From a virus (Duplodnaviria; Caudoviricetes): 61,203 bases of DNA. Under the pieces are notes generated by a model. It had not been told where the DNA came from and did no database searches. It was given only the letters and a program-made list of their open reading frames with translations. The position numbers and the translations under genes are program-made. Below, piece by piece: positions 1 through 61,203 of this stretch (position 1 is the stretch's first letter; every line of letters starts with the position of its first letter). The stretch lies in IMG/VR virus record IMGVR_UViG_3300042517_000342, positions 1 through 61,203 of that record; one strand, given 5' to 3'.

Positions 1-70
1 GGGGTTTCTTGGGGGGCACTAGACCGGGGGGTAGCCCTTGGGTGGGGGTGGGGTGGGTTCAAGGGGTACC
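1..70. repeat. Terminal direct repeat / circular assembly overlap, copy 1
   Basis: Matches 61134-61203 at 65/70 positions; all 5 mismatches are G here versus T in the end copy. Confidence 0.9.
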
Positions 71-117
71 CCTCCCATTCCCACGGAAAACCCCAAATAG
101 ATATTTAACTCCCCTTG

Positions 118-146
118 TTGACTCCCCCTCCTAGTTGCTGTACACT
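118..146 (+). promoter_or_regulatory. sigma70-type promoter
   Basis: TTGACT-17 bp-TACACT upstream of the ORF at 177. Confidence 0.7.
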
Positions 147-176
147 CTTGCTTATATGTTGTCGGAGAACTAGAAC

Positions 177-893
177 ATGGCTTGTAAACTCTGTGGTGAA
201 ATCCACCTCATTCCTTCGGAATATCAACACCTTACGGTTGAGGACATGTGCCCCAAGGTAGAGGCCCTTAACGCTCGGATTGCCTCGGAGTGCCTCAACC
301 CAACCTACACCCACCCTCACTGGGTTGACCCTAATTGGGAGACGGAGATTGCCCCTATCTTTCAATTAAGGTCTTATGCCGATTACCTGAATCGAAAAGC
401 GTATTCGGATAAGCCCCTCTCCCCCCGAGAGAAGGTGTATCTTGAGGAGATGATGAATCGAGCAGCCAATAAACCCGGACTCTCCAAGAAGGCTCGGTGG
501 AAGCCTATCGTGGAAAAGAAGGAGGCAAACAGAAAGACGCTTCTTCTTGTTAAGTCTGATCCCGGACGGAGGTACGATAGGCTCCTAGCAGTGGCTCGGT
601 TCCGAGGGTGGAAGGTGGAGATCACTCGGGCGGAGTGGATTGAGATGTACGAGGAGGTGGTGATCCCGTTCAGGTTCAAACCAAGAAGACGGGGTATGAT
701 CCGTCACCCTCCCCAGCTACCCACATGGGTCGGTACTCTCCGGGAGCTGGGTACTCCGGAGGAGCTAGGGGGTTTAGGGATGGTTCACACAGTCATGAGG
801 GTGGACCCTTCCCAACCTTTCAAGCGAGGGAACCTAGTTGTGGTGGAGGGGGTGGATGTGAAAGGGGGTGGATTTCCTTTGTTAAGGTGTTGA
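177..893 (+). CDS. Hypothetical protein with a degenerate HNH-like C-terminal region
   Basis: 238-aa ORF behind a promoter; ARFRGWKVEITRAEW and VMRVDPSQPFKRGNLVVV resemble the phage RG(I/W)xxxLT...DRIDxxxGYxxxN nuclease-like family; N-terminal CxxC. Confidence 0.5.
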   Translation: MACKLCGEIHLIPSEYQHLTVEDMCPKVEALNARIASECLNPTYTHPHWVDPNWETEIAPIFQLRSYADYLNRKAYSDKPLSPREKVYLEEMMNRAANKPGLSKKARWKPIVEKKEANRKTLLLVKSDPGRRYDRLLAVARFRGWKVEITRAEWIEMYEEVVIPFRFKPRRRGMIRHPPQLPTWVGTLRELGTPEELGGLGMVHTVMRVDPSQPFKRGNLVVVEGVDVKGGGFPLLRC

Positions 894-1027
894 TCTTCAA
901 GGGTTATGGGGAATTATGAAGGAATGGATAACTTCTTCCGGAGGGTGAACTTCCACGGTGGGTAGCAGGTCACAGACCCACCGCTAGGTGGGAAGTAAGG
1001 AGCACTGCGAGTAGCAGTGCGAGGGGC

Positions 1028-1056
1028 TTGACAGCTCTCCTTCGGAGGTATACAAT
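1028..1056 (+). promoter_or_regulatory. Strong sigma70-type promoter
   Basis: TTGACA-17 bp-TACAAT. Confidence 0.85.
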
Positions 1057-1059
1057 GAA

Positions 1060-1255
1060 GTAGGAAAGTATATACATAGAGTAGTATATACTCTTAGATA
1101 GGTACTAATACTCTAAAGAGTATATATCATCTCTCTAACTATATACTCTTTCTATCTAATACTAATACTCTAAGAAAGAGTATATCCCTCCATCTAAAAC
1201 ATACTACCTCTCTAACTAACTAATTATCCTTCGGATAGTATCTACTATCTCTTCC
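1060..1255. other. AT-rich repeat region, candidate replication origin
   Basis: Visibly the most AT-rich non-coding stretch in a GC-rich genome; direct repeats TACTAATACTCTAA and inverted AGAGTATATA/TATATACTCT. Confidence 0.5.
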
Positions 1256-1300
1256 TTGTGGCACCTTCCCCAAAGAACTAGCTCGGAGCACCTCCCCAAG

Positions 1301-1618
1301 ATGTACTATATCCCCTGCCCCTACTACGATGGCCTCTTCATGGATGATCCGCACTACGAACGTAAGTTGGAGGCCCGACGAAGGCGGGATGGGTTGGAGC
1401 CTCTCCCGAAGGAGGCGCCTTTCCGAGCCGAGCGAGTCACAGACATTCCGTGGACACCGGGGGTGAAGGGGTCATCCAAGCTCAAGCGAGATCAAGTTCG
1501 GGAGATTCGACTTCGCCACAAGCTCGGGGAGTCCCAAGCATCCTTAGCCCGAGAGTTCCGAATCAGCCCAGCCAACATCTCAAACATCGTCCTCAACAAA
1601 ATCTGGAGGCTCGTATGA
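1301..1618 (+). CDS. HTH DNA-binding protein (resembles the C-terminal HTH of phage HNH endonucleases)
   Basis: SKLKRDQVREIRLRHKLGESQASLAREFRISPANISNIV is a typical helix-turn-helix; ATG 1301 preferred over the track start at 1256. Confidence 0.7.
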   Translation: MYYIPCPYYDGLFMDDPHYERKLEARRRRDGLEPLPKEAPFRAERVTDIPWTPGVKGSSKLKRDQVREIRLRHKLGESQASLAREFRISPANISNIVLNKIWRLV

Positions 1619-1812
1619 CCGACTACTCCCACATGACCAAGTCATCTCTCGATGAGATGACGACCCCCGAACTCAACCAGCTCATCCACGACCTGAGCCG
1701 AGAGAGCGCCCGGTCGTACCAAGCCGGACTCCTCGACGAGTTGACCAAGGAATCCGAGGCACTGGGGCTGTACCAGTCAAACACGAGCGAGAAGCCCTCT
1801 AAGAGCCTCTAG
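1615..1812 (+). CDS. Hypothetical protein (65 aa)
   Basis: ATGA overlap with the previous stop and a GGAGG SD. Confidence 0.6.
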   Translation: MTDYSHMTKSSLDEMTTPELNQLIHDLSRESARSYQAGLLDELTKESEALGLYQSNTSEKPSKSL

Positions 1813-1957
1813 AAGGCGATCCTAGCCCCGACCCCTACCGTGGGGTGCGGGTAGACCATAGACGAGGCTTGTAGCGCCTCTGGCGCGGTAGGAGCCGTAG
1901 GCGACGAGAGGCTCCTAGGGGGTCGGGTTGAAAGGGTACTTGTTCGACCTCCCTCTC

Positions 1958-1986
1958 TTGACTCCCCTCCCAATTAGGTGTAAACT
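1958..1986 (+). promoter_or_regulatory. sigma70-type promoter for the late operon
   Basis: TTGACT-17 bp-TAAACT; shares TTGACTCCCC with the promoter at 118. Confidence 0.7.
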
Positions 1987-2037
1987 CGCCCGTATTCCGA
2001 GCACAGCTCACCCCACCCGGAGGAACCTCGAACACCC

Positions 2038-2916
2038 ATGGCTAACGACTTTCCCGTTCAAACGAAACAACTCCTCAACCGAATCCTGACTCGTCTCAAC
2101 GGAGAGGACCGTCGTCGAGTTCGAGACGCCCTGTTCTCCACGGAAGAAAACAACCTCCCCCTCCAAGAGTTCCTGTTCACCACCCCCGGAGCGGGTACTT
2201 GGTCCAAGCCCCAAGGTGTGGGTACGTGGATCGAGGTGTGGGGGTGCGGCAGTGGCCCCGGTGGCGGCTCTGGTCGAAAGGGAGCTGCCGGTACTCAACG
2301 CTCAGGTGGCCGAGTTGGCCTCTCGTCAACCCCCCAGCTTCTCGGTGTGTTTCGTGCAAGTGAGTTCCCCAACTCAATCTCGTTCACCATTGCAACAGGT
2401 GGACTAGGCGGAGCTTCTCAAACAACCAACTCCACGGACGGTGTGTCAGGTGCAGCGGGGGCAGACACAACTGTTGTGATTTCTGGAGCTTCGTGCGTGT
2501 GCCCCGGAACCTCTGTAGGTGGTTTGGGTGGACAAACAACTGTGTACACAGAAAACGCTAATCTGTTTTCAATTAACAGCACTACACCATTCCGCTTTGC
2601 CAATAACTCAAAAGAAGGCGGCAGCATCTCAGCAGCAAATGCTCTTGTAACCGCTCCTTTTGTAAACCAATCCCCACTTCTGACAACCCAATCAGAAGGA
2701 GCCAACGCTGTTCGACTAGCTCCTAACAGCCAGTTCAAGCTCATCGGAGCTAACCCCCGAGGCGGTGCTGCCTCTTTGACGGGCAACGCCCAGAAGGGTG
2801 GAGACGGTATCTTGGGTATCGCTGGTGCGGGTGGTGGCGCTGCTGTAGATTCGGTAGGCAACTCTGGTGCTGGTGGTAATGGTGGTGACGGGTTTGTCTA
2901 CATCGCCATTTACTGA
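2038..2916 (+). CDS. Glycine-rich tail fibre-type protein
   Basis: FTTPGAGTWSKP...IEVWGCGSGPGGGSG and C-terminal GAGGNGGDGFVYI are typical of the glycine-rich tail fibre domain. Confidence 0.7.
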   Translation: MANDFPVQTKQLLNRILTRLNGEDRRRVRDALFSTEENNLPLQEFLFTTPGAGTWSKPQGVGTWIEVWGCGSGPGGGSGRKGAAGTQRSGGRVGLSSTPQLLGVFRASEFPNSISFTIATGGLGGASQTTNSTDGVSGAAGADTTVVISGASCVCPGTSVGGLGGQTTVYTENANLFSINSTTPFRFANNSKEGGSISAANALVTAPFVNQSPLLTTQSEGANAVRLAPNSQFKLIGANPRGGAASLTGNAQKGGDGILGIAGAGGGAAVDSVGNSGAGGNGGDGFVYIAIY

Positions 2917-2953
2917 TCCCAACTAAACACACAAAAGGCAATCCTTAAAACCT

Positions 2954-3703
2954 ATGAGCACTCTTCTTTCCGTGGCTGCTGGTCTTTTTTCGATTGTTGC
3001 CGGAATGGGTCAGACTGTTCCCGTCCTTCCCGACAACCAGTGGCGACCTCAAGATGTGGCGTACCCTTGGCCTCTACCCGAACCCGAGTGGGAGGTGACG
3101 TACTACCACGGCAATCAGGTTTTGAATGGAGCACCTCCGGGTAACTTCCCTTTTCAGTGGGATTGTCACCTAGAGGAGACTACCCGGAAGGCCGTGTGTG
3201 TCAGTTCGTGGGAGATCAAGTCCGGGGCTGTTTGTCGTCGAGACCGACTCTTTCAGCCGCAAGAGCATCCCTCGTTCTTCTACGAACGTTACCGGATCAT
3301 GGGCACCACTGTCCCAGCAAACGAGAAAGCTCCTCCTCCGGGTCGAGTATTCTTTTGGACGTACTACCAGCAGGGTTCCTTCTGGCCTGAGTGGAGTGCC
3401 ACTCCCCGTTATGGTTGGGAGTTCCACCGCCTCCAGTGGATTCCGAGCGGTCCGAACTGCAATCCTACGAACGGGTGCTCTGCCCGGGCCCGGTACTACA
3501 TCAACGAAGGGGCACCTCTCCGAGGTCCGTTTGTGTTTGACCATCCGACCCAAGCACTCAACACTTGGCCGGGTGACGCCGTCTCCCCGCTGTACCCACT
3601 AGCCGACTCCGGTCGATGCCGGGCTTGGTTGCAATTTATCAACTGGTGCCCGTACAACCCCAATCGAGCTGAGTGTTTGCCCAGCTCTCGCCCAAGTAAA
3701 TAA
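2954..3703 (+). CDS. Hypothetical Trp/Cys/Pro-rich protein with a putative signal peptide
   Basis: 249-aa ORF; hydrophobic N-terminus LLSVAAGLFSIVAG; 8 Cys. Confidence 0.6.
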   Translation: MSTLLSVAAGLFSIVAGMGQTVPVLPDNQWRPQDVAYPWPLPEPEWEVTYYHGNQVLNGAPPGNFPFQWDCHLEETTRKAVCVSSWEIKSGAVCRRDRLFQPQEHPSFFYERYRIMGTTVPANEKAPPPGRVFFWTYYQQGSFWPEWSATPRYGWEFHRLQWIPSGPNCNPTNGCSARARYYINEGAPLRGPFVFDHPTQALNTWPGDAVSPLYPLADSGRCRAWLQFINWCPYNPNRAECLPSSRPSK

Positions 3704-3723
3704 TCTAGGAGGAACTGAATACC

Positions 3724-3918
3724 ATGCCCGCTTACGAACCTAAAGTCCGAGACTTCTTTGCTCAAGGTGATTCGGACAAAGCTCTTGAACTTAAGAACGC
3801 CCTTGCTGAAGTGATGGCAAATGTGGAAAGCATTCGTGCTTGGGGTGCTACCCTAGCCACCAAGCTTAACGCCGATGGCGGTGTCACCGATACGAACTAC
3901 CAGCCCCCGGTTCTCTAA
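3724..3918 (+). CDS. Small hypothetical, probably virion-associated
   Basis: AGGAGG SD; LATKLNADGGVTDTNY C-terminus. Confidence 0.65.
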   Translation: MPAYEPKVRDFFAQGDSDKALELKNALAEVMANVESIRAWGATLATKLNADGGVTDTNYQPPVL

Positions 3919-3971
3919 GAGGCCAACATCTCGCGCTTAACCCACGTCCACGGAGGGACTAGATAACGCAC

Positions 3972-5033
3972 ATGTCAAACATCCCGAAGTCCCAGCTAGA
4001 CGCCGTAGACACCCGTGTAGAGGTGATGCTCCGAAAACTCTTTGAGGGGCGCACCGTTAACTTTGAAGACTTGAACGGGGTGGATATCTTGAGCCCCGAC
4101 GACGATGACACCCTGTTCTACAACTTCACCCTTGACCTTTGGGAGAACCACCCCCTCAAGACGATCAACGGGCAATCTCTCAAGGGTCCGGGGAACCTCA
4201 CAATTAGCGGAGGGAGTGGCTCCCCGGGGGGCTCCTCGGGCCAGTTCCAATGGAACGACTCAGGAGCCTTTGGAGGTACGACGGGTTACACTTGGAACTT
4301 TGGTACGAGCCAACCCTTGAGTACCAACGGCTACCTTCTCGGGGCTACCAGCTCCCTTGAGGAGATTGACGGAGGGGCGCTTGTCACCACCTCCACGACC
4401 CTTGAGCCTATTTCGGGGTTGGTTGCAAGTGTTGACCTCGTCTCAAACAAGTCGACCACTGCCACGGCTCGTCTCAACACCAACTCAGGAGCTACTAACA
4501 AGTTCCTCCAAGTGGAGATTAACCGAAGCTCTCCCCGGTATTTCGATGGCACAGCCCTCCAAGATGTGTGGCACACGGGGACGTTCGACCCCACTACCAA
4601 GCAAGACACTCTTGTTTCCGGCACGAATATTCGTACTGTGGGTGGCAATTCTTTGCTCGGGTCGGGAGATGTCTCGTTTCCAGTGACTTCGGTAAACACT
4701 CGCACAGGGGCAATCACTCTTACAGACACGGATGTTCCAGCAACGGTAGTGACCGAGAGCGGCACTTCGAGAGTGATGGCAAATGGAGACGCGGGTCGGT
4801 ACATTAGGTTCACATCAGGGTCGGCAAAGACAGCTACCTTCGGGACTGGCTTGAACGTTGTAGGCCAAGAGTTTCATCTTCGGAATGTGGGAGCCAACAA
4901 CTTGACTCTTACCCCTAGCAGCACAACTCTCAACGCTCCGGCTGGCGGCACGCTTATTGTCCCTCCGGGTGGCACTGTGACCGTCAAGCAAGTAGCCGCT
5001 ACGGAATTCGATGTGTTTGGAGCAACCACATGA
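3972..5033 (+). CDS. Tail fibre protein
   Basis: LKTINGQSLKGPGNLTI, GGSSGQFQWNDSGAFGG, KQDTLVSGTNIRTVGGNSLLGSG and VTSVNTRTGAITL are fibre shaft motifs. Confidence 0.8.
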   Translation: MSNIPKSQLDAVDTRVEVMLRKLFEGRTVNFEDLNGVDILSPDDDDTLFYNFTLDLWENHPLKTINGQSLKGPGNLTISGGSGSPGGSSGQFQWNDSGAFGGTTGYTWNFGTSQPLSTNGYLLGATSSLEEIDGGALVTTSTTLEPISGLVASVDLVSNKSTTATARLNTNSGATNKFLQVEINRSSPRYFDGTALQDVWHTGTFDPTTKQDTLVSGTNIRTVGGNSLLGSGDVSFPVTSVNTRTGAITLTDTDVPATVVTESGTSRVMANGDAGRYIRFTSGSAKTATFGTGLNVVGQEFHLRNVGANNLTLTPSSTTLNAPAGGTLIVPPGGTVTVKQVAATEFDVFGATT

Positions 5034-5731
5034 TTCTAGGGATGCCTGCTAGAAAGATAGCCGCTGCTGCTGTGACTGCTACTTGGTCAACCCTTAGCAA
5101 ATATCAATCTGCGCCGACAACGCTTTCCGGATCAAACCTGATCTTGACTGCTAACACAGGTGCGGTAGGCACTTACGCTAACGCCGTATCCTCGCGAGAG
5201 GTTCAAGACCTTGGGTATTATTCCGGCGTAATCGAGGCAAGCGGTGGCGAGAACGGCGTAGTCGGCTTGGCTGCCGTGAGCCGCTCTTCTCCGACTGCTA
5301 ACTTTCCCGGTGGCGCTGCTGGTTGGGTTGGTTCTGGCACAACGTCTGACGGTAGCGCAGGCATTTGGGCGAACACTGGCACCCTTTACCGGGCGGGCAA
5401 TCCCAACATCACAGGGGCTTCTGGGAACGCTATCACGGTCGAAATGGCGGTGCGCATCGTCCCGCCCTCGGGCGGTGTGTCTGAGTATCGTATCTGGATT
5501 CGGCAGTCTGGTGGTGCTTGGTACGGCGGGGGTGATCCTGTCGCAAATACCACTCCCTCTTATATCCGAAGCGTCGCGGTAGCTTCTTTCTGGGTGTGTG
5601 TTGGTGCGTCGATTGTGCGATCTGGTGCGACACCTGCCCGCAGGGCGATTCTGCATGGAGATGCTGCTAGTACGACGGGTGTTGTTCCGGCCGGATTTAC
5701 TGCCGCCCTCTGGGGTGCCGCGCTTACCTAA
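5030..5731 (+). CDS. Tail-associated beta-sandwich (SPRY/lectin-like) protein
   Basis: ATGA-coupled to the fibre gene; TLSGSNL...IWIRQSGGAWYGGGDP...VPAGFTA pattern. Confidence 0.55.
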   Translation: MILGMPARKIAAAAVTATWSTLSKYQSAPTTLSGSNLILTANTGAVGTYANAVSSREVQDLGYYSGVIEASGGENGVVGLAAVSRSSPTANFPGGAAGWVGSGTTSDGSAGIWANTGTLYRAGNPNITGASGNAITVEMAVRIVPPSGGVSEYRIWIRQSGGAWYGGGDPVANTTPSYIRSVAVASFWVCVGASIVRSGATPARRAILHGDAASTTGVVPAGFTAALWGAALT

Positions 5732-5749
5732 AGGATTCTTAACACGCAT

Positions 5750-6493
5750 ATGAACTTCGTATACAGACCAGAAATCTTTGACTTCATCTCAAAGCACGAG
5801 GGCAACGTCCTTCGAGCCTATCGAGACACAGTCGGAAAGTGGACTATTGGGCGTGGTATTACAGACCCTCGGTATGCGTTTGAGGGTAATGTTATCACAG
5901 AAGCTGAATCTGCACGATTGGCAAGAGAGTACATTCTCCGCGATATAGAGGAATGTAACCGTCTTATAAAAGTACCTACGACTTCAGATCAGCAGACCGC
6001 CATTCTCAGTCTTTGCTACAACATCGGCATGCCTCGCTTCTCTTCCTCAACGCTTTTGAGGAAGTTGAATAGCGGGGACTATGAGGGCGCCCACGCCCAG
6101 TTTATGAGGTGGAACAAAGAGACGGACCCTGTTACTAAACAGCTTCGTCCTAACAGAGGTCTAACAAACAGGCGAGCTGACGAAGCCGCTTTGTTCCTTC
6201 GTGGTACACAGGCGATGGCAAGGGAGGAAAAGAGAGATGCCGAAGAACTGGTCCCGGACCTCCCTCCCCCCGCCTATAGCAACGTGGAGCCCGCTACCCC
6301 GCCCGACTCCAGCTCCAAAGCCAAGGTCGCAGGTGGAGTCGCAGCGACAGCCGGTGCCCTCTCCCAAGTCTCTCAAGTCGAACAAGTGAGGGATGCGGTT
6401 GCCCCCCTTGCAAGTTTCAACGAGTATCTCGGTATGCTGTTTGTAGGTGTCTCCCTTCTTGCAATCTGGTATATGCTGAAGAAGGGTGACTGA
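5750..6493 (+). CDS. Endolysin, GH24 (T4-lysozyme-like) with a C-terminal hydrophobic helix
   Basis: E-x8-D-x5-T triad (HEGNVLRAYRDTVGKWTIG), YNIG, STLLRKLN, GLTNRRADE. Confidence 0.92.
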   Translation: MNFVYRPEIFDFISKHEGNVLRAYRDTVGKWTIGRGITDPRYAFEGNVITEAESARLAREYILRDIEECNRLIKVPTTSDQQTAILSLCYNIGMPRFSSSTLLRKLNSGDYEGAHAQFMRWNKETDPVTKQLRPNRGLTNRRADEAALFLRGTQAMAREEKRDAEELVPDLPPPAYSNVEPATPPDSSSKAKVAGGVAATAGALSQVSQVEQVRDAVAPLASFNEYLGMLFVGVSLLAIWYMLKKGD

Positions 6494-6618
6494 GTAGAAG
6501 GCTGCACTCAAAAGGAGGTGATCTAAATTTCTCCGCGTGCAACGACATGAGCACCCGCTGGCGCGGTTAACCCACTAGCTCAACCCCATCAACTCGTAAA
6601 TTACGAAAGAGGTGAAAA

Positions 6619-7026
6619 ATGGCTCGTAATAAATCACGAACTCCCCCGACGCTCGACCTGAGCGGGGTTTACTACAACCCCGAGAAATCAGGCTGGGGCG
6701 TCTTCATCGACAATTTCGGGGAGGAAACCCACTCGGTTGCGATCTATACGCACAACGAGCGGGGTGGTCAGGTTTGGTTGGTTGGTGCGGCTCCACGAAC
6801 AACGGGTTTCTTCAAGCTTACCGAGGCACGGGCCACGGGTTTCATGGACAGCATCCGAAACAAGATCGAATCTGATGCTGGTACGATTGAGTTCACGGAC
6901 ATCGGGAACGGTAAGCTCCAGTACAAGGCGCTTATCAACTCCCTAATCGTGTACCCCGCCCCGCAGTTCTCCCCGCCGCCTCCGGCGATCTTGGAGTTCT
7001 CGGGGGTTGTGAATAAGATGGGTTAA
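6619..7026 (+). CDS. Hypothetical protein with an SGxYYxPxxSGxG motif
   Basis: GAGGTG SD; LSGVYYNPEKSGWGVFI...IYTHNERGGQVWLVG. Confidence 0.65.
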   Translation: MARNKSRTPPTLDLSGVYYNPEKSGWGVFIDNFGEETHSVAIYTHNERGGQVWLVGAAPRTTGFFKLTEARATGFMDSIRNKIESDAGTIEFTDIGNGKLQYKALINSLIVYPAPQFSPPPPAILEFSGVVNKMG

Positions 7027-7043
7027 GAAGAACAAGGAAAGTT

Positions 7044-7077
7044 GCCGAGGCGAGGGTTAGCACCCCTCGTCCTCGGT
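7044..7077 (+). other. Intergenic stem-loop without a U-tract (processing or stability element?)
   Basis: CCGAGG-CGAGGG pairs with CCCTCG-T-CCTCGG. Confidence 0.45.
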
Positions 7078-7100
7078 CGTCTCAACAAGGAGATCGAGCG

Positions 7101-7517
7101 GTGGCAAAGGATTTGACAGCAGCTCAGATCATTGAGCTATACAAACAAGGCTACAGTGACGTAGAGGTGTGCCGAGAACTGGAGATCACCAAACGTCAGT
7201 TTGAAAAGATGAAGGCGGTTAACCCTATCTTCCGTGACCTGATTGAAAAAGGGAACGACTACGCCGAGGCTTGGAATCTTGAGCAAAGTCGGGTTAACCT
7301 TCAAAACAAAGATTTCAATACAACCCTCTTCAACACCCGCATGATGAATATGTTTGGGTGGAGCCAGAAGGTTGACCAGAACACCAAGGCACTCAACGTC
7401 AACGCTGAGATGTCCAAAGAGGAGTTGCTCAAGAAGCTGGAGTCCTATCTCCCAGAGCTTCTTCCCCACGCAAAGGTCAAGCAGTTGACCAACGAGGAGT
7501 CTACCGATGGTGAATAA
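7101..7517 (+). CDS. terS: Terminase small subunit
   Basis: Directly upstream of TerL; N-terminal HTH (YKQGYSDVEVCRELEIT), AEAW, MMNMFGW. Confidence 0.85.
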   Translation: MAKDLTAAQIIELYKQGYSDVEVCRELEITKRQFEKMKAVNPIFRDLIEKGNDYAEAWNLEQSRVNLQNKDFNTTLFNTRMMNMFGWSQKVDQNTKALNVNAEMSKEELLKKLESYLPELLPHAKVKQLTNEESTDGE

Positions 7518-9123
7518 GGACACGATGACGTTCTCGTTCTCCGATGACGACCTCGATGTGGAGAACATCAAACTTGACCTAACGATTGATGAGCAGGTAG
7601 AGAAAGCCTTGGAGATTCTCCAAGCCATCGAGAACCAAAAGGCTGTTGAGCGTGTCTCCGGCTGGGTTCGATGGTTCGTGCCCGGCACTCCCTACGGGAT
7701 TGAGAATCTCCCAAAGCACCGCGCCTTTTTTTCCGCATCTAAAGACTACCAAGAGACTTACTTCTCAGCGGCGAATCGTGTGGGGAAATCCTACGCAGGG
7801 GCGTTTCAAACCGCTTGCCACGCTTTGACTGAGTACCCCTCTTGGTGGCCCGGCCGGAAGTTCACCAAAGCTACGGACATCTGGGTTGTCGGTGACAACA
7901 AGGAAACGGTGCGAGACATTATCCAGAAGATTCTTCTGGGAGATGTTGGGAAAATGGGCACGGGTATGATTCCTGCCGATAAGATCAAGAAGGTTGTCTA
8001 CCGCCCAAACTCAGGCGGCGCTGTTGACTACGCTCTGATTGAGTCTTCGTGCGGCGGTCTTTCCCGCATCGGCTTCAAATCATCTGAGCAGGGTATTGTG
8101 TCGTTCTACGGAACTGAAAAGGATGTCATCTGGCTGGACGAGCTTCCTCCTGCCGACATCTACTCTGAGTGCTACCTCCGTACCATGACCACCAATGGTA
8201 TCATGTACGTGACGGCTACGCCCCTTGCTGGCTTGACTCCCCTTGTGTTGTCTTTTTACAACAACGCTGACTTCCTTCCCCGTGGGTCTGAAGTTCCGGG
8301 TATTGTCAAACTCTCCCGAGAAGACGAGGAAGAAAAGGCCAAGGAAGCTCTCCGACGAGGAGAGATCGACCAGATCAAGAAGAACGAGAACGTGTCAAAG
8401 GCTGTGATTGTGGCGGGCTGGGACGATGCCCCTTGGCTTTCCGAAGACGCGAAGCGTCGTATGTTGGATGCCACTCCTCCACACCTCAAGGAATCCCGCT
8501 CAAAGGGCCTCCCTTCGATGGGGTCGGGTACGATCTACACCATTCCGCTTGAGGAAGTCCTCGTCAAAGACTTCGACATCCCGGCTCACTGGAAGAAAGT
8601 GGCGGGCATGGATGTCGGCTGGTCAGCAACCGCTTGTATCTGGCTAGCCCAGAACCCCGACACCAAGGAAGTTGTGGCCTACTCTGAGTACAAACGAGGT
8701 CAAGCCGAGCCACTTATCCACGCAAGCGCGGTAAAAGGCCGGGGAGATTGGATTCCTGTGGCTATCGACCCTGCCTCCCGAGGCCGATCTCAGGTAGACG
8801 GGAAGCAGTTGTTCAACATGTACCGCGAGTTCGGGGTCAAACTCTTTCCCGCAGACAACGCCGTTGAGGCAGGCATTTACCAAATCCAAGAGATGCTGGC
8901 CACCGGGCGACTTAAGTTCTTCCGAAGCCTGTCCGAACTGGCAAAAGAGTACGTTGTTTACCGCCGAGATCAGAAAGGCCGTGTTGTCAAAGAAAACGAC
9001 CACCTTCTTGACGCGCTTCGGTACGCAGTCATGGCCCTAAAGCACGCCCGCTCACAGCCAATCCCAACTAATAACTACCACGGAGGGTCTACAAACTATG
9101 GAAGCAGGTCCTATGACTGCTGA
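7507..9123 (+). CDS. terL: Terminase large subunit
   Basis: Walker A AANRVGKS, Walker B IWLDE, coupling motif TATP, nuclease GMDVG and DHLLDALRY. Confidence 0.97.
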   Translation: MVNKDTMTFSFSDDDLDVENIKLDLTIDEQVEKALEILQAIENQKAVERVSGWVRWFVPGTPYGIENLPKHRAFFSASKDYQETYFSAANRVGKSYAGAFQTACHALTEYPSWWPGRKFTKATDIWVVGDNKETVRDIIQKILLGDVGKMGTGMIPADKIKKVVYRPNSGGAVDYALIESSCGGLSRIGFKSSEQGIVSFYGTEKDVIWLDELPPADIYSECYLRTMTTNGIMYVTATPLAGLTPLVLSFYNNADFLPRGSEVPGIVKLSREDEEEKAKEALRRGEIDQIKKNENVSKAVIVAGWDDAPWLSEDAKRRMLDATPPHLKESRSKGLPSMGSGTIYTIPLEEVLVKDFDIPAHWKKVAGMDVGWSATACIWLAQNPDTKEVVAYSEYKRGQAEPLIHASAVKGRGDWIPVAIDPASRGRSQVDGKQLFNMYREFGVKLFPADNAVEAGIYQIQEMLATGRLKFFRSLSELAKEYVVYRRDQKGRVVKENDHLLDALRYAVMALKHARSQPIPTNNYHGGSTNYGSRSYDC

Positions 9124-11341
9124 CGCCGTGCTAGTCGCTGAGATCGAACTCTCCCCGGAACAGATGCAAGCCCTCCAAGAGGAGGCCGAGCGTCAAGACC
9201 AGCTTCGGGAACAGTCCCTCGGCAACCTAGCACGGGAAATCGAGGATCGGTGGACCAAAGCCTCCTCAGACCGCAACCAAAAAGAGGAGCAATGGCGCAA
9301 ATCCATCAATCTCTTTCTCGGAAACCTAGCCGCAGAAAGGGGTGCTCGCAACAAGAACCCCAACATTGCAGGCAATGACGGCGGAAAGGTACGACCTGAC
9401 CACAATCTGGTCAAGATCAAGTGTACAACCGCCATTGCCCAGCTTTGGAGCCAGCAGTTTGCGGGTGGAGACAAGAACTGGGACATCGTTCCGAGCGCTC
9501 GTCCAGACGTTGACCCCGGAATGGCAGCCTCCGCTGCGGAACTTCTCGAAAAAGAGATTGAGGACCAGCTCACCGCCACCAAATATGGCGACCGATGCCG
9601 AGATGCGATCAAGGATCGGGTGATCTACGGCACGGGTATCCTCAAAGGCCCGGTCCCCGCCATCCAAAAGAAGCGGATGTACGATATGGTGAACGGTCCC
9701 AACGGCCCGGTAGCCATTCCCCGCTTCGAGGCAGTCCCTCGTCCCGAGGTTTACCGCGTAGACCCTTGGATGTTCTACCCCGACCAGTCGGTTAACGACA
9801 TCCGAGATGCCGAGTTCGCCATCGAAGTCCACCCGATGAACAAAACCCAGCTTCGTAAGCTGGCTATGTCCGAAGGGTTCATGGATGACGTGATTATTGA
9901 CCTGTTAAAGCAAGGCCCTCAAGAGTACAACGAGGAATACTTCAACGATGTCACGGCACTCACCGACTCGGGTGAGAACTACCTCAAGAACAAGTACGCC
10001 GTCCTCGAATACCACGGCCCTATCTCTATCGACCAAGCCAAGATGCTCGGCCTAGAACCCTCCTACGAGAGCCTAGACGAGACTTACATCGGTGAGGTGT
10101 GGGTGTGTATGGGTCGAGTCATCCGAGCCTCTCTGGAGGTCATTGACGGGGCTTATCAACTGCCGTACATGGCGTCGGTCTGGTTGAAAGACCCCAACTC
10201 CCCGTTCGGGTTTGGCCTTCCCCTTGAGATGGAAGATGCCCAGCGCATCCACACGGCTACCCTTCACATGCTGCTGGATAACGCAGCAGTGTCCGGTGGC
10301 CCTCAGATCGTTATCAACCGAGAGTACATCAAGCCGACCAACAATGTATGGGAAATCCAGCCCCACAAGATTTGGGAGTCTACCGACTCTACCCTCCAGA
10401 GTATCGACCAAGCGTTCAAGTCGTACATCATCCCCAATGTCTCAGGCAATCTTAGTCCTCTCCTGAGTATGGCCCAGCAGTGGGCGATGGAAGAGTCTGG
10501 GATCAACGCTATTGCAGCAGGTATGGCGGCTCCCCAAGCGGGTGCTGATTCCGCCACCGGCCTTGCCATCATGCAACAGCAAGCCACGATTGTCACGGAC
10601 ATGCTCAACGTGGATTGGGATGATAACGTCACCCAAATCCTCATTGACCGTATGTACCATTGGAACATCCAGTACAACCTTCGTCCTGAGTTCCAAGGAT
10701 TTGACTTCGAGGTGGATGTCCGGTCCTCGACCGAACTCCGCAACAAGCAGATGCAAGTCAACAACCTTGAGAAGCTGTCGATTGAGGCAGGCCAGAATCC
10801 TCTTATGGCTGACTGGATCAACACCGACAAACTGACCGAGGCTCGTCTTGCCATGATGCGGTTGCCGGATGTTGGCATTGTTCGCACTCCCCAAGAGTAC
10901 GCTCAAGTCCAAGAGCAGAAGGCCCAGCAGCCCCAGCCCCCTGACCCGAACATGGTCAAGCTGGAGATTGAGAGGGGTCGTCTGGAAATGGAAGCCAAGC
11001 GCCTTGAGCTTGAAACCCAGAAACTCCAACTCGAAGCTACGATCCGCGACCAGCAGTTCCAGCTTGAGATGCAGACCCGACAAGAGCAGAACCAAGCTCG
11101 CCGTGAAGATGCTCAAGCTCGAATCATTCAAGCCAACTTGGAAAAGGAATCCAAGATGCTTGAGCTGGCGATGCGAGACGAGACGGCCCGAGCCAAGATT
11201 CTGGCGGACCTTGAGAAGTTCAACATGCAAGCCGAGACGGACAAGTTCCTTGAGGGTATGCGTATCAACGACCGTGCCCAAGACCGCCTGATGGCGGCTC
11301 AAGAGATGAAACTCAAAGCTGCTACTGGATCAGGTATTTAA
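9098..11341 (+). CDS. Portal protein
   Basis: 747 aa after TerL; podoviral portal motifs YGTGILKGP, VDPWMFYPD, SPFGFG, SATG; C-terminal coiled coil. Confidence 0.9.
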   Translation: MEAGPMTADAVLVAEIELSPEQMQALQEEAERQDQLREQSLGNLAREIEDRWTKASSDRNQKEEQWRKSINLFLGNLAAERGARNKNPNIAGNDGGKVRPDHNLVKIKCTTAIAQLWSQQFAGGDKNWDIVPSARPDVDPGMAASAAELLEKEIEDQLTATKYGDRCRDAIKDRVIYGTGILKGPVPAIQKKRMYDMVNGPNGPVAIPRFEAVPRPEVYRVDPWMFYPDQSVNDIRDAEFAIEVHPMNKTQLRKLAMSEGFMDDVIIDLLKQGPQEYNEEYFNDVTALTDSGENYLKNKYAVLEYHGPISIDQAKMLGLEPSYESLDETYIGEVWVCMGRVIRASLEVIDGAYQLPYMASVWLKDPNSPFGFGLPLEMEDAQRIHTATLHMLLDNAAVSGGPQIVINREYIKPTNNVWEIQPHKIWESTDSTLQSIDQAFKSYIIPNVSGNLSPLLSMAQQWAMEESGINAIAAGMAAPQAGADSATGLAIMQQQATIVTDMLNVDWDDNVTQILIDRMYHWNIQYNLRPEFQGFDFEVDVRSSTELRNKQMQVNNLEKLSIEAGQNPLMADWINTDKLTEARLAMMRLPDVGIVRTPQEYAQVQEQKAQQPQPPDPNMVKLEIERGRLEMEAKRLELETQKLQLEATIRDQQFQLEMQTRQEQNQARREDAQARIIQANLEKESKMLELAMRDETARAKILADLEKFNMQAETDKFLEGMRINDRAQDRLMAAQEMKLKAATGSGI

Positions 11342-11346
11342 CCACT

Positions 11347-11550
11347 ATGGCCGAGAAGAAAGTAGGAAACGCTACCTTCTTCGTGGATAAGGAGTCCTCC
11401 AGTCTTCAATGGCTGGAGGCTCTTGTCTCGGAGAAACATAGCCAAGCCGTCCAAAGCCTTATCCGGGCTACGGACGAAAAGGAAGCCGACAAGATGCGGG
11501 GTCGTATCCTTCTTTGTTCTGAACTGCTGAAACACATCAGCGACGTTTAA
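11347..11550 (+). CDS. Small hypothetical between portal and scaffold
   Basis: 67 aa; KMRGRILLCSELLK typical of small post-portal proteins. Confidence 0.65.
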   Translation: MAEKKVGNATFFVDKESSSLQWLEALVSEKHSQAVQSLIRATDEKEADKMRGRILLCSELLKHISDV

Positions 11551-11604
11551 CCCGCAATCCGTCCGCCCATTAGAGGCCGACCTAAATCGAGGAGATTACC
11601 AGAT

Positions 11605-12819
11605 ATGAGTCAAGACACAACTGTTGACACTTCAGAAGATCAGGTGTACAATTCGGACCAACTAGAGGCTGATCCTAACGCAGAGCTACAGGCCCGTTAC
11701 ATCGAAGCCCTAGAGAGTGGTGACAAAGACAAGATCGCCACTGTCGAGAACGAGATCAACGCTCTGTTCGGAAAGAAGCCCGAGGCCGAGGAAGACCCTC
11801 CGCCCCAGACTGAACAGGCTCCGACGACTGAACAAGCGGCTCCAGCTACGGAGGAACCTGCCAAGGATGGCGGTACTTCCGAGACGGAAGATTGGCTTGC
11901 CTCTCTCGACCCGAAGGTACGCGACCTAGTTCTCCAGCGTCTTGACCAAGAGCGCAAAGCGCGAGAGTACCACGAACAGAAGTACAAGAGCGACATCGGG
12001 CGGATCACCGCCTACAAAGAAAAGTACGAGAACGAGCGCAGGGCTCGTGAGCAACTTGAGCAGAAGCTAGCGTCCACTCCGGCCAACCAGCCCGCGTCGG
12101 ACAACCGCACCCCCGCTCAGGTCAACTCGGACAACGCCAAGCTCAAGGCGCTAAACGAGCAGATTGGAAATCTCGAACGCACCGATCCAGAGTTGGCAAC
12201 CTCTCTGAAGACGCTTCGAGACGCTTTCCTTGAAGAGATTGCTAACCGAGCAGCTCCCACTCAGCCAGTTATTGACCCCTCCATTCTAGATTTCAAGCGC
12301 GAGTTCGAGCAGCAGAAGGCCGAACTGACGATTGAACGGGAGCGGTACGAACTTGAGCGGCGAGTTCCGGGTGCTCTTCAAGTCATCGACTACGTTGACC
12401 AGCGAGGTTGGAGTCCTTGGCAAGAGTTCCTTACGACCCTGCCTCCCCAGTTCCAAGCTGCTGCCAACGAGCCTAGTGCCGACGCCTACGAGGCGCTCAT
12501 GCGATTGTATATCCCGTGGGCGGAACGGTACAACGCGGCTCACGGCTACACTCAGCCTAGTCCCAATAACGAACCACCCAAGAGTGCCCAGTCCGAGGTT
12601 GATCCTCGGGCGGCTCAGGTTCAGGCCAACCGTCAATCGAAGATGGTTTCTTCCACGGCAGCAGCCCCGGTCAAGTCGAGTCCGCCTCCAGCGGGTCGAG
12701 GGGGCAACACCATCGAAGAACTCATCCAGAGCGCCCAAGGTCTTGACCCTGACTCTCCCGAGTACATGAAGATCATGGAAAGGGCTTACGCACTAGCTGA
12801 GAAGGGCGGACTCAAGTAA
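11605..12819 (+). CDS. Capsid scaffolding protein
   Basis: Acidic coiled-coil protein immediately before the major capsid gene. Confidence 0.75.
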   Translation: MSQDTTVDTSEDQVYNSDQLEADPNAELQARYIEALESGDKDKIATVENEINALFGKKPEAEEDPPPQTEQAPTTEQAAPATEEPAKDGGTSETEDWLASLDPKVRDLVLQRLDQERKAREYHEQKYKSDIGRITAYKEKYENERRAREQLEQKLASTPANQPASDNRTPAQVNSDNAKLKALNEQIGNLERTDPELATSLKTLRDAFLEEIANRAAPTQPVIDPSILDFKREFEQQKAELTIERERYELERRVPGALQVIDYVDQRGWSPWQEFLTTLPPQFQAAANEPSADAYEALMRLYIPWAERYNAAHGYTQPSPNNEPPKSAQSEVDPRAAQVQANRQSKMVSSTAAAPVKSSPPPAGRGGNTIEELIQSAQGLDPDSPEYMKIMERAYALAEKGGLK

Positions 12820-12867
12820 CCCGCCCGATCAGTCCATCTTTAATCGAATCACGGAGGATTCATCCAA

Positions 12868-13878
12868 ATGTCGAATCAGGGTTTTATTCAGTACGGTAGC
12901 GCCTCGCTCCAGCAGCGTGTCGATCTCTACGCCGTCCCCAAGGCGCTGGTCAATGCCCAGCCTTGGCTCATGCTGGAAAAGCTGGGTAGCCGCACCGACC
13001 TTCCGAAGAACAAGGGCGAGAACATTGTGTGGCAGCGTTTCGTGCCGTTCGATGTCCCGACCGATGCGATGGTTGAGGGCCAGACCCCGACCCCGCTGAA
13101 CTTCCAGAAGGAAAACATCTCGAACCGCATCCGTAAGTTTGGTGCTTACGTTCAGATTACCGACCACTTCCAGCAGCTTCACTCGGATGTCAAGCTGTCC
13201 GACATGACCGAGGAACTGGTCAAGCGTGCTGCGACCCAGAAGGAACTGCTGACTTGGGAAGCCATTCGTGGCGGTACTCAGGTCACGTACGCGGGTACGG
13301 CCACCAGCCGTGCGACGGTTGACGACGTTCCCACCCTCTCGGAAGTCCGCAAGGCTACCAACGTCCTGAGCAACAACCACGGTATGTTCCTGACCTCGAA
13401 GCTGAATGCCTCGACGGGTCAGGCCACTGAACCGGTTCAGCCGAGCTTCGTGGGCGTGGGCCACCGCGATCTGGACGGCGACCTGCGTGACATGGACAAG
13501 TTCGTTGAGAGCCACCGCTACGGTTCCGGCTCCACCCTGAACGAGTACGAAGTTGGTTCGTGTGAAGGCATCCGCTTCTGCCTGACCCCGCACCTTGAGC
13601 CGTTCTGGGGCGCTGGCGCTACTGCTACCGCGACTGAGCGTTCGCGTGACGGTGTTGCTCTGGACGTGTACCCGATTGTGGTCATGGCCCAGAACTTCTT
13701 CGGCATCACCAACCTGAGCGGTGCTGGCAACGTCAAGGTGACGGTCGAGCCTGCTGGTAAGGCCACCAAGGACGACCCGACCGGCGAGCGTGGCTTTGCC
13801 TCGTACGTGTTCTGGTACGCCGTGACCCGCCTGAACGAGCGTTGGGGTGTCCGCATCGAAGCCGCGTGCTCGGTCTAA
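12868..13878 (+). CDS. Major capsid protein, N4-gp56 family
   Basis: LEKLG...PKNKG, EGQTP, EVGSCEGIRF, DVYP, DPTGERG...W...RLNE.W..RIE; strongly biased codon usage. Confidence 0.92.
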   Translation: MSNQGFIQYGSASLQQRVDLYAVPKALVNAQPWLMLEKLGSRTDLPKNKGENIVWQRFVPFDVPTDAMVEGQTPTPLNFQKENISNRIRKFGAYVQITDHFQQLHSDVKLSDMTEELVKRAATQKELLTWEAIRGGTQVTYAGTATSRATVDDVPTLSEVRKATNVLSNNHGMFLTSKLNASTGQATEPVQPSFVGVGHRDLDGDLRDMDKFVESHRYGSGSTLNEYEVGSCEGIRFCLTPHLEPFWGAGATATATERSRDGVALDVYPIVVMAQNFFGITNLSGAGNVKVTVEPAGKATKDDPTGERGFASYVFWYAVTRLNERWGVRIEAACSV

Positions 13879-13909
13879 TCCCAACTAATCTCTAAGGAGG
13901 AACACACAA

Positions 13910-14479
13910 ATGGCAATCTTTATCTCTGACCAGCTTCTGAATGGTGGTCTGCCGATCCGCTCGAACCATCAGGGTTTCGGTTCGATCACCACCCGTATCA
14001 CCATCCCGAACGGTACTCCGCTGGCTTCGGGCGACATCCTGAAGTTTGCTCGCGTTGCAGGCAACATCGTTCTGAAGGACGCGGTCCTGAAGACCGATGA
14101 TCTGGATACCGGCACCTCGATTGCTGGCACCATCGGCACCGTGCGCGCTGTGGTCGATCCGGCCAAGGCGTTCAACGCCACGACCAACCCGTACCTCACG
14201 GGTGCGGCTACCGCTGATGCGGCGGCTGGCCTTGGCGCTGCTGCTACCATTCAGGGCACCATGCGTACTGGCGGCGTGATCGCCGGTGCGGCGGGTCCGG
14301 TGGTCGCTGACGGTGTTGCGGATGTGGCCCTGACCCTGACGGCTTCGCCGGCTGGCAACCCGACTGCTGACCGCATCATTGAGCTGACCTTTGACTTCGG
14401 CGGTCTGACCCCGGCCAACGGCGCCTTCTCTGGCGGCAACGCTTACGACTACACGAACGAAACCGCTGACCTCGACTAA
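13910..14479 (+). CDS. Capsid decoration/cement protein
   Basis: Follows the capsid gene; Ala/Gly/Thr-rich; DDLDTGT motif; same codon bias. Confidence 0.65.
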   Translation: MAIFISDQLLNGGLPIRSNHQGFGSITTRITIPNGTPLASGDILKFARVAGNIVLKDAVLKTDDLDTGTSIAGTIGTVRAVVDPAKAFNATTNPYLTGAATADAAAGLGAAATIQGTMRTGGVIAGAAGPVVADGVADVALTLTASPAGNPTADRIIELTFDFGGLTPANGAFSGGNAYDYTNETADLD

Positions 14480-14518
14480 TCCTCGGGATTAGCGGGCCAC
14501 AAGGATGTGGCACCCCTC

Positions 14519-14565
14519 GGGGGAGGAGTTGAGGAGATGACCCTCTCTCCTCCCCCTTTTCATTT
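14519..14565 (+). terminator. Rho-independent terminator after the capsid operon
   Basis: GGGGGAGGAG/CTCCTCCCCC stem followed by TTTTCATTT. Confidence 0.75.
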
Positions 14566-14621
14566 CTAAAGTCATCCGAGCGGGTTAACCCGTCGTCCCC
14601 ACTACTAGGAGATCACAAACT

Positions 14622-15269
14622 ATGGCTACTAAGACTATCGCCCCGAAGACCAACCTTGCCAAGATGAGCCTTGCCGAGCTGAAGAAGACGGCTAAGAGCA
14701 TGAACATCACGGGCCTCAAGGACTGGGGTGAAGACGAATACCGAAAGGCAATTGGCGCTCGCCAGCGTGACCGAGTGATTGCTCGCGTCATTGACGACCT
14801 GAGCCAGCCTATCCAGCCGGGCTACGCCCGAATCGAGATTCCCCATTTCGGTGAAGAGAACCCCGCCCCGATCCCGTTGAACTTCAACGGTACGTTCAAG
14901 ACGATGGTCCCTCTTAACACCGTTGTGGAGCTTCCTTACGAGGTTGTGGATTCGTGCCTCGGCGACGCTACCTCCTTCACCCACAAGGAACAGACCGGCC
15001 CAGACGGCAACAAGTACACCGTCACCCAGCTGGCTATCGCTTATCCGTACCGAGAGTACGGTCGAGACGATTCTATCTCAGTAGCCCCCACGACCCGTAC
15101 CAAGGAAGAGCAGGGCATTCGCCAGAAGTTCCGTGCCATCTACAACCGCTGGCCGAAGAGCAAGGAACAGAAGGCGTTCCAAGACCAGATCAACGAGTTG
15201 AAGTTTAAGGAACTGGCCTCGGGCAATCTCAGCCCCGAGACGAAGGCCATCCTTACCGACTCGAAGTAA
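14622..15269 (+). CDS. Hypothetical protein with a Rho-N/HeH-like N-terminal helix pair
   Basis: LAKMSLAELKKTAKSMNITG; AGGAG SD. Confidence 0.65.
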   Translation: MATKTIAPKTNLAKMSLAELKKTAKSMNITGLKDWGEDEYRKAIGARQRDRVIARVIDDLSQPIQPGYARIEIPHFGEENPAPIPLNFNGTFKTMVPLNTVVELPYEVVDSCLGDATSFTHKEQTGPDGNKYTVTQLAIAYPYREYGRDDSISVAPTTRTKEEQGIRQKFRAIYNRWPKSKEQKAFQDQINELKFKELASGNLSPETKAILTDSK

Positions 15270-15304
15270 CCACCAACCCACCGGGAGGCGAAAAGTAAAG
15301 AACG

Positions 15305-16237
15305 ATGGATTTTCTTCAGCTCACAAATCGTACAATCTTGGAAGCGGGTGTTGAGCTTGACCCCTTGACTACGGGTACTTTCGCCTCCCCTTCCGACCCC
15401 ATGTACACCCGTTTCAAGAACTACGTTCGAGACGCTTGGTTTGAAATCCAGATGTCTCGAAACGAGTGGGAGTTCAAAACCAAAACCCAGATGGCGCTTA
15501 TCCGACCCCGAGTGAAAGCAATCCTCGGGGATCGTCCCACCGCACCTCCGGTGGATTCAGTCTTTGAAGGAGATACCACCGAGAAGAACATCACCGTCAA
15601 AGCGGTGCAGTTGATCGAAGGCTCTTGGTCGGCTGGTACAGCCGTCGCCTACCTTGATCTTGATGATGTGGATACCGCTGGTTGGGTGTTCGGGGAAACC
15701 TTTGATGAGGTTGATCCTACTCCCTCCAACGTTAACGTATTCCAACTCAAGTGGTTCGGCCAGTACAACTTTGTGGCCGACACGGCTGGTACGTTCGAGA
15801 TCAACAAGGCATCCTTCTACATTCAGAACGTAGATGGCTCGGATCGTCGTCGCCTCTCCTACGTCTCTTGGGAAAACTTCCAACAGCTTGCCAACACCTC
15901 GGGGACGGCTTTCTTCGGAGAGCCAATGTTCGTCACCGAGACGCAAGACGGTGAGTGGGACTTCTTCCCTCGTCCCCAAAAACAGTACCGAATTTGGTAC
16001 GATTACGTGACCAGTCCCCAAGAGTTGACTGATGACGACGATGTGCCGACTCTTCCCACGGAGTACCACGACGCTATCGTGTGGCGAGCCTTGATGAACT
16101 ACGCTGACTACGACGAGAAGCCTCAAGTGTTTGCTCGGGCAGAGCGTCGGTACAAGTTCTACCAGAACACCCTAGAGACGAACAAACTCCCCACCATCAC
16201 CTTTGGATTCAATCCCTATGACACAACTCAATTCTAA
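15305..16237 (+). CDS. Head-tail adaptor (tail tubular protein A-like)
   Basis: MDFLQLTNR, AWFEIQ...WEF, FFPRP, DDDVPTLPTEYHDAIVWRAL. Confidence 0.8.
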   Translation: MDFLQLTNRTILEAGVELDPLTTGTFASPSDPMYTRFKNYVRDAWFEIQMSRNEWEFKTKTQMALIRPRVKAILGDRPTAPPVDSVFEGDTTEKNITVKAVQLIEGSWSAGTAVAYLDLDDVDTAGWVFGETFDEVDPTPSNVNVFQLKWFGQYNFVADTAGTFEINKASFYIQNVDGSDRRRLSYVSWENFQQLANTSGTAFFGEPMFVTETQDGEWDFFPRPQKQYRIWYDYVTSPQELTDDDDVPTLPTEYHDAIVWRALMNYADYDEKPQVFARAERRYKFYQNTLETNKLPTITFGFNPYDTTQF

Positions 16238-19200
16238 GGTCAACCCCCCGGTCGAGTTGGAGAACGATGGGATTGTCCTCAACCAAGGACTAGACCTCAC
16301 CACCTCCAATCTCCAAGTGGACAAGGGTGCCCTTCGGGATTGTCTCAACTTCGAAGTGGTGGATCGTCTAGGCTACCAGACTCTGAGCGGGTTTGATCGG
16401 TACGACGGAAGTCTCTCCCCCGATCAAGTAGAGTTCTATGTGTTCGAGCTGGACCTTGACAACTCCCCAATCCCTCCGGGGGCGGGGGATAAGTTCCGAT
16501 CTCAAGCCACCCCCGCAAACCGTTACGGTGTTATCGTAGAGCGGCTTGTCCAAGGCCCTCGCCAGTACATCGTGTACGCACGCTTTTCAGCCGACCTTAC
16601 TCCGTCTGGAGGAGAGACTCTTGAGGTGTACAACGCAGGCGGATTGACGGCTCCGTTCGAGCCTCTTAGCGCTCCGGTGCCGTATACTCAGTTCACCGAC
16701 GACGAAAACGCAGCGGACATCTATGCTCGATTCGAGGGTTGGAACGATGTGCTCCGCGCTCAGATTGACGCCCTTCCCAACCAACCCATCGGTGTTCACT
16801 GGTATCGTGACCGGCTGTACGCTGTGGTTGACGAATTGCGTATGGGGTTCACCAGTGGCGGTGGTATTCTTGTAGCAGGGCCTCCTACGGAAGTTGCCCT
16901 CATCGAGCCCAACATGATCCTTCGAGATCAGGCCAACACGTTCTGTTGTCGGGTGCTTGATGTGGTGTTGCAAAGCGGAGCTTGGTTGCTTGGTAATGCG
17001 GTAGGTATGGTCTTGATCGAGCCTGTTCCGTTCTTCGACGGAGTGGACACTGCCTTCAACCAAGTACCTCCCACCTCTGGTAACTTTGATGCCTTGATTG
17101 AAGTTCCGAACAGTAGCAACTGGAACGACCCTGCCAACGACTACTTCATCAACCTGTTCACAGCCCGAGCCCTGACGGCTTCTGACCCTCAACCCACCTT
17201 CGCAGGATTGTGGCGTACCAAGGACGAACCTAGCCCCGGATGGGAGTACATCGAGTCCGGTTGGGTTGTTCCCTATAACAACGGCTTCTCTTTTGCGGAT
17301 ACCCTTCGAGCCGTCGAACGAGCCACGGATAACAACTTCCAGTTCGGATCGGATGACAAGCAAGGCTTGAGTGCCTTGTGGTTTAACGGAACAGATGTCT
17401 CCCCAGAGAACACGGAGATCACTCCGAACGAGCCGGGTTGGCGCGATGTGTCGGGGTTTGCTGTGGATGACACGGCTCTTGAGACGGATGACGGAGTGTA
17501 CCTCCACGGAGATATTGACTTCGGTGTGCGAGTCTCGGATGGTCTTACTACTCGCATCGCTAACGCCATCGTCAATAACCAGCCTGCCAGCGTCCAGCAG
17601 CGCCTTGCAAGCGTAGACCCTATAGCCCTACCGGCTAGCGGTACACAAGCCGCAGGCGTCTCCTCAGCCCGCTCTCCGATGATGTTCCTTGGGCTTGGGC
17701 CGATCTTTGACCAGATTCCCCGAGACGCACAAGTGTCGGGTATCGAGATCAGCGGTCAGATCAAGGTGGCCTTCGGAGTAAATGGCTTGATGCCGATTGC
17801 TACCTACGCCACCGCAGCGGATGCTGAGACGGCCCTTATCTCCCAAGTCAACAACTTGTTCCTTTGCTCAGCTCAGTTCGGATCGTACAACACGGATGCC
17901 GGTAAGTTTGAGACAAAGGGCCAGAAGCGCTCAGCTACCCTCCCCCTTCCCGCTACGCGGGCTTCGTACACTTGGAGCACCACCACAGGTGTGTTGGATC
18001 ACACGGTTGAGGGACTGTACGCTCTTGGGTCTGATACGACTTTGACCATCGGAGGCACGGCTGACCTGTTTGGGTTGGTGGACTTCGACCGGGAAGACTT
18101 CGATGACCAAGGGTTTGGCCTGATCCTTTACGGAGAGAATGCAGCTAACCCCACTCCCGGGATCAAGGTGACAGCCGTAAGCGCTGATCCCTTTGGTCTA
18201 GTGGGCGCTACCCGTCTTAGCTTCGATTCGTTGTTCATCAAGATTTACTACGATGAGCCGAGTGCTCGGTACTACGTCCGAGAGGCAGGTAGCACTTCCC
18301 GAGTCTTGACCTTTGATCTGGTAAAGAACACTGTGACCAGCGGTCAACTCCGGAACTCGGATGCTGTGGGTGAGCTTCAAGTTGTGAACGTCACCAATCA
18401 AAAGGGCAACGATCCCGCTTGGACGGAGGATAAGTTCACGATCAAGTCTGGAGATGAAATCTTCCTAGACGAAGCTCTGTCCCGAAAGGTAGCCGATGTC
18501 ACGGGTGCCATGACCTTGAACGGGTTTGCTCCTTTGAAGGACATCCTTTCTGAGGGTTCTCGATACCAGTTCATCACGGCAAACTTCTTTGCCCGAGAAG
18601 ATTGGGACGGATTCTACGGGGTGTCCGGTGCGGGGAAAGCCTTTTCATTCGCTGCCTTTGATGCGGACAATGACGGAGACGAGGAGCAGTACGTCCAGTT
18701 TATCACCACCAACACCATCGTCCCAGACGAGGACAAGCCCCGCCACGTAGCCTTTCACCAGTACCACCTAGCCCTTGGCTATCGGGATGGCACTGTGCGC
18801 TTCTCTGTGCCCGGAGAACCCGAGAACTTTGATGGACTAGCGGGTGCAGCAGAGGTGGGCGTGGGCGACCGCGTAACCGGCTTGCTGGGGATGCGAGGCA
18901 AAGCCCTTGGTGTGTTCTGTGATGGGTCTATCTACACCATCCTTGGGGACTCTGCTGAGACATTCAACGTGGAAGTCTTGAGTCCGTACTCAGGTGCTAT
19001 CGAGTACACAGTGGTGGATAACGGAGGCCAACCTCTTTACTGTGACTATCGTGGTATCTCCACGCTGGAGCAATCACAACGGTACGGTAACTTCGTAGGC
19101 TACCGAATCTCCCAGAAGGTCACGCCTTGGCTCCTTCCTCGTATGACTCGTGCGGACAACTTGTTCGAGGTCAACAACGCAGCGGGTGTGGTGTGCGCAG

Positions 19201-19844
19201 TCCCGGTTCGTAGCAAGAACCAGTACCGCATATTCTTCCGAGATGGGTTCTTCCTTATCTACACAGCTATGCCGGATGGATCGGGAGCTTTCACCTACGG
19301 CCAGTACTACCTCAACGAAGATCGGGACGATTACTTCGTACCTATCTGCCACTCGTCTCAAGTCGACAACGACGGAAAAGAGCGCATCCATATGGCTCAT
19401 TACTCCCCGAAGTCGGGTATCTCGGCAAGTGCTTCCAAGTACGTGTACGAGTTCGAGAATGGGTTGGGGTTCGATGGCTCGTGGTACGAGGCTTTCTTTG
19501 ATACGGCGTTCTCGTACAAAGACCCGTTCAAAGATAACACCATTCGGAAGATTCGGGCAGATGGCTTGACTCGTGGATATGGACCGTATACCATTACGGT
19601 TGCAAAGGACTACGACGAAGACTCGTACTCCTCTACCCTAATCCCGTTGAGCCTCCCGAGGAACCCCGGAGCGACTCCAACGACGGACTACAAGCCAGCA
19701 ACAACGATGGCTAACGTGGCGAAGGAAGGGCGTTGTTTGTCGTTCCGAGTGTCCCGAGACGAAGACCAAAAGACTCTCGTACCTCCCACGGTTTTCCAAG
19801 TCCTTCTCGTCCAGTACCAAAGCGGAGGAAAGCGGGACGCCTAG
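16218..19844 (+). CDS. Tail nozzle / tubular protein B-like, enlarged
   Basis: GLDLT...NFEV...GY...GFDRYDG N-terminus; HLAL...FSVPGEP; KNQYRIFF; position after the adaptor. Confidence 0.8.
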   Translation: MTQLNSKVNPPVELENDGIVLNQGLDLTTSNLQVDKGALRDCLNFEVVDRLGYQTLSGFDRYDGSLSPDQVEFYVFELDLDNSPIPPGAGDKFRSQATPANRYGVIVERLVQGPRQYIVYARFSADLTPSGGETLEVYNAGGLTAPFEPLSAPVPYTQFTDDENAADIYARFEGWNDVLRAQIDALPNQPIGVHWYRDRLYAVVDELRMGFTSGGGILVAGPPTEVALIEPNMILRDQANTFCCRVLDVVLQSGAWLLGNAVGMVLIEPVPFFDGVDTAFNQVPPTSGNFDALIEVPNSSNWNDPANDYFINLFTARALTASDPQPTFAGLWRTKDEPSPGWEYIESGWVVPYNNGFSFADTLRAVERATDNNFQFGSDDKQGLSALWFNGTDVSPENTEITPNEPGWRDVSGFAVDDTALETDDGVYLHGDIDFGVRVSDGLTTRIANAIVNNQPASVQQRLASVDPIALPASGTQAAGVSSARSPMMFLGLGPIFDQIPRDAQVSGIEISGQIKVAFGVNGLMPIATYATAADAETALISQVNNLFLCSAQFGSYNTDAGKFETKGQKRSATLPLPATRASYTWSTTTGVLDHTVEGLYALGSDTTLTIGGTADLFGLVDFDREDFDDQGFGLILYGENAANPTPGIKVTAVSADPFGLVGATRLSFDSLFIKIYYDEPSARYYVREAGSTSRVLTFDLVKNTVTSGQLRNSDAVGELQVVNVTNQKGNDPAWTEDKFTIKSGDEIFLDEALSRKVADVTGAMTLNGFAPLKDILSEGSRYQFITANFFAREDWDGFYGVSGAGKAFSFAAFDADNDGDEEQYVQFITTNTIVPDEDKPRHVAFHQYHLALGYRDGTVRFSVPGEPENFDGLAGAAEVGVGDRVTGLLGMRGKALGVFCDGSIYTILGDSAETFNVEVLSPYSGAIEYTVVDNGGQPLYCDYRGISTLEQSQRYGNFVGYRISQKVTPWLLPRMTRADNLFEVNNAAGVVCAVPVRSKNQYRIFFRDGFFLIYTAMPDGSGAFTYGQYYLNEDRDDYFVPICHSSQVDNDGKERIHMAHYSPKSGISASASKYVYEFENGLGFDGSWYEAFFDTAFSYKDPFKDNTIRKIRADGLTRGYGPYTITVAKDYDEDSYSSTLIPLSLPRNPGATPTTDYKPATTMANVAKEGRCLSFRVSRDEDQKTLVPPTVFQVLLVQYQSGGKRDA

Positions 19845-19892
19845 TGCGTCCCCTTTCTCCAACCCAAGAACATCCAAGGAGAAACCGAGACT

Positions 19893-20840
19893 ATGGAATT
19901 GGTCGACAGCAATTTCAACAGTAACTCAGGCTCTAACTCCCAGTGGGGTACAGCAGGTACTCTCGGAAGTCAGGGCTTGTATCAGCAGGTAGCACCTCCT
20001 CGACAGTCCCAAGCCCGAGGAATCCAAGGCACGGACAATCGAGCATACACCCGGAATGTCACGGGCAACGAGCTTGTCCAGAACCAGATGCAAGGGTTGA
20101 TGAACCGAGGCGGGGCCTACATGCAAAACGCCGCAAGGCGTGGCTTGGAGACGGCGAACCGTCGAGGACTTCTTAACTCATCCATCGCCGCTGGCAGTGC
20201 TGAGCGAAGTGCCCTTGAAGCAGCTATGCCGATTGCTCAAGCTGATGCAGCTACCTTCGGTCGTACTCAATCCGAGAACATGGAGTCCCTTAATCGGGGC
20301 TTGATGCAAGAGCGAGATATCCTCAACCAGCAAACTTTGGAGGGCAGACGGCAAGCGGGAGCGGGTATCCAAGCGGGGCTTCAAGCTCAGCTCGCCCGTG
20401 AGCAAATGGCTCTTGACCTCCAGCGTCAGCGAGAGAACCTTGCGTTCTCGGGTGAACAGCAAGGACTGGATCGTAGCCAGCAGCAATGGCTTGCTCAGTT
20501 CGGACTAGGCGCTGACCTTACCCGTGGTCAGCAAGGGTTTGGTTTCCAGAGTGCTCTTAGCCGTCAAGGCTTCGATCAAGATATTGGTCGGATGGGCTAC
20601 CAAGACTACTACAACTCCCTTGAAGGCCAGCGAGACATGCAGCGTCAAATGCAGCTTGCTCAGTTCGGCGCTGGTGTGAACGTCATGAACAACTACTACA
20701 ACACGATGGTAGATGACTACTTCACCAACCCGGAAATCTATCAAGACCCGGTTCGTCGTCAGACTATCATGCAATTTGGTCAGTCGTTCATGCCTCAGTT
20801 TATGATGGACTTCCGCTCTGTTTACAACACCCGAGGATAA
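19893..20840 (+). CDS. Internal virion (ejection) protein
   Basis: ANRRGLLNSSIAAG...AMPIAQADA motif; Gln-rich. Confidence 0.75.
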   Translation: MELVDSNFNSNSGSNSQWGTAGTLGSQGLYQQVAPPRQSQARGIQGTDNRAYTRNVTGNELVQNQMQGLMNRGGAYMQNAARRGLETANRRGLLNSSIAAGSAERSALEAAMPIAQADAATFGRTQSENMESLNRGLMQERDILNQQTLEGRRQAGAGIQAGLQAQLAREQMALDLQRQRENLAFSGEQQGLDRSQQQWLAQFGLGADLTRGQQGFGFQSALSRQGFDQDIGRMGYQDYYNSLEGQRDMQRQMQLAQFGAGVNVMNNYYNTMVDDYFTNPEIYQDPVRRQTIMQFGQSFMPQFMMDFRSVYNTRG

Positions 20841-20846
20841 CCAGAA

Positions 20847-21437
20847 GTGACAACCCCGCCCCGTTTCATCAAGATCATCGACGAGTTTACTCCCCCGGAG
20901 TTCTACAAAACTATCCGATCCTTGATACTCGGGGTGGACTTCACTGAGTACGAGTTTGCTGGTAAGACGTACCTCGGGGTGGCAGGACTGACCCTTCCCA
21001 TCAAGAAGCACATCGAGAGGCACATGGGTAAGGAGGTGGAGTTCACGATGTCTCACGTTCGTATGGGAAACGAGAACACACCTCTCACCAACTACATCCA
21101 TGCGGACAATGCAGCTTGCAAGTACGCTTGTGTGTGGTATCTCAACGAGCCGGAGTGTGAGACGGGAACCCAGTTCTGGCTACACAACGAGACAAACATG
21201 GACCGTATGCCTTGGCCTCCTCCCAAAGATTTGTGGGATGCGGTAGACAAGGATACTCGGGACGAAAGCAAGTGGACAAAAATGGAATACGCTTCGGCTA
21301 AGGCTAATCGAGCAGTGCTGTTCGACAGCCAGTTGTTCCACTCACGATACCCAAAAGACCTTCCACTCACAAGTGCTATGGAGCCACGCCTCGTGTGTGT
21401 GGTGTTCTTCAACATCAAGGGAGAGTCCATCGAATGA
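20847..21437 (+). CDS. 2OG-Fe(II) oxygenase-like protein (DUF6445-like)
   Basis: HxD (IHAD), VWYLN...GTQF, NRAVLFDS.LFHS, RL.V.F. Confidence 0.8.
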   Translation: MTTPPRFIKIIDEFTPPEFYKTIRSLILGVDFTEYEFAGKTYLGVAGLTLPIKKHIERHMGKEVEFTMSHVRMGNENTPLTNYIHADNAACKYACVWYLNEPECETGTQFWLHNETNMDRMPWPPPKDLWDAVDKDTRDESKWTKMEYASAKANRAVLFDSQLFHSRYPKDLPLTSAMEPRLVCVVFFNIKGESIE

Positions 21438-21667
21438 CGATCAGACTTTGTGATTGGGAAGAGATTGAAGATGACTACGACCAGCACCTCAACCAGCAAG
21501 GTGACATGATAGCCTTGAGGCACGAGAGTGGGGCGACGTACAACGTCTACTTCAACCACCAAGAGGACAAGGCTTTCCTTTCGTTTCCCGAGGAAACAAC
21601 GGACGAGATTCGAGAGATCGTGTTCAAGATCATCAACGCCTTGGGCTACGAGCCTGTGGCCGTATAG
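21434..21667 (+). CDS. Hypothetical acidic protein
   Basis: ATGA overlap with the oxygenase stop; 77 aa. Confidence 0.6.
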   Translation: MTIRLCDWEEIEDDYDQHLNQQGDMIALRHESGATYNVYFNHQEDKAFLSFPEETTDEIREIVFKIINALGYEPVAV

Positions 21668-21687
21668 ACTAAGGAGGACTTCACAAG

Positions 21688-22098
21688 ATGGAAGTTTGGA
21701 TTGCAAGTACCGTGGTCGGAGTGTACTCTGCACGGAAAGCATCAAAGAGCGCCAAGGCTCAAAGCGAGTTCGAGGCTATGACGAATAAAGAGATGGTTCC
21801 GATCCAAGGCTACGAGCAGCGTCGGACGATGCAGTTCGAGGCGGACATGATTGAGCGGAACCTTCAGAAGGAGCGGGCACGCCGTGCTGCTGCCTTCGAC
21901 AAGATGGGTCAGCAGATGGGCTTGGCTCAGTCGGGCTACACCCCGGTTGGAGTTTCTATCCCCGATGCTCCGGTCAACCCCGTCCCTAACGACGAAGTGT
22001 ACCAGCGCACCTCGGGTCTTAGCAACGTCGGACCTACCGCCCCTCAAGCGGGAGCCGCACCTTTGCCTTCTAATACCCTTCCGATGCAAGGACGATAA
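21688..22098 (+). CDS. Putative internal virion protein
   Basis: AAGGAGG SD; IASTVVGVYSARKASKSAKAQ N-terminus typical of small ejection proteins. Confidence 0.65.
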   Translation: MEVWIASTVVGVYSARKASKSAKAQSEFEAMTNKEMVPIQGYEQRRTMQFEADMIERNLQKERARRAAAFDKMGQQMGLAQSGYTPVGVSIPDAPVNPVPNDEVYQRTSGLSNVGPTAPQAGAAPLPSNTLPMQGR

Positions 22099-22103
22099 CG
22101 CAC

Positions 22104-22610
22104 ATGCTCAGTAAAGCACCGATGAAGATGAAAGAGATGGAGGACGAGGAGAAGGAGTCCAGCCCGAAGCTGTCTCCTGAAGAAGCAGCAGACTTGAAGA
22201 TTGCCTCTTCCCTTCTCACCACCAGTCTTCTTTCCGAACAAGGCGAACAAGCCCTTGTCACTGCCCTGTCTGGCCCTGAGCCTGAGAAAGCTGTGGCTGT
22301 CATCATTGCCCAAATCATTGAGATGGCTCAGACCGAATCTGGTCAGACTGACATCCCGATGACCCCGACTGTTTGGTTGATGGAAGACGGGGCTATCGAC
22401 AATGCCGAAGAAGACATCGAGATGATTGCCGAAGCCAATGGCGTCGAACTTCCCGATGACTTTGTGGAGCTGGTCATTGATGAGGTAGCAACTGTGCTCA
22501 TGAAGCGACGAGAGGATATTCTTGCCAAACAGCAAGGGGGCGGTGCTCCGCCTTCTCCGGCTCCGATGCCGGGACAACCGATGGGAGGTATGCCTAATGG
22601 GATGGGGTGA
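22104..22610 (+). CDS. Hypothetical acidic protein in the virion module
   Basis: 168-aa ORF in the operon. Confidence 0.65.
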   Translation: MLSKAPMKMKEMEDEEKESSPKLSPEEAADLKIASSLLTTSLLSEQGEQALVTALSGPEPEKAVAVIIAQIIEMAQTESGQTDIPMTPTVWLMEDGAIDNAEEDIEMIAEANGVELPDDFVELVIDEVATVLMKRREDILAKQQGGGAPPSPAPMPGQPMGGMPNGMG

Positions 22611-23214
22611 TGCGTGGGCTGGTCTTAGCCAGCAGTCGTTTGGCCTAGCGGTTGACTCCCTCCGAGGGATGCAACAGAACAAGTACCAAACTCAACGAGA
22701 TGAGGCTGCCCGCATCGCGGAGGAGAAGCGAGAGAAAGCTCGTCGCTCATACGAGGAGCGGATGCAAGCACAAAAGATGGAGTTCGAGAAGGGACTCCGC
22801 GCTGAAGATCGCAATTACCGAATGAAAGAGAACAAGCAGCAGCAGTCGTTCCAGCTTGCACGGGATGCCGCTCAGGCAGAGCGAGAGGCTAACGACCCAT
22901 ACCGCAAGTCTCTTGTTGAAGAGTCCCGCGCACGAGTGGAGGCTATGCGCTCACCACCGTCTGCGGGTGCTGGCGGGGGTGGCCTTGCTCGCGCTCAAGG
23001 TGCCAACCAGAAAGATATTGATGCAGCCCGTCGAATGGTAGAGACTCTGATGCGGCAAGAGAAGCTCTCCGCAGCACAGGCCGAAGAGCGTGTTGCCCAG
23101 ATGTTCTCAGAGGATATTGCTCAACGGGCTTTCCCCGGCAGGGCCAACCGCATCGGTCAAGCAGCTCAAACGCTCCAAGGTCTTTCTCAAAGGGCTGGAG
23201 CGTACTTTCAATAA
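22597..23214 (+). CDS. Putative internal virion protein (coiled coil)
   Basis: GGAGG SD before ATG 22597; MGWGDAWAGL; Q/E/R-rich. Confidence 0.65.
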   Translation: MGWGDAWAGLSQQSFGLAVDSLRGMQQNKYQTQRDEAARIAEEKREKARRSYEERMQAQKMEFEKGLRAEDRNYRMKENKQQQSFQLARDAAQAEREANDPYRKSLVEESRARVEAMRSPPSAGAGGGGLARAQGANQKDIDAARRMVETLMRQEKLSAAQAEERVAQMFSEDIAQRAFPGRANRIGQAAQTLQGLSQRAGAYFQ

Positions 23215-23236
23215 CGTCTTAAACGAGAGGAACTAA

Positions 23237-26200
23237 ATGACCCGTATTGAACAAATCCAGCAGGCTCTGGCTCGTGCTCGTGCGGCTGGGGACAATGAAG
23301 CGGCAGCGGAGATTGAGTTTCTCCTTGCCCGTGAACAGGGCGAACAAGCTCTGCGGGTCAATGCCGCTAACCCCTCATCGGTAAATCTTACCCAAGAGCA
23401 GATTGACGAGAGACAGCGTGAGGCGGTACGGCGTGCGGAGGCTGCCAACCGAGCAGCTCCCCTCCCGGCAACTCCCCCCTCTGCCGACGAGACGACAATC
23501 GGCAGTTTGGCAGAGGCAGGCGGTGCGGGTATTCTTGACCAGCTTCAGCAGGCCGGCAGTTTTATTGGTGCCACTGTTGTCGATCCGGTTCAGAACGCCA
23601 TCGAGTGGGCCGAGGCTGGGCTGGTTGGTCGGGAGCCTCGCTACCGTAATCGCTTGGAAGAGTCCCGGCAAATCTCAGAAAATCTCCGCCAAGGTTTGGG
23701 AGAGATGTCCACAGCGGAGCAGGTTGCCTTTGGAGCAGGCTCTGCTGCTGGTATGATCCCTGAGACTTTGGTGGGTGGTGGTTTGATTCGCCAAGGTACG
23801 AGGGCCGGCACTGCCCTTCTCAACGAAGGTGCGGAGACTGCCGCTGAGTTTGCCCTCCGTCAAACACGCGAGGGCGCAGCGGCTACTTCTCTGCTGGCTC
23901 CCCGTCTTGGTGCCCAGACTTCTGCGGAAGCAGAGGCAGCGGGAGCAACCCCGCTTGAGGCAACTGTTGCTGGTGCGGCTGATACTCTCGGCACCATGCT
24001 CACAGCCGGCCTCCCCATCTCAGCTCGCGGTGGCTTGGCTAAGCGTACCGCCACCGGCGCGGTGGGCGGTGTTGCTGCTGAGGCTGGTGTCCAAGGCGCA
24101 GTCAACCCTCTCCTTCCCGAGGAGCTTGCTGCCCAGCGTGACCTTACCGATCCGACCAACCTGACCACTGCTGCTGGTCTGGGTGCTTTGATGGGTGCTG
24201 CGTTTGGTACTCGTCCGGCCCCTAAGCTGAGTGACGCTGCCCGCGATCTTGCGGCTATGCGTGACGCGGAAGTGGCTCGGGGTATCGAGTCGGCCCAAGA
24301 ACTCCCCGCCGTAGCCCAAGCCGAGCGGGCCATTGCCGAGTTGATGTCCAACCTCCCCGAAGGTGGTCTTGACTTGGAGACTCGTCGAGGCGAGGCGTCC
24401 ACCCTCCTCGACACGACTCCCGTCATCGAAGAGCCTGCTGGCCCCTCTTCTCCGTTCCTTCCTCGGTCCGATCGAGTCAACTTGGAAGCCCGTCAAGGAG
24501 AGGCGTCTACTCTCCTTGATGTGCCTACGGAAGTGGTTGCCGAACCGCAAGGTCCGGTGTCCGTGCTGCCGGGGGTTCGTCCTCAAGAGGCTCTTGCCCT
24601 TGACACTCCTCGCGGAGAGGCATCCCCGATTGAAGGCCCCGAGGCTACTCGGATGCGGTTCGAGGCCCAGCGGGTTGACGCCGAGGAGCAGACTGCCTTT
24701 CTCCAGAACGAGAAACAAACCCTCCTTCAAAACCCCACCCGAGAGAATCGAGTCCGGGTAAAAGAGATTGACCGAGAGCTTGGACGTCAAGCGATTCGTC
24801 GGGCTGTAGCAGTCAACGCCCTGAGCAACCCTCCCTCGGTGCAGTCAGCTCCGGTTGAAGCCCCTGCCCCAGAGTTGCCCCTTACGCGCCAAGCGCGAGT
24901 GAGTACCTTGGATGAGGCTAGGAGCCTTTCTCAGCCCATCCAACAGCCGGAGGCTACTACCCCCGCTCCTCTTCCCCAGACGGCTCCCACAGCCCCGCTC
25001 ACGCGGGCTGAACGTGTTGCTCAACGTACTGTTGCCGAGCAAGTTCTCAACCCGGAGACGGGCCAGATGGAGACGGTTGTGGAAGCAGCTATCTCCCCAG
25101 AGGATACTCGTCGCAAAGGGATTGAGGATTTCTTCTCGGGAGCTACCACTGAGCAGACGGCGGCTGTTCGGCAAGATCAAGCTGCTGGGTTGACCAATCG
25201 TTCGGTCGATCCTCGACTTGAAGCTGCTGCTGCGGCTATTGCTAACCGGACTGTTCCTCCCGAACAGCGTCGAGTCACTCCCCTTCGTGCGGCTCTTGGT
25301 CGGGCTAAGACGGCTTGGGATGCTCTTGCGGGTGTTCGTGCTGCCGTGGCTCGTGGTGAGAACCCGAACATCGAACGGTATGATCGTCTGATCCAAGTGC
25401 TCTCTACCGAAGACATGAAGGATGTGGAGTTCAAACTCCTCCAGCCTGAGACAGAAGCTACCACCGAAGCCCAGCGTCGAGTCAAGGAAGGTATTGGAAT
25501 TGACAAGTACACCAAGGGTCTTCACGAAGTTGATAACGCCACGGGTAAGCAAAGCGTTGTTATCACGGGTGACGGGTACGCTGGTCGAGATGGCACCAAG
25601 TCCGTTGAGACAACTCTTCATGAGATTGTCCACGCCAAAGGGACCAAGGCTATCCGCGAGGTTCTTAACGGAACCGAGAAGGACGAGCGTATTGTCAAGG
25701 CAGTCAAGAACTATGAGAACATCCGTAAGGAAGTTCGCAAGGCTGACCGGAAGGACTTGACCCGAGACGAAGCCGAGGCGGTTGACTACGCTACCGAGAA
25801 CTTGTACGAGTTTCACTCGGGAGCAATGACTAACCCGCTTGTCCAGAGTGCGATGAAGAAGGAGGGCTTTTTTAAGCGGTGGGTTAACACCATTCGAGTT
25901 TTGATTGGAGTACCCCGTAGCCAGAAGTCTGCTCTTGATGAAGTGCTGGATGCTGCTTACGCCATTGTGGATGCAGTCAACACCGTGAACGCAGAACGCC
26001 CCTCCCCACAAAATCAGACCAACACCTCAGCGTTCAAGCGTTGGTTTGATGGTTCGAGTATTGTGAATGATGATGGAAGTCCCCGTGTAGTTTATCACGG
26101 AACTAGGGCTGACTTCAGCGAGTTCCGCCCCGGAAATGGCTCATACGGGACTGGAATCTATATGACTCCTTCGCGAGAGTTTGCGGGAGCGACTTATGGG

Positions 26201-29200
26201 GCTGGAGAGGGCGGCCTAGTCATGCCGTTGTACGCCTCTGTAAAATCTCCGTATGTGGTGGAAGCGTCTTCAAAAGAAAGAAGCATTCTAAACGACCTCT
26301 CTCCAAAGGAGATGACAGATAAACTAAAAAGGTTGGGCTTTGATGGTGTTGTGGTTGAACTTAACGGGGAGGTTCAAACAGTCGTAGCGTTTGACCCTGA
26401 GCAAGTTAAATCCGCCACAGGGAATCAAGGGTCTTTTGATCCGACCAGCCCTGACATTAGGCGGTCAGCCTCTCGTCAAAACAACAACCCCGACGTAGCC
26501 CAAGCCCGGAAGCAAGTCCTTGGTGAAGACACCTCTTTGCTCACCCGTCAAATCCAAAAGCGGACCAGTCCTTTTTCCACGACAGGACACTACGCCCGTA
26601 AGTTTGACTACTACTTGAGCCGGCTCTTTTCCTCTAAGCGAGGGGCTACCAAGTCCACCGCCGAGGCGATGAGTTATCTAGGGGGTGTTAAAGAGCGGAT
26701 GGATGCAGAGGTGACTCCGGCGATCAACCGTCTTCGAGACACACTCAGAGCGTTGAAAGGTCGTCCCAACTTCCAAGCTATCGTTGACGATGTCAACAAG
26801 GTCTTGAAAGGAGAGATGAAGATTGAAGACTCCAAGGTCATCTTGCCAGAGATCAGGGAGCGAGTCACTGATTCGGTAAAGGAAGGTCGTCGGGTAATTG
26901 ACAAGTTCTCAATGGAGATTGGCAACGAGGTGGCACGCTCTTACGAGGGACGTGACATGCCCGAAAGTGTTGTCTCTAAGCTGGAAACTATCAAGTCTCA
27001 GATTGGCAAATATGTTTCCCGTACGTACATGTCCGACTTGAAAAAGAAGTACGCCGACGAGGTGTGGAACAACTTTACCAAGGGTGTACCCGAAGCGGTA
27101 GCCACAGTCCAACCCCTTTTGAACAGGCTGACCAAAGAGATCACGGAGCTTCCCTCCGTTCTTGAGGCAGCTCGTCAAGAGGCAGCAGACCTGTCCTCGG
27201 GGAGAGCGCAGTTCTCCCCGGAGGATACGTTCACAGGCAACCAGCTTCGTCGTATGTACGAGAACTACATCGGCTCCAGCCAAGGTCGTACCAAGCAAGA
27301 TATGATCGAGGCTCTCGATAAGTTCTCCAAGGCGGCGGACAAGGACATCGGGGCGGAAGCCCGTCGAGTTGTCCAAGAGATCATGGGCGTGGGTAAGGGC
27401 GTGTCTTCTCTTGCTCAATACTACCGTGGCCTGCGGTCCAATGACAACCCGTTGAAGAGTCGCTCGTCCATCCCCGAAGAAATCCTCAAGGTGTGGGGCG
27501 AGGTTGGTGATCCGATCCTCAATCTAGTGAACACCTCTCAACGGATGGCTACCTTGCTCTCCGGTCTGAAGGCAAGTAACCTGTTGGCCGAGACAACCCC
27601 GGAGGCGTTCTCCGACAAGTACGATGCTGACTCGGGCAAGACTTCTCAGATTCCGAACAACCCGGTGGCCTATGGTCAACTCGCAGGTAAGTACACGGAC
27701 GAAGGAACCTTTGGCTTGATTGCAGGCCAGATGGAGATGGGCACTGCCCTTCTGTTTGGTAAGCCGATTGATCCGGGTCGTCTTGGTCGTAGGGGTGGTG
27801 AGCTTACACTCAACACGCTGGCAGCGATCACTCGCTATCAGAAGCTCATGGGTATTGTGACCAACCTGTATACGTTCTTGAGCAACGCCACGAACATGGT
27901 TGCCTTTCCTCTTATCAACGGGAACTTCTCTCCGAAGAACTCCGCGACGGCGGCGAAGGTTGCTGGTAAGTTGGTGGGTTCAGGGTTCCGATCTGACAAG
28001 ACTGATCCCTTGGTGCTTGAAGTTCTGGAGATGGGGATTATTGACCCAGTGTTGACCCAAGCTCAGGATGTCATCAACCAGCGTACCAAAGAAGCTCGGG
28101 CTATGCGGCGGTTCCGTGTCCTTGGAGATGTCGGCACCTCCACAAAGAGCTTCTTTACCAACATCTGGGATACGGGGCTTGAAGGGTCAGCGGTGCTTGA
28201 GACGTTCCCGAAGATTTGGAACTACCTCAACGCCAAGGAGACGATGCGGAAGATTTACCCCGATCTCTCCGAGACGGACATCAAGCGGCTGGCCGCCGAG
28301 GAAACCAACCGCCTGAACCTGACTTACGCACGAGTACCGGAGATTGTCAAGGCCACCGAAACTCTGGGTGTCTCCTACGTAGCTGGCTACATGCAGCAGG
28401 TGTTGGCTACGAGCTGGTACAGCGCCTCCTCTGGTGCCCGCCAAGCCATCGAAGGAATCCGCTCAGGAAACACCGAGCTTGCCAAGTATGGCTTGAAGAA
28501 GATTGCAGGGTCTTCGATGGCCTACGCTCTCGGCACCTACGTCCTGACCGCAGCAGCAGAGGCGATGGGTTGGATTGGTGAGGACGATGATGACCCGGAT
28601 GCTCGGGCCTTCTTTGAGTCCTTGCCCTTCCTTGAGCAAGGTCAGCAGCCCATGATTGTCCGAGTAGAAGATGACGGCACTGTGATCTACACGGACATCG
28701 GACGACTCAACCCGCTTGACTCAACTCACTCCGTGATCCGAGCAACTGTCCAAGGGTTCGTTGCTCTCAGCAAGGGAGACGCGGAGGCAGCGGAGGAGGC
28801 TGTGGCGGGGGCTTGGTCGAACCTAAGTTCTCAGTTCACCGGGGGCGGTCCTGTGTCGGATGTCCTTATCCGCACAGTACAAGGAACTCCGATGCCTCGT
28901 GCGATGGAGAACGATGCCAAGTGGCTTCACGACTACATCGTGGAGACGATGGACTATCTTCCCCTTATCGACCGAGACAGAGCCTCGAACATCGCGAACG
29001 CATCGTGGCAGTTGTTTGCGCCTGCGATGGCTAAAGGCCCGCTTCGCCAGAACCAGTTGGAGGAAGCAAACCCTGAGACGTTTGGTGCTCCCTTGATGGC
29101 TTTGGCCTTGAACGTCCGAGCCCCAGTCAACATCCACAACCCATTCCTCAACATCCAGCAGCAAGCTGAGTTCGCTTACTCCAAGGACTCTCGCGTCGGG

Positions 29201-29644
29201 GTTGAGTCTCTCAAGGAGATTCTATCCTCGACCGATGACATCTCTAAGGATGAGATCAAAGCTCAAATCCAAGATGTCATCGACGCAGAGGCCGAGGCGT
29301 TCAATGAACTTGGAACGGCAGTTCGAGGTGCTCGATATGCCGGACGTATGGCTGGGTTGTCTGAGTCTGCTATCCGAACAGGTATCCAAGCGGCTTTGAA
29401 GAACGGCAATGTCCGAGAGGACAACGCCCGAGCTATTGCCCAAGGAACAGCAGAGTTCAAGCCTCTCATCCTCGGAGACTCGTGGGGGACTGACGCCATC
29501 CAGACGGAACTCAACCGGATGAGGGGTGCCACCCGAGCAGCACGAGCCGAGCGGCAAGCTCAGATGGAACGGAGACTGGCTGAGATTAGGCAAGTGATGG
29601 CTGAGATGCAACCGCGTCGTCGGGTATCTCTCGACAACCTTTAA
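23237..29644 (+). CDS. Giant internal virion / polyvalent protein with an HEXXH metallopeptidase-like domain and an ART-PolyVal-like domain
   Basis: 2135 aa; TLHEIVH...LYEF; FKRWFDGS..V..DG.P.VVYHGT...GIYMT...LGFDGV...AFDPEQVKSATGN.G.FD. Confidence 0.8.
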   Translation: MTRIEQIQQALARARAAGDNEAAAEIEFLLAREQGEQALRVNAANPSSVNLTQEQIDERQREAVRRAEAANRAAPLPATPPSADETTIGSLAEAGGAGILDQLQQAGSFIGATVVDPVQNAIEWAEAGLVGREPRYRNRLEESRQISENLRQGLGEMSTAEQVAFGAGSAAGMIPETLVGGGLIRQGTRAGTALLNEGAETAAEFALRQTREGAAATSLLAPRLGAQTSAEAEAAGATPLEATVAGAADTLGTMLTAGLPISARGGLAKRTATGAVGGVAAEAGVQGAVNPLLPEELAAQRDLTDPTNLTTAAGLGALMGAAFGTRPAPKLSDAARDLAAMRDAEVARGIESAQELPAVAQAERAIAELMSNLPEGGLDLETRRGEASTLLDTTPVIEEPAGPSSPFLPRSDRVNLEARQGEASTLLDVPTEVVAEPQGPVSVLPGVRPQEALALDTPRGEASPIEGPEATRMRFEAQRVDAEEQTAFLQNEKQTLLQNPTRENRVRVKEIDRELGRQAIRRAVAVNALSNPPSVQSAPVEAPAPELPLTRQARVSTLDEARSLSQPIQQPEATTPAPLPQTAPTAPLTRAERVAQRTVAEQVLNPETGQMETVVEAAISPEDTRRKGIEDFFSGATTEQTAAVRQDQAAGLTNRSVDPRLEAAAAAIANRTVPPEQRRVTPLRAALGRAKTAWDALAGVRAAVARGENPNIERYDRLIQVLSTEDMKDVEFKLLQPETEATTEAQRRVKEGIGIDKYTKGLHEVDNATGKQSVVITGDGYAGRDGTKSVETTLHEIVHAKGTKAIREVLNGTEKDERIVKAVKNYENIRKEVRKADRKDLTRDEAEAVDYATENLYEFHSGAMTNPLVQSAMKKEGFFKRWVNTIRVLIGVPRSQKSALDEVLDAAYAIVDAVNTVNAERPSPQNQTNTSAFKRWFDGSSIVNDDGSPRVVYHGTRADFSEFRPGNGSYGTGIYMTPSREFAGATYGAGEGGLVMPLYASVKSPYVVEASSKERSILNDLSPKEMTDKLKRLGFDGVVVELNGEVQTVVAFDPEQVKSATGNQGSFDPTSPDIRRSASRQNNNPDVAQARKQVLGEDTSLLTRQIQKRTSPFSTTGHYARKFDYYLSRLFSSKRGATKSTAEAMSYLGGVKERMDAEVTPAINRLRDTLRALKGRPNFQAIVDDVNKVLKGEMKIEDSKVILPEIRERVTDSVKEGRRVIDKFSMEIGNEVARSYEGRDMPESVVSKLETIKSQIGKYVSRTYMSDLKKKYADEVWNNFTKGVPEAVATVQPLLNRLTKEITELPSVLEAARQEAADLSSGRAQFSPEDTFTGNQLRRMYENYIGSSQGRTKQDMIEALDKFSKAADKDIGAEARRVVQEIMGVGKGVSSLAQYYRGLRSNDNPLKSRSSIPEEILKVWGEVGDPILNLVNTSQRMATLLSGLKASNLLAETTPEAFSDKYDADSGKTSQIPNNPVAYGQLAGKYTDEGTFGLIAGQMEMGTALLFGKPIDPGRLGRRGGELTLNTLAAITRYQKLMGIVTNLYTFLSNATNMVAFPLINGNFSPKNSATAAKVAGKLVGSGFRSDKTDPLVLEVLEMGIIDPVLTQAQDVINQRTKEARAMRRFRVLGDVGTSTKSFFTNIWDTGLEGSAVLETFPKIWNYLNAKETMRKIYPDLSETDIKRLAAEETNRLNLTYARVPEIVKATETLGVSYVAGYMQQVLATSWYSASSGARQAIEGIRSGNTELAKYGLKKIAGSSMAYALGTYVLTAAAEAMGWIGEDDDDPDARAFFESLPFLEQGQQPMIVRVEDDGTVIYTDIGRLNPLDSTHSVIRATVQGFVALSKGDAEAAEEAVAGAWSNLSSQFTGGGPVSDVLIRTVQGTPMPRAMENDAKWLHDYIVETMDYLPLIDRDRASNIANASWQLFAPAMAKGPLRQNQLEEANPETFGAPLMALALNVRAPVNIHNPFLNIQQQAEFAYSKDSRVGVESLKEILSSTDDISKDEIKAQIQDVIDAEAEAFNELGTAVRGARYAGRMAGLSESAIRTGIQAALKNGNVREDNARAIAQGTAEFKPLILGDSWGTDAIQTELNRMRGATRAARAERQAQMERRLAEIRQVMAEMQPRRRVSLDNL

Positions 29645-29668
29645 CACAATCAAGGAGGCTTAGAACCG

Positions 29669-30571
29669 ATGATCGGTGGTCAATTCAACACTAAGCCCGG
29701 TATGGGATCGGGGGCGCAAGCCCCCCTTCCCTCCGGGGGTATGCAAGGCGGGAGTGCCACACTCCAACAGAACATCCAGCAACGAGTCCCCAACCAAGGC
29801 CAGTTCAACGGGAACCCTCGGGGCGTGTACAACACCAACTTCCGAGGTCAAGGCAACGCTCCGTCGTACATGCAACAGACCAACCTTGGTCGGTACGTAC
29901 CTCCGACGATGAGTGACGGTGGGCGGTTTGGATTCAACTCAAACCAGTGGAACAACTTTGGTGGGTACGACTACAACCTTCCGGGTTCCTACGGTAGCCC
30001 GCAGGGCGGTGGTCAGTTTGCCCCGATGCCGGGCCAGTTTGCCCAGTACATGAACCCGAACATGCTGTCGGGGAATACGTTTGCGTACAACGATCCGTTT
30101 GCTGCAACAATGCTGGGTGGTATGAATATGCAACCATACCGAGATCGGGCCATGCAAGAGGCAATCCGAAACTTTGGCGGTGGTCGGCAGCAGTTGCAGG
30201 ATATGGCACGACCCGCTGTTGTGGGATGGCGTCCAGAACAAGGCATGTCTTTCTCTGATCAAGAGTTCGGTCAACCCCGGATGAGGGCCGGGTTTGGCTC
30301 TTACGACCCGGGCGGCTCCCTCTACCAAGACCCCCGAGAACGAGAGCAGTTTAGTGCCTATCTCAGACAAATGAACGAACTCGGCCAACAGATGCCCCCC
30401 GGTAAGGACGGTCGCCCGCTCCAGACGGGCTTCGCCCCTATGCCCGGACCTCGCGCTCCTCGGGACAATCGGGCTGGTCCGATGATGGAAGACATCCCGG
30501 CCTATGACCGACCCGAGAACCGCTCGTACAACATGAACGCTTTGTACCAGATGATGGGTGGATGGGGATAA
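29669..30571 (+). CDS. Low-complexity G/Q/N/M/F/Y-rich protein
   Basis: 300 aa, AAGGAGG SD, in operon. Confidence 0.7.
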   Translation: MIGGQFNTKPGMGSGAQAPLPSGGMQGGSATLQQNIQQRVPNQGQFNGNPRGVYNTNFRGQGNAPSYMQQTNLGRYVPPTMSDGGRFGFNSNQWNNFGGYDYNLPGSYGSPQGGGQFAPMPGQFAQYMNPNMLSGNTFAYNDPFAATMLGGMNMQPYRDRAMQEAIRNFGGGRQQLQDMARPAVVGWRPEQGMSFSDQEFGQPRMRAGFGSYDPGGSLYQDPREREQFSAYLRQMNELGQQMPPGKDGRPLQTGFAPMPGPRAPRDNRAGPMMEDIPAYDRPENRSYNMNALYQMMGGWG

Positions 30572-30574
30572 GTT

Positions 30575-31264
30575 ATGAGCCAAGCACCTATCCCATCTAA
30601 CATGGAGGGGGACCGTAGAGGCTCCCCTTACGCTTGGTATCGAACAGCGTTCAACCCCCGGCTTATGGCGTCCGAGTTGATGATGGGTGCTCTGCCTATG
30701 GGGGTTGGAGTTGCTGATAGGTTCACCGGAAACCGAATCCAGAACTTCACGGATAGGATGTCTGGGGCCACCCTTGCTCGTAACCAGCAAGAAACAAATG
30801 CGTACATGCGTCAGCTCATGAGGAATGACCCCGGCTATGAGCAGTACGGAATCGGCCAACGTCTTCGCAACTGGGCTCGTAATCTCTTTGGAGGAGATGA
30901 CAATCAAGGTGCTACCGGACCAGCACCTATCCCTCAAATGAATCCGTCCCGTCCCTATGCGGCTTCGTCTCCTGTGTTTCAAGGGAATCCCTTCGGATTC
31001 GGCAGCCAACAGTTCCACCAGTTCGCTCCCTCTCTTGCACCACAGCCACTCTATGGAACAGGCCAAGGCATGATGAGAGCCCAGCCAGCTCCTCTCTACG
31101 GGACAGGTCAGGGAATGATGAGGGCACCGACGACAAGTGGATCGCAAGGCGAGGGTGGTAGTCAAGGGGGCTCTAGTAGTGGCGGGGGTGCCTCAAGCGG
31201 GGGTGGTGTTCTTAGCCCCGGTGGGAGACTCCTTTCCCACGGAGTTGCGACCCGGATTCGGTAA
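30575..31264 (+). CDS. Low-complexity G/Q/M/P-rich protein with an internal peptide repeat
   Basis: 229 aa; PLYGTGQGMMRA twice with synonymous-only DNA differences. Confidence 0.75.
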   Translation: MSQAPIPSNMEGDRRGSPYAWYRTAFNPRLMASELMMGALPMGVGVADRFTGNRIQNFTDRMSGATLARNQQETNAYMRQLMRNDPGYEQYGIGQRLRNWARNLFGGDDNQGATGPAPIPQMNPSRPYAASSPVFQGNPFGFGSQQFHQFAPSLAPQPLYGTGQGMMRAQPAPLYGTGQGMMRAPTTSGSQGEGGSQGGSSSGGGASSGGGVLSPGGRLLSHGVATRIR

Positions 31265-31308
31265 GCCCAAATACACACGTACAAACAAGACAAGGAGAAC
31301 ATTCGCAC

Positions 31309-32331
31309 ATGTCGTACACTCAAGAGTTTCCCGCTCCGGCACGAGGCAACCGGCCCACTCCAATCGTACTGATTGATCCGTCAACTGGGTTGGCCTACGC
31401 GGCGGGTGGGGGTAGCGGTCCCACCTTGGGACAGGCCACCTCGGCTAACTCCAGCCCCGTGGTCATCGCCTCGGATCAGTCCACTCTTTCGGTTAATCAA
31501 CCGAGCGTATCCGCCACGGGGACTATCACGGTAGTTAACTCATCCCCGACCAGCGGTGCTGGTACTGCGGGTTCAAGCGTCCCTCTCACCCTCAACGGAG
31601 CCACGGGCTTTGCCGTGGATGTCCGAGGTACGTGGACAGGTACCCTTACGTTCCAAGGAACTATCAACGGAACCGATTGGTTCTCTATTGCAGTGCTCCC
31701 CGCTGGCGGTTCGGTCAACGTTGCTTCGGTGACTACGACAACTGCCAACGGTGCGTGGGTGGGCCATGCTTCCGGTATGCTTCAAGTCCGGGCCACGGCT
31801 ACGGCAGCTGTCACCGGCACGGCCACTCTCGTCGTTCGAGCCATGCAAGCTCCGGGTATTGTAGCCACGATCCCCACGGGCCAGACCACTCAGGTTGTCT
31901 CGGGATCGGTTACAGCCAACATCGGTACGGGCTCCCTTGCGGCAGGTACTAACGCCATCGGCGATGTGGGTATCCAGTATCGAGGTAACGCCACGGGCGC
32001 TGGTACGGCTACTAACTTCGTTGCAGCAGGCTCTACCAACGCCGCAGTCCTTAAGGCTTCGCCGGGCCGTCTCCTTGGGTTCCAGCTAACCAACAACGCC
32101 ACCGCTGTTCGGTACGTCAAGTTCCACAACCAGACCACCACCCCGACCGCTGGTTCGGGTGTTGTCCAGACCTACGGTATCCCCCCGAACGGAGGCACTG
32201 TCACGTTGTCTGTGCCGGGTGGTATCGGGTTTGCTACGGGTATTGCTTACACCACCGTCACGGGTGCTGCTGCGGCAGACACCACGGCTGTTACCGCCAA
32301 CGATATTGTTGGCACCTTTCACTGGGCTTAA
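31309..32331 (+). CDS. Tail fibre/spike-like protein
   Basis: LGQATSANSSPVVIASDQS, GTWTGTLTFQGTINGTDW, KASPGRLLG...N.ATAVRYVKF...GIGFATGI. Confidence 0.75.
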   Translation: MSYTQEFPAPARGNRPTPIVLIDPSTGLAYAAGGGSGPTLGQATSANSSPVVIASDQSTLSVNQPSVSATGTITVVNSSPTSGAGTAGSSVPLTLNGATGFAVDVRGTWTGTLTFQGTINGTDWFSIAVLPAGGSVNVASVTTTTANGAWVGHASGMLQVRATATAAVTGTATLVVRAMQAPGIVATIPTGQTTQVVSGSVTANIGTGSLAAGTNAIGDVGIQYRGNATGAGTATNFVAAGSTNAAVLKASPGRLLGFQLTNNATAVRYVKFHNQTTTPTAGSGVVQTYGIPPNGGTVTLSVPGGIGFATGIAYTTVTGAAAADTTAVTANDIVGTFHWA

Positions 32332-32348
32332 TAAGGAGACGTACACAC

Positions 32349-32618
32349 ATGGCTACCAAGACTGTTGACCTGTTGCTTGAAGTTCGGGATGAAGAGGGTG
32401 TGGTGAATGTCACCCACCCGGCTATCGGCACCACCGAAGACGAGGGTGTGACGGTTGTCATTCCCCTTGGCTACATCCCTCCACTCCCCGGAGCGCCTAT
32501 CGCTGACCTGCGAATGACCTTGCTGCCCCTTCCTGAGCCTGTGTTCCCGACTGCCCTTATCTCTCGGGTGGATGACTTCGAGGCGGGCACGAGCACCTTG
32601 ACCTTCTCGTTCGAGTAA
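32349..32618 (+). CDS. Hypothetical protein
   Basis: AAGGAG SD; 89 aa. Confidence 0.6.
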   Translation: MATKTVDLLLEVRDEEGVVNVTHPAIGTTEDEGVTVVIPLGYIPPLPGAPIADLRMTLLPLPEPVFPTALISRVDDFEAGTSTLTFSFE

Positions 32619-32677
32619 GAGGAAGTAGAGGTACTTGGTAAGTATTACACATTTCACAGGGGAGTGAAAAAGAACAA

Positions 32678-32992
32678 ATGGATTTGTCACCATCGTTACT
32701 TGAGAGCCTAATCATGCTCGCCATCGGAGGTGTTTGTTTCTGGTTATGGCACTTGAAGGGCAAGGCCGAGGATGTCCGAGATGAGGCGGACAAGAAGATC
32801 AAAGAGGTTCGTGATAGTATGCATGAGCTAGAGAAGAAGTTGATTGCCGAGTACGCCTCTAAGGCTGATCTCAAGGAGGTGGTGAGAGAGTCACTCGCCC
32901 CTTTGAAGGAAGCCATGCAAGAGTTAAAGGGAGACTTGAGGGCGACTATCGCGGCGATTGATGGTTATAAGAAGTGGGGACCACCCGAGTGA
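32678..32992 (+). CDS. Putative holin (single TM plus coiled coil)
   Basis: TM LIMLAIGGVCFWLW; YASKADL motif; upstream of the spanins. Confidence 0.55.
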   Translation: MDLSPSLLESLIMLAIGGVCFWLWHLKGKAEDVRDEADKKIKEVRDSMHELEKKLIAEYASKADLKEVVRESLAPLKEAMQELKGDLRATIAAIDGYKKWGPPE

Positions 32993-33336
32993 TACTCCCC
33001 ACCTTACCCAACAAGTACCTCGTGATTGGGCTTGGGGTTCTCCTTGTGGTTGGACTCGTGTACTCGTGGGGATACCACAAAGGATACGAGTCTCAAGCCA
33101 AATCAACAGAGAGGGCCTTAGGGAAGCTCCTAGAGGCCGAGAAGGCTCTTGCCCTACGGGCGTCCCAGCAAGCAGCCCAAGACGCTCAGAAGATTGCACA
33201 GAGCGTTGTAGAGGGGGACAACCTACGGAGGGAATACGAACGTGCCCCAGTCCATCAAAGTGATCCTGTTAATTGCATTAGCCCTGAGCAGCGTAGGTTG
33301 CTTCAAGAGGCAGCAAGTCGTACCGCCTCCGAGTAG
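32989..33336 (+). CDS. i-spanin (Rz-like)
   Basis: N-terminal TM, GYHKG, coiled coil, C-terminal Cys. Confidence 0.75.
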   Translation: MILPTLPNKYLVIGLGVLLVVGLVYSWGYHKGYESQAKSTERALGKLLEAEKALALRASQQAAQDAQKIAQSVVEGDNLRREYERAPVHQSDPVNCISPEQRRLLQEAASRTASE

Positions 33337-33511
33337 GCATTGCGACTACGTACCGGAGATTGTGCTCCAACCGTGTGATAGTCTCACGTTCGATGAGACG
33401 TTGCCGGTGGGTCAAGCCATGTTGAACTGGGCCTTGGAGTACAACCAGTGCAAGATGAAACACGAAGTGTTGAGAGCGTGTGTCGAGGCGGACAAACCAA
33501 AGAAGAAGTAG
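33242..33511 (+). CDS. o-spanin lipoprotein (Rz1-like)
   Basis: Signal peptide with lipobox SSVG-C; overlaps the i-spanin 3' end; P..LQPC...YNQC...H. Confidence 0.8.
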   Translation: MPQSIKVILLIALALSSVGCFKRQQVVPPPSRHCDYVPEIVLQPCDSLTFDETLPVGQAMLNWALEYNQCKMKHEVLRACVEADKPKKK

Positions 33512-33519
33512 CGGAAACG

Positions 33520-33575
33520 AAAAAGGGGTCGAGCTAGTTGGAGAATTAACTCCTTCCGGCTCGACCCCTTTCTTG
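33520..33575. terminator. Bidirectional terminator between the convergent genome arms
   Basis: AAAGGGGTCGAGC / GCTCGACCCCTTT 13-bp stem with A and T tracts. Confidence 0.85.
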
Positions 33576-33582
33576 TTTGTGC

Positions 33583-33789
33583 CTATCGGTGACGGAGATC
33601 GTATAGAATCGAGCCAACCGTCTTGCCGTTTTCTGTGTAGCGACTACCTTTAAGGATCAAATCAACGTAAGGAGACATGTCAGACACCTTGCCCTCCTCG
33701 TGTGCAAGTATCAACATCATCCCACAAGTCTCTTTCCAATCCGGCCATCGGCCACGGTGGCGCTTGAACTCCACACGGGCGCTCTTCAT
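33583..33789 (-). CDS. Hypothetical protein
   Basis: 68 aa, tightly packed operon. Confidence 0.55.
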   Translation of the reverse strand: MKSARVEFKRHRGRWPDWKETCGMMLILAHEEGKVSDMSPYVDLILKGSRYTENGKTVGSILYDLRHR

Positions 33790-33790
33790 T

Positions 33791-34135
33791 TCAATGCACC
33801 CTCTTCAACCGAACCGTGGGTTCGTACACCTTCTCACTTTCGTGGTGGTACACCTCGGAGAGAAGACGCTCCTCAATTCCGTCGCCCACTTTGATGAGAA
33901 ACCTGATCTCATCGGGGGCTTGGCTTCCCGGTTTGGCGTAGACCGTGCAGCCAATGCAATCTCGAATCCAGAAGAACGGATGGAAGGTGTGGCCCGGATT
34001 AGCAAACAAGACCGAGTAGTTTTGGCCCTCTAGGACGTACACCGGAGGGGTGTCACCCATGTCGATGTGGATACCTCCGGAGAGTTCCTCGTCCTCCTCG
34101 GGGATGTTGGTGTCGTCGGTGGTGTCGTCACTCAT
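33791..34135 (-). CDS. Hypothetical protein
   Basis: 114 aa, GGAGG SD. Confidence 0.65.
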   Translation of the reverse strand: MSDDTTDDTNIPEEDEELSGGIHIDMGDTPPVYVLEGQNYSVLFANPGHTFHPFFWIRDCIGCTVYAKPGSQAPDEIRFLIKVGDGIEERLLSEVYHHESEKVYEPTVRLKRVH

Positions 34136-34283
34136 CGGTCTTTCCCTCCGGCTTCTTTGGCAAAGCCTTTGCTAGATTCTGAGATGCTTTTACTTGACGA
34201 TGGAACATCTCAGATGAGAACAAAACCTTCTCACTTACCTTGATAGCTCCTCCGGGTCTAAGCTCGAAGAGCGGACTACTCAT
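34128..34283 (-). CDS. Small hypothetical (51 aa, MSSPLFELRPGG...), not in the ORF track
   Basis: Read manually; fills the gap with overlaps at both ends. Confidence 0.5.
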   Translation of the reverse strand: MSSPLFELRPGGAIKVSEKVLFSSEMFHRQVKASQNLAKALPKKPEGKTDE

Positions 34284-34563
34284 CTCGACTTTCCTCCTCG
34301 CTATCAGGCTCAGCCCAGTATTCGTGTTCCTCTGGGAAATCTCCAGTCACTGTCTCTAGCAAATTCCGAGCTTGGCGGGCAAGCCGGACAATCTCCTCGA
34401 CAGCTTCCTCAATCTCTCCGAGGTCGTTCTCTCGGACGTTGATTCGGATACTGATGTCCTCGATCCGATCTACAACATCAAGGGCTTCGTAGATTGCGTA
34501 GGTATCGCAGCTTTGCACAAAGCTTTCCTCTTGTTCTTCGTAGGTTTGAAATCTGTTACTCAT
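34276..34563 (-). CDS. Acidic hypothetical protein
   Basis: 95 aa, AAGGAGG SD. Confidence 0.65.
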   Translation of the reverse strand: MSNRFQTYEEQEESFVQSCDTYAIYEALDVVDRIEDISIRINVRENDLGEIEEAVEEIVRLARQARNLLETVTGDFPEEHEYWAEPDSEEESRDE

Positions 34564-34741
34564 AGTCGGTGACCTCCTTATCGTTATCGTGAGGCAGATA
34601 GCTCACTCGGATGAGACTATATCCGCACGATGCAAGGGTGTCAACAACCGTGTGACACCCCGGTCCTCCGTGGTACATCCCCGCGATGAAGTCCGTGAAG
34701 TCGTCGTCCTCTACGACTCGGCCGATTAGGGCTAGGTACAT
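34556..34741 (-). CDS. Hypothetical protein
   Basis: 61 aa, overlaps its neighbours. Confidence 0.5.
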   Translation of the reverse strand: MYLALIGRVVEDDDFTDFIAGMYHGGPGCHTVVDTLASCGYSLIRVSYLPHDNDKEVTDYE

Positions 34742-35487
34742 ACCACACCGGCTACGATTTCTTTGTCCGAAGTAGTCTCCGAAGACCAGCTACCACAATC
34801 TTGGCACTGGTAACGCTTGTACCGACGAGTCTTAGTCGTCCGATAGCCGCGATGCTGGAGGTGGTTGCCTCCGCAGGAGGGGCAGCTAGGAACGTCTGTA
34901 CGGCCTTCTAAGAGGGGGACGGTAGGGTGGTTAGGAATCCAGCTACGAATGTGGTAGTACAGCCTCTCAAGAAGAACGACATCTTGCTTGTTGTAAACCA
35001 TCATCTCCTTCTGGGACTTAGGGCAACCTCGATCCACCCCAGACCACAGCTCCATCCCACGGTGAGACACCTTCGCCCCTAGCCCCAACTGCTGACTTAC
35101 AAAGTCTAGCTTCGCCGAGTCAAACCGGAACTTACGCTTGACGACTTTGAGAAGGTCGATGTGATGCATCGGTCGAGGAGGCGGCAGGCCGTGAAGAACA
35201 AACTCTCGATTAAGAACCGGGAGGTCGAAGCGGATACCGTTGTAGGTTACGAGAATGTCGCACTCGTCTAGGACAGAGTGAATCTTTTGAAGGAACTCCT
35301 TGTACGTCTCACACCCCCACTCGGATACGAACTCGACCTTCTTTGAGTCGCTCCATTTCCAAGCTACGCAGGCGGTGCGTCCCGGCTTAATGATCTGGTT
35401 GATGCTGACGTTCACTTTCCAGAGCGACCACACAGCAGCGTGGATCGGCAAAGTTTCGCAGTCCAAGAACAAAATCTTAGCTGTCAC
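34732..35487 (-). CDS. RNase H-like (DEDD) exonuclease with a C-terminal zinc ribbon
   Basis: LFLDCET, TYNGIRFDLP, YNKQDV; CPSCG...CQDCG. Confidence 0.85.
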   Translation of the reverse strand: MTAKILFLDCETLPIHAAVWSLWKVNVSINQIIKPGRTACVAWKWSDSKKVEFVSEWGCETYKEFLQKIHSVLDECDILVTYNGIRFDLPVLNREFVLHGLPPPRPMHHIDLLKVVKRKFRFDSAKLDFVSQQLGLGAKVSHRGMELWSGVDRGCPKSQKEMMVYNKQDVVLLERLYYHIRSWIPNHPTVPLLEGRTDVPSCPSCGGNHLQHRGYRTTKTRRYKRYQCQDCGSWSSETTSDKEIVAGVVCT

Positions 35488-36136
35488 TATAATCACTCCT
35501 AGTCGCCTTACCCAAAGGCCAACACACCCCTTCCGAATAGAACCCCTCGTGAGGACAAGCCTTCAACTTGATAGGCTCGGGTTCTTTCCAGTAGAGCGAG
35601 GACACCTTGAACGTCACGAGGTTGTTGGGGAGGAGGGCGAATTGACCCGTCTCTAGTTCGATCACGTTGAAGCTCTTGTGCTCGGGAAGGATGTGAGAAA
35701 ACGAAAGGTCCGGGTTGCCGATGTTGTAGTTGTCGATGGTGAAGAGGTAAGTACCTCGTCGTACTTCTATGGTACGCTCAATCTCCAAGTCGTCATCTAG
35801 ATCAAGACAAGGGATACGAGCCTCAACCTCACAACCCCCAAGGAGATTCTTCTCAAGGATCGAAACACCCATACCGAAGCAATCCCAAGGTTGGAGGATG
35901 AGATTGTCTGGCTCCTCCGTATCAAGCACCTTATCTGCTGTGAACGCCTTGATAGGAAGCTTGTCGTACAAGGCCCCCATCTGAGGGATGTACGTCTCGA
36001 ACAAGAACGAGGAACCGGGGACGGACTTGACCGATACCCAGTAGCCCTCCACCCATCCGTCTTCGTCCTCGGCTGTGAGATACGACTTGTTTACCCACAC
36101 CCTTTTGGGTGGGAGGTTAGCGATCATGGTGCTCAT
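35477..36136 (-). CDS. Conserved-looking phage hypothetical protein
   Basis: IANLPP, GALYDKLPI, PWDCF, YLFTID, EHKSFN, GQFALLPNN. Confidence 0.7.
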   Translation of the reverse strand: MSTMIANLPPKRVWVNKSYLTAEDEDGWVEGYWVSVKSVPGSSFLFETYIPQMGALYDKLPIKAFTADKVLDTEEPDNLILQPWDCFGMGVSILEKNLLGGCEVEARIPCLDLDDDLEIERTIEVRRGTYLFTIDNYNIGNPDLSFSHILPEHKSFNVIELETGQFALLPNNLVTFKVSSLYWKEPEPIKLKACPHEGFYSEGVCWPLGKATRSDYSDS

Positions 36137-36324
36137 TTTTTAATGACCTTTTCATAAAGACCACGGATCAGGCCGACAAGGCTAATCAGGGGCCAAAAAG
36201 CCGACACAATGATTAGATCAACCTTTGCTGCTTTAGGGTTGCCTTCCACCAGCATGGCAAACACAGGAGCTGCCCCAAGCACATACAACACCAAAGCTAG
36301 AATACCCATCGCTTTACTTCCCAA
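36133..36324 (-). CDS. Small membrane protein
   Basis: Two hydrophobic helices, FWP motif. Confidence 0.6.
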   Translation of the reverse strand: MGSKAMGILALVLYVLGAAPVFAMLVEGNPKAAKVDLIIVSAFWPLISLVGLIRGLYEKVIKK

Positions 36325-36508
36325 ACCGATTGTAGAGAAGACCCTTCAAGCTGGACACCACGACGGCTACCCAGAACACAGGCCAAAGAAGGGAGAGGGC
36401 AAGTGCCCACCCCCCGTTCGAGTTCGTCTTGTCCCCATCTGAAAGCACCAGCATGGTGAGAAGGAACCCCGTGAAGTACACGATTGAAAGAGTGATTAGG
36501 ATGTCCAT
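36314..36508 (-). CDS. Small membrane protein
   Basis: Two hydrophobic helices, LWP motif. Confidence 0.6.
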   Translation of the reverse strand: MDILITLSIVYFTGFLLTMLVLSDGDKTNSNGGWALALSLLWPVFWVAVVVSSLKGLLYNRFGK

Positions 36509-36511
36509 AGA

Positions 36512-37204
36512 CTAGACTTCTCCGATAAGGAACTTGTACGAGGATGGGAACAGCCTAGGGATGTGAGGGAGCATCTCCTCCACAATAAGCCGGTGTTCCT
36601 TTTGAGTTGACTCGTGACCCCGGGTTTTGATGTAGTGAGTCAAAGTGCGGAGAGGAATCTTTGCGTACATGCGAGACATCGTGAGGCCCTCGGGGAACAT
36701 GACACGTACACACTCCTTCGCCACACCCCTAGCTCGCCACTTCTTCTGGAAGTTCTGGACAAGACGGATAAGACTCCGTTGGTCATCTGCCCACTCTTGC
36801 TTCAACTGCCAGTCATCGGACTCCAGCGAGTTCTGCCGGTTCTTCGAGTCTTGCATCCGCAGTTCCCGGAGGACGAACATCTCCTCTGTGACATCTGCGT
36901 AACGCTGGGAGAACTCCTGAAACCGCATACTGTAGTGGCGAAGCACCTGTCGAGAGATGTCTCGGGGAGCCTCAATCTCAAAGATCACATCGACCATATC
37001 GAACACAGACCAGTGGCCCTCTTCTGCACAGTGCTTCAAGAGCTTGTCTGCTGTCTTGAAGTTCAACTGGTTAGAGGGGTTGGACACTCGGGCCATGTAC
37101 GAGGTGAGGTCGTCCGCTCCACCGATCCAATCAACAAGTGGCTGGGTCATGCCGATTGGCGTTACGGTGATCGCATCCTCAGCGCTCTTAAACTTACCCA
37201 TCAT
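36512..37204 (-). CDS. thyX: Flavin-dependent thymidylate synthase
   Basis: ARVSNP, GHWSVF, RQVLRHYSMRFQEFSQRY, KECVR, TQKEHR. Confidence 0.95.
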   Translation of the reverse strand: MMGKFKSAEDAITVTPIGMTQPLVDWIGGADDLTSYMARVSNPSNQLNFKTADKLLKHCAEEGHWSVFDMVDVIFEIEAPRDISRQVLRHYSMRFQEFSQRYADVTEEMFVLRELRMQDSKNRQNSLESDDWQLKQEWADDQRSLIRLVQNFQKKWRARGVAKECVRVMFPEGLTMSRMYAKIPLRTLTHYIKTRGHESTQKEHRLIVEEMLPHIPRLFPSSYKFLIGEV

Positions 37205-37623
37205 TAAGCAACCTCTCGGTGGTGGTAAACTTCTACGCCAGTGATGATGTATGGGTCAAGCATCTCCACTAGCTTGCTCACGTTATCTTCCCGCATCCAC
37301 AGCAACTCCGCTCTTCCAAGGAACTCTTGCTCATTGAACTCAAGATCGTTATCTCGACAAGCCTCTCGTATCACAGACATCGCCGTCTTCTCTGACCAGC
37401 CCTCTAGGACACTCTCAAAGTAGAATCGGGCAAGGTTGGGCTTGAATCCACGGGGGGTGAGGATCATGCAAGAGATACTGAGAGGAACCCCGTGCGTGGT
37501 GTGAAGGACGAATGGGGACGGGCAGCCGTCTAGATTGTCTCCAAAGTAGAACGGACCTCTCGTATTAAACCCCTCCACGATACGGCCACCCTCGTTCAAG
37601 TGCATACAAAGTCTCAGCAACAT
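37204..37623 (-). CDS. Hypothetical protein (true start may be the GTG at about 37578)
   Basis: ORF abutting thyX. Confidence 0.55.
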   Translation of the reverse strand: MLLRLCMHLNEGGRIVEGFNTRGPFYFGDNLDGCPSPFVLHTTHGVPLSISCMILTPRGFKPNLARFYFESVLEGWSEKTAMSVIREACRDNDLEFNEQEFLGRAELLWMREDNVSKLVEMLDPYIITGVEVYHHREVA

Positions 37624-37819
37624 CCGTCAGATAGTACCCCGTACCATCCCAAGTGACCGACCCCATCACAGACGAGAACGTCTCGGGCCAATCCTTCGGG
37701 AGAGTCTTGACCCATTCATCTAGGTCTTCGGGGAGGACTCGGAACTCTCCGTCCTCTACCTCCTTTACCGGGGCGTTGTACTTCGCAAGGATCGGATACC
37801 ACTTTTTCCAGTTGGTCAT
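37565..37819 (-). CDS. Hypothetical protein
   Basis: 84 aa. Confidence 0.6.
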   Translation of the reverse strand: MTNWKKWYPILAKYNAPVKEVEDGEFRVLPEDLDEWVKTLPKDWPETFSSVMGSVTWDGTGYYLTDVAETLYALERGWPYRGGV

Positions 37820-37820
37820 C

Positions 37821-38270
37821 TCACTCTTCTCCAGTCAACCAACTCTCGGGGATATTTCCGAGGCTGGACACAGCCCACTTGATACCGTGCTTACCACACC
37901 AAGACCCGTAGGTCGTCTTCGAGTTCCGCTGAATCTTGTTGTTACGCATGAAGAGCATGCGAATCTCCTTGTCCGGGTTTTGCTCAATCACGAGTTTCAT
38001 CTTCTTTCGATCCGCAGCAGTGAAGTTGCCCTTCGCTTCTACATAGATCGTAGTACCGACTTCCGTCTGGACAATGAAGTCCGGGGTATAGAGATGCTTA
38101 GACTCAGGCACAATGTACGGCAGCTTCTCTGACTCGTACTTGAACTCGATGCCTCGACTCTCAAGAGACTTCTTGACCTTAACCTCGAAGCCACTCCGGT
38201 ATCGCTCTCGCTTAGGGACGGCTCCCTTGGTGACTCGCTTGAGCTTAAGCATCTGGGTGTACGTCCTCAA
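37821..38270 (-). CDS. Endonuclease I / Holliday junction resolvase (T7 gp3-like)
   Basis: YRSGFE, YTPDF, VEAKG, DRKK, TTYGSWC.KHG. Confidence 0.92.
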   Translation of the reverse strand: MRTYTQMLKLKRVTKGAVPKRERYRSGFEVKVKKSLESRGIEFKYESEKLPYIVPESKHLYTPDFIVQTEVGTTIYVEAKGNFTAADRKKMKLVIEQNPDKEIRMLFMRNNKIQRNSKTTYGSWCGKHGIKWAVSSLGNIPESWLTGEE

Positions 38271-38577
38271 AATCCCCTTGGTTGACAGCCAGCCGGAGCT
38301 TCTCGTACTCGACCTTCAAGTCTGGGGGAAGCATCTTGACCAAGGCTCGGATCAGCTTGGACACATCTTCGATACGACGACGGAGGACAGTGTTCTCGTT
38401 GGAGAGGGCGCTGATCTTTTCCTCGGCATGGCGAGAACCCTTCTTCTTGTCTTGGGTTCGTCGTCGGAGGTTACGCTCGGCCTTCTGCTGGGCTCGTTCG
38501 AGACGGAGTTCTTCTTCGGGGGTGTGGGGAATCTTGTCGCGCTTGGTCACTTGTTGATTTCCTTGAACTCTTGCCAT
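38245..38577 (-). CDS. Hypothetical coiled-coil protein
   Basis: 110 aa, basic. Confidence 0.55.
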   Translation of the reverse strand: MARVQGNQQVTKRDKIPHTPEEELRLERAQQKAERNLRRRTQDKKKGSRHAEEKISALSNENTVLRRRIEDVSKLIRALVKMLPPDLKVEYEKLRLAVNQGDFEDVHPDA

Positions 38578-38771
38578 TTAGAAGCAATCAAATCAAAACT
38601 ACCAGACACCCAGTAGCCTGTTCCGACGTTGTTGTGCAGCTTGATTTCCCTACGACTTGTCTTGGGGTCATAAAGGAAAGTCGCGTCAACCCTCCCATCA
38701 TCTGCTTTCACAACAAACCATACTGTGTTAGAGCCGTCATCGGGTCTAAGGCATAGATACCTACTCACCAC
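38547..38771 (-). CDS. Hypothetical protein
   Basis: 74 aa, GAGGAG SD. Confidence 0.55.
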   Translation of the reverse strand: MVSRYLCLRPDDGSNTVWFVVKADDGRVDATFLYDPKTSRREIKLHNNVGTGYWVSGSFDLIASKWQEFKEINK

Positions 38772-39550
38772 GGATACTCCTCGTCTTCTTCAAAGTAACG
38801 AACCAGCTCTTCGAGGTGGTGCTTGGCTTTCAGGATGTCTTGAAGGGCACCCTTCTTCTTATGGCGAGAGAGGTAGCCTATCACCGTGCCAACATGATAG
38901 CCCGCGTATTCCGCAGGAGACATCCACGCACGCATAGCATCCCAAGGCTGCACCGACATCTCGGCGTAGTGAGTTCCACCGACTTGAGTGGGGGCTTCCT
39001 TAGCTCCGTGATAGGTCACGGGTTCTGTGTTCTCCCACTTAATGCTGCCCGGCGGTCCGTTCTTAATCCAATCCCGTACACCATCCAGAGTGATCGGCTC
39101 TCCGTCGTCCTTGTTGACGCCATCGCCGGGGCAGTACCAATCGACACGAGGATAGCGGCGACGGACCTCTTCGTGGAACCCTTCGAGCGCACTCTTCTCC
39201 TTCACCAAATCCTCCACTACTTCTCGACAGACTTTGTTGAGATTGACATTATCCACGGGCTGAAAGTCCTTCCACCTCTCGTTAGGAAGGAACTCGTAGG
39301 GAGTGCGGAACCCTGTGTCCCCGAGCACAGCTTCCCAATCGACAGCGCTGGGGTTGAACTGATACCACTTTGGAGAGGTGTCGTCCACCCCACAGTTTCC
39401 ACTTGACTCCTTCGGAGATGGGATGTCTTTGTACTCCGGCATCCCTTGGTTGAGGCCACACTCTCCGGCTTTCTTACACTCGTGTTCCCACATCCAGCCA
39501 CACTTACACAGAGGGCGATCAAACGGAGGACCACTAGCAGTTACACCCAT
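38765..39550 (-). CDS. DUF3310 (T7 gp1.7/SaV-like) domain protein
   Basis: QVGGTHY...QPWD...GYHVGTVIGYLSR...K.A.QDILKAKHHL. Confidence 0.8.
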   Translation of the reverse strand: MGVTASGPPFDRPLCKCGWMWEHECKKAGECGLNQGMPEYKDIPSPKESSGNCGVDDTSPKWYQFNPSAVDWEAVLGDTGFRTPYEFLPNERWKDFQPVDNVNLNKVCREVVEDLVKEKSALEGFHEEVRRRYPRVDWYCPGDGVNKDDGEPITLDGVRDWIKNGPPGSIKWENTEPVTYHGAKEAPTQVGGTHYAEMSVQPWDAMRAWMSPAEYAGYHVGTVIGYLSRHKKKGALQDILKAKHHLEELVRYFEEDEEYPW

Positions 39551-39551
39551 C

Positions 39552-39890
39552 TCACTTCACCCCGCTCTCAAGTTTCATCAGGTCATCGAAGAACGTATCC
39601 ACATGGGATACCGAGGAAGCATCCGCCAACCCAACCGACGCTGCCTCCATAAGGGCGTACTTGGTAGAAGCACGCATCATGTTGTTATCGAAGGCATACA
39701 TGTTGGCCACGTACTCTGCGTTGGTTTCTTCGTGAGGCTCAAGGATGTCCTTCTTGAGAAGGCCCTTGGGTTTGAGGATACGCTGGAGAAAGAGCCACCC
39801 GTTCCATCGAAGGACGGCGTGTTGCTCCGGGGACATCTTGGCGTAGTCGTCGAGGATTTGCTGGGGTAGAACAATCTGGTTATCGTTCAT
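39552..39890 (-). CDS. Hypothetical protein
   Basis: 112 aa. Confidence 0.6.
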   Translation of the reverse strand: MNDNQIVLPQQILDDYAKMSPEQHAVLRWNGWLFLQRILKPKGLLKKDILEPHEETNAEYVANMYAFDNNMMRASTKYALMEAASVGLADASSVSHVDTFFDDLMKLESGVK

Positions 39891-39984
39891 CTTTCATTGC
39901 CATGTACGTGATAAAGGAGCCGACTAGAGCGCCGACTGACATTGCGAAGGCAACCCAAAACATTGCCCAAATAAACTCAATCAT
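39880..39984 (-). CDS. Small membrane peptide (34 aa), not in the ORF track
   Basis: MIEFIWAMFWVAFAMSVGALVGSFITYMAMKDER; ATGA-coupled to the dUTPase stop. Confidence 0.5.
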   Translation of the reverse strand: MIEFIWAMFWVAFAMSVGALVGSFITYMAMKDER

Positions 39985-40409
39985 CGGCCCGAGCTTCCGA
40001 ATCCGCCATCACCACGATCCGTCTCCTCAAAAGAATCCACCTCAACGAGCTTTACCTCGGGAACGGGAAGAATAAGAAGCTGGGCAATACGATCTCCCTT
40101 GTTAAACCACTGAGGTCGGGGGCTCAGGTTGTGGAGAAGAACCTTTACCTCCCCGGTGTATCCATGATCGATCACACCAGCCTTCACGACACAGGACTGC
40201 TTCAGAGCTACGCTAGAGCGATCCCGTATCAACCCGCACCATCCGTATGGGATGGCTACTGCAACCCCAGTGGGGACAAGGAGAGCCCCCCATGCGTCGA
40301 TGCCCACCACATCATCGGCGTACAAGTCCCATCCGGCATCGCCGGGGTGGGCTTTCGTGGGGAGGGTGGCGTCTTTGTGGAGACGCTTGATCTTTAGTTC
40401 GAGGGTCAT
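39981..40409 (-). CDS. dut: Trimeric dUTPase
   Basis: All five motifs: AGWDL, RSS, GVIDHGYTGE, GDRIAQL, RGDGGFGSSG. Confidence 0.96.
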   Translation of the reverse strand: MTLELKIKRLHKDATLPTKAHPGDAGWDLYADDVVGIDAWGALLVPTGVAVAIPYGWCGLIRDRSSVALKQSCVVKAGVIDHGYTGEVKVLLHNLSPRPQWFNKGDRIAQLLILPVPEVKLVEVDSFEETDRGDGGFGSSGR

Positions 40410-41206
40410 TTCTGATTCCAATGGTAGTGTTGCCAAGTCTCCCCCGGCTCACGCTGCATAAACACAAGGGTAGCAATCTCATCTAGGGCCGAGAACCACC
40501 GACCACTAAATTCTTTCTTGTACAAATCCTCGGTGGCCTTGCGCACCCGATTCCTCTTTCGAGAGCACGACTCGATGATCTTCACGGCCGTCTTGTCTCC
40601 GACGCCACGAAGACCCGGAATCGCATCAACCGAATCGCCGGCTAACACCTGTCGCCAAAAGAACAAGTCCGCATCCAATAGGCTTCGACACTCGAAGGTG
40701 TCATCTTTCGGATTGTACAGCCAACCCGGAGTCTGCTTCAAATCTTTGTCTCCGCTTACGATGCACGTAGACTTCTCAGGATGTGCCCACTGGATAGAGG
40801 ACACAGCATCGTCAGCCTCTCGCCTCTCATCCTCGGGGAGGTCTTCATCCACAACCTCGGCACCGAAGTGCTTGATCAGGTACTCCCGCATCGCTGTGAA
40901 ATGCTCTGGCTTTTTAGCAGACCTTGTGCTCTTATACGGCTTGAGGGTAGCTACCTTGTACCGGAACCCACCTGAGGGGGTGAGGAACACCCGCTCATAT
41001 TCACGATGGGGAAAGCGGTCAAGGATGTTGACCATGATCGTCTTTAGATTTGATAGGCTGTGGGACAATGGAGACGGGGTTGGGCTTCCATCCTCAAGAC
41101 GCTCGACGCCTGTCCACCCTGCTCGGTAGATCAGACTATCCGCGTCAATCAGGGGATTCAGATGCCCCGTCTTAGACTCCACATATGCCGGTACGATTTC
41201 ACTCAT
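40406..41206 (-). CDS. 5'-3' exonuclease (T7 gp6/FEN-like)
   Basis: LIDADSLIY, YKSTR..KP, EADD, SGDKDL, GDSVDAIPGLRGVG.KTA. Confidence 0.92.
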   Translation of the reverse strand: MSEIVPAYVESKTGHLNPLIDADSLIYRAGWTGVERLEDGSPTPSPLSHSLSNLKTIMVNILDRFPHREYERVFLTPSGGFRYKVATLKPYKSTRSAKKPEHFTAMREYLIKHFGAEVVDEDLPEDERREADDAVSSIQWAHPEKSTCIVSGDKDLKQTPGWLYNPKDDTFECRSLLDADLFFWRQVLAGDSVDAIPGLRGVGDKTAVKIIESCSRKRNRVRKATEDLYKKEFSGRWFSALDEIATLVFMQREPGETWQHYHWNQK

Positions 41207-41411
41207 CCCTCTTCTCCGACCGCTTATACCGCCTTTGGATTCCGTGGGATTTCTTCCATTGTGAGAAGTACACCCGGAGAGTCCCATCTGTACACGACAT
41301 ATGCTCTGTAGTCAACGCCCTCTTCGCTTGTCGAAACGTCTGAGGCTTGACCAAATCCCACATGGCAAGAGCGTACTCTTTTTCGGAGATGTTCTCGTCA
41401 CTCGAACCCAT
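41199..41411 (-). CDS. Hypothetical protein
   Basis: 70 aa. Confidence 0.55.
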   Translation of the reverse strand: MGSSDENISEKEYALAMWDLVKPQTFRQAKRALTTEHMSCTDGTLRVYFSQWKKSHGIQRRYKRSEKRDE

Positions 41412-41613
41412 CTTTGAAAACTCCTACGTTGTCGAGAGTCACCTCTCGGAGATCAAGCCTCGTCTCGTGAGAGTTGACGAGAAAGGAGGAACCCTCGGGG
41501 ATGATGAGGACTTGACCCGAGAGAGTCTCTACTCGGAGAGGGCCTTTGTTCACTACGAGATAAGCAGGCAGCGAAGCTGACGCGAGGATGAGACTAAGGG
41601 TTGTTGATAACAT
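41398..41613 (-). CDS. Hypothetical protein
   Basis: ATG 41613 with a GAGG SD (track start 41694 less likely). Confidence 0.5.
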   Translation of the reverse strand: MLSTTLSLILASASLPAYLVVNKGPLRVETLSGQVLIIPEGSSFLVNSHETRLDLREVTLDNVGVFKDGFE

Positions 41614-41833
41614 GGAGCACCTCATCATAGGAGTCAAGCCGCCCTCCGTAATATTGACCAGTCTCTCCGGGTAAAGAGATGTAGTTCTCCTCAATGAACT
41701 TGTAATCAGACGAGATAGCTTTCTTCAACCTCTCTCGCTCCGCGAGGGTGGCGGCTTGCCAAGCAGCCTCTGCAACTTCCCACTGGTCTGGTTCAAAGTG
41801 AGCCTGCGCCCACCAACTATAAACATCCATCAT
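41594..41833 (-). CDS. Hypothetical protein
   Basis: 79 aa; AEAAWQAA motif common in small phage proteins. Confidence 0.6.
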   Translation of the reverse strand: MMDVYSWWAQAHFEPDQWEVAEAAWQAATLAERERLKKAISSDYKFIEENYISLPGETGQYYGGRLDSYDEVLHVINNP

Positions 41834-42111
41834 AGCACAGCCCCCTTGATCTCTTCAAGCGAGTCGAACACAGAGAACTTCTCGTGGTGAACCATAACGT
41901 AGTCAGTACCGGGGGGCACGTTGTTTGCGTCGGAGAGCTTTGTGAGAATGAGCTTTGAATAGCCCTTCAAGGACGCCGCATACTTCAACGCTTCTTCCTG
42001 AGTAGAGAACCGAGCAGACAAATCCCACTCGGGGTACCAACCGCCCTCCTCTGAATACAACTCGAAGTCAGCAGCCCAAGGCTCGACATACCAGCACTCA
42101 ATAGTCTTCAT
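41830..42111 (-). CDS. Hypothetical protein
   Basis: 93 aa, GAGGAGG SD. Confidence 0.6.
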   Translation of the reverse strand: MKTIECWYVEPWAADFELYSEEGGWYPEWDLSARFSTQEEALKYAASLKGYSKLILTKLSDANNVPPGTDYVMVHHEKFSVFDSLEEIKGAVL

Positions 42112-42209
42112 AAAACACCACCTCCTCTTCCGCCAAGTAATCCCACCCCGCTTGGAGGTACGCCTCGTGGGCTTGTTCCTCTGTGGGGTAGGTGGGTTCG
42201 TTGTCTAGC

Positions 42210-42719
42210 TCATACGACTGCACAAGGGCTGAGTTCATTTGACTTCATCTCGTAGCCAGAGGGATCGGGAGAGTTCTTCCACGTCTCAAACATAGGAGAG
42301 GCCAGCACCATCCGACGATACTCGCTGGCGATCTTGAGGGCGTGTTCTTTATTAAGAGCAAGACAGCCAACCTCAAGTCGGAACTCGGAAGGGCCACTCC
42401 AACGGTACTCAGGGTTGGTCTTGTAGAAGTAGGCGCGCATCTTGGCAGGGCCGACATGCTCCCCCTCCTCACCCCACTTCAAACAACCATCCTCCAATCG
42501 CATCTCGACTGTAAACCCAATAAGCTGGGACGGGTTGTAAGTGTCAAACTCCCACTCTTCAATTGCGTAGTCGCTCGGCGACCACCGCTTTGAAATCCAA
42601 CCCTCAGCTTCTTCCCTTGTACGGAATACACAGTCAATGTGGTAGTCGGAGTATTCGCCGGATGAGACCGCGTACACTCTGTCGCCAACTACACTCGGGT
42701 TTAGTTCTTCGTTAGACAT
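42210..42719 (-). CDS. Hypothetical protein (VYAVSSGEYSDY...F.TREEAE family)
   Basis: ATG 42719 with a GGAG SD; the upstream part of the track ORF runs through a structured leader. Confidence 0.7.
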   Translation of the reverse strand: MSNEELNPSVVGDRVYAVSSGEYSDYHIDCVFRTREEAEGWISKRWSPSDYAIEEWEFDTYNPSQLIGFTVEMRLEDGCLKWGEEGEHVGPAKMRAYFYKTNPEYRWSGPSEFRLEVGCLALNKEHALKIASEYRRMVLASPMFETWKNSPDPSGYEMKSNELSPCAVV

Positions 42720-42997
42720 AGCAATCTCCGATTGCGGATCACTCGTTTCCTTTGGAAACTGAGGTGGGTTTGAGAAAGTCCCGCTTACCGTGTACGGGGA
42801 GGTTGCTCGTGGCCCGTGCTTCGTCCGAGAGGGGAACGGGAGCCACCCGAAACGAAACCCTCGGCTCAACTCGCACAAGTCGCTCGCTTGTTTACACAAG
42901 CCTGTCGGCTAACAGGCTTTCCTCGGTTAGTCAATCAAAGGCTAAGCGGGCAAGGCCCGTGTCCTCGCTGGTTGCGCATCACTCTGACGACGATCCC
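42720..42997 (-). ncRNA. Candidate structured ncRNA or long 5' leader
   Basis: Own sigma70 promoter, dense hairpins, 5'/3' complementary ends; no convincing protein. Confidence 0.45.
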
Positions 42998-43026
42998 AAT
43001 TTAACTCCTCAACCTTCGGTTGTCAA
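42998..43026 (-). promoter_or_regulatory. sigma70-type promoter
   Basis: TTGACA-17 bp-TAAATT on the minus strand. Confidence 0.75.
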
Positions 43027-43049
43027 GCGAAGTTTGGTGAAGGATTGTG

Positions 43050-44960
43050 TCACCGAATGGGACACGCACCACCAGCGCATTCACTCATATCCACCTCAAG
43101 CTCCACATCACCTCCGGTGATGAGACGACTAGATGCCACTCGACGGTCGTACTCTTCCTTGGTGATCTCCTCGAACGGGGCTTGGTCAAAGCCGTGGCCC
43201 GAATGGAGGAGGAATGAGACGGTCTTGATGTGCTTGTTGTACCGCTTCATGAGATGCTCCCGAATCTCGGGAAGTTCCTCAGCCTTGTAGTACACCGTAC
43301 ACGAGACACTGTTGTCCGACCACTCCGTCTGAAGACGCTCCACCCAATTGAGCTGGTCAATAGCACCAACATCCTTGGCAAGTACTGACCCCTCCGGATA
43401 GGCGAACGGGAACTCAATCACCACCGTGGAATAATCATCCTTACCATCCAAGCCCCGGAGATACTCAACCGGATAGCCATGATCCCGACACTGCTGTACC
43501 AACGGATTATCGGAGGCGACTCGAATACGACGGATCATGTACTGGGCGTAGCCCGGATGCACGCCCGGAGTCACCCCCGGAAGCAGACTCAGCGTGCCGC
43601 TCGGCTTGCAGGTCGTGAGCTTGATTGAAATGGGCCAACCACGCTCAGCGCTGTACTCCTTGTCGTAAGCCCGCAACTCCTCGTAAGCATCTTTCAACCA
43701 GCCACGCTGCTCCTCCGTCGCTTGGAGGTAGCCCGTTACACCAATACCCATTCGCATGTTCTTGTGGACGATGGCTTCCGTTTCCTTGTGGTGACACGGG
43801 AGACGGAGGCTGTGCTTGTTCACACGGTACAGAAGACGGAGAAGATCGATCAGCTCATCATAGGACTCGATGTTACTCAGGTACACTTCAGCAAGGCAGC
43901 ATGTCTCGTAGCTCTCAAGAGATTGTTCTGCGCACGGATTATACGCTTTGACACCTTTGTCCTTGTACTGAGTGTCACCGAGGCGACCACACGACTGGGA
44001 CAGCTTCAGGTTAATCAGGCCATAGGGCTCCGACTTCCCGTTGTACGTATTCCAGAACTCCTCAGGCAACATCTTGATGTCGTTGCACACCACTGAGTTA
44101 TTGGACATGGCACGCCAGTTCGGGATATTGCCCTCGCCCCAGTTCTTAGCCTTCAGGAACTGGAGATCATCACAATCACCAATGGCGATCTGAGCCGAAC
44201 GACGGACGTTGCCAGCCACCACCACCGAACCAATGATGTTCATGATGTCAAGACAGTCAATCGGCCGGAGCTGATTACCTCGACGCTTCTCAAGGATACC
44301 ACTGATCTGTTCGATACCTCGGACCAAGTCCTCCGGACCAGAGGCCACACCACCGAAGCCCTTGATAGGGGCACCCTTTCCTCGGATACAGTGCGTGCTG
44401 TAGGTGAACCCCGGCTTGTACGAATCTCGGTTGTAGAACGCAGTGCTCAAGGTGTGATGCAGAAGCTGGACCCAACCCTCCCGGGTATCGGGCACGATGA
44501 AATCAGCATCATCCTTGTCCAACCGCACAGGTGCCTTGAAGCTCTCAAGGACCGGGGGCAGCTTGTACACGTACTCTCGCTGAATGTTGTAGCCCACACC
44601 CGAGCCAAGCATCAAGGCGTCGAATGCCCAAGTGAACGGACGGATCGGGTGATCCACCACAGTGGCGGCACAGTTCTGGAGAGACAGCAAGCCAAGACGA
44701 TTCACAGTCTCGGTGCCCATTTGCCACAGGAAGCGCCCCGCTACCGTGCCCTTCAACCCGAGCATGTAATTGCGAAGACGACTCTCCTCCTCCGGAGTGA
44801 ACCCTACCTTCAACTGGTTTCGACTTGATTCGATGATGCGTTCAACGGTGTCTGGGAAATCCTCAAGAGAGCCGTCCTCCCGCTTGCGGGCATACGTGCG
44901 ACGGTAGGTGAGCCAGCCAACCGAGGACCAAGGGGTTTCAATCGTAGCGTTCGTCGTCAT
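43050..44960 (-). CDS. nrdJ: Class II (adenosylcobalamin-dependent) ribonucleotide reductase
   Basis: TYRRTYAR, AGRFLW, QNC, LMLGSGVG, GNVRRSA, NPCAEQ, CCLAE, KPSGT, C-terminal CAGGACP; no NrdB recognised. Confidence 0.93.
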   Translation of the reverse strand: MTTNATIETPWSSVGWLTYRRTYARKREDGSLEDFPDTVERIIESSRNQLKVGFTPEEESRLRNYMLGLKGTVAGRFLWQMGTETVNRLGLLSLQNCAATVVDHPIRPFTWAFDALMLGSGVGYNIQREYVYKLPPVLESFKAPVRLDKDDADFIVPDTREGWVQLLHHTLSTAFYNRDSYKPGFTYSTHCIRGKGAPIKGFGGVASGPEDLVRGIEQISGILEKRRGNQLRPIDCLDIMNIIGSVVVAGNVRRSAQIAIGDCDDLQFLKAKNWGEGNIPNWRAMSNNSVVCNDIKMLPEEFWNTYNGKSEPYGLINLKLSQSCGRLGDTQYKDKGVKAYNPCAEQSLESYETCCLAEVYLSNIESYDELIDLLRLLYRVNKHSLRLPCHHKETEAIVHKNMRMGIGVTGYLQATEEQRGWLKDAYEELRAYDKEYSAERGWPISIKLTTCKPSGTLSLLPGVTPGVHPGYAQYMIRRIRVASDNPLVQQCRDHGYPVEYLRGLDGKDDYSTVVIEFPFAYPEGSVLAKDVGAIDQLNWVERLQTEWSDNSVSCTVYYKAEELPEIREHLMKRYNKHIKTVSFLLHSGHGFDQAPFEEITKEEYDRRVASSRLITGGDVELEVDMSECAGGACPIR

Positions 44961-44973
44961 AGTTCCTTTTTGT

Positions 44974-45051
44974 ACAACCTCCGTGTTGTCTTAGGGAAAG
45001 CCCGGTACGGGCGTATGAGGCCCGCCCACGAGCTGCGCTCGTCTTAGGGCC
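44974..45051 (-). promoter_or_regulatory. Structured nrdJ 5' leader (three-way junction plus a GGA hairpin)
   Basis: Stems GCCC/GGGC, ACGAGC/GCUCGU, GCGGGC/GCCCGU and ACAAC-ACGGAG-GUUGU; CCCUAAGAC twice. Confidence 0.5.
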
Positions 45052-45052
45052 G

Positions 45053-45083
45053 AAAGAAAACCCCCGGTTGTTTAGGCCGGGGG
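45053..45083 (-). terminator. Rho-independent terminator after the tRNA
   Basis: CCCCCGG/CCGGGGG stem followed by TTTTCTTT on the minus strand. Confidence 0.75.
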
Positions 45084-45112
45084 TGGGGTAAAGATGGCAG
45101 GGCTGGTAGGAG

Positions 45113-45186
45113 TGGCAGGGGTACCCCGTACTGACCGGGGGCTAGGTGTTTCAAAGACACCTGTGCTACCTTTACACCATACCCCT
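45113..45186 (-). tRNA. tRNA-Gln(UUG) with a non-canonical T-loop
   Basis: Acceptor AGGGGTA/TACCCCT+GCCA; D arm GTGT/GCAC; anticodon arm GGTGT-CTTTGAA-ACACC; T stem CCCCG/CGGGG with loop GTCAGTA. Confidence 0.8.
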
Positions 45187-45867
45187 ATGAATCTCCTCAA
45201 GTTTCCTAGCCCGTTTGTAGTTTGATCCGATTGACAAACCAACAGACTTAAACGCTGTTGGGTACCTCCAATCGTGTAGTATTAACGCATTCAAAAGTTC
45301 TTCGTCTGATACTTTGTACCGGCCGGCGCTGGGGTTTGGAGAGCACCCCTTGCAGAGGGAAGAGCGGCGGTACTTTAGCTCTCCGCAAGATGGGCACGCA
45401 TCTTTCAGGCGTTTGTGGCGAGCATCTACTCTGGCCTCCTTAGAAACCTTCCCGTAGAACCAGCCCTCCGGAGGGGGCTCTTTGGACTTTCTCGACTCCC
45501 CTTGACCGTTGTGAATCCATCTGCTCCCGTGCTGGGAGTTTCTCTCTCCACTCTGAAAGTGGGACATAGCGGCAGCATGTCTGCGTCGAAGCCATCCATA
45601 CATTTTCCTGTTAACCCTGCCCGGAGTGCTCCGAGAAGACACGCACATCTTCCCAGCAGCTAAGGCTAGGCCGTGATGCGATGGGTGTATTTTCACCAGC
45701 AGAAGGTGGGCAAGAAAGTGCTCCTCCGGCGTAAGAATCGCAATGTTCTCTGGCTCATCTCCGCCGCCCATGCAGCGTGGGATTATATGGTGTCTTTCTA
45801 CGTAGCCGGAAAGCTCTCTATGAAAAGACCTTCGCATCAGATCATCATAAATTCTTGCGTAATTCAA
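45172..45867 (-). CDS. HNH homing endonuclease
   Basis: MNYARIY, ERHHIIPRCMGG...N...LTPEEHFLAHLLL; NUMOD-like GERNSQHG, WIHNG; CxxC...CxxC. Confidence 0.9.
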   Translation of the reverse strand: MNYARIYDDLMRRSFHRELSGYVERHHIIPRCMGGGDEPENIAILTPEEHFLAHLLLVKIHPSHHGLALAAGKMCVSSRSTPGRVNRKMYGWLRRRHAAAMSHFQSGERNSQHGSRWIHNGQGESRKSKEPPPEGWFYGKVSKEARVDARHKRLKDACPSCGELKYRRSSLCKGCSPNPSAGRYKVSDEELLNALILHDWRYPTAFKSVGLSIGSNYKRARKLEEIHRGMV

Positions 45868-45893
45868 AAGGCCCTCCTTGGCCCTAGTTTAAA

Positions 45894-46172
45894 TCAACCC
45901 TCCACCTTGGAGATGGAGTAGCCGTGAAGAGCAAGCTCTGGGGTGCGATGCTTCATGTCACTCACATCGACACGAAGGATACTCGGACGGTCCCGTGAGA
46001 TGGGCACATACCCCGGCATATCACGAGTGCTCCGCAGCTTACGACGAACCCACTGACGGGCCTTCTCGTAAGTAGCGAACACCTTGTTGGGAATCTTCCG
46101 GCCGTTGCGGCGAACGATGTAAGTCGGGGTCACGTTAACTCCGTTCTGGGTGGCGATTGCGGTGTTGGTCAT
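45894..46172 (-). CDS. Basic hypothetical protein
   Basis: 92 aa, GAGGAG SD. Confidence 0.6.
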   Translation of the reverse strand: MTNTAIATQNGVNVTPTYIVRRNGRKIPNKVFATYEKARQWVRRKLRSTRDMPGYVPISRDRPSILRVDVSDMKHRTPELALHGYSISKVEG

Positions 46173-46423
46173 TAGATACTGTACTCCTCTGGGGTTGGGG
46201 TGCCGAGATCACACTCAATGTGGTCGTTCACTTGACGAAGCTCAGTTAAGGTAAGGTCTGCGGTCATGTAGTGCCAGAAAGCTCGGAGGTACTCAAGGTG
46301 AGCTTCTTCTACTTCCCGCATACGAACCTCACGGGCGGGAATGACTACACTTATACCATCGTATTCTCCCATCATACAGGCACCTCCGTCGTCATAGGCC
46401 ATGCCGTCTACCCATCGTCCCAT
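46172..46423 (-). CDS. Hypothetical protein
   Basis: 83 aa, GAGGAG SD. Confidence 0.6.
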   Translation of the reverse strand: MGRWVDGMAYDDGGACMMGEYDGISVVIPAREVRMREVEEAHLEYLRAFWHYMTADLTLTELRQVNDHIECDLGTPTPEEYSI

Positions 46424-46436
46424 GTTAGGCTACTCC

Positions 46437-47453
46437 TCAAAAGGGCGTATCGTCAGACTCTTCATCCTCCCAGCTAGCAGCTCCGCGAACGGTGTTCGCC
46501 CCGGGAGCCGGCTTGGGAGAGGCTGCTGGCTTCGGGCGAGGGGTGGTCGGGGCTGGGGTAGAGGGGCGGGAAGGGGCGGGCGTGGAGGCTGTCTTAGGGG
46601 CTTCGGATTCGATGGCTTCGAGAACCTTCTTGATGTCAGACTGGTCGTAGTCAATCGCCCGCTTAACGGTGTCCTTCACCACCTTCCGAACCTTCTTCAC
46701 CATCTCGGGATCATTGTCCCCGAAGAAGTTGAGGCCGTGGATCAGAGACTCGTCCAGTTCCGGGAACACCAGACCCTCGGGAACAACACCTGCGATCTTC
46801 ACCTTCTCGGAGAGATACTTGCGGGTGCCGTCCTTCGACGGGTTGAGACTCACCTGAACCTGAAGCTGGATAGACTTACCAAGCAACTCACCCACACGAT
46901 CCTTCGTGAAGTATCCCTCCGCATCCAACAGATCACACGCTTCAGCCAGCTTGTGAAGGGTGCTGTTCTTTGCAAATGCCCATCGCCCACTGTCGTGCTT
47001 GATCTCCGTCAGAGGGTAGCCGGTGATGACCTGAACCTTCTTGCCGAGAGTCTCATCATATTGCGACCACGAGTTGTTGAGAAGGGCACGGTACGGTGCG
47101 GGGTTGCTTTCGTTGCCGAAGAACGGACCATAGTCGACAGTCCACGAAGGGATGTCAACCGCAATGGCGACAGTCGGGACCGGACGACGGGGGAAACGAA
47201 CGAAAGACTTGCCACCCTTGTCGAAGAAGGTAGCGCCCTCGGGGTAGGTCTTCGAGGGATTCGCCTCTTCCTCAGCATCCTCTCGGGTCTGAGTGCCGAG
47301 AGAGTACAGCCCGGTGATGTAACCGGGGATCGACTTAACCTTGCCTGCCGTGGTACGGAGGAAGACCATCTCGTTCATCGCGTCCCAATCGACCGTGGTC
47401 GTAGGTGCATCGGAGCGGGAGGGGGCTTTCGGGGTGTTGAACTTAAAGCTCAT
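46437..47453 (-). CDS. Probable ssDNA-binding protein
   Basis: In the replication module; Pro/Ala linker and acidic C-terminus ending EDEESDDTPF. Confidence 0.7.
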   Translation of the reverse strand: MSFKFNTPKAPSRSDAPTTTVDWDAMNEMVFLRTTAGKVKSIPGYITGLYSLGTQTREDAEEEANPSKTYPEGATFFDKGGKSFVRFPRRPVPTVAIAVDIPSWTVDYGPFFGNESNPAPYRALLNNSWSQYDETLGKKVQVITGYPLTEIKHDSGRWAFAKNSTLHKLAEACDLLDAEGYFTKDRVGELLGKSIQLQVQVSLNPSKDGTRKYLSEKVKIAGVVPEGLVFPELDESLIHGLNFFGDNDPEMVKKVRKVVKDTVKRAIDYDQSDIKKVLEAIESEAPKTASTPAPSRPSTPAPTTPRPKPAASPKPAPGANTVRGAASWEDEESDDTPF

Positions 47454-47472
47454 TGTGGGTTAGACCTCTTGG

Positions 47473-47979
47473 TTAGATTGGGTTGAGTACGGCAAACTCG
47501 CCGTGGAGTTGGATTGCTGCTACGTTGTAAGCGTGGGCCGCTTCGCGGGGGCAGTCGAACCTGCCTAGCATCTTGTGCTTTTTGTCGCTTTGTATTTGCG
47601 CTACAAACTTCCCTCTTGTGTTGTCAAAAGACACACCTTTGTATCCAGATTTGTTGTTACTGTACGCTGTTTTGTTCTTTTGGTTTTCAGAGGACGTAGC
47701 TTGTCTGAGATTCCTCCATCGATTGTTCAGCCCATCTCGGTCTTGGTGATCCACCTCCGAGATTGGGAACTCTCCATCAACGTACAAAAATGCCAACCGG
47801 TGAGCTGGGTAAATAACTCCCTCCACCCTTATCTGGATGTAGCCCTTATCGTTCAAAGTTCCAGCAACTTGTCCGGATTTTACCCTATTGGTGGTGGTAC
47901 TCTGCCAAGTAAACACACCTGTATCCGGATCGTAGTGCAGCAATTCTTTAAGTCGCTCTTGCGTCAATTCTTCTCTCAA
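47473..47979 (-). CDS. HNH-AP2 homing endonuclease
   Basis: LTQERLKELLHYDPDTGVF, AHRLA, VDH...NN...NLR, NNKSGYKGV, LGRF...AA.AY. Confidence 0.92.
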   Translation of the reverse strand: MREELTQERLKELLHYDPDTGVFTWQSTTTNRVKSGQVAGTLNDKGYIQIRVEGVIYPAHRLAFLYVDGEFPISEVDHQDRDGLNNRWRNLRQATSSENQKNKTAYSNNKSGYKGVSFDNTRGKFVAQIQSDKKHKMLGRFDCPREAAHAYNVAAIQLHGEFAVLNPI

Positions 47980-47988
47980 TTTACCCCC

Positions 47989-49593
47989 TCAATGCACGTC
48001 GCTGTACCTAATTCCAATCGCACCGCTTGCATCCAACGGGACAGCCAGCTTGAGGAACTCACCAGCTTTCCGAATCGAACGCATCCCCATCTCCTTGATC
48101 TCTTCAGCCACATCCGGGTGGCACTCCATGAGTAGCTCGTCGTGGAAGAACCCGACACGGTAGACTCTCGTGGACTTGTAATCGTACCCGCTCCGTCCAG
48201 CCTTGTCAACAGTGAGAGGGCCAAGCCACTTGTGAAGAAATGCAATGGCGTACTCCATCACAACACTTCCACAACTTTGAAACAGTGAGTTCACAAGGCT
48301 GTGTTTAGAGCGGGTCATGATACGACGCCCGTCAATCCCTCGAATCCATGTCTTACCGTTCCCTTCCCAGTGCTGTTCGAGACGATCCTTCAGTTCCTTC
48401 AACGCGGGGTTGTTGTCCCAGAATGCATCATACAGTTCCTTGCCGCGACTCTCGGGGAAGCCAAGAGTCTTAGCCAGCTTCGCAGGGGAGCAGCCATAGG
48501 ATAGCGCGTAGCGGCCGTTCTTTGACCGACTGCGCAGAGGCTTGAACTTGGGGTCTTCCTTGAGCGCCTTCAATCCCTCGGGCTCGGACGGCACAGTGAG
48601 CAACCCAAACTTGGCTTCAATGTCATCAGCGTAGAACACAAAGGCGTTCTTGGTATGAGGGTCGCCATCAAGGATGTTAGCTGCGTGCTCCTTGCCCCCT
48701 CGATAACGCATACAATAACTGGCCTCAACGCGATTCTCCAAGCCGCTTGCATCAAACCCAACGAACACATACCCCTCGGTGGCTGGGATGAACAAGGACC
48801 GCATCTCTTCGCCAAGGACTACAGTAGCGTCAGGTTTGGGCAAGTTTACAATCTTGACATGACGTTGCCTGAAAGTGGGCGTCACACCGCTAGACCCTGC
48901 GCTCAATCGACCATCGAACGGAAGGCGCTTATCCTCAAGCCACCCCTCCAGCACGGACTTACGATTCCTAAGTGACGCCCATCGGACAACAGGGCGCACC
49001 AACTCTCCCGCCATCTCCTCCAAGTTAGGACACAGCTTTCCATTCTCTTGGAGCTTTGGTGTAGTGAAGATAACCTGCCCGCGTTCGTCACGCGCTGGCT
49101 TGCCTCGCTCGTCCCGCTTGAAATTGAATAAGGTCGGCTCCCATCCCTGAGTCATGAGGAAGTTTTTGAGATCGTCTTGGTTGGCAAGACGCATCGGCCC
49201 ATGTGTCTTGGTAGGCTGACCACCCACGATAGGGTAGGTACTCCCCTCAAAAGAAACCGTTCGATCAGTTCCATCCACATGCACCCCTCCTTCCACAAGA
49301 AGCCCAACCTTCTGAGTCCACTTGAACATCGAAGACGAGAGGCCCCCATCCTTCTTCCACGGCTTCGCCGGGATACGCCACGAGTCAATCTCCCCCTTGT
49401 TGAGTGGCCTCGGTGGAAGCTGAGGTTCAATCTCCGAAGCGATCTCCGTCATCTCCCGATCGATACGCTCGACAAGAGCCTTAGCTCCTTCGATGTCAAA
49501 CCCGATTCCGCACGTCTCTTGGCACGACATTAACCAAGAGTCCATCTCGAAGACCTTGTACGGTTGCCACGCTAGGAGTTCATCGAGGGTCAT
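47989..49593 (-). CDS. DNA polymerase family A, polymerase domain (T7-like Tyr in motif B)
   Basis: Motif A GFDASGLE, motif B RSRSKNGRYALSYG, motif C FHDE; NSLFQS; ATG 49593. Confidence 0.95.
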   Translation of the reverse strand: MTLDELLAWQPYKVFEMDSWLMSCQETCGIGFDIEGAKALVERIDREMTEIASEIEPQLPPRPLNKGEIDSWRIPAKPWKKDGGLSSSMFKWTQKVGLLVEGGVHVDGTDRTVSFEGSTYPIVGGQPTKTHGPMRLANQDDLKNFLMTQGWEPTLFNFKRDERGKPARDERGQVIFTTPKLQENGKLCPNLEEMAGELVRPVVRWASLRNRKSVLEGWLEDKRLPFDGRLSAGSSGVTPTFRQRHVKIVNLPKPDATVVLGEEMRSLFIPATEGYVFVGFDASGLENRVEASYCMRYRGGKEHAANILDGDPHTKNAFVFYADDIEAKFGLLTVPSEPEGLKALKEDPKFKPLRSRSKNGRYALSYGCSPAKLAKTLGFPESRGKELYDAFWDNNPALKELKDRLEQHWEGNGKTWIRGIDGRRIMTRSKHSLVNSLFQSCGSVVMEYAIAFLHKWLGPLTVDKAGRSGYDYKSTRVYRVGFFHDELLMECHPDVAEEIKEMGMRSIRKAGEFLKLAVPLDASGAIGIRYSDVH

Positions 49594-49922
49594 TCGGTCA
49601 TGTTCCTCCCGATCTCCGCTGCTGCTCGGACGATGGCTCGGCGATGGGCTTTTCTGTAATCCGGTGCCCACGTTGTGTTCTCTTCGTGCAACTTGTCCAA
49701 AAAGCTGTGCTTTTCAGTGAGGTTCAAATCAACCATCAATCCAAACGCATCCGCGTCGGAGAGGAGGGGGTTCCACTCAACGTACTCATCATGCGCCTTG
49801 CGAACGTACAAGCTACCCTTTTCATTTGGGAACCTGTCATTGATGATACTCAGCCAGTAGCCGCTGGCGTACTCAAACCCCACCGCCTTCGCGGCGTACT
49901 CAAGAAGCTCTTGGTCGGTCAT
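49590..49922 (-). CDS. Hypothetical protein inserted between the two polymerase halves
   Basis: MTDQELLEYAAKAVG...WNPL..DADAF.L...RRAIVRAAAEIG; ATGA-coupled on both sides. Confidence 0.75.
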   Translation of the reverse strand: MTDQELLEYAAKAVGFEYASGYWLSIINDRFPNEKGSLYVRKAHDEYVEWNPLLSDADAFGLMVDLNLTEKHSFLDKLHEENTTWAPDYRKAHRRAIVRAAAEIGRNMTE

Positions 49923-50413
49923 CTCGTGTACTCCTCCATCTCTCGCTCCAAGTATTCCAACACCTTCTCGGTGAGGTCTACGTCTCGAATACAGTACGTC
50001 AACATCTCCTCCGAGAACTGCGACCAATCTGAGTGGTCGCCCTTCTGGAACCCAAGCCGCTCGCCCCAAGCCTCAAGGCTGTGGCCTCCAACCCGATCCG
50101 CATTAAGGAACCGAGAGATCAGAAGGGTATCCACCCACACCACAGGAGAGCCCATCCAAGAGGCATCCTTTCCCACGGTGTACGGGATGTCCCACACCCG
50201 GGCAAGGCACTCAAGGTCGAAGCCAAGAATGTTGGCACCGCACACGTGTGTCGGCCTGAGTCCCTCTACATACTCCACAAAAGAGTCGCGGTCACGAAAA
50301 GACCTTTTCTCTCCCGTTTCAATTACCTTTGTGCAGACTACCCACACCTGTGTGCAGAGTGGGAGCAGGCCGTCTGACTCAACATCGAACACTAACGTGG
50401 TTTTTATGGACAA
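49919..50413 (-). CDS. 3'-5' proofreading exonuclease domain of the DNA polymerase (separate ORF)
   Basis: ExoI FDVESDGL, ExoII NILGFD, DTLLISR, HSLEAWG, ExoIII YCIRDV. Confidence 0.93.
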   Translation of the reverse strand: MSIKTTLVFDVESDGLLPLCTQVWVVCTKVIETGEKRSFRDRDSFVEYVEGLRPTHVCGANILGFDLECLARVWDIPYTVGKDASWMGSPVVWVDTLLISRFLNADRVGGHSLEAWGERLGFQKGDHSDWSQFSEEMLTYCIRDVDLTEKVLEYLEREMEEYTR

Positions 50414-51123
50414 TGGAACTCCCCTCTAGCTCTTACAGCAGCACATTCGTAAGCGTCTTTCGCTTCCTCAATCGTATCAAACAAGCCAAGGTGTGTTTGA
50501 CGACCATTCAAGAAAATGGTAGCTCTGAACTTCCCGCCCTTCTCCGTAACACCCTTGACGCCTAGCTTGTTGTTTTTGCTCACAGATGAGTTCCAAACGT
50601 TCTCCTTTTGAGAAACCTCTCTAAGGTTTGTACGGCAATTATTGGAGCGATTCCTGTCGATATGATCTATCTGTCCTTGTGGAAACTCGCCGTGCTCCAT
50701 AAGCCACACTGCGATGTGTGCCATCAAACGACGACCGTTAACGTCAAGAGAAACATATCCACCTTGGTCTGACCCAGCAACCATCCCTCTTCGATGACCG
50801 CGCCTGAAACGAAACGTACCGTCACAGCGGTTGTAGGTAAACCTCTTCTTAAGTTCGCGGACAAGGGTGGAAGGAGAAGCGTCCGATAGCCGGTCCCTTC
50901 GTTCCTCTACACACTGACAACAAGAGCCAGAGGAGACAAACCTGTAAGTAATGTGTCCTTGTGGGCAAGCCTTGCCGTTGAAATATCTCTTCTCTCCTGA
51001 CGCTCTAGCCTCTGCCCTTGTCTTCTTGAGTAAGGCGCTTTCGGTTGTAGTCTCGCATGTATTCGGGATTACGCTTTCGCCACTCTCGGCAGTGATCGCG
51101 TGCTCGTTGCTTTCGTTCCTCAT
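50404..51123 (-). CDS. HNH-AP2 homing endonuclease with an N-terminal Zn-binding segment
   Basis: YFNGKACPQGH...CCQC; MAHIAVW, IDHIDRNRSNN...NLR, LGLFDTIEEA. Confidence 0.88.
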   Translation of the reverse strand: MRNESNEHAITAESGESVIPNTCETTTESALLKKTRAEARASGEKRYFNGKACPQGHITYRFVSSGSCCQCVEERRDRLSDASPSTLVRELKKRFTYNRCDGTFRFRRGHRRGMVAGSDQGGYVSLDVNGRRLMAHIAVWLMEHGEFPQGQIDHIDRNRSNNCRTNLREVSQKENVWNSSVSKNNKLGVKGVTEKGGKFRATIFLNGRQTHLGLFDTIEEAKDAYECAAVRARGEFHCP

Positions 51124-51148
51124 CGGTGTACTTCCTCGGTCTTGCCAC
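51005..51148 (-). CDS. Small basic ORF (47 aa) overlapping the HNH start in another frame
   Basis: AGGAGG SD plus GTG directly behind a promoter; MARPRKYTDEERKQRARDHCREWRKRNPEYMRDYNRKR. Confidence 0.5.
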   Translation of the reverse strand: MARPRKYTDEERKQRARDHCREWRKRNPEYMRDYNRKRLTQEDKGRG

Positions 51149-51164
51149 GGATCGTGACCTCCTG

Positions 51165-51193
51165 ATTGTACTGGGTTATTCTGTTGCTGTCAA
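51165..51193 (-). promoter_or_regulatory. Strong sigma70-type promoter (HNH/polymerase operon)
   Basis: TTGACA-17 bp-TACAAT on the minus strand. Confidence 0.85.
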
Positions 51194-51227
51194 GTGGCCT
51201 CTACGTCAAAGACTAGGGTTCGTCGGC

Positions 51228-51407
51228 TCACTCCGCCTCCTTCGTAGGCTTGTACTTGTCAAGCAAGTCTCCGATGATGTCACTAACAAACTCACACTCG
51301 TTGATGGATGTACGCCACCCCCGATAGTAGCCGCTTGGAACCCAAGTCACCAGCTCCAACAACGCCCTCTCCAATCGTTCGATACGCTCTTCGTGGTCGG
51401 GAGTCAT
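51228..51407 (-). CDS. Hypothetical protein (59 aa), not in the ORF track
   Basis: MTPDHEERIERLERALLELV..., read manually. Confidence 0.55.
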   Translation of the reverse strand: MTPDHEERIERLERALLELVTWVPSGYYRGWRTSINECEFVSDIIGDLLDKYKPTKEAE

Positions 51408-51408
51408 A

Positions 51409-51876
51409 TTAGTCTACCACCTTGTAGGCGATGATGTCATTCTCACCACCATAGTGAGTCCAGTCCCACTTCCACCCATCCTGAACCTTTGTCGGGACTG
51501 TCCCGTCTCGAAGACAAACCAGTACCGGCTCGAACTCCACCCTTGTGGGTGAGCACTCCCCACCATCCCAAGGAATCCAGCTCGCCTCGCCACTCGCCGC
51601 ACCTATAGGCGAGCTTTGCTCGCGGGGCGGCGCTTCCGCATCCGGCAGAGCCTGCTTGCCCTCACCTTCATTCTTCGCAATCTCCACAAACATCCGGTCG
51701 ATAGCGTCTCGGAGAAAGGGCCACTCGGAGGGACCGATGGAGATGCTTTGCTCAAAGGGAGGACGATCCAATCCACAACTCACCAGCACGTATTCACCAG
51801 CACCCTCGTCAATAATCTCTACCTCGAAGACACCCTCGAAGTGGGAGAGAGTCAAGCGGGTTGTTCGGGTTTTCAT
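51409..51876 (-). CDS. Hypothetical protein with a C-terminal WIPWDGGEC...WDW...DIIAYK domain
   Basis: Recognisable small phage domain; GGAG SD. Confidence 0.65.
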   Translation of the reverse strand: MKTRTTRLTLSHFEGVFEVEIIDEGAGEYVLVSCGLDRPPFEQSISIGPSEWPFLRDAIDRMFVEIAKNEGEGKQALPDAEAPPREQSSPIGAASGEASWIPWDGGECSPTRVEFEPVLVCLRDGTVPTKVQDGWKWDWTHYGGENDIIAYKVVD

Positions 51877-52112
51877 AGACTAATCTCCGGCTTCTTGTTA
51901 TCTTGAACAGGTGTCTCGGTTCGGTTCACCTTCAAGACGGTACACGAAATGAGGGTGTTGTCGTCGATGATGTGGACTCTTGTCATGGAGCAGTCGCGGA
52001 TGAGGGCACTGTAATGTACGCGAAACTGCATTGCAAACAAATCAACAGCTGCTGTCAAGGCAACCCCAAAGAACACACCTACAAGCAATGTTCCAACTCT
52101 GGCTTCTTTCAT
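51873..52112 (-). CDS. Small membrane-anchored protein
   Basis: ATGA-coupled to the helicase stop; TM VGTLLVGVFFGVALTAAV. Confidence 0.55.
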   Translation of the reverse strand: MKEARVGTLLVGVFFGVALTAAVDLFAMQFRVHYSALIRDCSMTRVHIIDDNTLISCTVLKVNRTETPVQDNKKPEISL

Positions 52113-53773
52113 GATGGATCGAACTCCTCGATTGTGTGGAGGCGTAGTCGCCCCGTGTTGTGGTCGTATCGCAAGGTGTCTGCCAAGCCCGTGAAGCCCA
52201 TCGTGCGGTTCTTGAGGACTCGGATACGAACCAAGTCCTTCTGGCCGTCCTCGGCCTGCTGGTTGCGTTCCAAGGCCCATACGTTCCAAGACATCTGTTC
52301 TGCTCCCGCGCTTCCGCGCAGGTCTGTAAGCTCCACCTCGTCACCCTTGTTGAACTTCTTGCCAGAAACTCTTTTAAGATGAATAATTGGAATGATACCC
52401 ACCCCAGTCTCCACACAGATTTGAGTCATCGCCTCGTACAACTTGTCGATGTCTTTGCGTTCGTCGGTGTCAGCACCAGCCACCACCATGCTTACGTGAT
52501 CGAGCACAATGAAGTCTACGCCTAGTGCCTTGGCGAAATAAAGCATCTTGTTCTTCAACGTCTCCGCGTTGATTGAACCCCAGTGCTTGAACAAGTGAAC
52601 TCGGTTCCCCTCAAAGAACTTCTGGTAAGAGCGGTCGTACTCATCCTCTGGAATACACGAAGGGTGAAACGCCAAGCGGGACCACGGCACTTGGTTGTCC
52701 ATCGCGATGAGACGGCGAGCCACATCCTCCATGCTTGTCTCAAGCGCAATCACTGCTACCTTTGAGTGCTTGATCTGTTCGAGCACCGGCTCGTAGATGA
52801 TCTCCATTGAGAAGGTACTCTTACCGATACCGGAGGCAGCGGTGAGCGTAGTGATCTCCCCTTTGCGGATACCCCACGTCATCTTCTGGAGCTTGGGCCA
52901 AGGCAACTCAAAGCCGGGGCGCTTGGGTTCCTTCAGCTTCCGAAGGTCAACCTCCTTTCCCTCAACGATCTGCTCCGGTCGGTAAATCTTGGGATGGGAG
53001 ATAGCCTTGAACCACTCATCCACCAACCCGTCTTCCCAACACTTGGCTGTGTCCTTTCGAGGGAGACTGGCCAAGCCAACCTTACACTGAGAGGCTAGCG
53101 CCTCGGCCATTGCCATCGCAGTAGCTTGACCCGGAGCATCCGTATCGAACGCAATACACACACTCTCGTGGGCTGTGATCCAGTCCAAAGCCTTGAGGGT
53201 CTGGATATCTAGCTTGCCCTCTTCGTTGGCTCCGTTCGGGATGGCTACGATGTTCCAGTCCTTGCCCTTCTGGCGAAGCATCTCCCGTCCTGCAAGGACA
53301 TCGTGCTCACCCTCCACAAGGATGAGGAACTTCGCGTTCTGCTTGCACGCCTTCTGGCCGAACAGCCCCTTGGGTTTTCCGATGACTGCGAAGTCCTTCG
53401 GAAGCGTACGCTTCTTGTACCCAACTACCTCTCCCTCATCCGAGTCATGATACGGGTAGTACACAGCCTTCTGAGAACCATCCGTCTCGTCTACCTCAGT
53501 GACCACACCAAGAAGACGACACACATCCTCGCTGATCTTTCGGGAAGGGATGGCTTGGATCGGGTACGTCTTGATGACGCTCAGGTTCACCGCGTTTGTG
53601 TAGTTTGTCACAGTCCTCCTCTCTTGTTGACTCTCTCCATCCAACAGCACCCGTCCGTGGCCTCGAAAACAGAACCCGGCTTTGCCGTCCTCAAACAACT
53701 TGAGGTGGTTGCCGGTGCTGTCCCGGCCTTCGGCCTTACACAAAGGGCACGCTACGTATCGAGCTGTCACCAA
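52109..53773 (-). CDS. Primase-helicase (T7 gp4-like)
   Basis: Zn finger CPLC...CFRGH, TOPRIM VEGEHD and FDTD, Walker A AASGIGKST, IVLDH, DLRGS, LKNR. Confidence 0.96.
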   Translation of the reverse strand: MVTARYVACPLCKAEGRDSTGNHLKLFEDGKAGFCFRGHGRVLLDGESQQERRTVTNYTNAVNLSVIKTYPIQAIPSRKISEDVCRLLGVVTEVDETDGSQKAVYYPYHDSDEGEVVGYKKRTLPKDFAVIGKPKGLFGQKACKQNAKFLILVEGEHDVLAGREMLRQKGKDWNIVAIPNGANEEGKLDIQTLKALDWITAHESVCIAFDTDAPGQATAMAMAEALASQCKVGLASLPRKDTAKCWEDGLVDEWFKAISHPKIYRPEQIVEGKEVDLRKLKEPKRPGFELPWPKLQKMTWGIRKGEITTLTAASGIGKSTFSMEIIYEPVLEQIKHSKVAVIALETSMEDVARRLIAMDNQVPWSRLAFHPSCIPEDEYDRSYQKFFEGNRVHLFKHWGSINAETLKNKMLYFAKALGVDFIVLDHVSMVVAGADTDERKDIDKLYEAMTQICVETGVGIIPIIHLKRVSGKKFNKGDEVELTDLRGSAGAEQMSWNVWALERNQQAEDGQKDLVRIRVLKNRTMGFTGLADTLRYDHNTGRLRLHTIEEFDPS

Positions 53774-54111
53774 CCCTCCCGACTATCTGCCCGGGCGTCT
53801 GCTGCCGCATCCGCTTGTGCCTGAGCCTCTGCCTCTCGGGCGTCTTCGAGAATAGCCCGGACTCGCTTCTCGATCCACTTATCTCCGAAGTCTCCAAGGT
53901 GGTCTGCAATGTCGGAGAGAGGGCCGTCGTATTCGCTGGCGATTCTCAGGAATACAAGAATTAACCACTCTTTCTCAAGAGCTTTAAAGTGCTGTTTGTT
54001 TACAGCCATGGACATCGAAGGCTCATCCGGCCAACACTCATTCCACGCTTGTTCCGCCATTTCGTACAAAGCGTAGGAGACGCCGAGGGCATCTTCGGAT
54101 TCGTTAGTCAT
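53767..54111 (-). CDS. Hypothetical protein
   Basis: 114 aa. Confidence 0.6.
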   Translation of the reverse strand: MTNESEDALGVSYALYEMAEQAWNECWPDEPSMSMAVNKQHFKALEKEWLILVFLRIASEYDGPLSDIADHLGDFGDKWIEKRVRAILEDAREAEAQAQADAAADARADSREGW

Positions 54112-54340
54112 CGGACTTCCTCAGGTAGACAGGGATTACCAAGCTCGGCCTTCCGATCTCACAAGCCGTCTCATAGTCATACACCTCCTGCAACTCTCGC
54201 CGTGCATCGAAGCACGCTCGGATAAACTCTTGGATAACCTCCTGCTCGAACTTCGTTCGCTCGGAATACACACAGTTATCGGGAAGTCCGAGGTTTGTGA
54301 TGGCTCGGGCTGCTTCGGTTACACGGTCGAGGCTATTCAC
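54104..54340 (-). CDS. Hypothetical protein
   Basis: GTG 54340 with a GGAG SD; the longer track ORF overlaps other genes. Confidence 0.5.
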   Translation of the reverse strand: MNSLDRVTEAARAITNLGLPDNCVYSERTKFEQEVIQEFIRACFDARRELQEVYDYETACEIGRPSLVIPVYLRKSDD

Positions 54341-54569
54341 CTTTGAACTCCGTTCGGTTCTTGATAGCGAGGCCGTGAAGGAATGAATAGAATCCGGGCC
54401 TGCTGTTCCAGTCTGAGTATAGTAGGCAGTCGGCAATGCCAATTGCCTTGTCCACCTTCTCCAGAAACCCACTTCCGTTTTCAAGCTCAGACACCAAGTG
54501 AAGAAGTGACCGTAGCTTCTCCAAATCCTCGCACCGATCATCGGTCCACACGAGGGGGTTATTCGACAC
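54333..54569 (-). CDS. Hypothetical protein
   Basis: 78 aa, AAGGAG SD. Confidence 0.55.
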   Translation of the reverse strand: MSNNPLVWTDDRCEDLEKLRSLLHLVSELENGSGFLEKVDKAIGIADCLLYSDWNSRPGFYSFLHGLAIKNRTEFKGE

Positions 54570-54723
54570 AAGCCTTCTCCTTCATAGCAATAGCCAACAT
54601 CACTTGCTGACACACGAGTCGGTAATCCATCACAGCCATGACACACCAAGCCTCTTGGTCCGGGGACATCTGGGCCTTGTCGATCAGGGCGTCTAGCTCA
54701 TCGGGGGTGGGGTACTCACTCAT
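54559..54723 (-). CDS. Hypothetical protein (54 aa), not in the ORF track
   Basis: MSEYPTPDELDALIDKAQM..., read manually. Confidence 0.5.
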   Translation of the reverse strand: MSEYPTPDELDALIDKAQMSPDQEAWCVMAVMDYRLVCQQVMLAIAMKEKACVE

Positions 54724-55195
54724 CGAAATCACAATCCATCTCCTCTCGGCTAAGCCGATTCAATTGCTTCTGGGCGTGCCACGCTTCGTGGGCTTCGGTA
54801 AAAGCCTTCTCGTGCATCGAGGCTAAGTTGAAAGCAATACCTGCAATGGTGTAGTTCCGAAACCACTTGAGCTGTCGTGGTGTGGGGTTGTTGTCCTTCT
54901 TCCGTTCGTTACATTCTCGGCAGCACAAGACGTGATTGGTGCGAAGGTTCGAGAACTTGGAGCGAGGATACACATGGTCAACGGAGACTGCCATCCGATG
55001 GTTGGGTCCACGCTTGGTGGACATGAATGCACCACAGTATGCACATCGTCGCTTTTGAACTACAAGAAGAGTTACCTTACCGGGAACGTATTCCTTGAGA
55101 GGAGACTTACTCTTGTTCACCGGCTTCAACCCAACCACTGTGTTTCGGTTAACCTTCTTCTTGTTCTCTCGGTACAGATTGGAAGAGTGTTTCAT
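54716..55195 (-). CDS. HNH endonuclease (McrA/HNHc type)
   Basis: CAYCG...SVDHVYPRS...NHVLCCRECNERK. Confidence 0.85.
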   Translation of the reverse strand: MKHSSNLYRENKKKVNRNTVVGLKPVNKSKSPLKEYVPGKVTLLVVQKRRCAYCGAFMSTKRGPNHRMAVSVDHVYPRSKFSNLRTNHVLCCRECNERKKDNNPTPRQLKWFRNYTIAGIAFNLASMHEKAFTEAHEAWHAQKQLNRLSREEMDCDFDE

Positions 55196-55253
55196 ATCTG
55201 AGAAGGTATCCTCTTCTAGAAGGGTTATCCATCCATCTCCAGTCCACCTCCGC

Positions 55254-55781
55254 TCACGCTTCGGTTCCCTTACGATGATCTTCCTCCCCCTTGTATCCTA
55301 GCTGGTCCGGTGTGTACCCAAGCTGAAGCAACCAGTCAACAAGTGTGTCCGGTATACCAATCTGCTTACGAAACAAGGAGTAATACGCCCTCTTGCCAAA
55401 GCTCGGGATGGCCCCGGAGAAGCGGTAGGAGTTCGGAAGACGCACCCGGAACTCAAGGATGGGGTTGAGTCCATCCGAGGTACGCACCCCAGAGGTGTTC
55501 TCGTTAGCTGCCCACTCCAACCCCCAGACGGGATCAACTTTGAACAACGTACCGTGTACGTCACGAGCCCACCCGTCCTCAACTAGGAGGTCAGCGCACA
55601 AGTACCCGTAGGGTAGGTATTGGGTGAGCCTCTGGTCAGCCTTAGAGGACTTCCTAGAGGCGTTCCCGGAGGTGGTAGACCCCCGAGCGTGGAGGTATCC
55701 ATCGTACCAGTCACACCACCGGTACACGTTGGTCGTATCGAGAGGGGTCCAAAGGACACCAAGGATAGTTCGAGTGGTCAT
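55254..55781 (-). CDS. Hypothetical protein
   Basis: 175 aa. Confidence 0.6.
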   Translation of the reverse strand: MTTRTILGVLWTPLDTTNVYRWCDWYDGYLHARGSTTSGNASRKSSKADQRLTQYLPYGYLCADLLVEDGWARDVHGTLFKVDPVWGLEWAANENTSGVRTSDGLNPILEFRVRLPNSYRFSGAIPSFGKRAYYSLFRKQIGIPDTLVDWLLQLGYTPDQLGYKGEEDHRKGTEA

Positions 55782-56002
55782 TCGGAGGTGGGTTCCTTGT
55801 CAGAGTGAGTTGATGTGTGATTTAGCGCCTTCAGCGGGCACCACAAAGGCGTCGCCTGAAATTGCGCTTGGCAGCCCCACAAGATGTTTCCGTAGGCCGG
55901 CCGGCCGTGCGCTTCGGCGATGGCCTTGTACCAGCCCGACCGGCTGCAGCCCATGCGGGCCAGCACCTGGGGGAGTCGCAGGAGTGCTACCGGCTCGCTC
56001 AC
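55778..56002 (-). pseudogene. Truncated or chimeric AlpA-type HTH regulator
   Basis: LLRLPQVLARMGCSRSGWYKAIAE matches the AlpA N-terminus, but the G.FP.P...W wing is absent. Confidence 0.55.
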
Positions 56003-56199
56003 GTCTGGCCCTCGCTCATTGATGCGGCCCTGCGCTCTATCTCAAGCGGCCCGACGTACAGCCGGGCATAACCTGGCTTTCCGGCCGGGTGCACAAACGC
56101 GAAGCGCCACCGCCACCGGATCGCCAGCAGCCAGTTTCCGCGCGAAATGAACCATCCGTCGCCGCGGTACCGGTCGGCGAACGTGCCTGATCTGATCAT
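55999..56199 (-). CDS. Hypothetical Trp/Arg-rich protein
   Basis: ATG at about 56199 (MIRSGTF), ATGA-coupled. Confidence 0.45.
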   Translation of the reverse strand: MIRSGTFADRYRGDGWFISRGNWLLAIRWRWRFAFVHPAGKPGYARLYVGPLEIERRAASMSEGQT

Positions 56200-56867
56200 G
56201 GCTGGCTCCCCTCGACCTTGCGGGCGGCGTCCAAAGCAAGATCGAGCATACCGATGTGGCCCGGACAAGGAACAAGATCAAGCGTGATGACAAACTCTTG
56301 ACGCTTGGTAATCCCCACTTTGGCAATAGATTTGAGATGGGCATACCGCTCCGCATCCGCCCGCAAAGCGTCGTTAGACGCGACGAGAGCAGCGTTAGCT
56401 GCGGTTAGCGCCTCCACCTCGGCGCGGAGGCGGTCAGATTCAATTCGCCGATCATGTGCCCTCTGCCGCCAGTGAGCCCACGCCTCTTGTGGAGTCATGT
56501 CAAACCCGCACAGGTGTCCATATTCAGGGTCTACGGGCGGACAGCCGGGCGACTCGCGCGGTTCTGCCGCTGGCTTGTACTTGCCGCACATGACGCACAT
56601 TCGGGTGATTCCTAGCTGGTTTTCCAGCTCCGCGATCCGTGCTCTCGCTTTTTCTAAGCCTTCGTGATCTTCGTTCCAAAATGACCGCATCCCTTCCATA
56701 ACGGTATCCATGCGCTCAATCTGTTCCTTCAGCCGGGCGTTTTCCTCGGCGAGCGGAGCCCGTGCTGCCTCGGCGAGTTCGCGGGTAAGGCGGTCGATTT
56801 CGTCGGCAGCCTCTTCGCATTCGTTGCCGAGATTGCGAAGGGATTGTAGTTTGCGAGAGTCCATCAC
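56196..56867 (-). CDS. Ead/Ea22-like mosaic coiled-coil protein
   Basis: EAADEIDRL, ARIAELE, LRADAERY motifs of temperate-phage early genes. Confidence 0.6.
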   Translation of the reverse strand: MMDSRKLQSLRNLGNECEEAADEIDRLTRELAEAARAPLAEENARLKEQIERMDTVMEGMRSFWNEDHEGLEKARARIAELENQLGITRMCVMCGKYKPAAEPRESPGCPPVDPEYGHLCGFDMTPQEAWAHWRQRAHDRRIESDRLRAEVEALTAANAALVASNDALRADAERYAHLKSIAKVGITKRQEFVITLDLVPCPGHIGMLDLALDAARKVEGSQP

Positions 56868-57382
56868 AGCGATTCCTCCAAGCCACCGAAGGTGGCGACC
56901 CCCGCTTTCACGGCATCAACAAATCGATACCAGTTTGACTCGCACCATTGCTTTGCTTCATCTACTCCGACTTGACCTCCACCAACCCTAGATAGCGTCT
57001 GGTAATGCAGGAAGTTCGGAGCGTAAACAGAGGCTGCGGCGTAATTCCCGTGGTCCGTGATGCTTGCGATGCGCTTTTCGCCAAGAACAAAACCCTCCAT
57101 TCCATCTGGATTCTTTTTCCACTGGATAGTCAGGTTGCTACGTTCGGCGTTCAGTCGGGTGCACAGGCGGCGCGCAAACTCAACTGTGAGGCGGTTTTCA
57201 TCAACAGCTCCCTTGACGTTTTCGTCCATCTTTGTCCAGTACGCGACTACTTCGTCGTAATCAAAGTGGAGTCCATTCCCGGACGGGAATGCAGGGTGCA
57301 GGGTGTCCACCACTGCAATGCAGCCGATTCTCTCGTCTACGATGTACCTCACAGCCCCACCCCCGCCGCTCTCCGCGCTCAT
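56864..57382 (-). CDS. Hypothetical protein
   Basis: 172 aa; RYIVDERIGCIAVVD. Confidence 0.6.
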   Translation of the reverse strand: MSAESGGGGAVRYIVDERIGCIAVVDTLHPAFPSGNGLHFDYDEVVAYWTKMDENVKGAVDENRLTVEFARRLCTRLNAERSNLTIQWKKNPDGMEGFVLGEKRIASITDHGNYAAASVYAPNFLHYQTLSRVGGGQVGVDEAKQWCESNWYRFVDAVKAGVATFGGLEESL

Positions 57383-57600
57383 TTGCCGCCTCCGTTAAGA
57401 ACCAAATGACCAATAACCCCAAGCACGATAACACATCCGAAGATAAGGGAACCGTCTCGGAGAACACTCAACACCCACGGAAACTCGTCCCGCTCTTTCG
57501 TGATGTACTTCCACGACTCACGTCGAAGGTACTCGGTGAGGATGTACGACAACCCAACAAGGGAGCACCCGAGAAGCCATACGGATTCAAGAGTAATCAT
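57379..57600 (-). CDS. Small two-TM membrane protein
   Basis: Two hydrophobic segments. Confidence 0.6.
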   Translation of the reverse strand: MITLESVWLLGCSLVGLSYILTEYLRRESWKYITKERDEFPWVLSVLRDGSLIFGCVIVLGVIGHLVLNGGGK

Positions 57601-57793
57601 GCGGGACTTCCTCTCCAGTTAGTTGAACCGCGGAGAACCAAAACCCCGAAGCCGAATCCCGGTGGGACACCGACAATCCGGGGTTCCGTCCCCGGAGCAT
57701 ATCAGCTAACGCACGGATCGTGCGGGGGGTGGGTTTGATAGCGGATGTGATGCCGATGACGATTCCCGGCGAGGTCTCTTTCAATGTGAACAT
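57587..57793 (-). CDS. Hypothetical early protein
   Basis: 68 aa. Confidence 0.55.
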   Translation of the reverse strand: MFTLKETSPGIVIGITSAIKPTPRTIRALADMLRGRNPGLSVSHRDSASGFWFSAVQLTGEEVPHDYS

Positions 57794-57963
57794 TCGTCAT
57801 ACTCTCCGTCTACTTCGATGTAGTCTGCATCGTGATACCCGTAACTCCGGTGAGCTTCCACAGCGGCTATCGCGTGGCGTCGTTCCCGGTAGGGGACTTC
57901 GTACATGCACCACCTGTCGGTGTCTGGGTTCCGTGGTGGGATTTGGACGATGTAGTAGGTCAC
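57781..57963 (-). CDS. Hypothetical early protein
   Basis: 60 aa. Confidence 0.55.
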   Translation of the reverse strand: MTYYIVQIPPRNPDTDRWCMYEVPYRERRHAIAAVEAHRSYGYHDADYIEVDGEYDECSH

Positions 57964-58181
57964 GGCTTGGTGCTCCCAGTTTCCAACAGACGCTCAAGGT
58001 TATCGAGCGCATCGGTAAGAGTCAAGCCCTCGGCGCGGGACATGGCAACCTGAAAACCCTCATCCTCGTAGAACCACATCTCAACCTCCCAAGCATCGGG
58101 ATACTTGCGAGTCTGGAGACTCCACGCGGGCGAGGACTCCAGCGTATTAACGATGAACGGGTGTGTGGTCTTGTCAAGCAT
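57960..58181 (-). CDS. Hypothetical early protein
   Basis: 73 aa, GGAG SD. Confidence 0.55.
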   Translation of the reverse strand: MLDKTTHPFIVNTLESSPAWSLQTRKYPDAWEVEMWFYEDEGFQVAMSRAEGLTLTDALDNLERLLETGSTKP

Positions 58182-58195
58182 AGCGCTTACTCCGG

Positions 58196-58594
58196 TTAGA
58201 ATGAGGCGAATAGAACGGAATCGTCATCGTACCCAAGGACAACGGTGTTATCCCGGAGATAATCGAGGATGGTTTCGCGCAGGGCTTCGGTGTAGGCATC
58301 CGCATCGAACGTGTCGGGGCGAGCCTCGTCAAGGTCGCCGTCCCAATCCATGAAGTCTTCACGCGCGGGCAGGTCGATTTTATAGGAGGACGCGATGCTA
58401 TCGTAGTCCTCTTCGGTGTAATCACAGCACAGACCCACAACGTCAATCTCAAGCGGGGTTCCGGTGTCGTCCTCAAGCTGTACGAGGTAATCCCACAGCC
58501 ACTCGAAAGCGTGGCGGGAAAACTGGCTACGGCGTCCAGCTTCCTCAAACAGGCGGACAAGCTGAGAGGTGGATCGGATGGCGATGGAAGGCAT
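58196..58594 (-). CDS. Acidic early protein
   Basis: F...GR..QFS...L..YL...EIDVVGLCCDYTE; strongly D/E-rich. Confidence 0.7.
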   Translation of the reverse strand: MPSIAIRSTSQLVRLFEEAGRRSQFSRHAFEWLWDYLVQLEDDTGTPLEIDVVGLCCDYTEEDYDSIASSYKIDLPAREDFMDWDGDLDEARPDTFDADAYTEALRETILDYLRDNTVVLGYDDDSVLFASF

Positions 58595-58843
58595 GGTGAC
58601 GGGGTTCCTTTGCTAGGTGCGACAAAAGGGGTGGTTGTTCGTTCCGCTAAGACAAGAGATGTAAACAAAGGCAACGCGGAGCCACAAGAGACCAAACCAA
58701 AGAAGGGGGGAGACGCTAGAAAGGTGTTCCATAGGAGGCTACTTTCTCACAAGCGGACTAGCCGCACAACCCACGATAAGCGCAAACACATGGTTTGCTA
58801 TGTAAATGTTTGTTACTTATCGTAGGCTGTGGGACCAATACAC

Positions 58844-59062
58844 TCACAGATTGTGGGGACTATACACAATCGTCGGAACCGGGTTGCCTCGTTCCCACAG
58901 GCGAATCCCGTAAGGCATCCGGGAGTAGTCTAGCACATACTGACGAGCGTGGGCAAAGGCTTGACGACGGTAACGGGGTGCAATCTCGGGAACAGGAAAA
59001 GCCCAAGTTTGGACAGCCTCCCCAGTTTCCACGTTGAAGACCTCGAAGCGGGAGGTGGTCAT
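58844..59062 (-). CDS. Hypothetical early protein
   Basis: MTTSRFEVFNVETGE... Confidence 0.5.
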   Translation of the reverse strand: MTTSRFEVFNVETGEAVQTWAFPVPEIAPRYRRQAFAHARQYVLDYSRMPYGIRLWERGNPVPTIVYSPHNL

Positions 59063-59063
59063 A

Positions 59064-59327
59064 TCAGCAAACCCCCCGGAACGCACAAGCGTACTCACTG
59101 ATAAGGTACAGGGTGACATACGTCCCCCCGGCACACAGCAAGGCGGCTAGGAGCCATTCTAAGGCGGTGATGCCCGCTTCTCGTAGGGTAGCATAGACTC
59201 GCCCTTTTCTGCGCCCCCTGTAGCCATCTAGGGCGATTGTGGCGAGTCGGGAGCGGTATTGCTCGCTCTTGTTGCGCTCGGAGTCGAGCATGAGCTGGGC
59301 GTGAACTCTGTATGAGAGACGATCCAT
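59064..59327 (-). CDS. Early membrane-associated protein
   Basis: C-terminal hydrophobic helix. Confidence 0.5.
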   Translation of the reverse strand: MDRLSYRVHAQLMLDSERNKSEQYRSRLATIALDGYRGRRKGRVYATLREAGITALEWLLAALLCAGGTYVTLYLISEYACAFRGVC

Positions 59328-59329
59328 AG

Positions 59330-59635
59330 TTAGATTTCCTTTCCGTTAATTGTGGGCTTGCCCTTGCGGATGGCGGCATCGATACCAAGGGCGCGGAGGC
59401 GAGAGACGGTGGTACGGGTGGGCCAGTTGCGAAGAGTGTGTTCGACAGCTTGAAAGGGTATCCCAATCGCCGTGTCAAAACCCCCTGAGTACCGTTTAGC
59501 GATCAAGTGCCCGTGCAGGTACACTTCCGTCTCTGTGTCCCCGACGACGGGGCACTGGCGAACCATAGTGCTCCCGCTGTGCCAGTTCCGACCGTCTCGG
59601 ATAGCTTGGGTCATTTGTTGTTCGATCTTGCGCAT
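59330..59635 (-). CDS. Conserved-looking phage early protein
   Basis: MRKIEQQM..AI...W...T.V...VYLHGHLIA...T.TT.SRL.AL. Confidence 0.7.
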   Translation of the reverse strand: MRKIEQQMTQAIRDGRNWHSGSTMVRQCPVVGDTETEVYLHGHLIAKRYSGGFDTAIGIPFQAVEHTLRNWPTRTTVSRLRALGIDAAIRKGKPTINGKEI

Positions 59636-59636
59636 G

Positions 59637-59978
59637 TTAGATGCTCACCTTACGGACGGTTTTGTAATCCACGCCCACAGCGTAGCACAGCGAGGACACA
59701 AGGTGAAAGGCCATATCCATTCCACAGCCGGACACCTTGACACCTTCGTGTTTGCGGTCATAAGACCAGCCGAGAGCGATAGCAGCGGACCACGAGAACC
59801 GACGCAGATACGGGCCGGAGCCGTCCTTTGCATCTTGGATCACGAAAACGTCAATAACGCGGGACATGCCAGAGCTGGAGACGTGGCGAATGAGGGTGTA
59901 GACCGTAGCTCCGGGCCGGATCAGCTCGGCGACGGTGGCTTTGGCGTCTTGGGTTTCTTGGGCGGAATACTTGGGCAT
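59637..59978 (-). CDS. Conserved-looking phage early protein
   Basis: TVYTLIRHVSSSGMSR.I...V.GCGMDMAFHLV. Confidence 0.7.
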   Translation of the reverse strand: MPKYSAQETQDAKATVAELIRPGATVYTLIRHVSSSGMSRVIDVFVIQDAKDGSGPYLRRFSWSAAIALGWSYDRKHEGVKVSGCGMDMAFHLVSSLCYAVGVDYKTVRKVSI

Positions 59979-59994
59979 GGTGGCTTTGCTCCGG

Positions 59995-60183
59995 TTAGTC
60001 GTTCAGTTCACGACGGCTAATGATGCGGTATGTGCCGCCTTCGTTCTCTTGATAGTCGCGTTTGTTGGCCTTGATGCGTGCCCAAGCTCCGGGCGTGGCC
60101 TTGTCCTCGGCTGTCAAGTCTTCCCAGCCGAAGCCGTAGTGACCTTGGAGAACGTAACAATATGTGTATTTTGTCTTACGCAT
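59995..60183 (-). CDS. Phage early protein
   Basis: VLQGHYGFGWEDL...DYQENEGG.YRII.RR. Confidence 0.65.
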   Translation of the reverse strand: MRKTKYTYCYVLQGHYGFGWEDLTAEDKATPGAWARIKANKRDYQENEGGTYRIISRRELND

Positions 60184-60305
60184 GGGTTTGTTCCGGGTGG
60201 CTTCGCGGCGAGGCTGGAATTCGCGGCGGGTGCCGCTTTGCCTAGCTCGGGCTTAGACTCTCATGAATGAAAGCCTAAGCACAAGGGGGCGGGTGTAAAT
60301 AAGTG

Positions 60306-60431
60306 TCACAGATAGCTTTCGGAATCTTCTCGTACCCGCTCGTCGGCTTCCATCTGGCGAAGGTAGGCGAGAAGGGCGGCATCGTCGGCGTAGTCTGTTG
60401 CGCCGGGCAGTTTGGGGAGGTCGGTGTTCAT
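60306..60431 (-). CDS. Small acidic early protein (41 aa), not in the ORF track
   Basis: MNTDLPKLPGATDYADD...; ATGA-coupled. Confidence 0.45.
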   Translation of the reverse strand: MNTDLPKLPGATDYADDAALLAYLRQMEADERVREDSESYL

Positions 60432-60640
60432 TCTGCATCGTTCCAGAAGCTGTCGCAGTCTGCAAGGTAGGCCACAGGACCATAGTGCCCCGGCCTGCGA
60501 TCACAATTGCGTTTGAACTCGTCACGCGTCATTCCGAGTTCATCGCGCGCCCACACTACGGACCGATACAGGCGCGACAGGCGGCTACCGGCGAGATTGC
60601 AGAAATTGATTTGCTCTCGTGTTTGGGTGGTGGTGTTCAT
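60428..60640 (-). CDS. First early gene (70 aa)
   Basis: ATG 60640 with GGAG upstream, behind the promoter at 60694-60722. Confidence 0.55.
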   Translation of the reverse strand: MNTTTQTREQINFCNLAGSRLSRLYRSVVWARDELGMTRDEFKRNCDRRPGHYGPVAYLADCDSFWNDAE

Positions 60641-60693
60641 GGTCGTGGGTGTCTCCGGGCGGGTGTGTGTGTTGGGTGCTGCGGTGTGGGTAT

Positions 60694-60722
60694 AGATTGA
60701 CAACGTCCGGGCTGGGTGTCAA
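60694..60722 (-). promoter_or_regulatory. Early sigma70-type promoter
   Basis: TTGACA-17 bp-CAATCT on the minus strand. Confidence 0.6.
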
Positions 60723-61133
60723 GCGATACTTTGCAAACGAAAGCAAACTTTGTTTGCGCTCGCGCGGAGCGCTTGTGACATATTCGACTGAGGGTCGGGG
60801 GACGGTTGCACCAATTTGGTGCAAGGATAATAGCCCGATTACTGCACAAGTGTATATTAGTGGGGAGCCGGTGCGGACAGGGGGAAACTTGGCGTGTGGT
60901 GGGGGAAGGATGTGTGTTGGGTAGGGGGAGCGTGTGTGTTGGGTGCGCCCCCTCCCCTTCTCTTGTGTTTGTACACATTTAACAGAGAGAGAGCCTTGAT
61001 AGGTCACAGAGAGCCTAACGGCTCCGCTCTTTCCCCGTTCCATTATCCCCTTTCCCTAATTCATTCGCTAACTCCATTCGATTCGATTGGCTCCTTCTTT
61101 GGGCTGGTCCCGATTTCCATTAGCCACTTCATT

Positions 61134-61203
61134 GGGGTTTCTTTGTGTGCACTAGACCGGGGGGTATCCCTTTGGTGGGGGTGGGGTGGGTTCAAGGGGT
61201 ACC
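61134..61203. repeat. Terminal direct repeat / circular assembly overlap, copy 2
   Basis: 65/70 identical to 1-70. Confidence 0.9.

Follow-up and report, generated by a model that had tools for sequence, protein, structure and literature searches.

A conserved family of A-N-G-G-A-N hexaloop hairpins with a CsrA/RsmA-type loop word in a lytic phage

Hairpins of the window and the genes that carry them

The window (W), the whole stretch of 61,203 nt that was analyzed, was compared with relatives among public viral contigs, of which G001, G002 and G003 are whole genomes. The phage carries a conserved family of RNA elements, each with a 3–6 bp stem of free sequence, a six-base loop (A-N-G-G-A-N) and a closing pair that is usually C-G. 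The word common to all members, C-A-N-G-G-A-N-G, is the CsrA/RsmE word, unlike the Shine-Dalgarno (SD) word, and the hexaloop matches the CsrA/RsmE-type CANGGANG exactly, as proposed in the initial annotation. Features at or near ribosome-binding sites (RBSs) and elsewhere were as follows.

3946–3959, plus strand: hexaloop hairpin GTCC-ACGGAG-GGAC, 12 nt upstream of the putative fibre gene (3972–5033, ATG start)
9077–9088, plus strand: hexaloop hairpin ACC-ACGGAG-GGT, portal RBS, contained in the 3′-terminal part of ORF 7507–9123 (large terminase)
11585–11597, plus strand: pentaloop hairpin AATC-GAGGA-GATT, scaffold RBS, weak (−0.5 kcal/mol)
11860–11871, plus strand: hexaloop hairpin GCC-AAGGAT-GGC, not an RBS, internal to the scaffold gene (codons A-K-D-G, codon 85 onward)
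12846–12861, plus strand: hexaloop hairpin GAATC-ACGGAG-GATTC, major capsid RBS
14496–14511, plus strand: hexaloop hairpin GCCAC-AAGGAT-GTGGC, capsid-operon 3′ UTR, between the stop codon (14477–14479) and the terminator (14519–14565), not an RBS
32652–32669, plus strand: hexaloop hairpin TTTCAC-AGGGGA-GTGAAA, variant loop, RBS of a 104-aa gene adjoining an Rz-like spanin
34571–34582, minus strand: GAT-AAGGAG-GTC with a closing U.G pair, RBS of an early gene (34276–34563, 95 aa)
42721–42735, minus strand: pentaloop hairpin GCAAT-CGGAG-ATTGC, 1 nt upstream of an ATG at 42719 that gives ORF 42210–42899 a 169-aa reading
44963–44968, minus strand: second GGA element AAGGAA, SD position of nrdJ, its GGA beginning 16 nt after the hairpin GGA
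44974–44989, minus strand: hexaloop hairpin ACAAC-ACGGAG-GTTGT, RNR (nrdJ) leader, 13 nt upstream of the start codon (ATG at 44960)
45870–45883, minus strand: hexaloop hairpin GGCC-AAGGAG-GGCC, RBS of the homing-endonuclease ORF 45172–45867 (TTG start)

All seven hairpins named in the initial annotation are present, with sequences and coordinates exactly as given there, and the second GGA that it placed in the nrdJ leader lies at the true SD position; its term genome-wide was an overstatement for about 7–9 sites per roughly 90 genes. Six members lie at or just upstream of an RBS (putative fibre, portal, major capsid, RNR leader, 95-aa early gene and homing endonuclease, the last gene being absent from relatives), and two further conserved members lie off the RBS, one within the scaffold coding sequence and the other in the capsid-operon 3′ UTR. 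The 45 nt that follow the internal scaffold hairpin in W contain no in-frame ATG, GTG or TTG. The distance from the hairpin GGAGG to the start codon is 15 nt (fibre) and 17 nt (RNR), compared with 9–11 nt typical of other late genes. The labels portal, capsid, class II RNR and homing endonuclease (phrog_655, E 1.3e-48) were upheld, while the protein called tail fibre matches no named family, its label being based on position and a variable C-terminus; the scaffold label is based on position and on how the equivalent StenR_269 gene is annotated.

No csrA gene was found in W, G001, G002 or G003, and no relatives were found in the bacterial genome contigs scanned. The nearest named phages (36–42% identical proteins) infect Xanthomonas and Stenotrophomonas, which points weakly to the gammaproteobacterial host suggested earlier; more distant portal relatives infect Alphaproteobacteria. 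The spanin gene points to a Gram-negative host. The phage is from freshwater.

Conservation and enrichment of the hairpin class

In relatives whose capsid protein is only 57–61% identical, hairpins occur at the same genes (putative fibre, portal, major capsid, RNR leader and 95-aa early gene) with stems that are different yet complementary. Hairpin genes of W and G001 overlapped in 3 of 3 cases among 16 comparable pairs (P 0.007), those of W and G002 in 4 of 4 among 17 (P 0.002), and in five groups together at least 10 stem pairs have both partners replaced. The fibre stem is the same in G003 and L005 and reads AGCC-AAGGAG-GGCT in G001, G002, L014 and L018, with two pairs changed on both sides. 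Portal orthologues are ATCCC-AAGGAG-GGGAT (L005), GCC-AAGGAG-GGC (G002 clade) and TTGCA-AAGGAG-TGCAA (G001), with no hairpin seen at the portal site of L006; capsid orthologues are GAATC-AAGGAG-GATTC (L123), ATC-AAGGAG-GAT (L124) and TCTATC-AAGGAG-GATAGA (13 distant-clade loci), and RNAalifold recovers the capsid hairpin with 2 compensatory pairs. The RNR-leader hairpin (CGAAC-ACGGAG-GTTCG in G001, G002 and L023/L024, two pairs changed on both sides) is kept although the RNR gene downstream differs, and the SD place in G001, G002 and L023 holds AGAGAA-type purine runs instead of the second GGA. At the 95-aa early gene the hairpin becomes GAT-AAGGAG-ATC (G003), CAAC-ACGGAG-GTTG (G001) and AAC-ACGGAG-GTT (G002).

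The internal scaffold hairpin (CCGCC-AAGGAA-GGCGG in G003, GCGCC-AAGGAA-GGCGC in G001/G002) is a conserved island within a variable linker, its outer pair surviving an amino-acid change, and the 3′ UTR hairpin is identical in G003 and reads GCCAC-AAGGACTA-GTGGC in G001/G002 despite diverged flanks. The hairpin at 32652 is the same in G003, ACAC-AGGGGA-GTGT in G002 and reduced to 2 bp in G001. For the pentaloops, the scaffold RBS has AAT-AGGAG-ATT in G003, and the three relatives have no homologue of the 42210–42899 protein. Hairpin conservation held for the fibre, portal, capsid, RNR and 95-aa genes and failed for the scaffold pentaloop, which is missing from the distant clade (G001, G002). 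Fibre, portal and capsid loops are ACGGAG in the W lineage and AAGGAG in other clades and in the 89%-identical L123, while unstructured SDs of W remain AAGGAG; at late genes of the distant clade, loop plus closing G make AAGGAGG, a perfect SD. Recurrence at orthologous genes of distant relatives with compensatory stem changes marks the hairpins as a real selected class: as judged from these comparisons, selection preserves the predicted structure while stem sequences change.

The bare CANGGANG word is not enriched in W (45 found, 42.7 expected). Presented in a hexaloop on a stem of at least 4 bp, it occurs in 5 of 45 cases, against a dinucleotide-shuffle mean of 0.75 (5 reached in 0 of 300 shuffles), so that W lies above chance, and the three relatives are similar (G001, 6/43; G002, 5/42; G003, 5/54). 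Shuffle means over W, G001, G002 and G003 were 0.64–0.76, with the observed count reached in 0, 0, 0 and 2 of 300. Measured against the real-genome rate of all C-N6-G sites (2.05%), the binomial p for W is 0.002 and per-genome values are modest (0.0014–0.009). GGAG in a hexaloop with a stem of at least 4 bp was found at 4 of 42 RBSs versus 3 of 792 sites elsewhere (Fisher p 1.8e-4; gene starts are crude calls). Across 20 loop geometries, an excess was seen only for the hexaloop with GGA at loop positions 3–5; all 20 pooled at RBSs of W gave 9 versus 6.4 expected. Loop position 1 is A in 4/4 W hairpin RBSs versus 11/35 other GGAG RBSs, and this A persists next to a C at position 2, which interrupts anti-SD continuity. 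Closing pairs are A-U or U-A in 4 of 16 distinct hairpins, predicted stem energies are weak (−1.0 to −6.0 kcal/mol), and predicted folds of 70-nt contexts keep the hairpin at 4 of 7 sites, losing it at portal, capsid and scaffold.

Comparison with known RNA elements

The RsmE-hcnA structure has a CANGGANG hexaloop consensus. For CsrA, the SELEX consensus is RUACARGGAUGU with GGA in a hairpin loop (excerpts of PMC4347634), and primary sites are A(N)GGA (excerpts of PMC4066749). Like CsrA/RsmA/RsmE sites, the phage hairpins place GGA at positions 3–5 of six and A at position 1, are mostly C-G closed on short, weak stems, overlap the SD at several genes and, in the RNR leader, pair an upstream hairpin with an SD site; the 3′ UTR core, ACAAGGAUGU, is identical to the SELEX core given in the excerpts of PMC4347634. 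They differ in belonging to a lytic phage, where they sit at virion, RNR and early genes, in being mostly single, in the G at loop position 6 of RBS members and in having mostly CCA or UCA in place of ACA.

T4 RegB targets are start-region GGAG motifs in which the GGA is unpaired and the fourth base, G, is constrained (PMC3014915). The phage shares start-region GGAG with unpaired GGA, but no RegB homologue was found in it, its hairpins lack A-rich 3′ context and GGAG is missing from its non-RBS members; in T4, late transcripts resist RegB, whereas here late genes bear the motif. The RNA-phage coat-protein operator is a small hairpin at or adjoining the RBS. So is the T4 gp43 operator (PMC3014915). 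Such operators, including that of RegA, share with the present elements an RBS hairpin, a conserved loop and free stem sequence, but they serve one gene or set bound by a known phage protein, whereas here the sites number 6–8, their loop doubles as SD and no candidate protein emerged.

Other phages interact with the Csr/Rsm system through their own CsrA homologues: CsrA-family genes were counted in 30/2517 (PMC7366521), and knockdown of one gave smaller plaques (PMC11879866); the available portions of both papers report no targets of phage CsrA. CsrA represses the ColE7 lysis gene cel (PMC2896534, in excerpt), so that host CsrA acts there, as it putatively would in this phage, on a gene of an extrachromosomal element, but cel is a single gene in a plasmid colicin operon. 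F116, PTXU04 and others encode CsrA homologues, unlike this phage and its three relatives. The late region of F116 contains three copies of a GC-rich hairpin whose loop is AGGA/GGAG, one of them on the p49 RBS and near the CsrA-like gene; these copies are one repeated sequence, whereas the stems of this phage covary.

Possible readers of the loop

We tentatively favor, as a possibility that falls short of probable, the reading that the hairpins are putative docking sites for a host CsrA/RsmA-type reader. To our knowledge, this family is the only reader with A(N)GGA-loop specificity, and because the phage has no csrA gene, the reader would be the host's. A docking protein would read the A(N)GGA loop, a dimer bound at start sites would compete with the 30S subunit, and translation of hairpin genes would be set by the free CsrA pool; non-RBS sites on the abundant capsid-operon transcript may add avidity or soak up CsrA. 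Enrichment, the single hexaloop register, conservation with compensatory stems and the two non-start members are consistent with this, as are the A kept at loop position 1, the SELEX core in the 3′ UTR member, the spacing of the fibre and RNR hairpins, the second GGA at the RNR SD and stems that are weak, as in protein-stabilized sites. Since the off-RBS loops are AAGGAU/AAGGAA and not GGAG, the feature common to all members is CANGGANG, and these members, not being SD sites, argue for a loop reader over SD function alone; they were searched with the CANGGANG pattern, so their word match follows from the search and only their conservation is independent. The CsrA-family genes of other phages and the plaque effect of knocking one down indicate that phages do engage the Csr system.

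Other observations count against a host CsrA reader. The CSRA_TARGET multi-site criteria, taken from excerpts of PMC4066749, identified 0/5 hairpin genes versus 12/80 genes overall and 8% of random positions, and the same excerpts caution that a lone A(N)GGA site and an SD sequence are easy to mistake for each other. Only the RNR and 3′ UTR members have the ACA that did not vary in SELEX, and some closing pairs are A-U or U-A. It is hard to see what the phage would gain if a factor plentiful in growing cells repressed capsid synthesis, and not all bacteria have CsrA. Our literature search, which covered papers in part, turned up no earlier case of a lytic phage whose structural genes are acted on by host CsrA. 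The regulon proposed in the initial annotation stands in part, as a conserved hairpin class with the CsrA-type word, and is weakened by the multi-site result and by the lack of csrA in the phage and three relatives.

The hairpins could instead be protein-free, the short stem keeping SD bases unpaired and pre-stacked in the loop for the 30S subunit as sole reader, and shielding the SD from long-range pairing or nucleases so as to tune initiation. We consider this rather doubtful, although it needs no host assumption and accommodates the 6 of 8 conserved members that bear the gene's SD or an SD-like GGAGG, the single, multi-site-negative sites of late genes, and the distant-clade late-gene loops, whose letters SD selection alone explains; hairpins that hold the SD in loops of several sizes are present in phage DES1, one of them (TAATC-AGGA-GATTA) at the capsid gene. 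It fits poorly with two conserved members off start sites and without GGAG, an excess in only one of 20 geometries, a loop A kept where C comes next, hairpins 15–17 nt from AUG and predicted folds that lose three of seven hairpins. Portal (12-copy) and capsid (the most abundant protein) are both in the set, so the hairpins do not track expression level.

An unrecognized phage-coded reader, either a translational repressor comparable to T4 RegA, gp43 or RNA-phage coat protein or a RegB-like endoribonuclease cutting exposed GGAG, is unlikely, and so is the timing of RNR and virion genes by such a reader. T4 offers precedents, families could be assigned to only a minority of the roughly 90 ORFs, so such a protein could hide among the rest, and the W-lineage ACGGAG against AAGGAG elsewhere and in unstructured W SDs suggests co-evolution with one common reader. 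However, RegB, RegA, CsrA and other RNA-binding families were not found in 97 ORFs (E 0.01), no RNA-binding family was found in 68 ORFs compared with PHROGs, a basic 92-aa candidate (45894–46172) had no informative match, and the non-RBS loops break the GGAG rule; the RegB consensus GGAGRAYARAA is not matched because the 3′ side is stem. That the hairpins are functionless, chance short palindromes around strong SDs that were then inherited, is highly improbable and already disfavored: stems are short, per-genome significance is modest against the real-genome baseline, the geometry was picked after the data were seen and about 225 cases of GGA in a loop on a 4-bp stem are expected genome-wide by chance, but clade-specific stems stay complementary at the same genes through the two-sided pair changes, enrichment was replicated in three other genomes and hairpin genes coincide between clades. 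Should a host CsrA/RsmA-type protein be the reader, virus production would be tied to host state.

The phage, its relatives and its host

The 61,203-base window is a complete phage record. Virion and lysis genes occupy the plus strand to ~33 kb and encode lysozyme, the small and large terminase, an SU10-type portal and adaptor, capsid, a polyvalent protein and an Rz-like spanin. Beyond ~33 kb, the minus strand carries replication and nucleotide-metabolism genes. Their products include class II ribonucleotide reductase (RNR), ThyX and dUTPase, as well as endonuclease I, a T7-type primase-helicase and a family A DNA polymerase whose gene is split by HNH genes. The window's gene annotation showed no phage RNA polymerase. 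A nucleotide search of named phages with the window gave no match, and there is no close named relative. The nearest named phages are Xanthomonas phage DES1 and Stenotrophomonas phage StenR_269, with capsid and portal proteins 36-42% identical. Sequencing runs of 13 studies, from lake, freshwater, biofilm, wastewater and drinking water, contained near-identical DNA. A Gram-negative host is suggested by the spanin; searches of bacterial genome contigs with the capsid alignment and the fibre protein returned no relatives.

To gather relatives, public viral contigs were searched for capsid, RNR and portal, and one metagenome scan contributed a further three loci only. They comprise a close clade (capsid protein ~98% identical, plus locus L123 at 89%) and a distant clade (56-61%). 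Three complete relatives were retrieved: G003 from the close clade and G001 and G002 from the distant clade. Other features recorded in these genomes were as follows.

Window 1-70 and 61134-61203: G-rich direct terminal repeat, 65/70 identical, cut by the record ends
Window 2917, 9062 and 13879, plus: exact 10-mer TCCCAACTAA, in the late region just after or near gene ends; rejected as an enriched motif (6 one-mismatch matches against 3.1 expected, not significant)
Window 9003-9010: place within the large-terminase gene, at its 3′ end and with the portal hairpin ~70 nt downstream, where a contig of run X2 has 996 extra letters, perhaps a relative's mobile insertion
Window 23237-29644, plus: virion-type polyvalent protein of 2135 aa with an ART-PolyVal ADP-ribosyltransferase domain (residues 944-1067), a part similar to proteins found in F116 and in a Limnohabitans phage
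Window 47476-51123 region, minus: fragmented family A DNA polymerase, with an HNH-AP2 endonuclease gene (50407-51123) upstream of the exonuclease part (49922-50413) and another (47476-47979) downstream of the polymerase part (47992-49671)
Window 54719-55195: additional HNH gene
G001 33438-33770 (14 copies) and G002 25924-26040 (5 copies): 24-nt unit repeated in tandem, its core a CCACC-N6-GGTGG hairpin, absent from the window and G003

A conserved, covarying hexaloop hairpin family

All seven hairpins listed by the initial annotation (at the fibre, portal, scaffold, capsid, nrdJ and homing-endonuclease genes and at 42721) were present in the sequence at the positions it gave. The bare word CANGGANG is not enriched in the window (45 occurrences against 42.7 expected), and the enrichment is in stem context only. 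The shuffle test that the initial annotation had proposed was run with 300 dinucleotide-preserving shuffles, scored on both strands with the closing C-G pair counted in the stem: 5 of the 45 CANGGANG words lay in a hexaloop with a stem of at least 4 bp, the shuffle mean was 0.75 and no shuffle reached 5. With stems of at least 3 bp, 7 were observed against a mean of 2.87, and 5/300 shuffles reached 7. Real sequence is more palindromic than shuffles, 2.05% of 9462 C-N6-G sites in the window having such a stem; against this real-genome rate, the binomial p for the stem-CANGGANG-stem hairpins was 0.002. Counts for stems of at least 4 bp were 6/43 in G001, 5/42 in G002 and 5/54 in G003 (shuffle means 0.64-0.76), and were reached by 0/300, 0/300 and 2/300 shuffles, respectively.

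Gene starts were taken from a simple in-house caller, with 13 ORFs added by hand. A hexaloop with a stem of at least 4 bp held 4 of the 42 GGAG words located 3-20 nt before called starts, compared with 3 of 792 elsewhere (p 1.8e-4); for the automatic gene list alone, the figures were 3/39 and 4/795. When hairpins at ribosome-binding sites (RBSs) were pooled over 20 geometries that differed in loop length and in the place of GGA within the loop, 9 were found and 6.4 expected. The sole geometry in excess had GGA at positions 3-5 of a hexaloop, along with these hairpins when read with one pair fewer.

The loop shared by different, fully complementary stems that the initial annotation described within one genome recurs between genomes: at orthologous genes, the stems differ in sequence between clades and are still complementary (see table). 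These are members of a conserved, covarying A-N-G-G-A-N hexaloop hairpin family in this phage lineage.

Table. Hairpin stems (5′ arm/3′ arm) at orthologous genes
Gene: window and close relatives; distant clade and other loci
Putative fibre (3972-5033): GTCC/GGAC in the window and close clade; AGCC/GGCT in the distant clade
Portal: ACC/GGT (window, G003), ATCCC/GGGAT (L005); GCC/GGC (G002 clade), TTGCA/TGCAA (G001)
Capsid: GAATC/GATTC (window; L123 at 89%); ATC/GAT (L124), TCTATC/GATAGA (13 loci)
RNR leader: ACAAC/GTTGT (window and close clade); CGAAC/GTTCG (distant clade and others)
95-aa early gene (34276-34563): GAT/GTC with a U.G pair (window), GAT/ATC (G003); CAAC/GTTG (G001), AAC/GTT (G002)
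104-aa gene beside the spanin gene, variant loop AGGGGA: TTTCAC/GTGAAA (window and close clade); ACAC/GTGT (G002), 2 bp left (G001)

RNAalifold applied to eight capsid leaders recovered exactly the capsid hairpin, with two pairs changed on both sides and the outer two pairs broken in one sequence (L124). The inner 3 pairs form in 16/16 distinct aligned hairpins, which were chosen because they are hairpins. Among orthologue pairs with GGAG before both starts, the hairpin was kept in 3/3 cases among 16 pairs between the window and G001 (hypergeometric P 0.007) and in 4/4 among 17 pairs between the window and G002 (P 0.002), the partner sets holding 4 and 5 hairpins, respectively; genes without a hairpin remain without one across the compared orthologues. 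Of the differences listed between the window and contigs of four public runs, none fell inside a hairpin; contigs do not show RNA ends, and this comparison bears neither on cleavage nor on population covariation. It is very improbable that hairpins conserved in this way arose by chance.

No portal hairpin was seen in locus L006, and none of this kind was present at the capsid gene of StenR_269, vB_Pun_Y3, MW202426 or Rollin. DES1 was left out of the class because its hairpins with the Shine-Dalgarno (SD) sequence in the loop vary in loop size. The scaffold RBS pentaloop, which had been listed as a related hairpin, was kept in G003 but in no other relative, and the relatives contain no homologue of either the homing-endonuclease gene or the 169-aa ORF that starts at 42719. 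An RBS cassette, ATCGGAGATTGCT plus ATG, is nearly shared between this 169-aa ORF and non-homologous genes of G001 and G003, which are orthologues of the gene at 58196-58594; its presence before non-homologous genes suggests recombination at RBS modules.

The RNR leader and members away from start sites

The second GGA that had been noted in the SD of nrdJ was confirmed: AAGGAA occupies the working SD position, and its GGA starts 16 nt after that of the hairpin. The gene behind this conserved leader is swapped between relatives, being nrdJ in the window, G003 and L023, a 28%-identical class II RNR gene in G002 and a class I small-chain gene in G001. The distance to the leader hairpin from an intrinsic terminator that precedes it is 25-75 nt (window 44961-45130; G001, G002 and L023). 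In unrelated phages, nrdJ relatives (~66-70% identical) were without the leader hairpin at the 38 of 80 loci inspected. At its 3′ end, the homing-endonuclease ORF (45172-45867) overlaps with a tRNA-Gln gene (anticodon TTG; 45113-45186, minus).

A CANGGANG scan returned two more stem-loops that are conserved in 4/4 genomes and are not at starts. As both were found by the pattern, it is their conservation that is evidence and not their match to it.

11860-11871: GCC-AAGGAT-GGC, 85 codons into the scaffold gene
14496-14511: GCCAC-AAGGAT-GTGGC, in the 3′ UTR between the stop of the gene at 13910-14479 and a strong terminator

The 3′ UTR member is identical in G003; in G001 and G002 it is GCCAC-AAGGACTA-GTGGC at the same place, with the surrounding spacer diverged. 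It has no credible start after it, and the terminator consists of a 10-bp G/C stem (14519-14556) followed by the T run TTTTCATTT. At this 3′ end of the capsid operon (14479-14565), a TAATCC-TCG-GGATTA hairpin, the GGA-loop hairpin and the terminator hairpin stand in succession. The scaffold-internal member is CCGCC-AAGGAA-GGCGG in G003 and GCGCC-AAGGAA-GGCGC in G001 and G002. The A-K-(D/E)-G that it encodes is an island within an otherwise unalignable linker, and its outer pair is retained (C-G to G-C) despite the amino-acid change P..G to S..A; in the window, no in-frame ATG, GTG or TTG occurs in the 45 nt downstream. The loops of these two members are AAGGAU or AAGGAA and not GGAG, and therefore the letters common to all members are C-A-N-G-G-A-N-G.

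Candidate readers of the hairpins

In an NNGGAG scan, which is independent of the CANGGANG pattern, loop position 1 was A at 4/4 hairpin start sites of the window compared with 11/35 other GGAG starts; the corresponding values were 5/5 and 12/35 in G001, 5/5 and 13/40 in G003, and 4/5 and 14/33 in G002. Position 1 remains A when position 2 is C, a letter that interrupts continuous anti-SD pairing. The fibre, portal and capsid loops of the window lineage are ACGGAG, those of L123 (89%) and the distant clade AAGGAG, and the unstructured SDs of the window are still AAGGAG. GGAGG stands 10 nt from the start at capsid and 11 nt at portal, as at other late genes, and 15 nt from it at fibre and 17 nt at nrdJ. 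Predicted stems are weak, from -1.0 (portal) to -6.0 kcal/mol, and predicted folds of 70-nt contexts retain the hairpin at 4/7 sites (fibre, RNR, endonuclease and 104-aa gene) and lose it at portal, capsid and scaffold. The loop A, the ACGGAG shared in the window lineage, the spacing, the RNR leader kept across gene swaps and the weak stems argue for a putative factor that reads the loop.

A hairpin that presents the SD without any protein is rather unlikely: the 10-11 nt spacing at capsid and portal fits such a role, whereas the 15-17 nt spacing at fibre and RNR, the two members away from starts and the loss of the hairpin in the predicted folds of three of seven sites speak against it. Less likely still is a reader or nuclease encoded by the phage. 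T4 RegB is described as cutting GGAG in start regions, with a preference for an unpaired GGA and a constrained fourth G, and T4 gp43 as binding a hairpin operator at its own RBS (PMC3014915). The RBS members have the GGAG geometry of RegB targets, but they lack the A-rich 3′ consensus GGAGRAYARAA, and the non-RBS members are without GGAG; no match to the RegB family was found among 97 ORFs. Two other phage proteins were considered and judged not credible as readers, a conserved 89-aa protein (32349-32618) that is acidic and of no family, and a basic 92-aa protein (45894-46172) with no informative atlas match.

That the hairpins are read by CsrA/RsmA is plausible, if tentative, and is inferred from specificity alone. 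The CsrA SELEX consensus is given as RUACARGGAUGU, in which ACA and GGA do not vary and a hairpin loop holds the GGA (PMC4347634). Primary CsrA sites are described as A(N)GGA, and dimers as spanning pairs of sites separated by 10-63 nt; at least three sites occur in known targets, and lone sites are easily mistaken for SDs (PMC4066749). All members resemble such sites in that a short hairpin displays GGA in its loop, a structure backed by compensatory changes. The window's hexaloop members with stems of at least 3 bp match A(N)GGA/CANGGANG in 7/7 cases, but this follows from the search pattern. Hexaloop geometry and word thus agree with CsrA/RsmA sites, though not in full: the AGGGGA loop of the 104-aa gene and the A-U or U-A closing pairs of 4/16 distinct hairpins depart from the word. 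Only two members, the RNR leader and the 3′ UTR hairpin, have ACA-N-GGA, the rest having CCA or UCA, and in the window U follows GGA in the two non-RBS members only; the 3′ UTR member matches ACAAGGAUGU of the consensus.

The RNR leader has two GGA sites 16 nt apart. None of five hairpin genes passed the CSRA_TARGET multi-site rule (coded as at least three sites and at least two pairs 10-60 nt apart) with 200, 100 or 60 nt upstream; overall, 12/80 genes (200 nt) and 8% of random positions passed. Non-coding gaps of the window contained no GGA-dense region like a CsrB sponge; A(N)GGA density peaks at 8-9 per 150 nt, in each case within coding regions. Rfam 15 at gathering score matched only the tRNA (45116-45186), with no family for the hairpin sites, and no CsrA-family gene was found in the phage (97 ORFs and six frames) or the three complete relatives.

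Other phages do carry csrA: it was reported in 30/2517 phage genomes, some with hosts that have no chromosomal copy (PMC7366521), and knock-down of one phage csrA gave smaller plaques, its role in the phage life cycle being described as barely tested (PMC11879866). In the csrA-bearing phage F116 (loci L133/L134), the late region has three GCGCGCAGGAGTGCGC-type GC-rich hairpins with an AGGA or GGAG loop (~33510, ~33960 and ~39450), adjoining the annotated CsrA-like gene (33363-33569), and one of these hairpins is on the p49 RBS. As support, the F116 hairpins are an anecdote and no test.

Among the papers listed by literature searches, titles and abstract openings gave no report of lytic phage structural genes with conserved, covarying CsrA-type hairpins or host CsrA sites. 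In many Gram-negative bacteria, Csr/Rsm serves as a major switch at the post-transcriptional level. Under a fuller reading, to which we give a low probability, lytic freshwater phages would carry sites for host CsrA/RsmA at fibre, portal, capsid and RNR starts and at noncoding positions of their most abundant late transcript, with virion output gated by the Csr/Rsm state and the late mRNA acting as a sponge for free CsrA. The covarying stems make the family easy to probe with compensatory mutants. If the reader is CsrA, the hairpins would offer a case, open to direct testing, in which a virus reads or rewires its host's physiological state through translation; with any other reader, they remain a cis-regulatory RNA motif in phage mRNAs that is both new and well supported.
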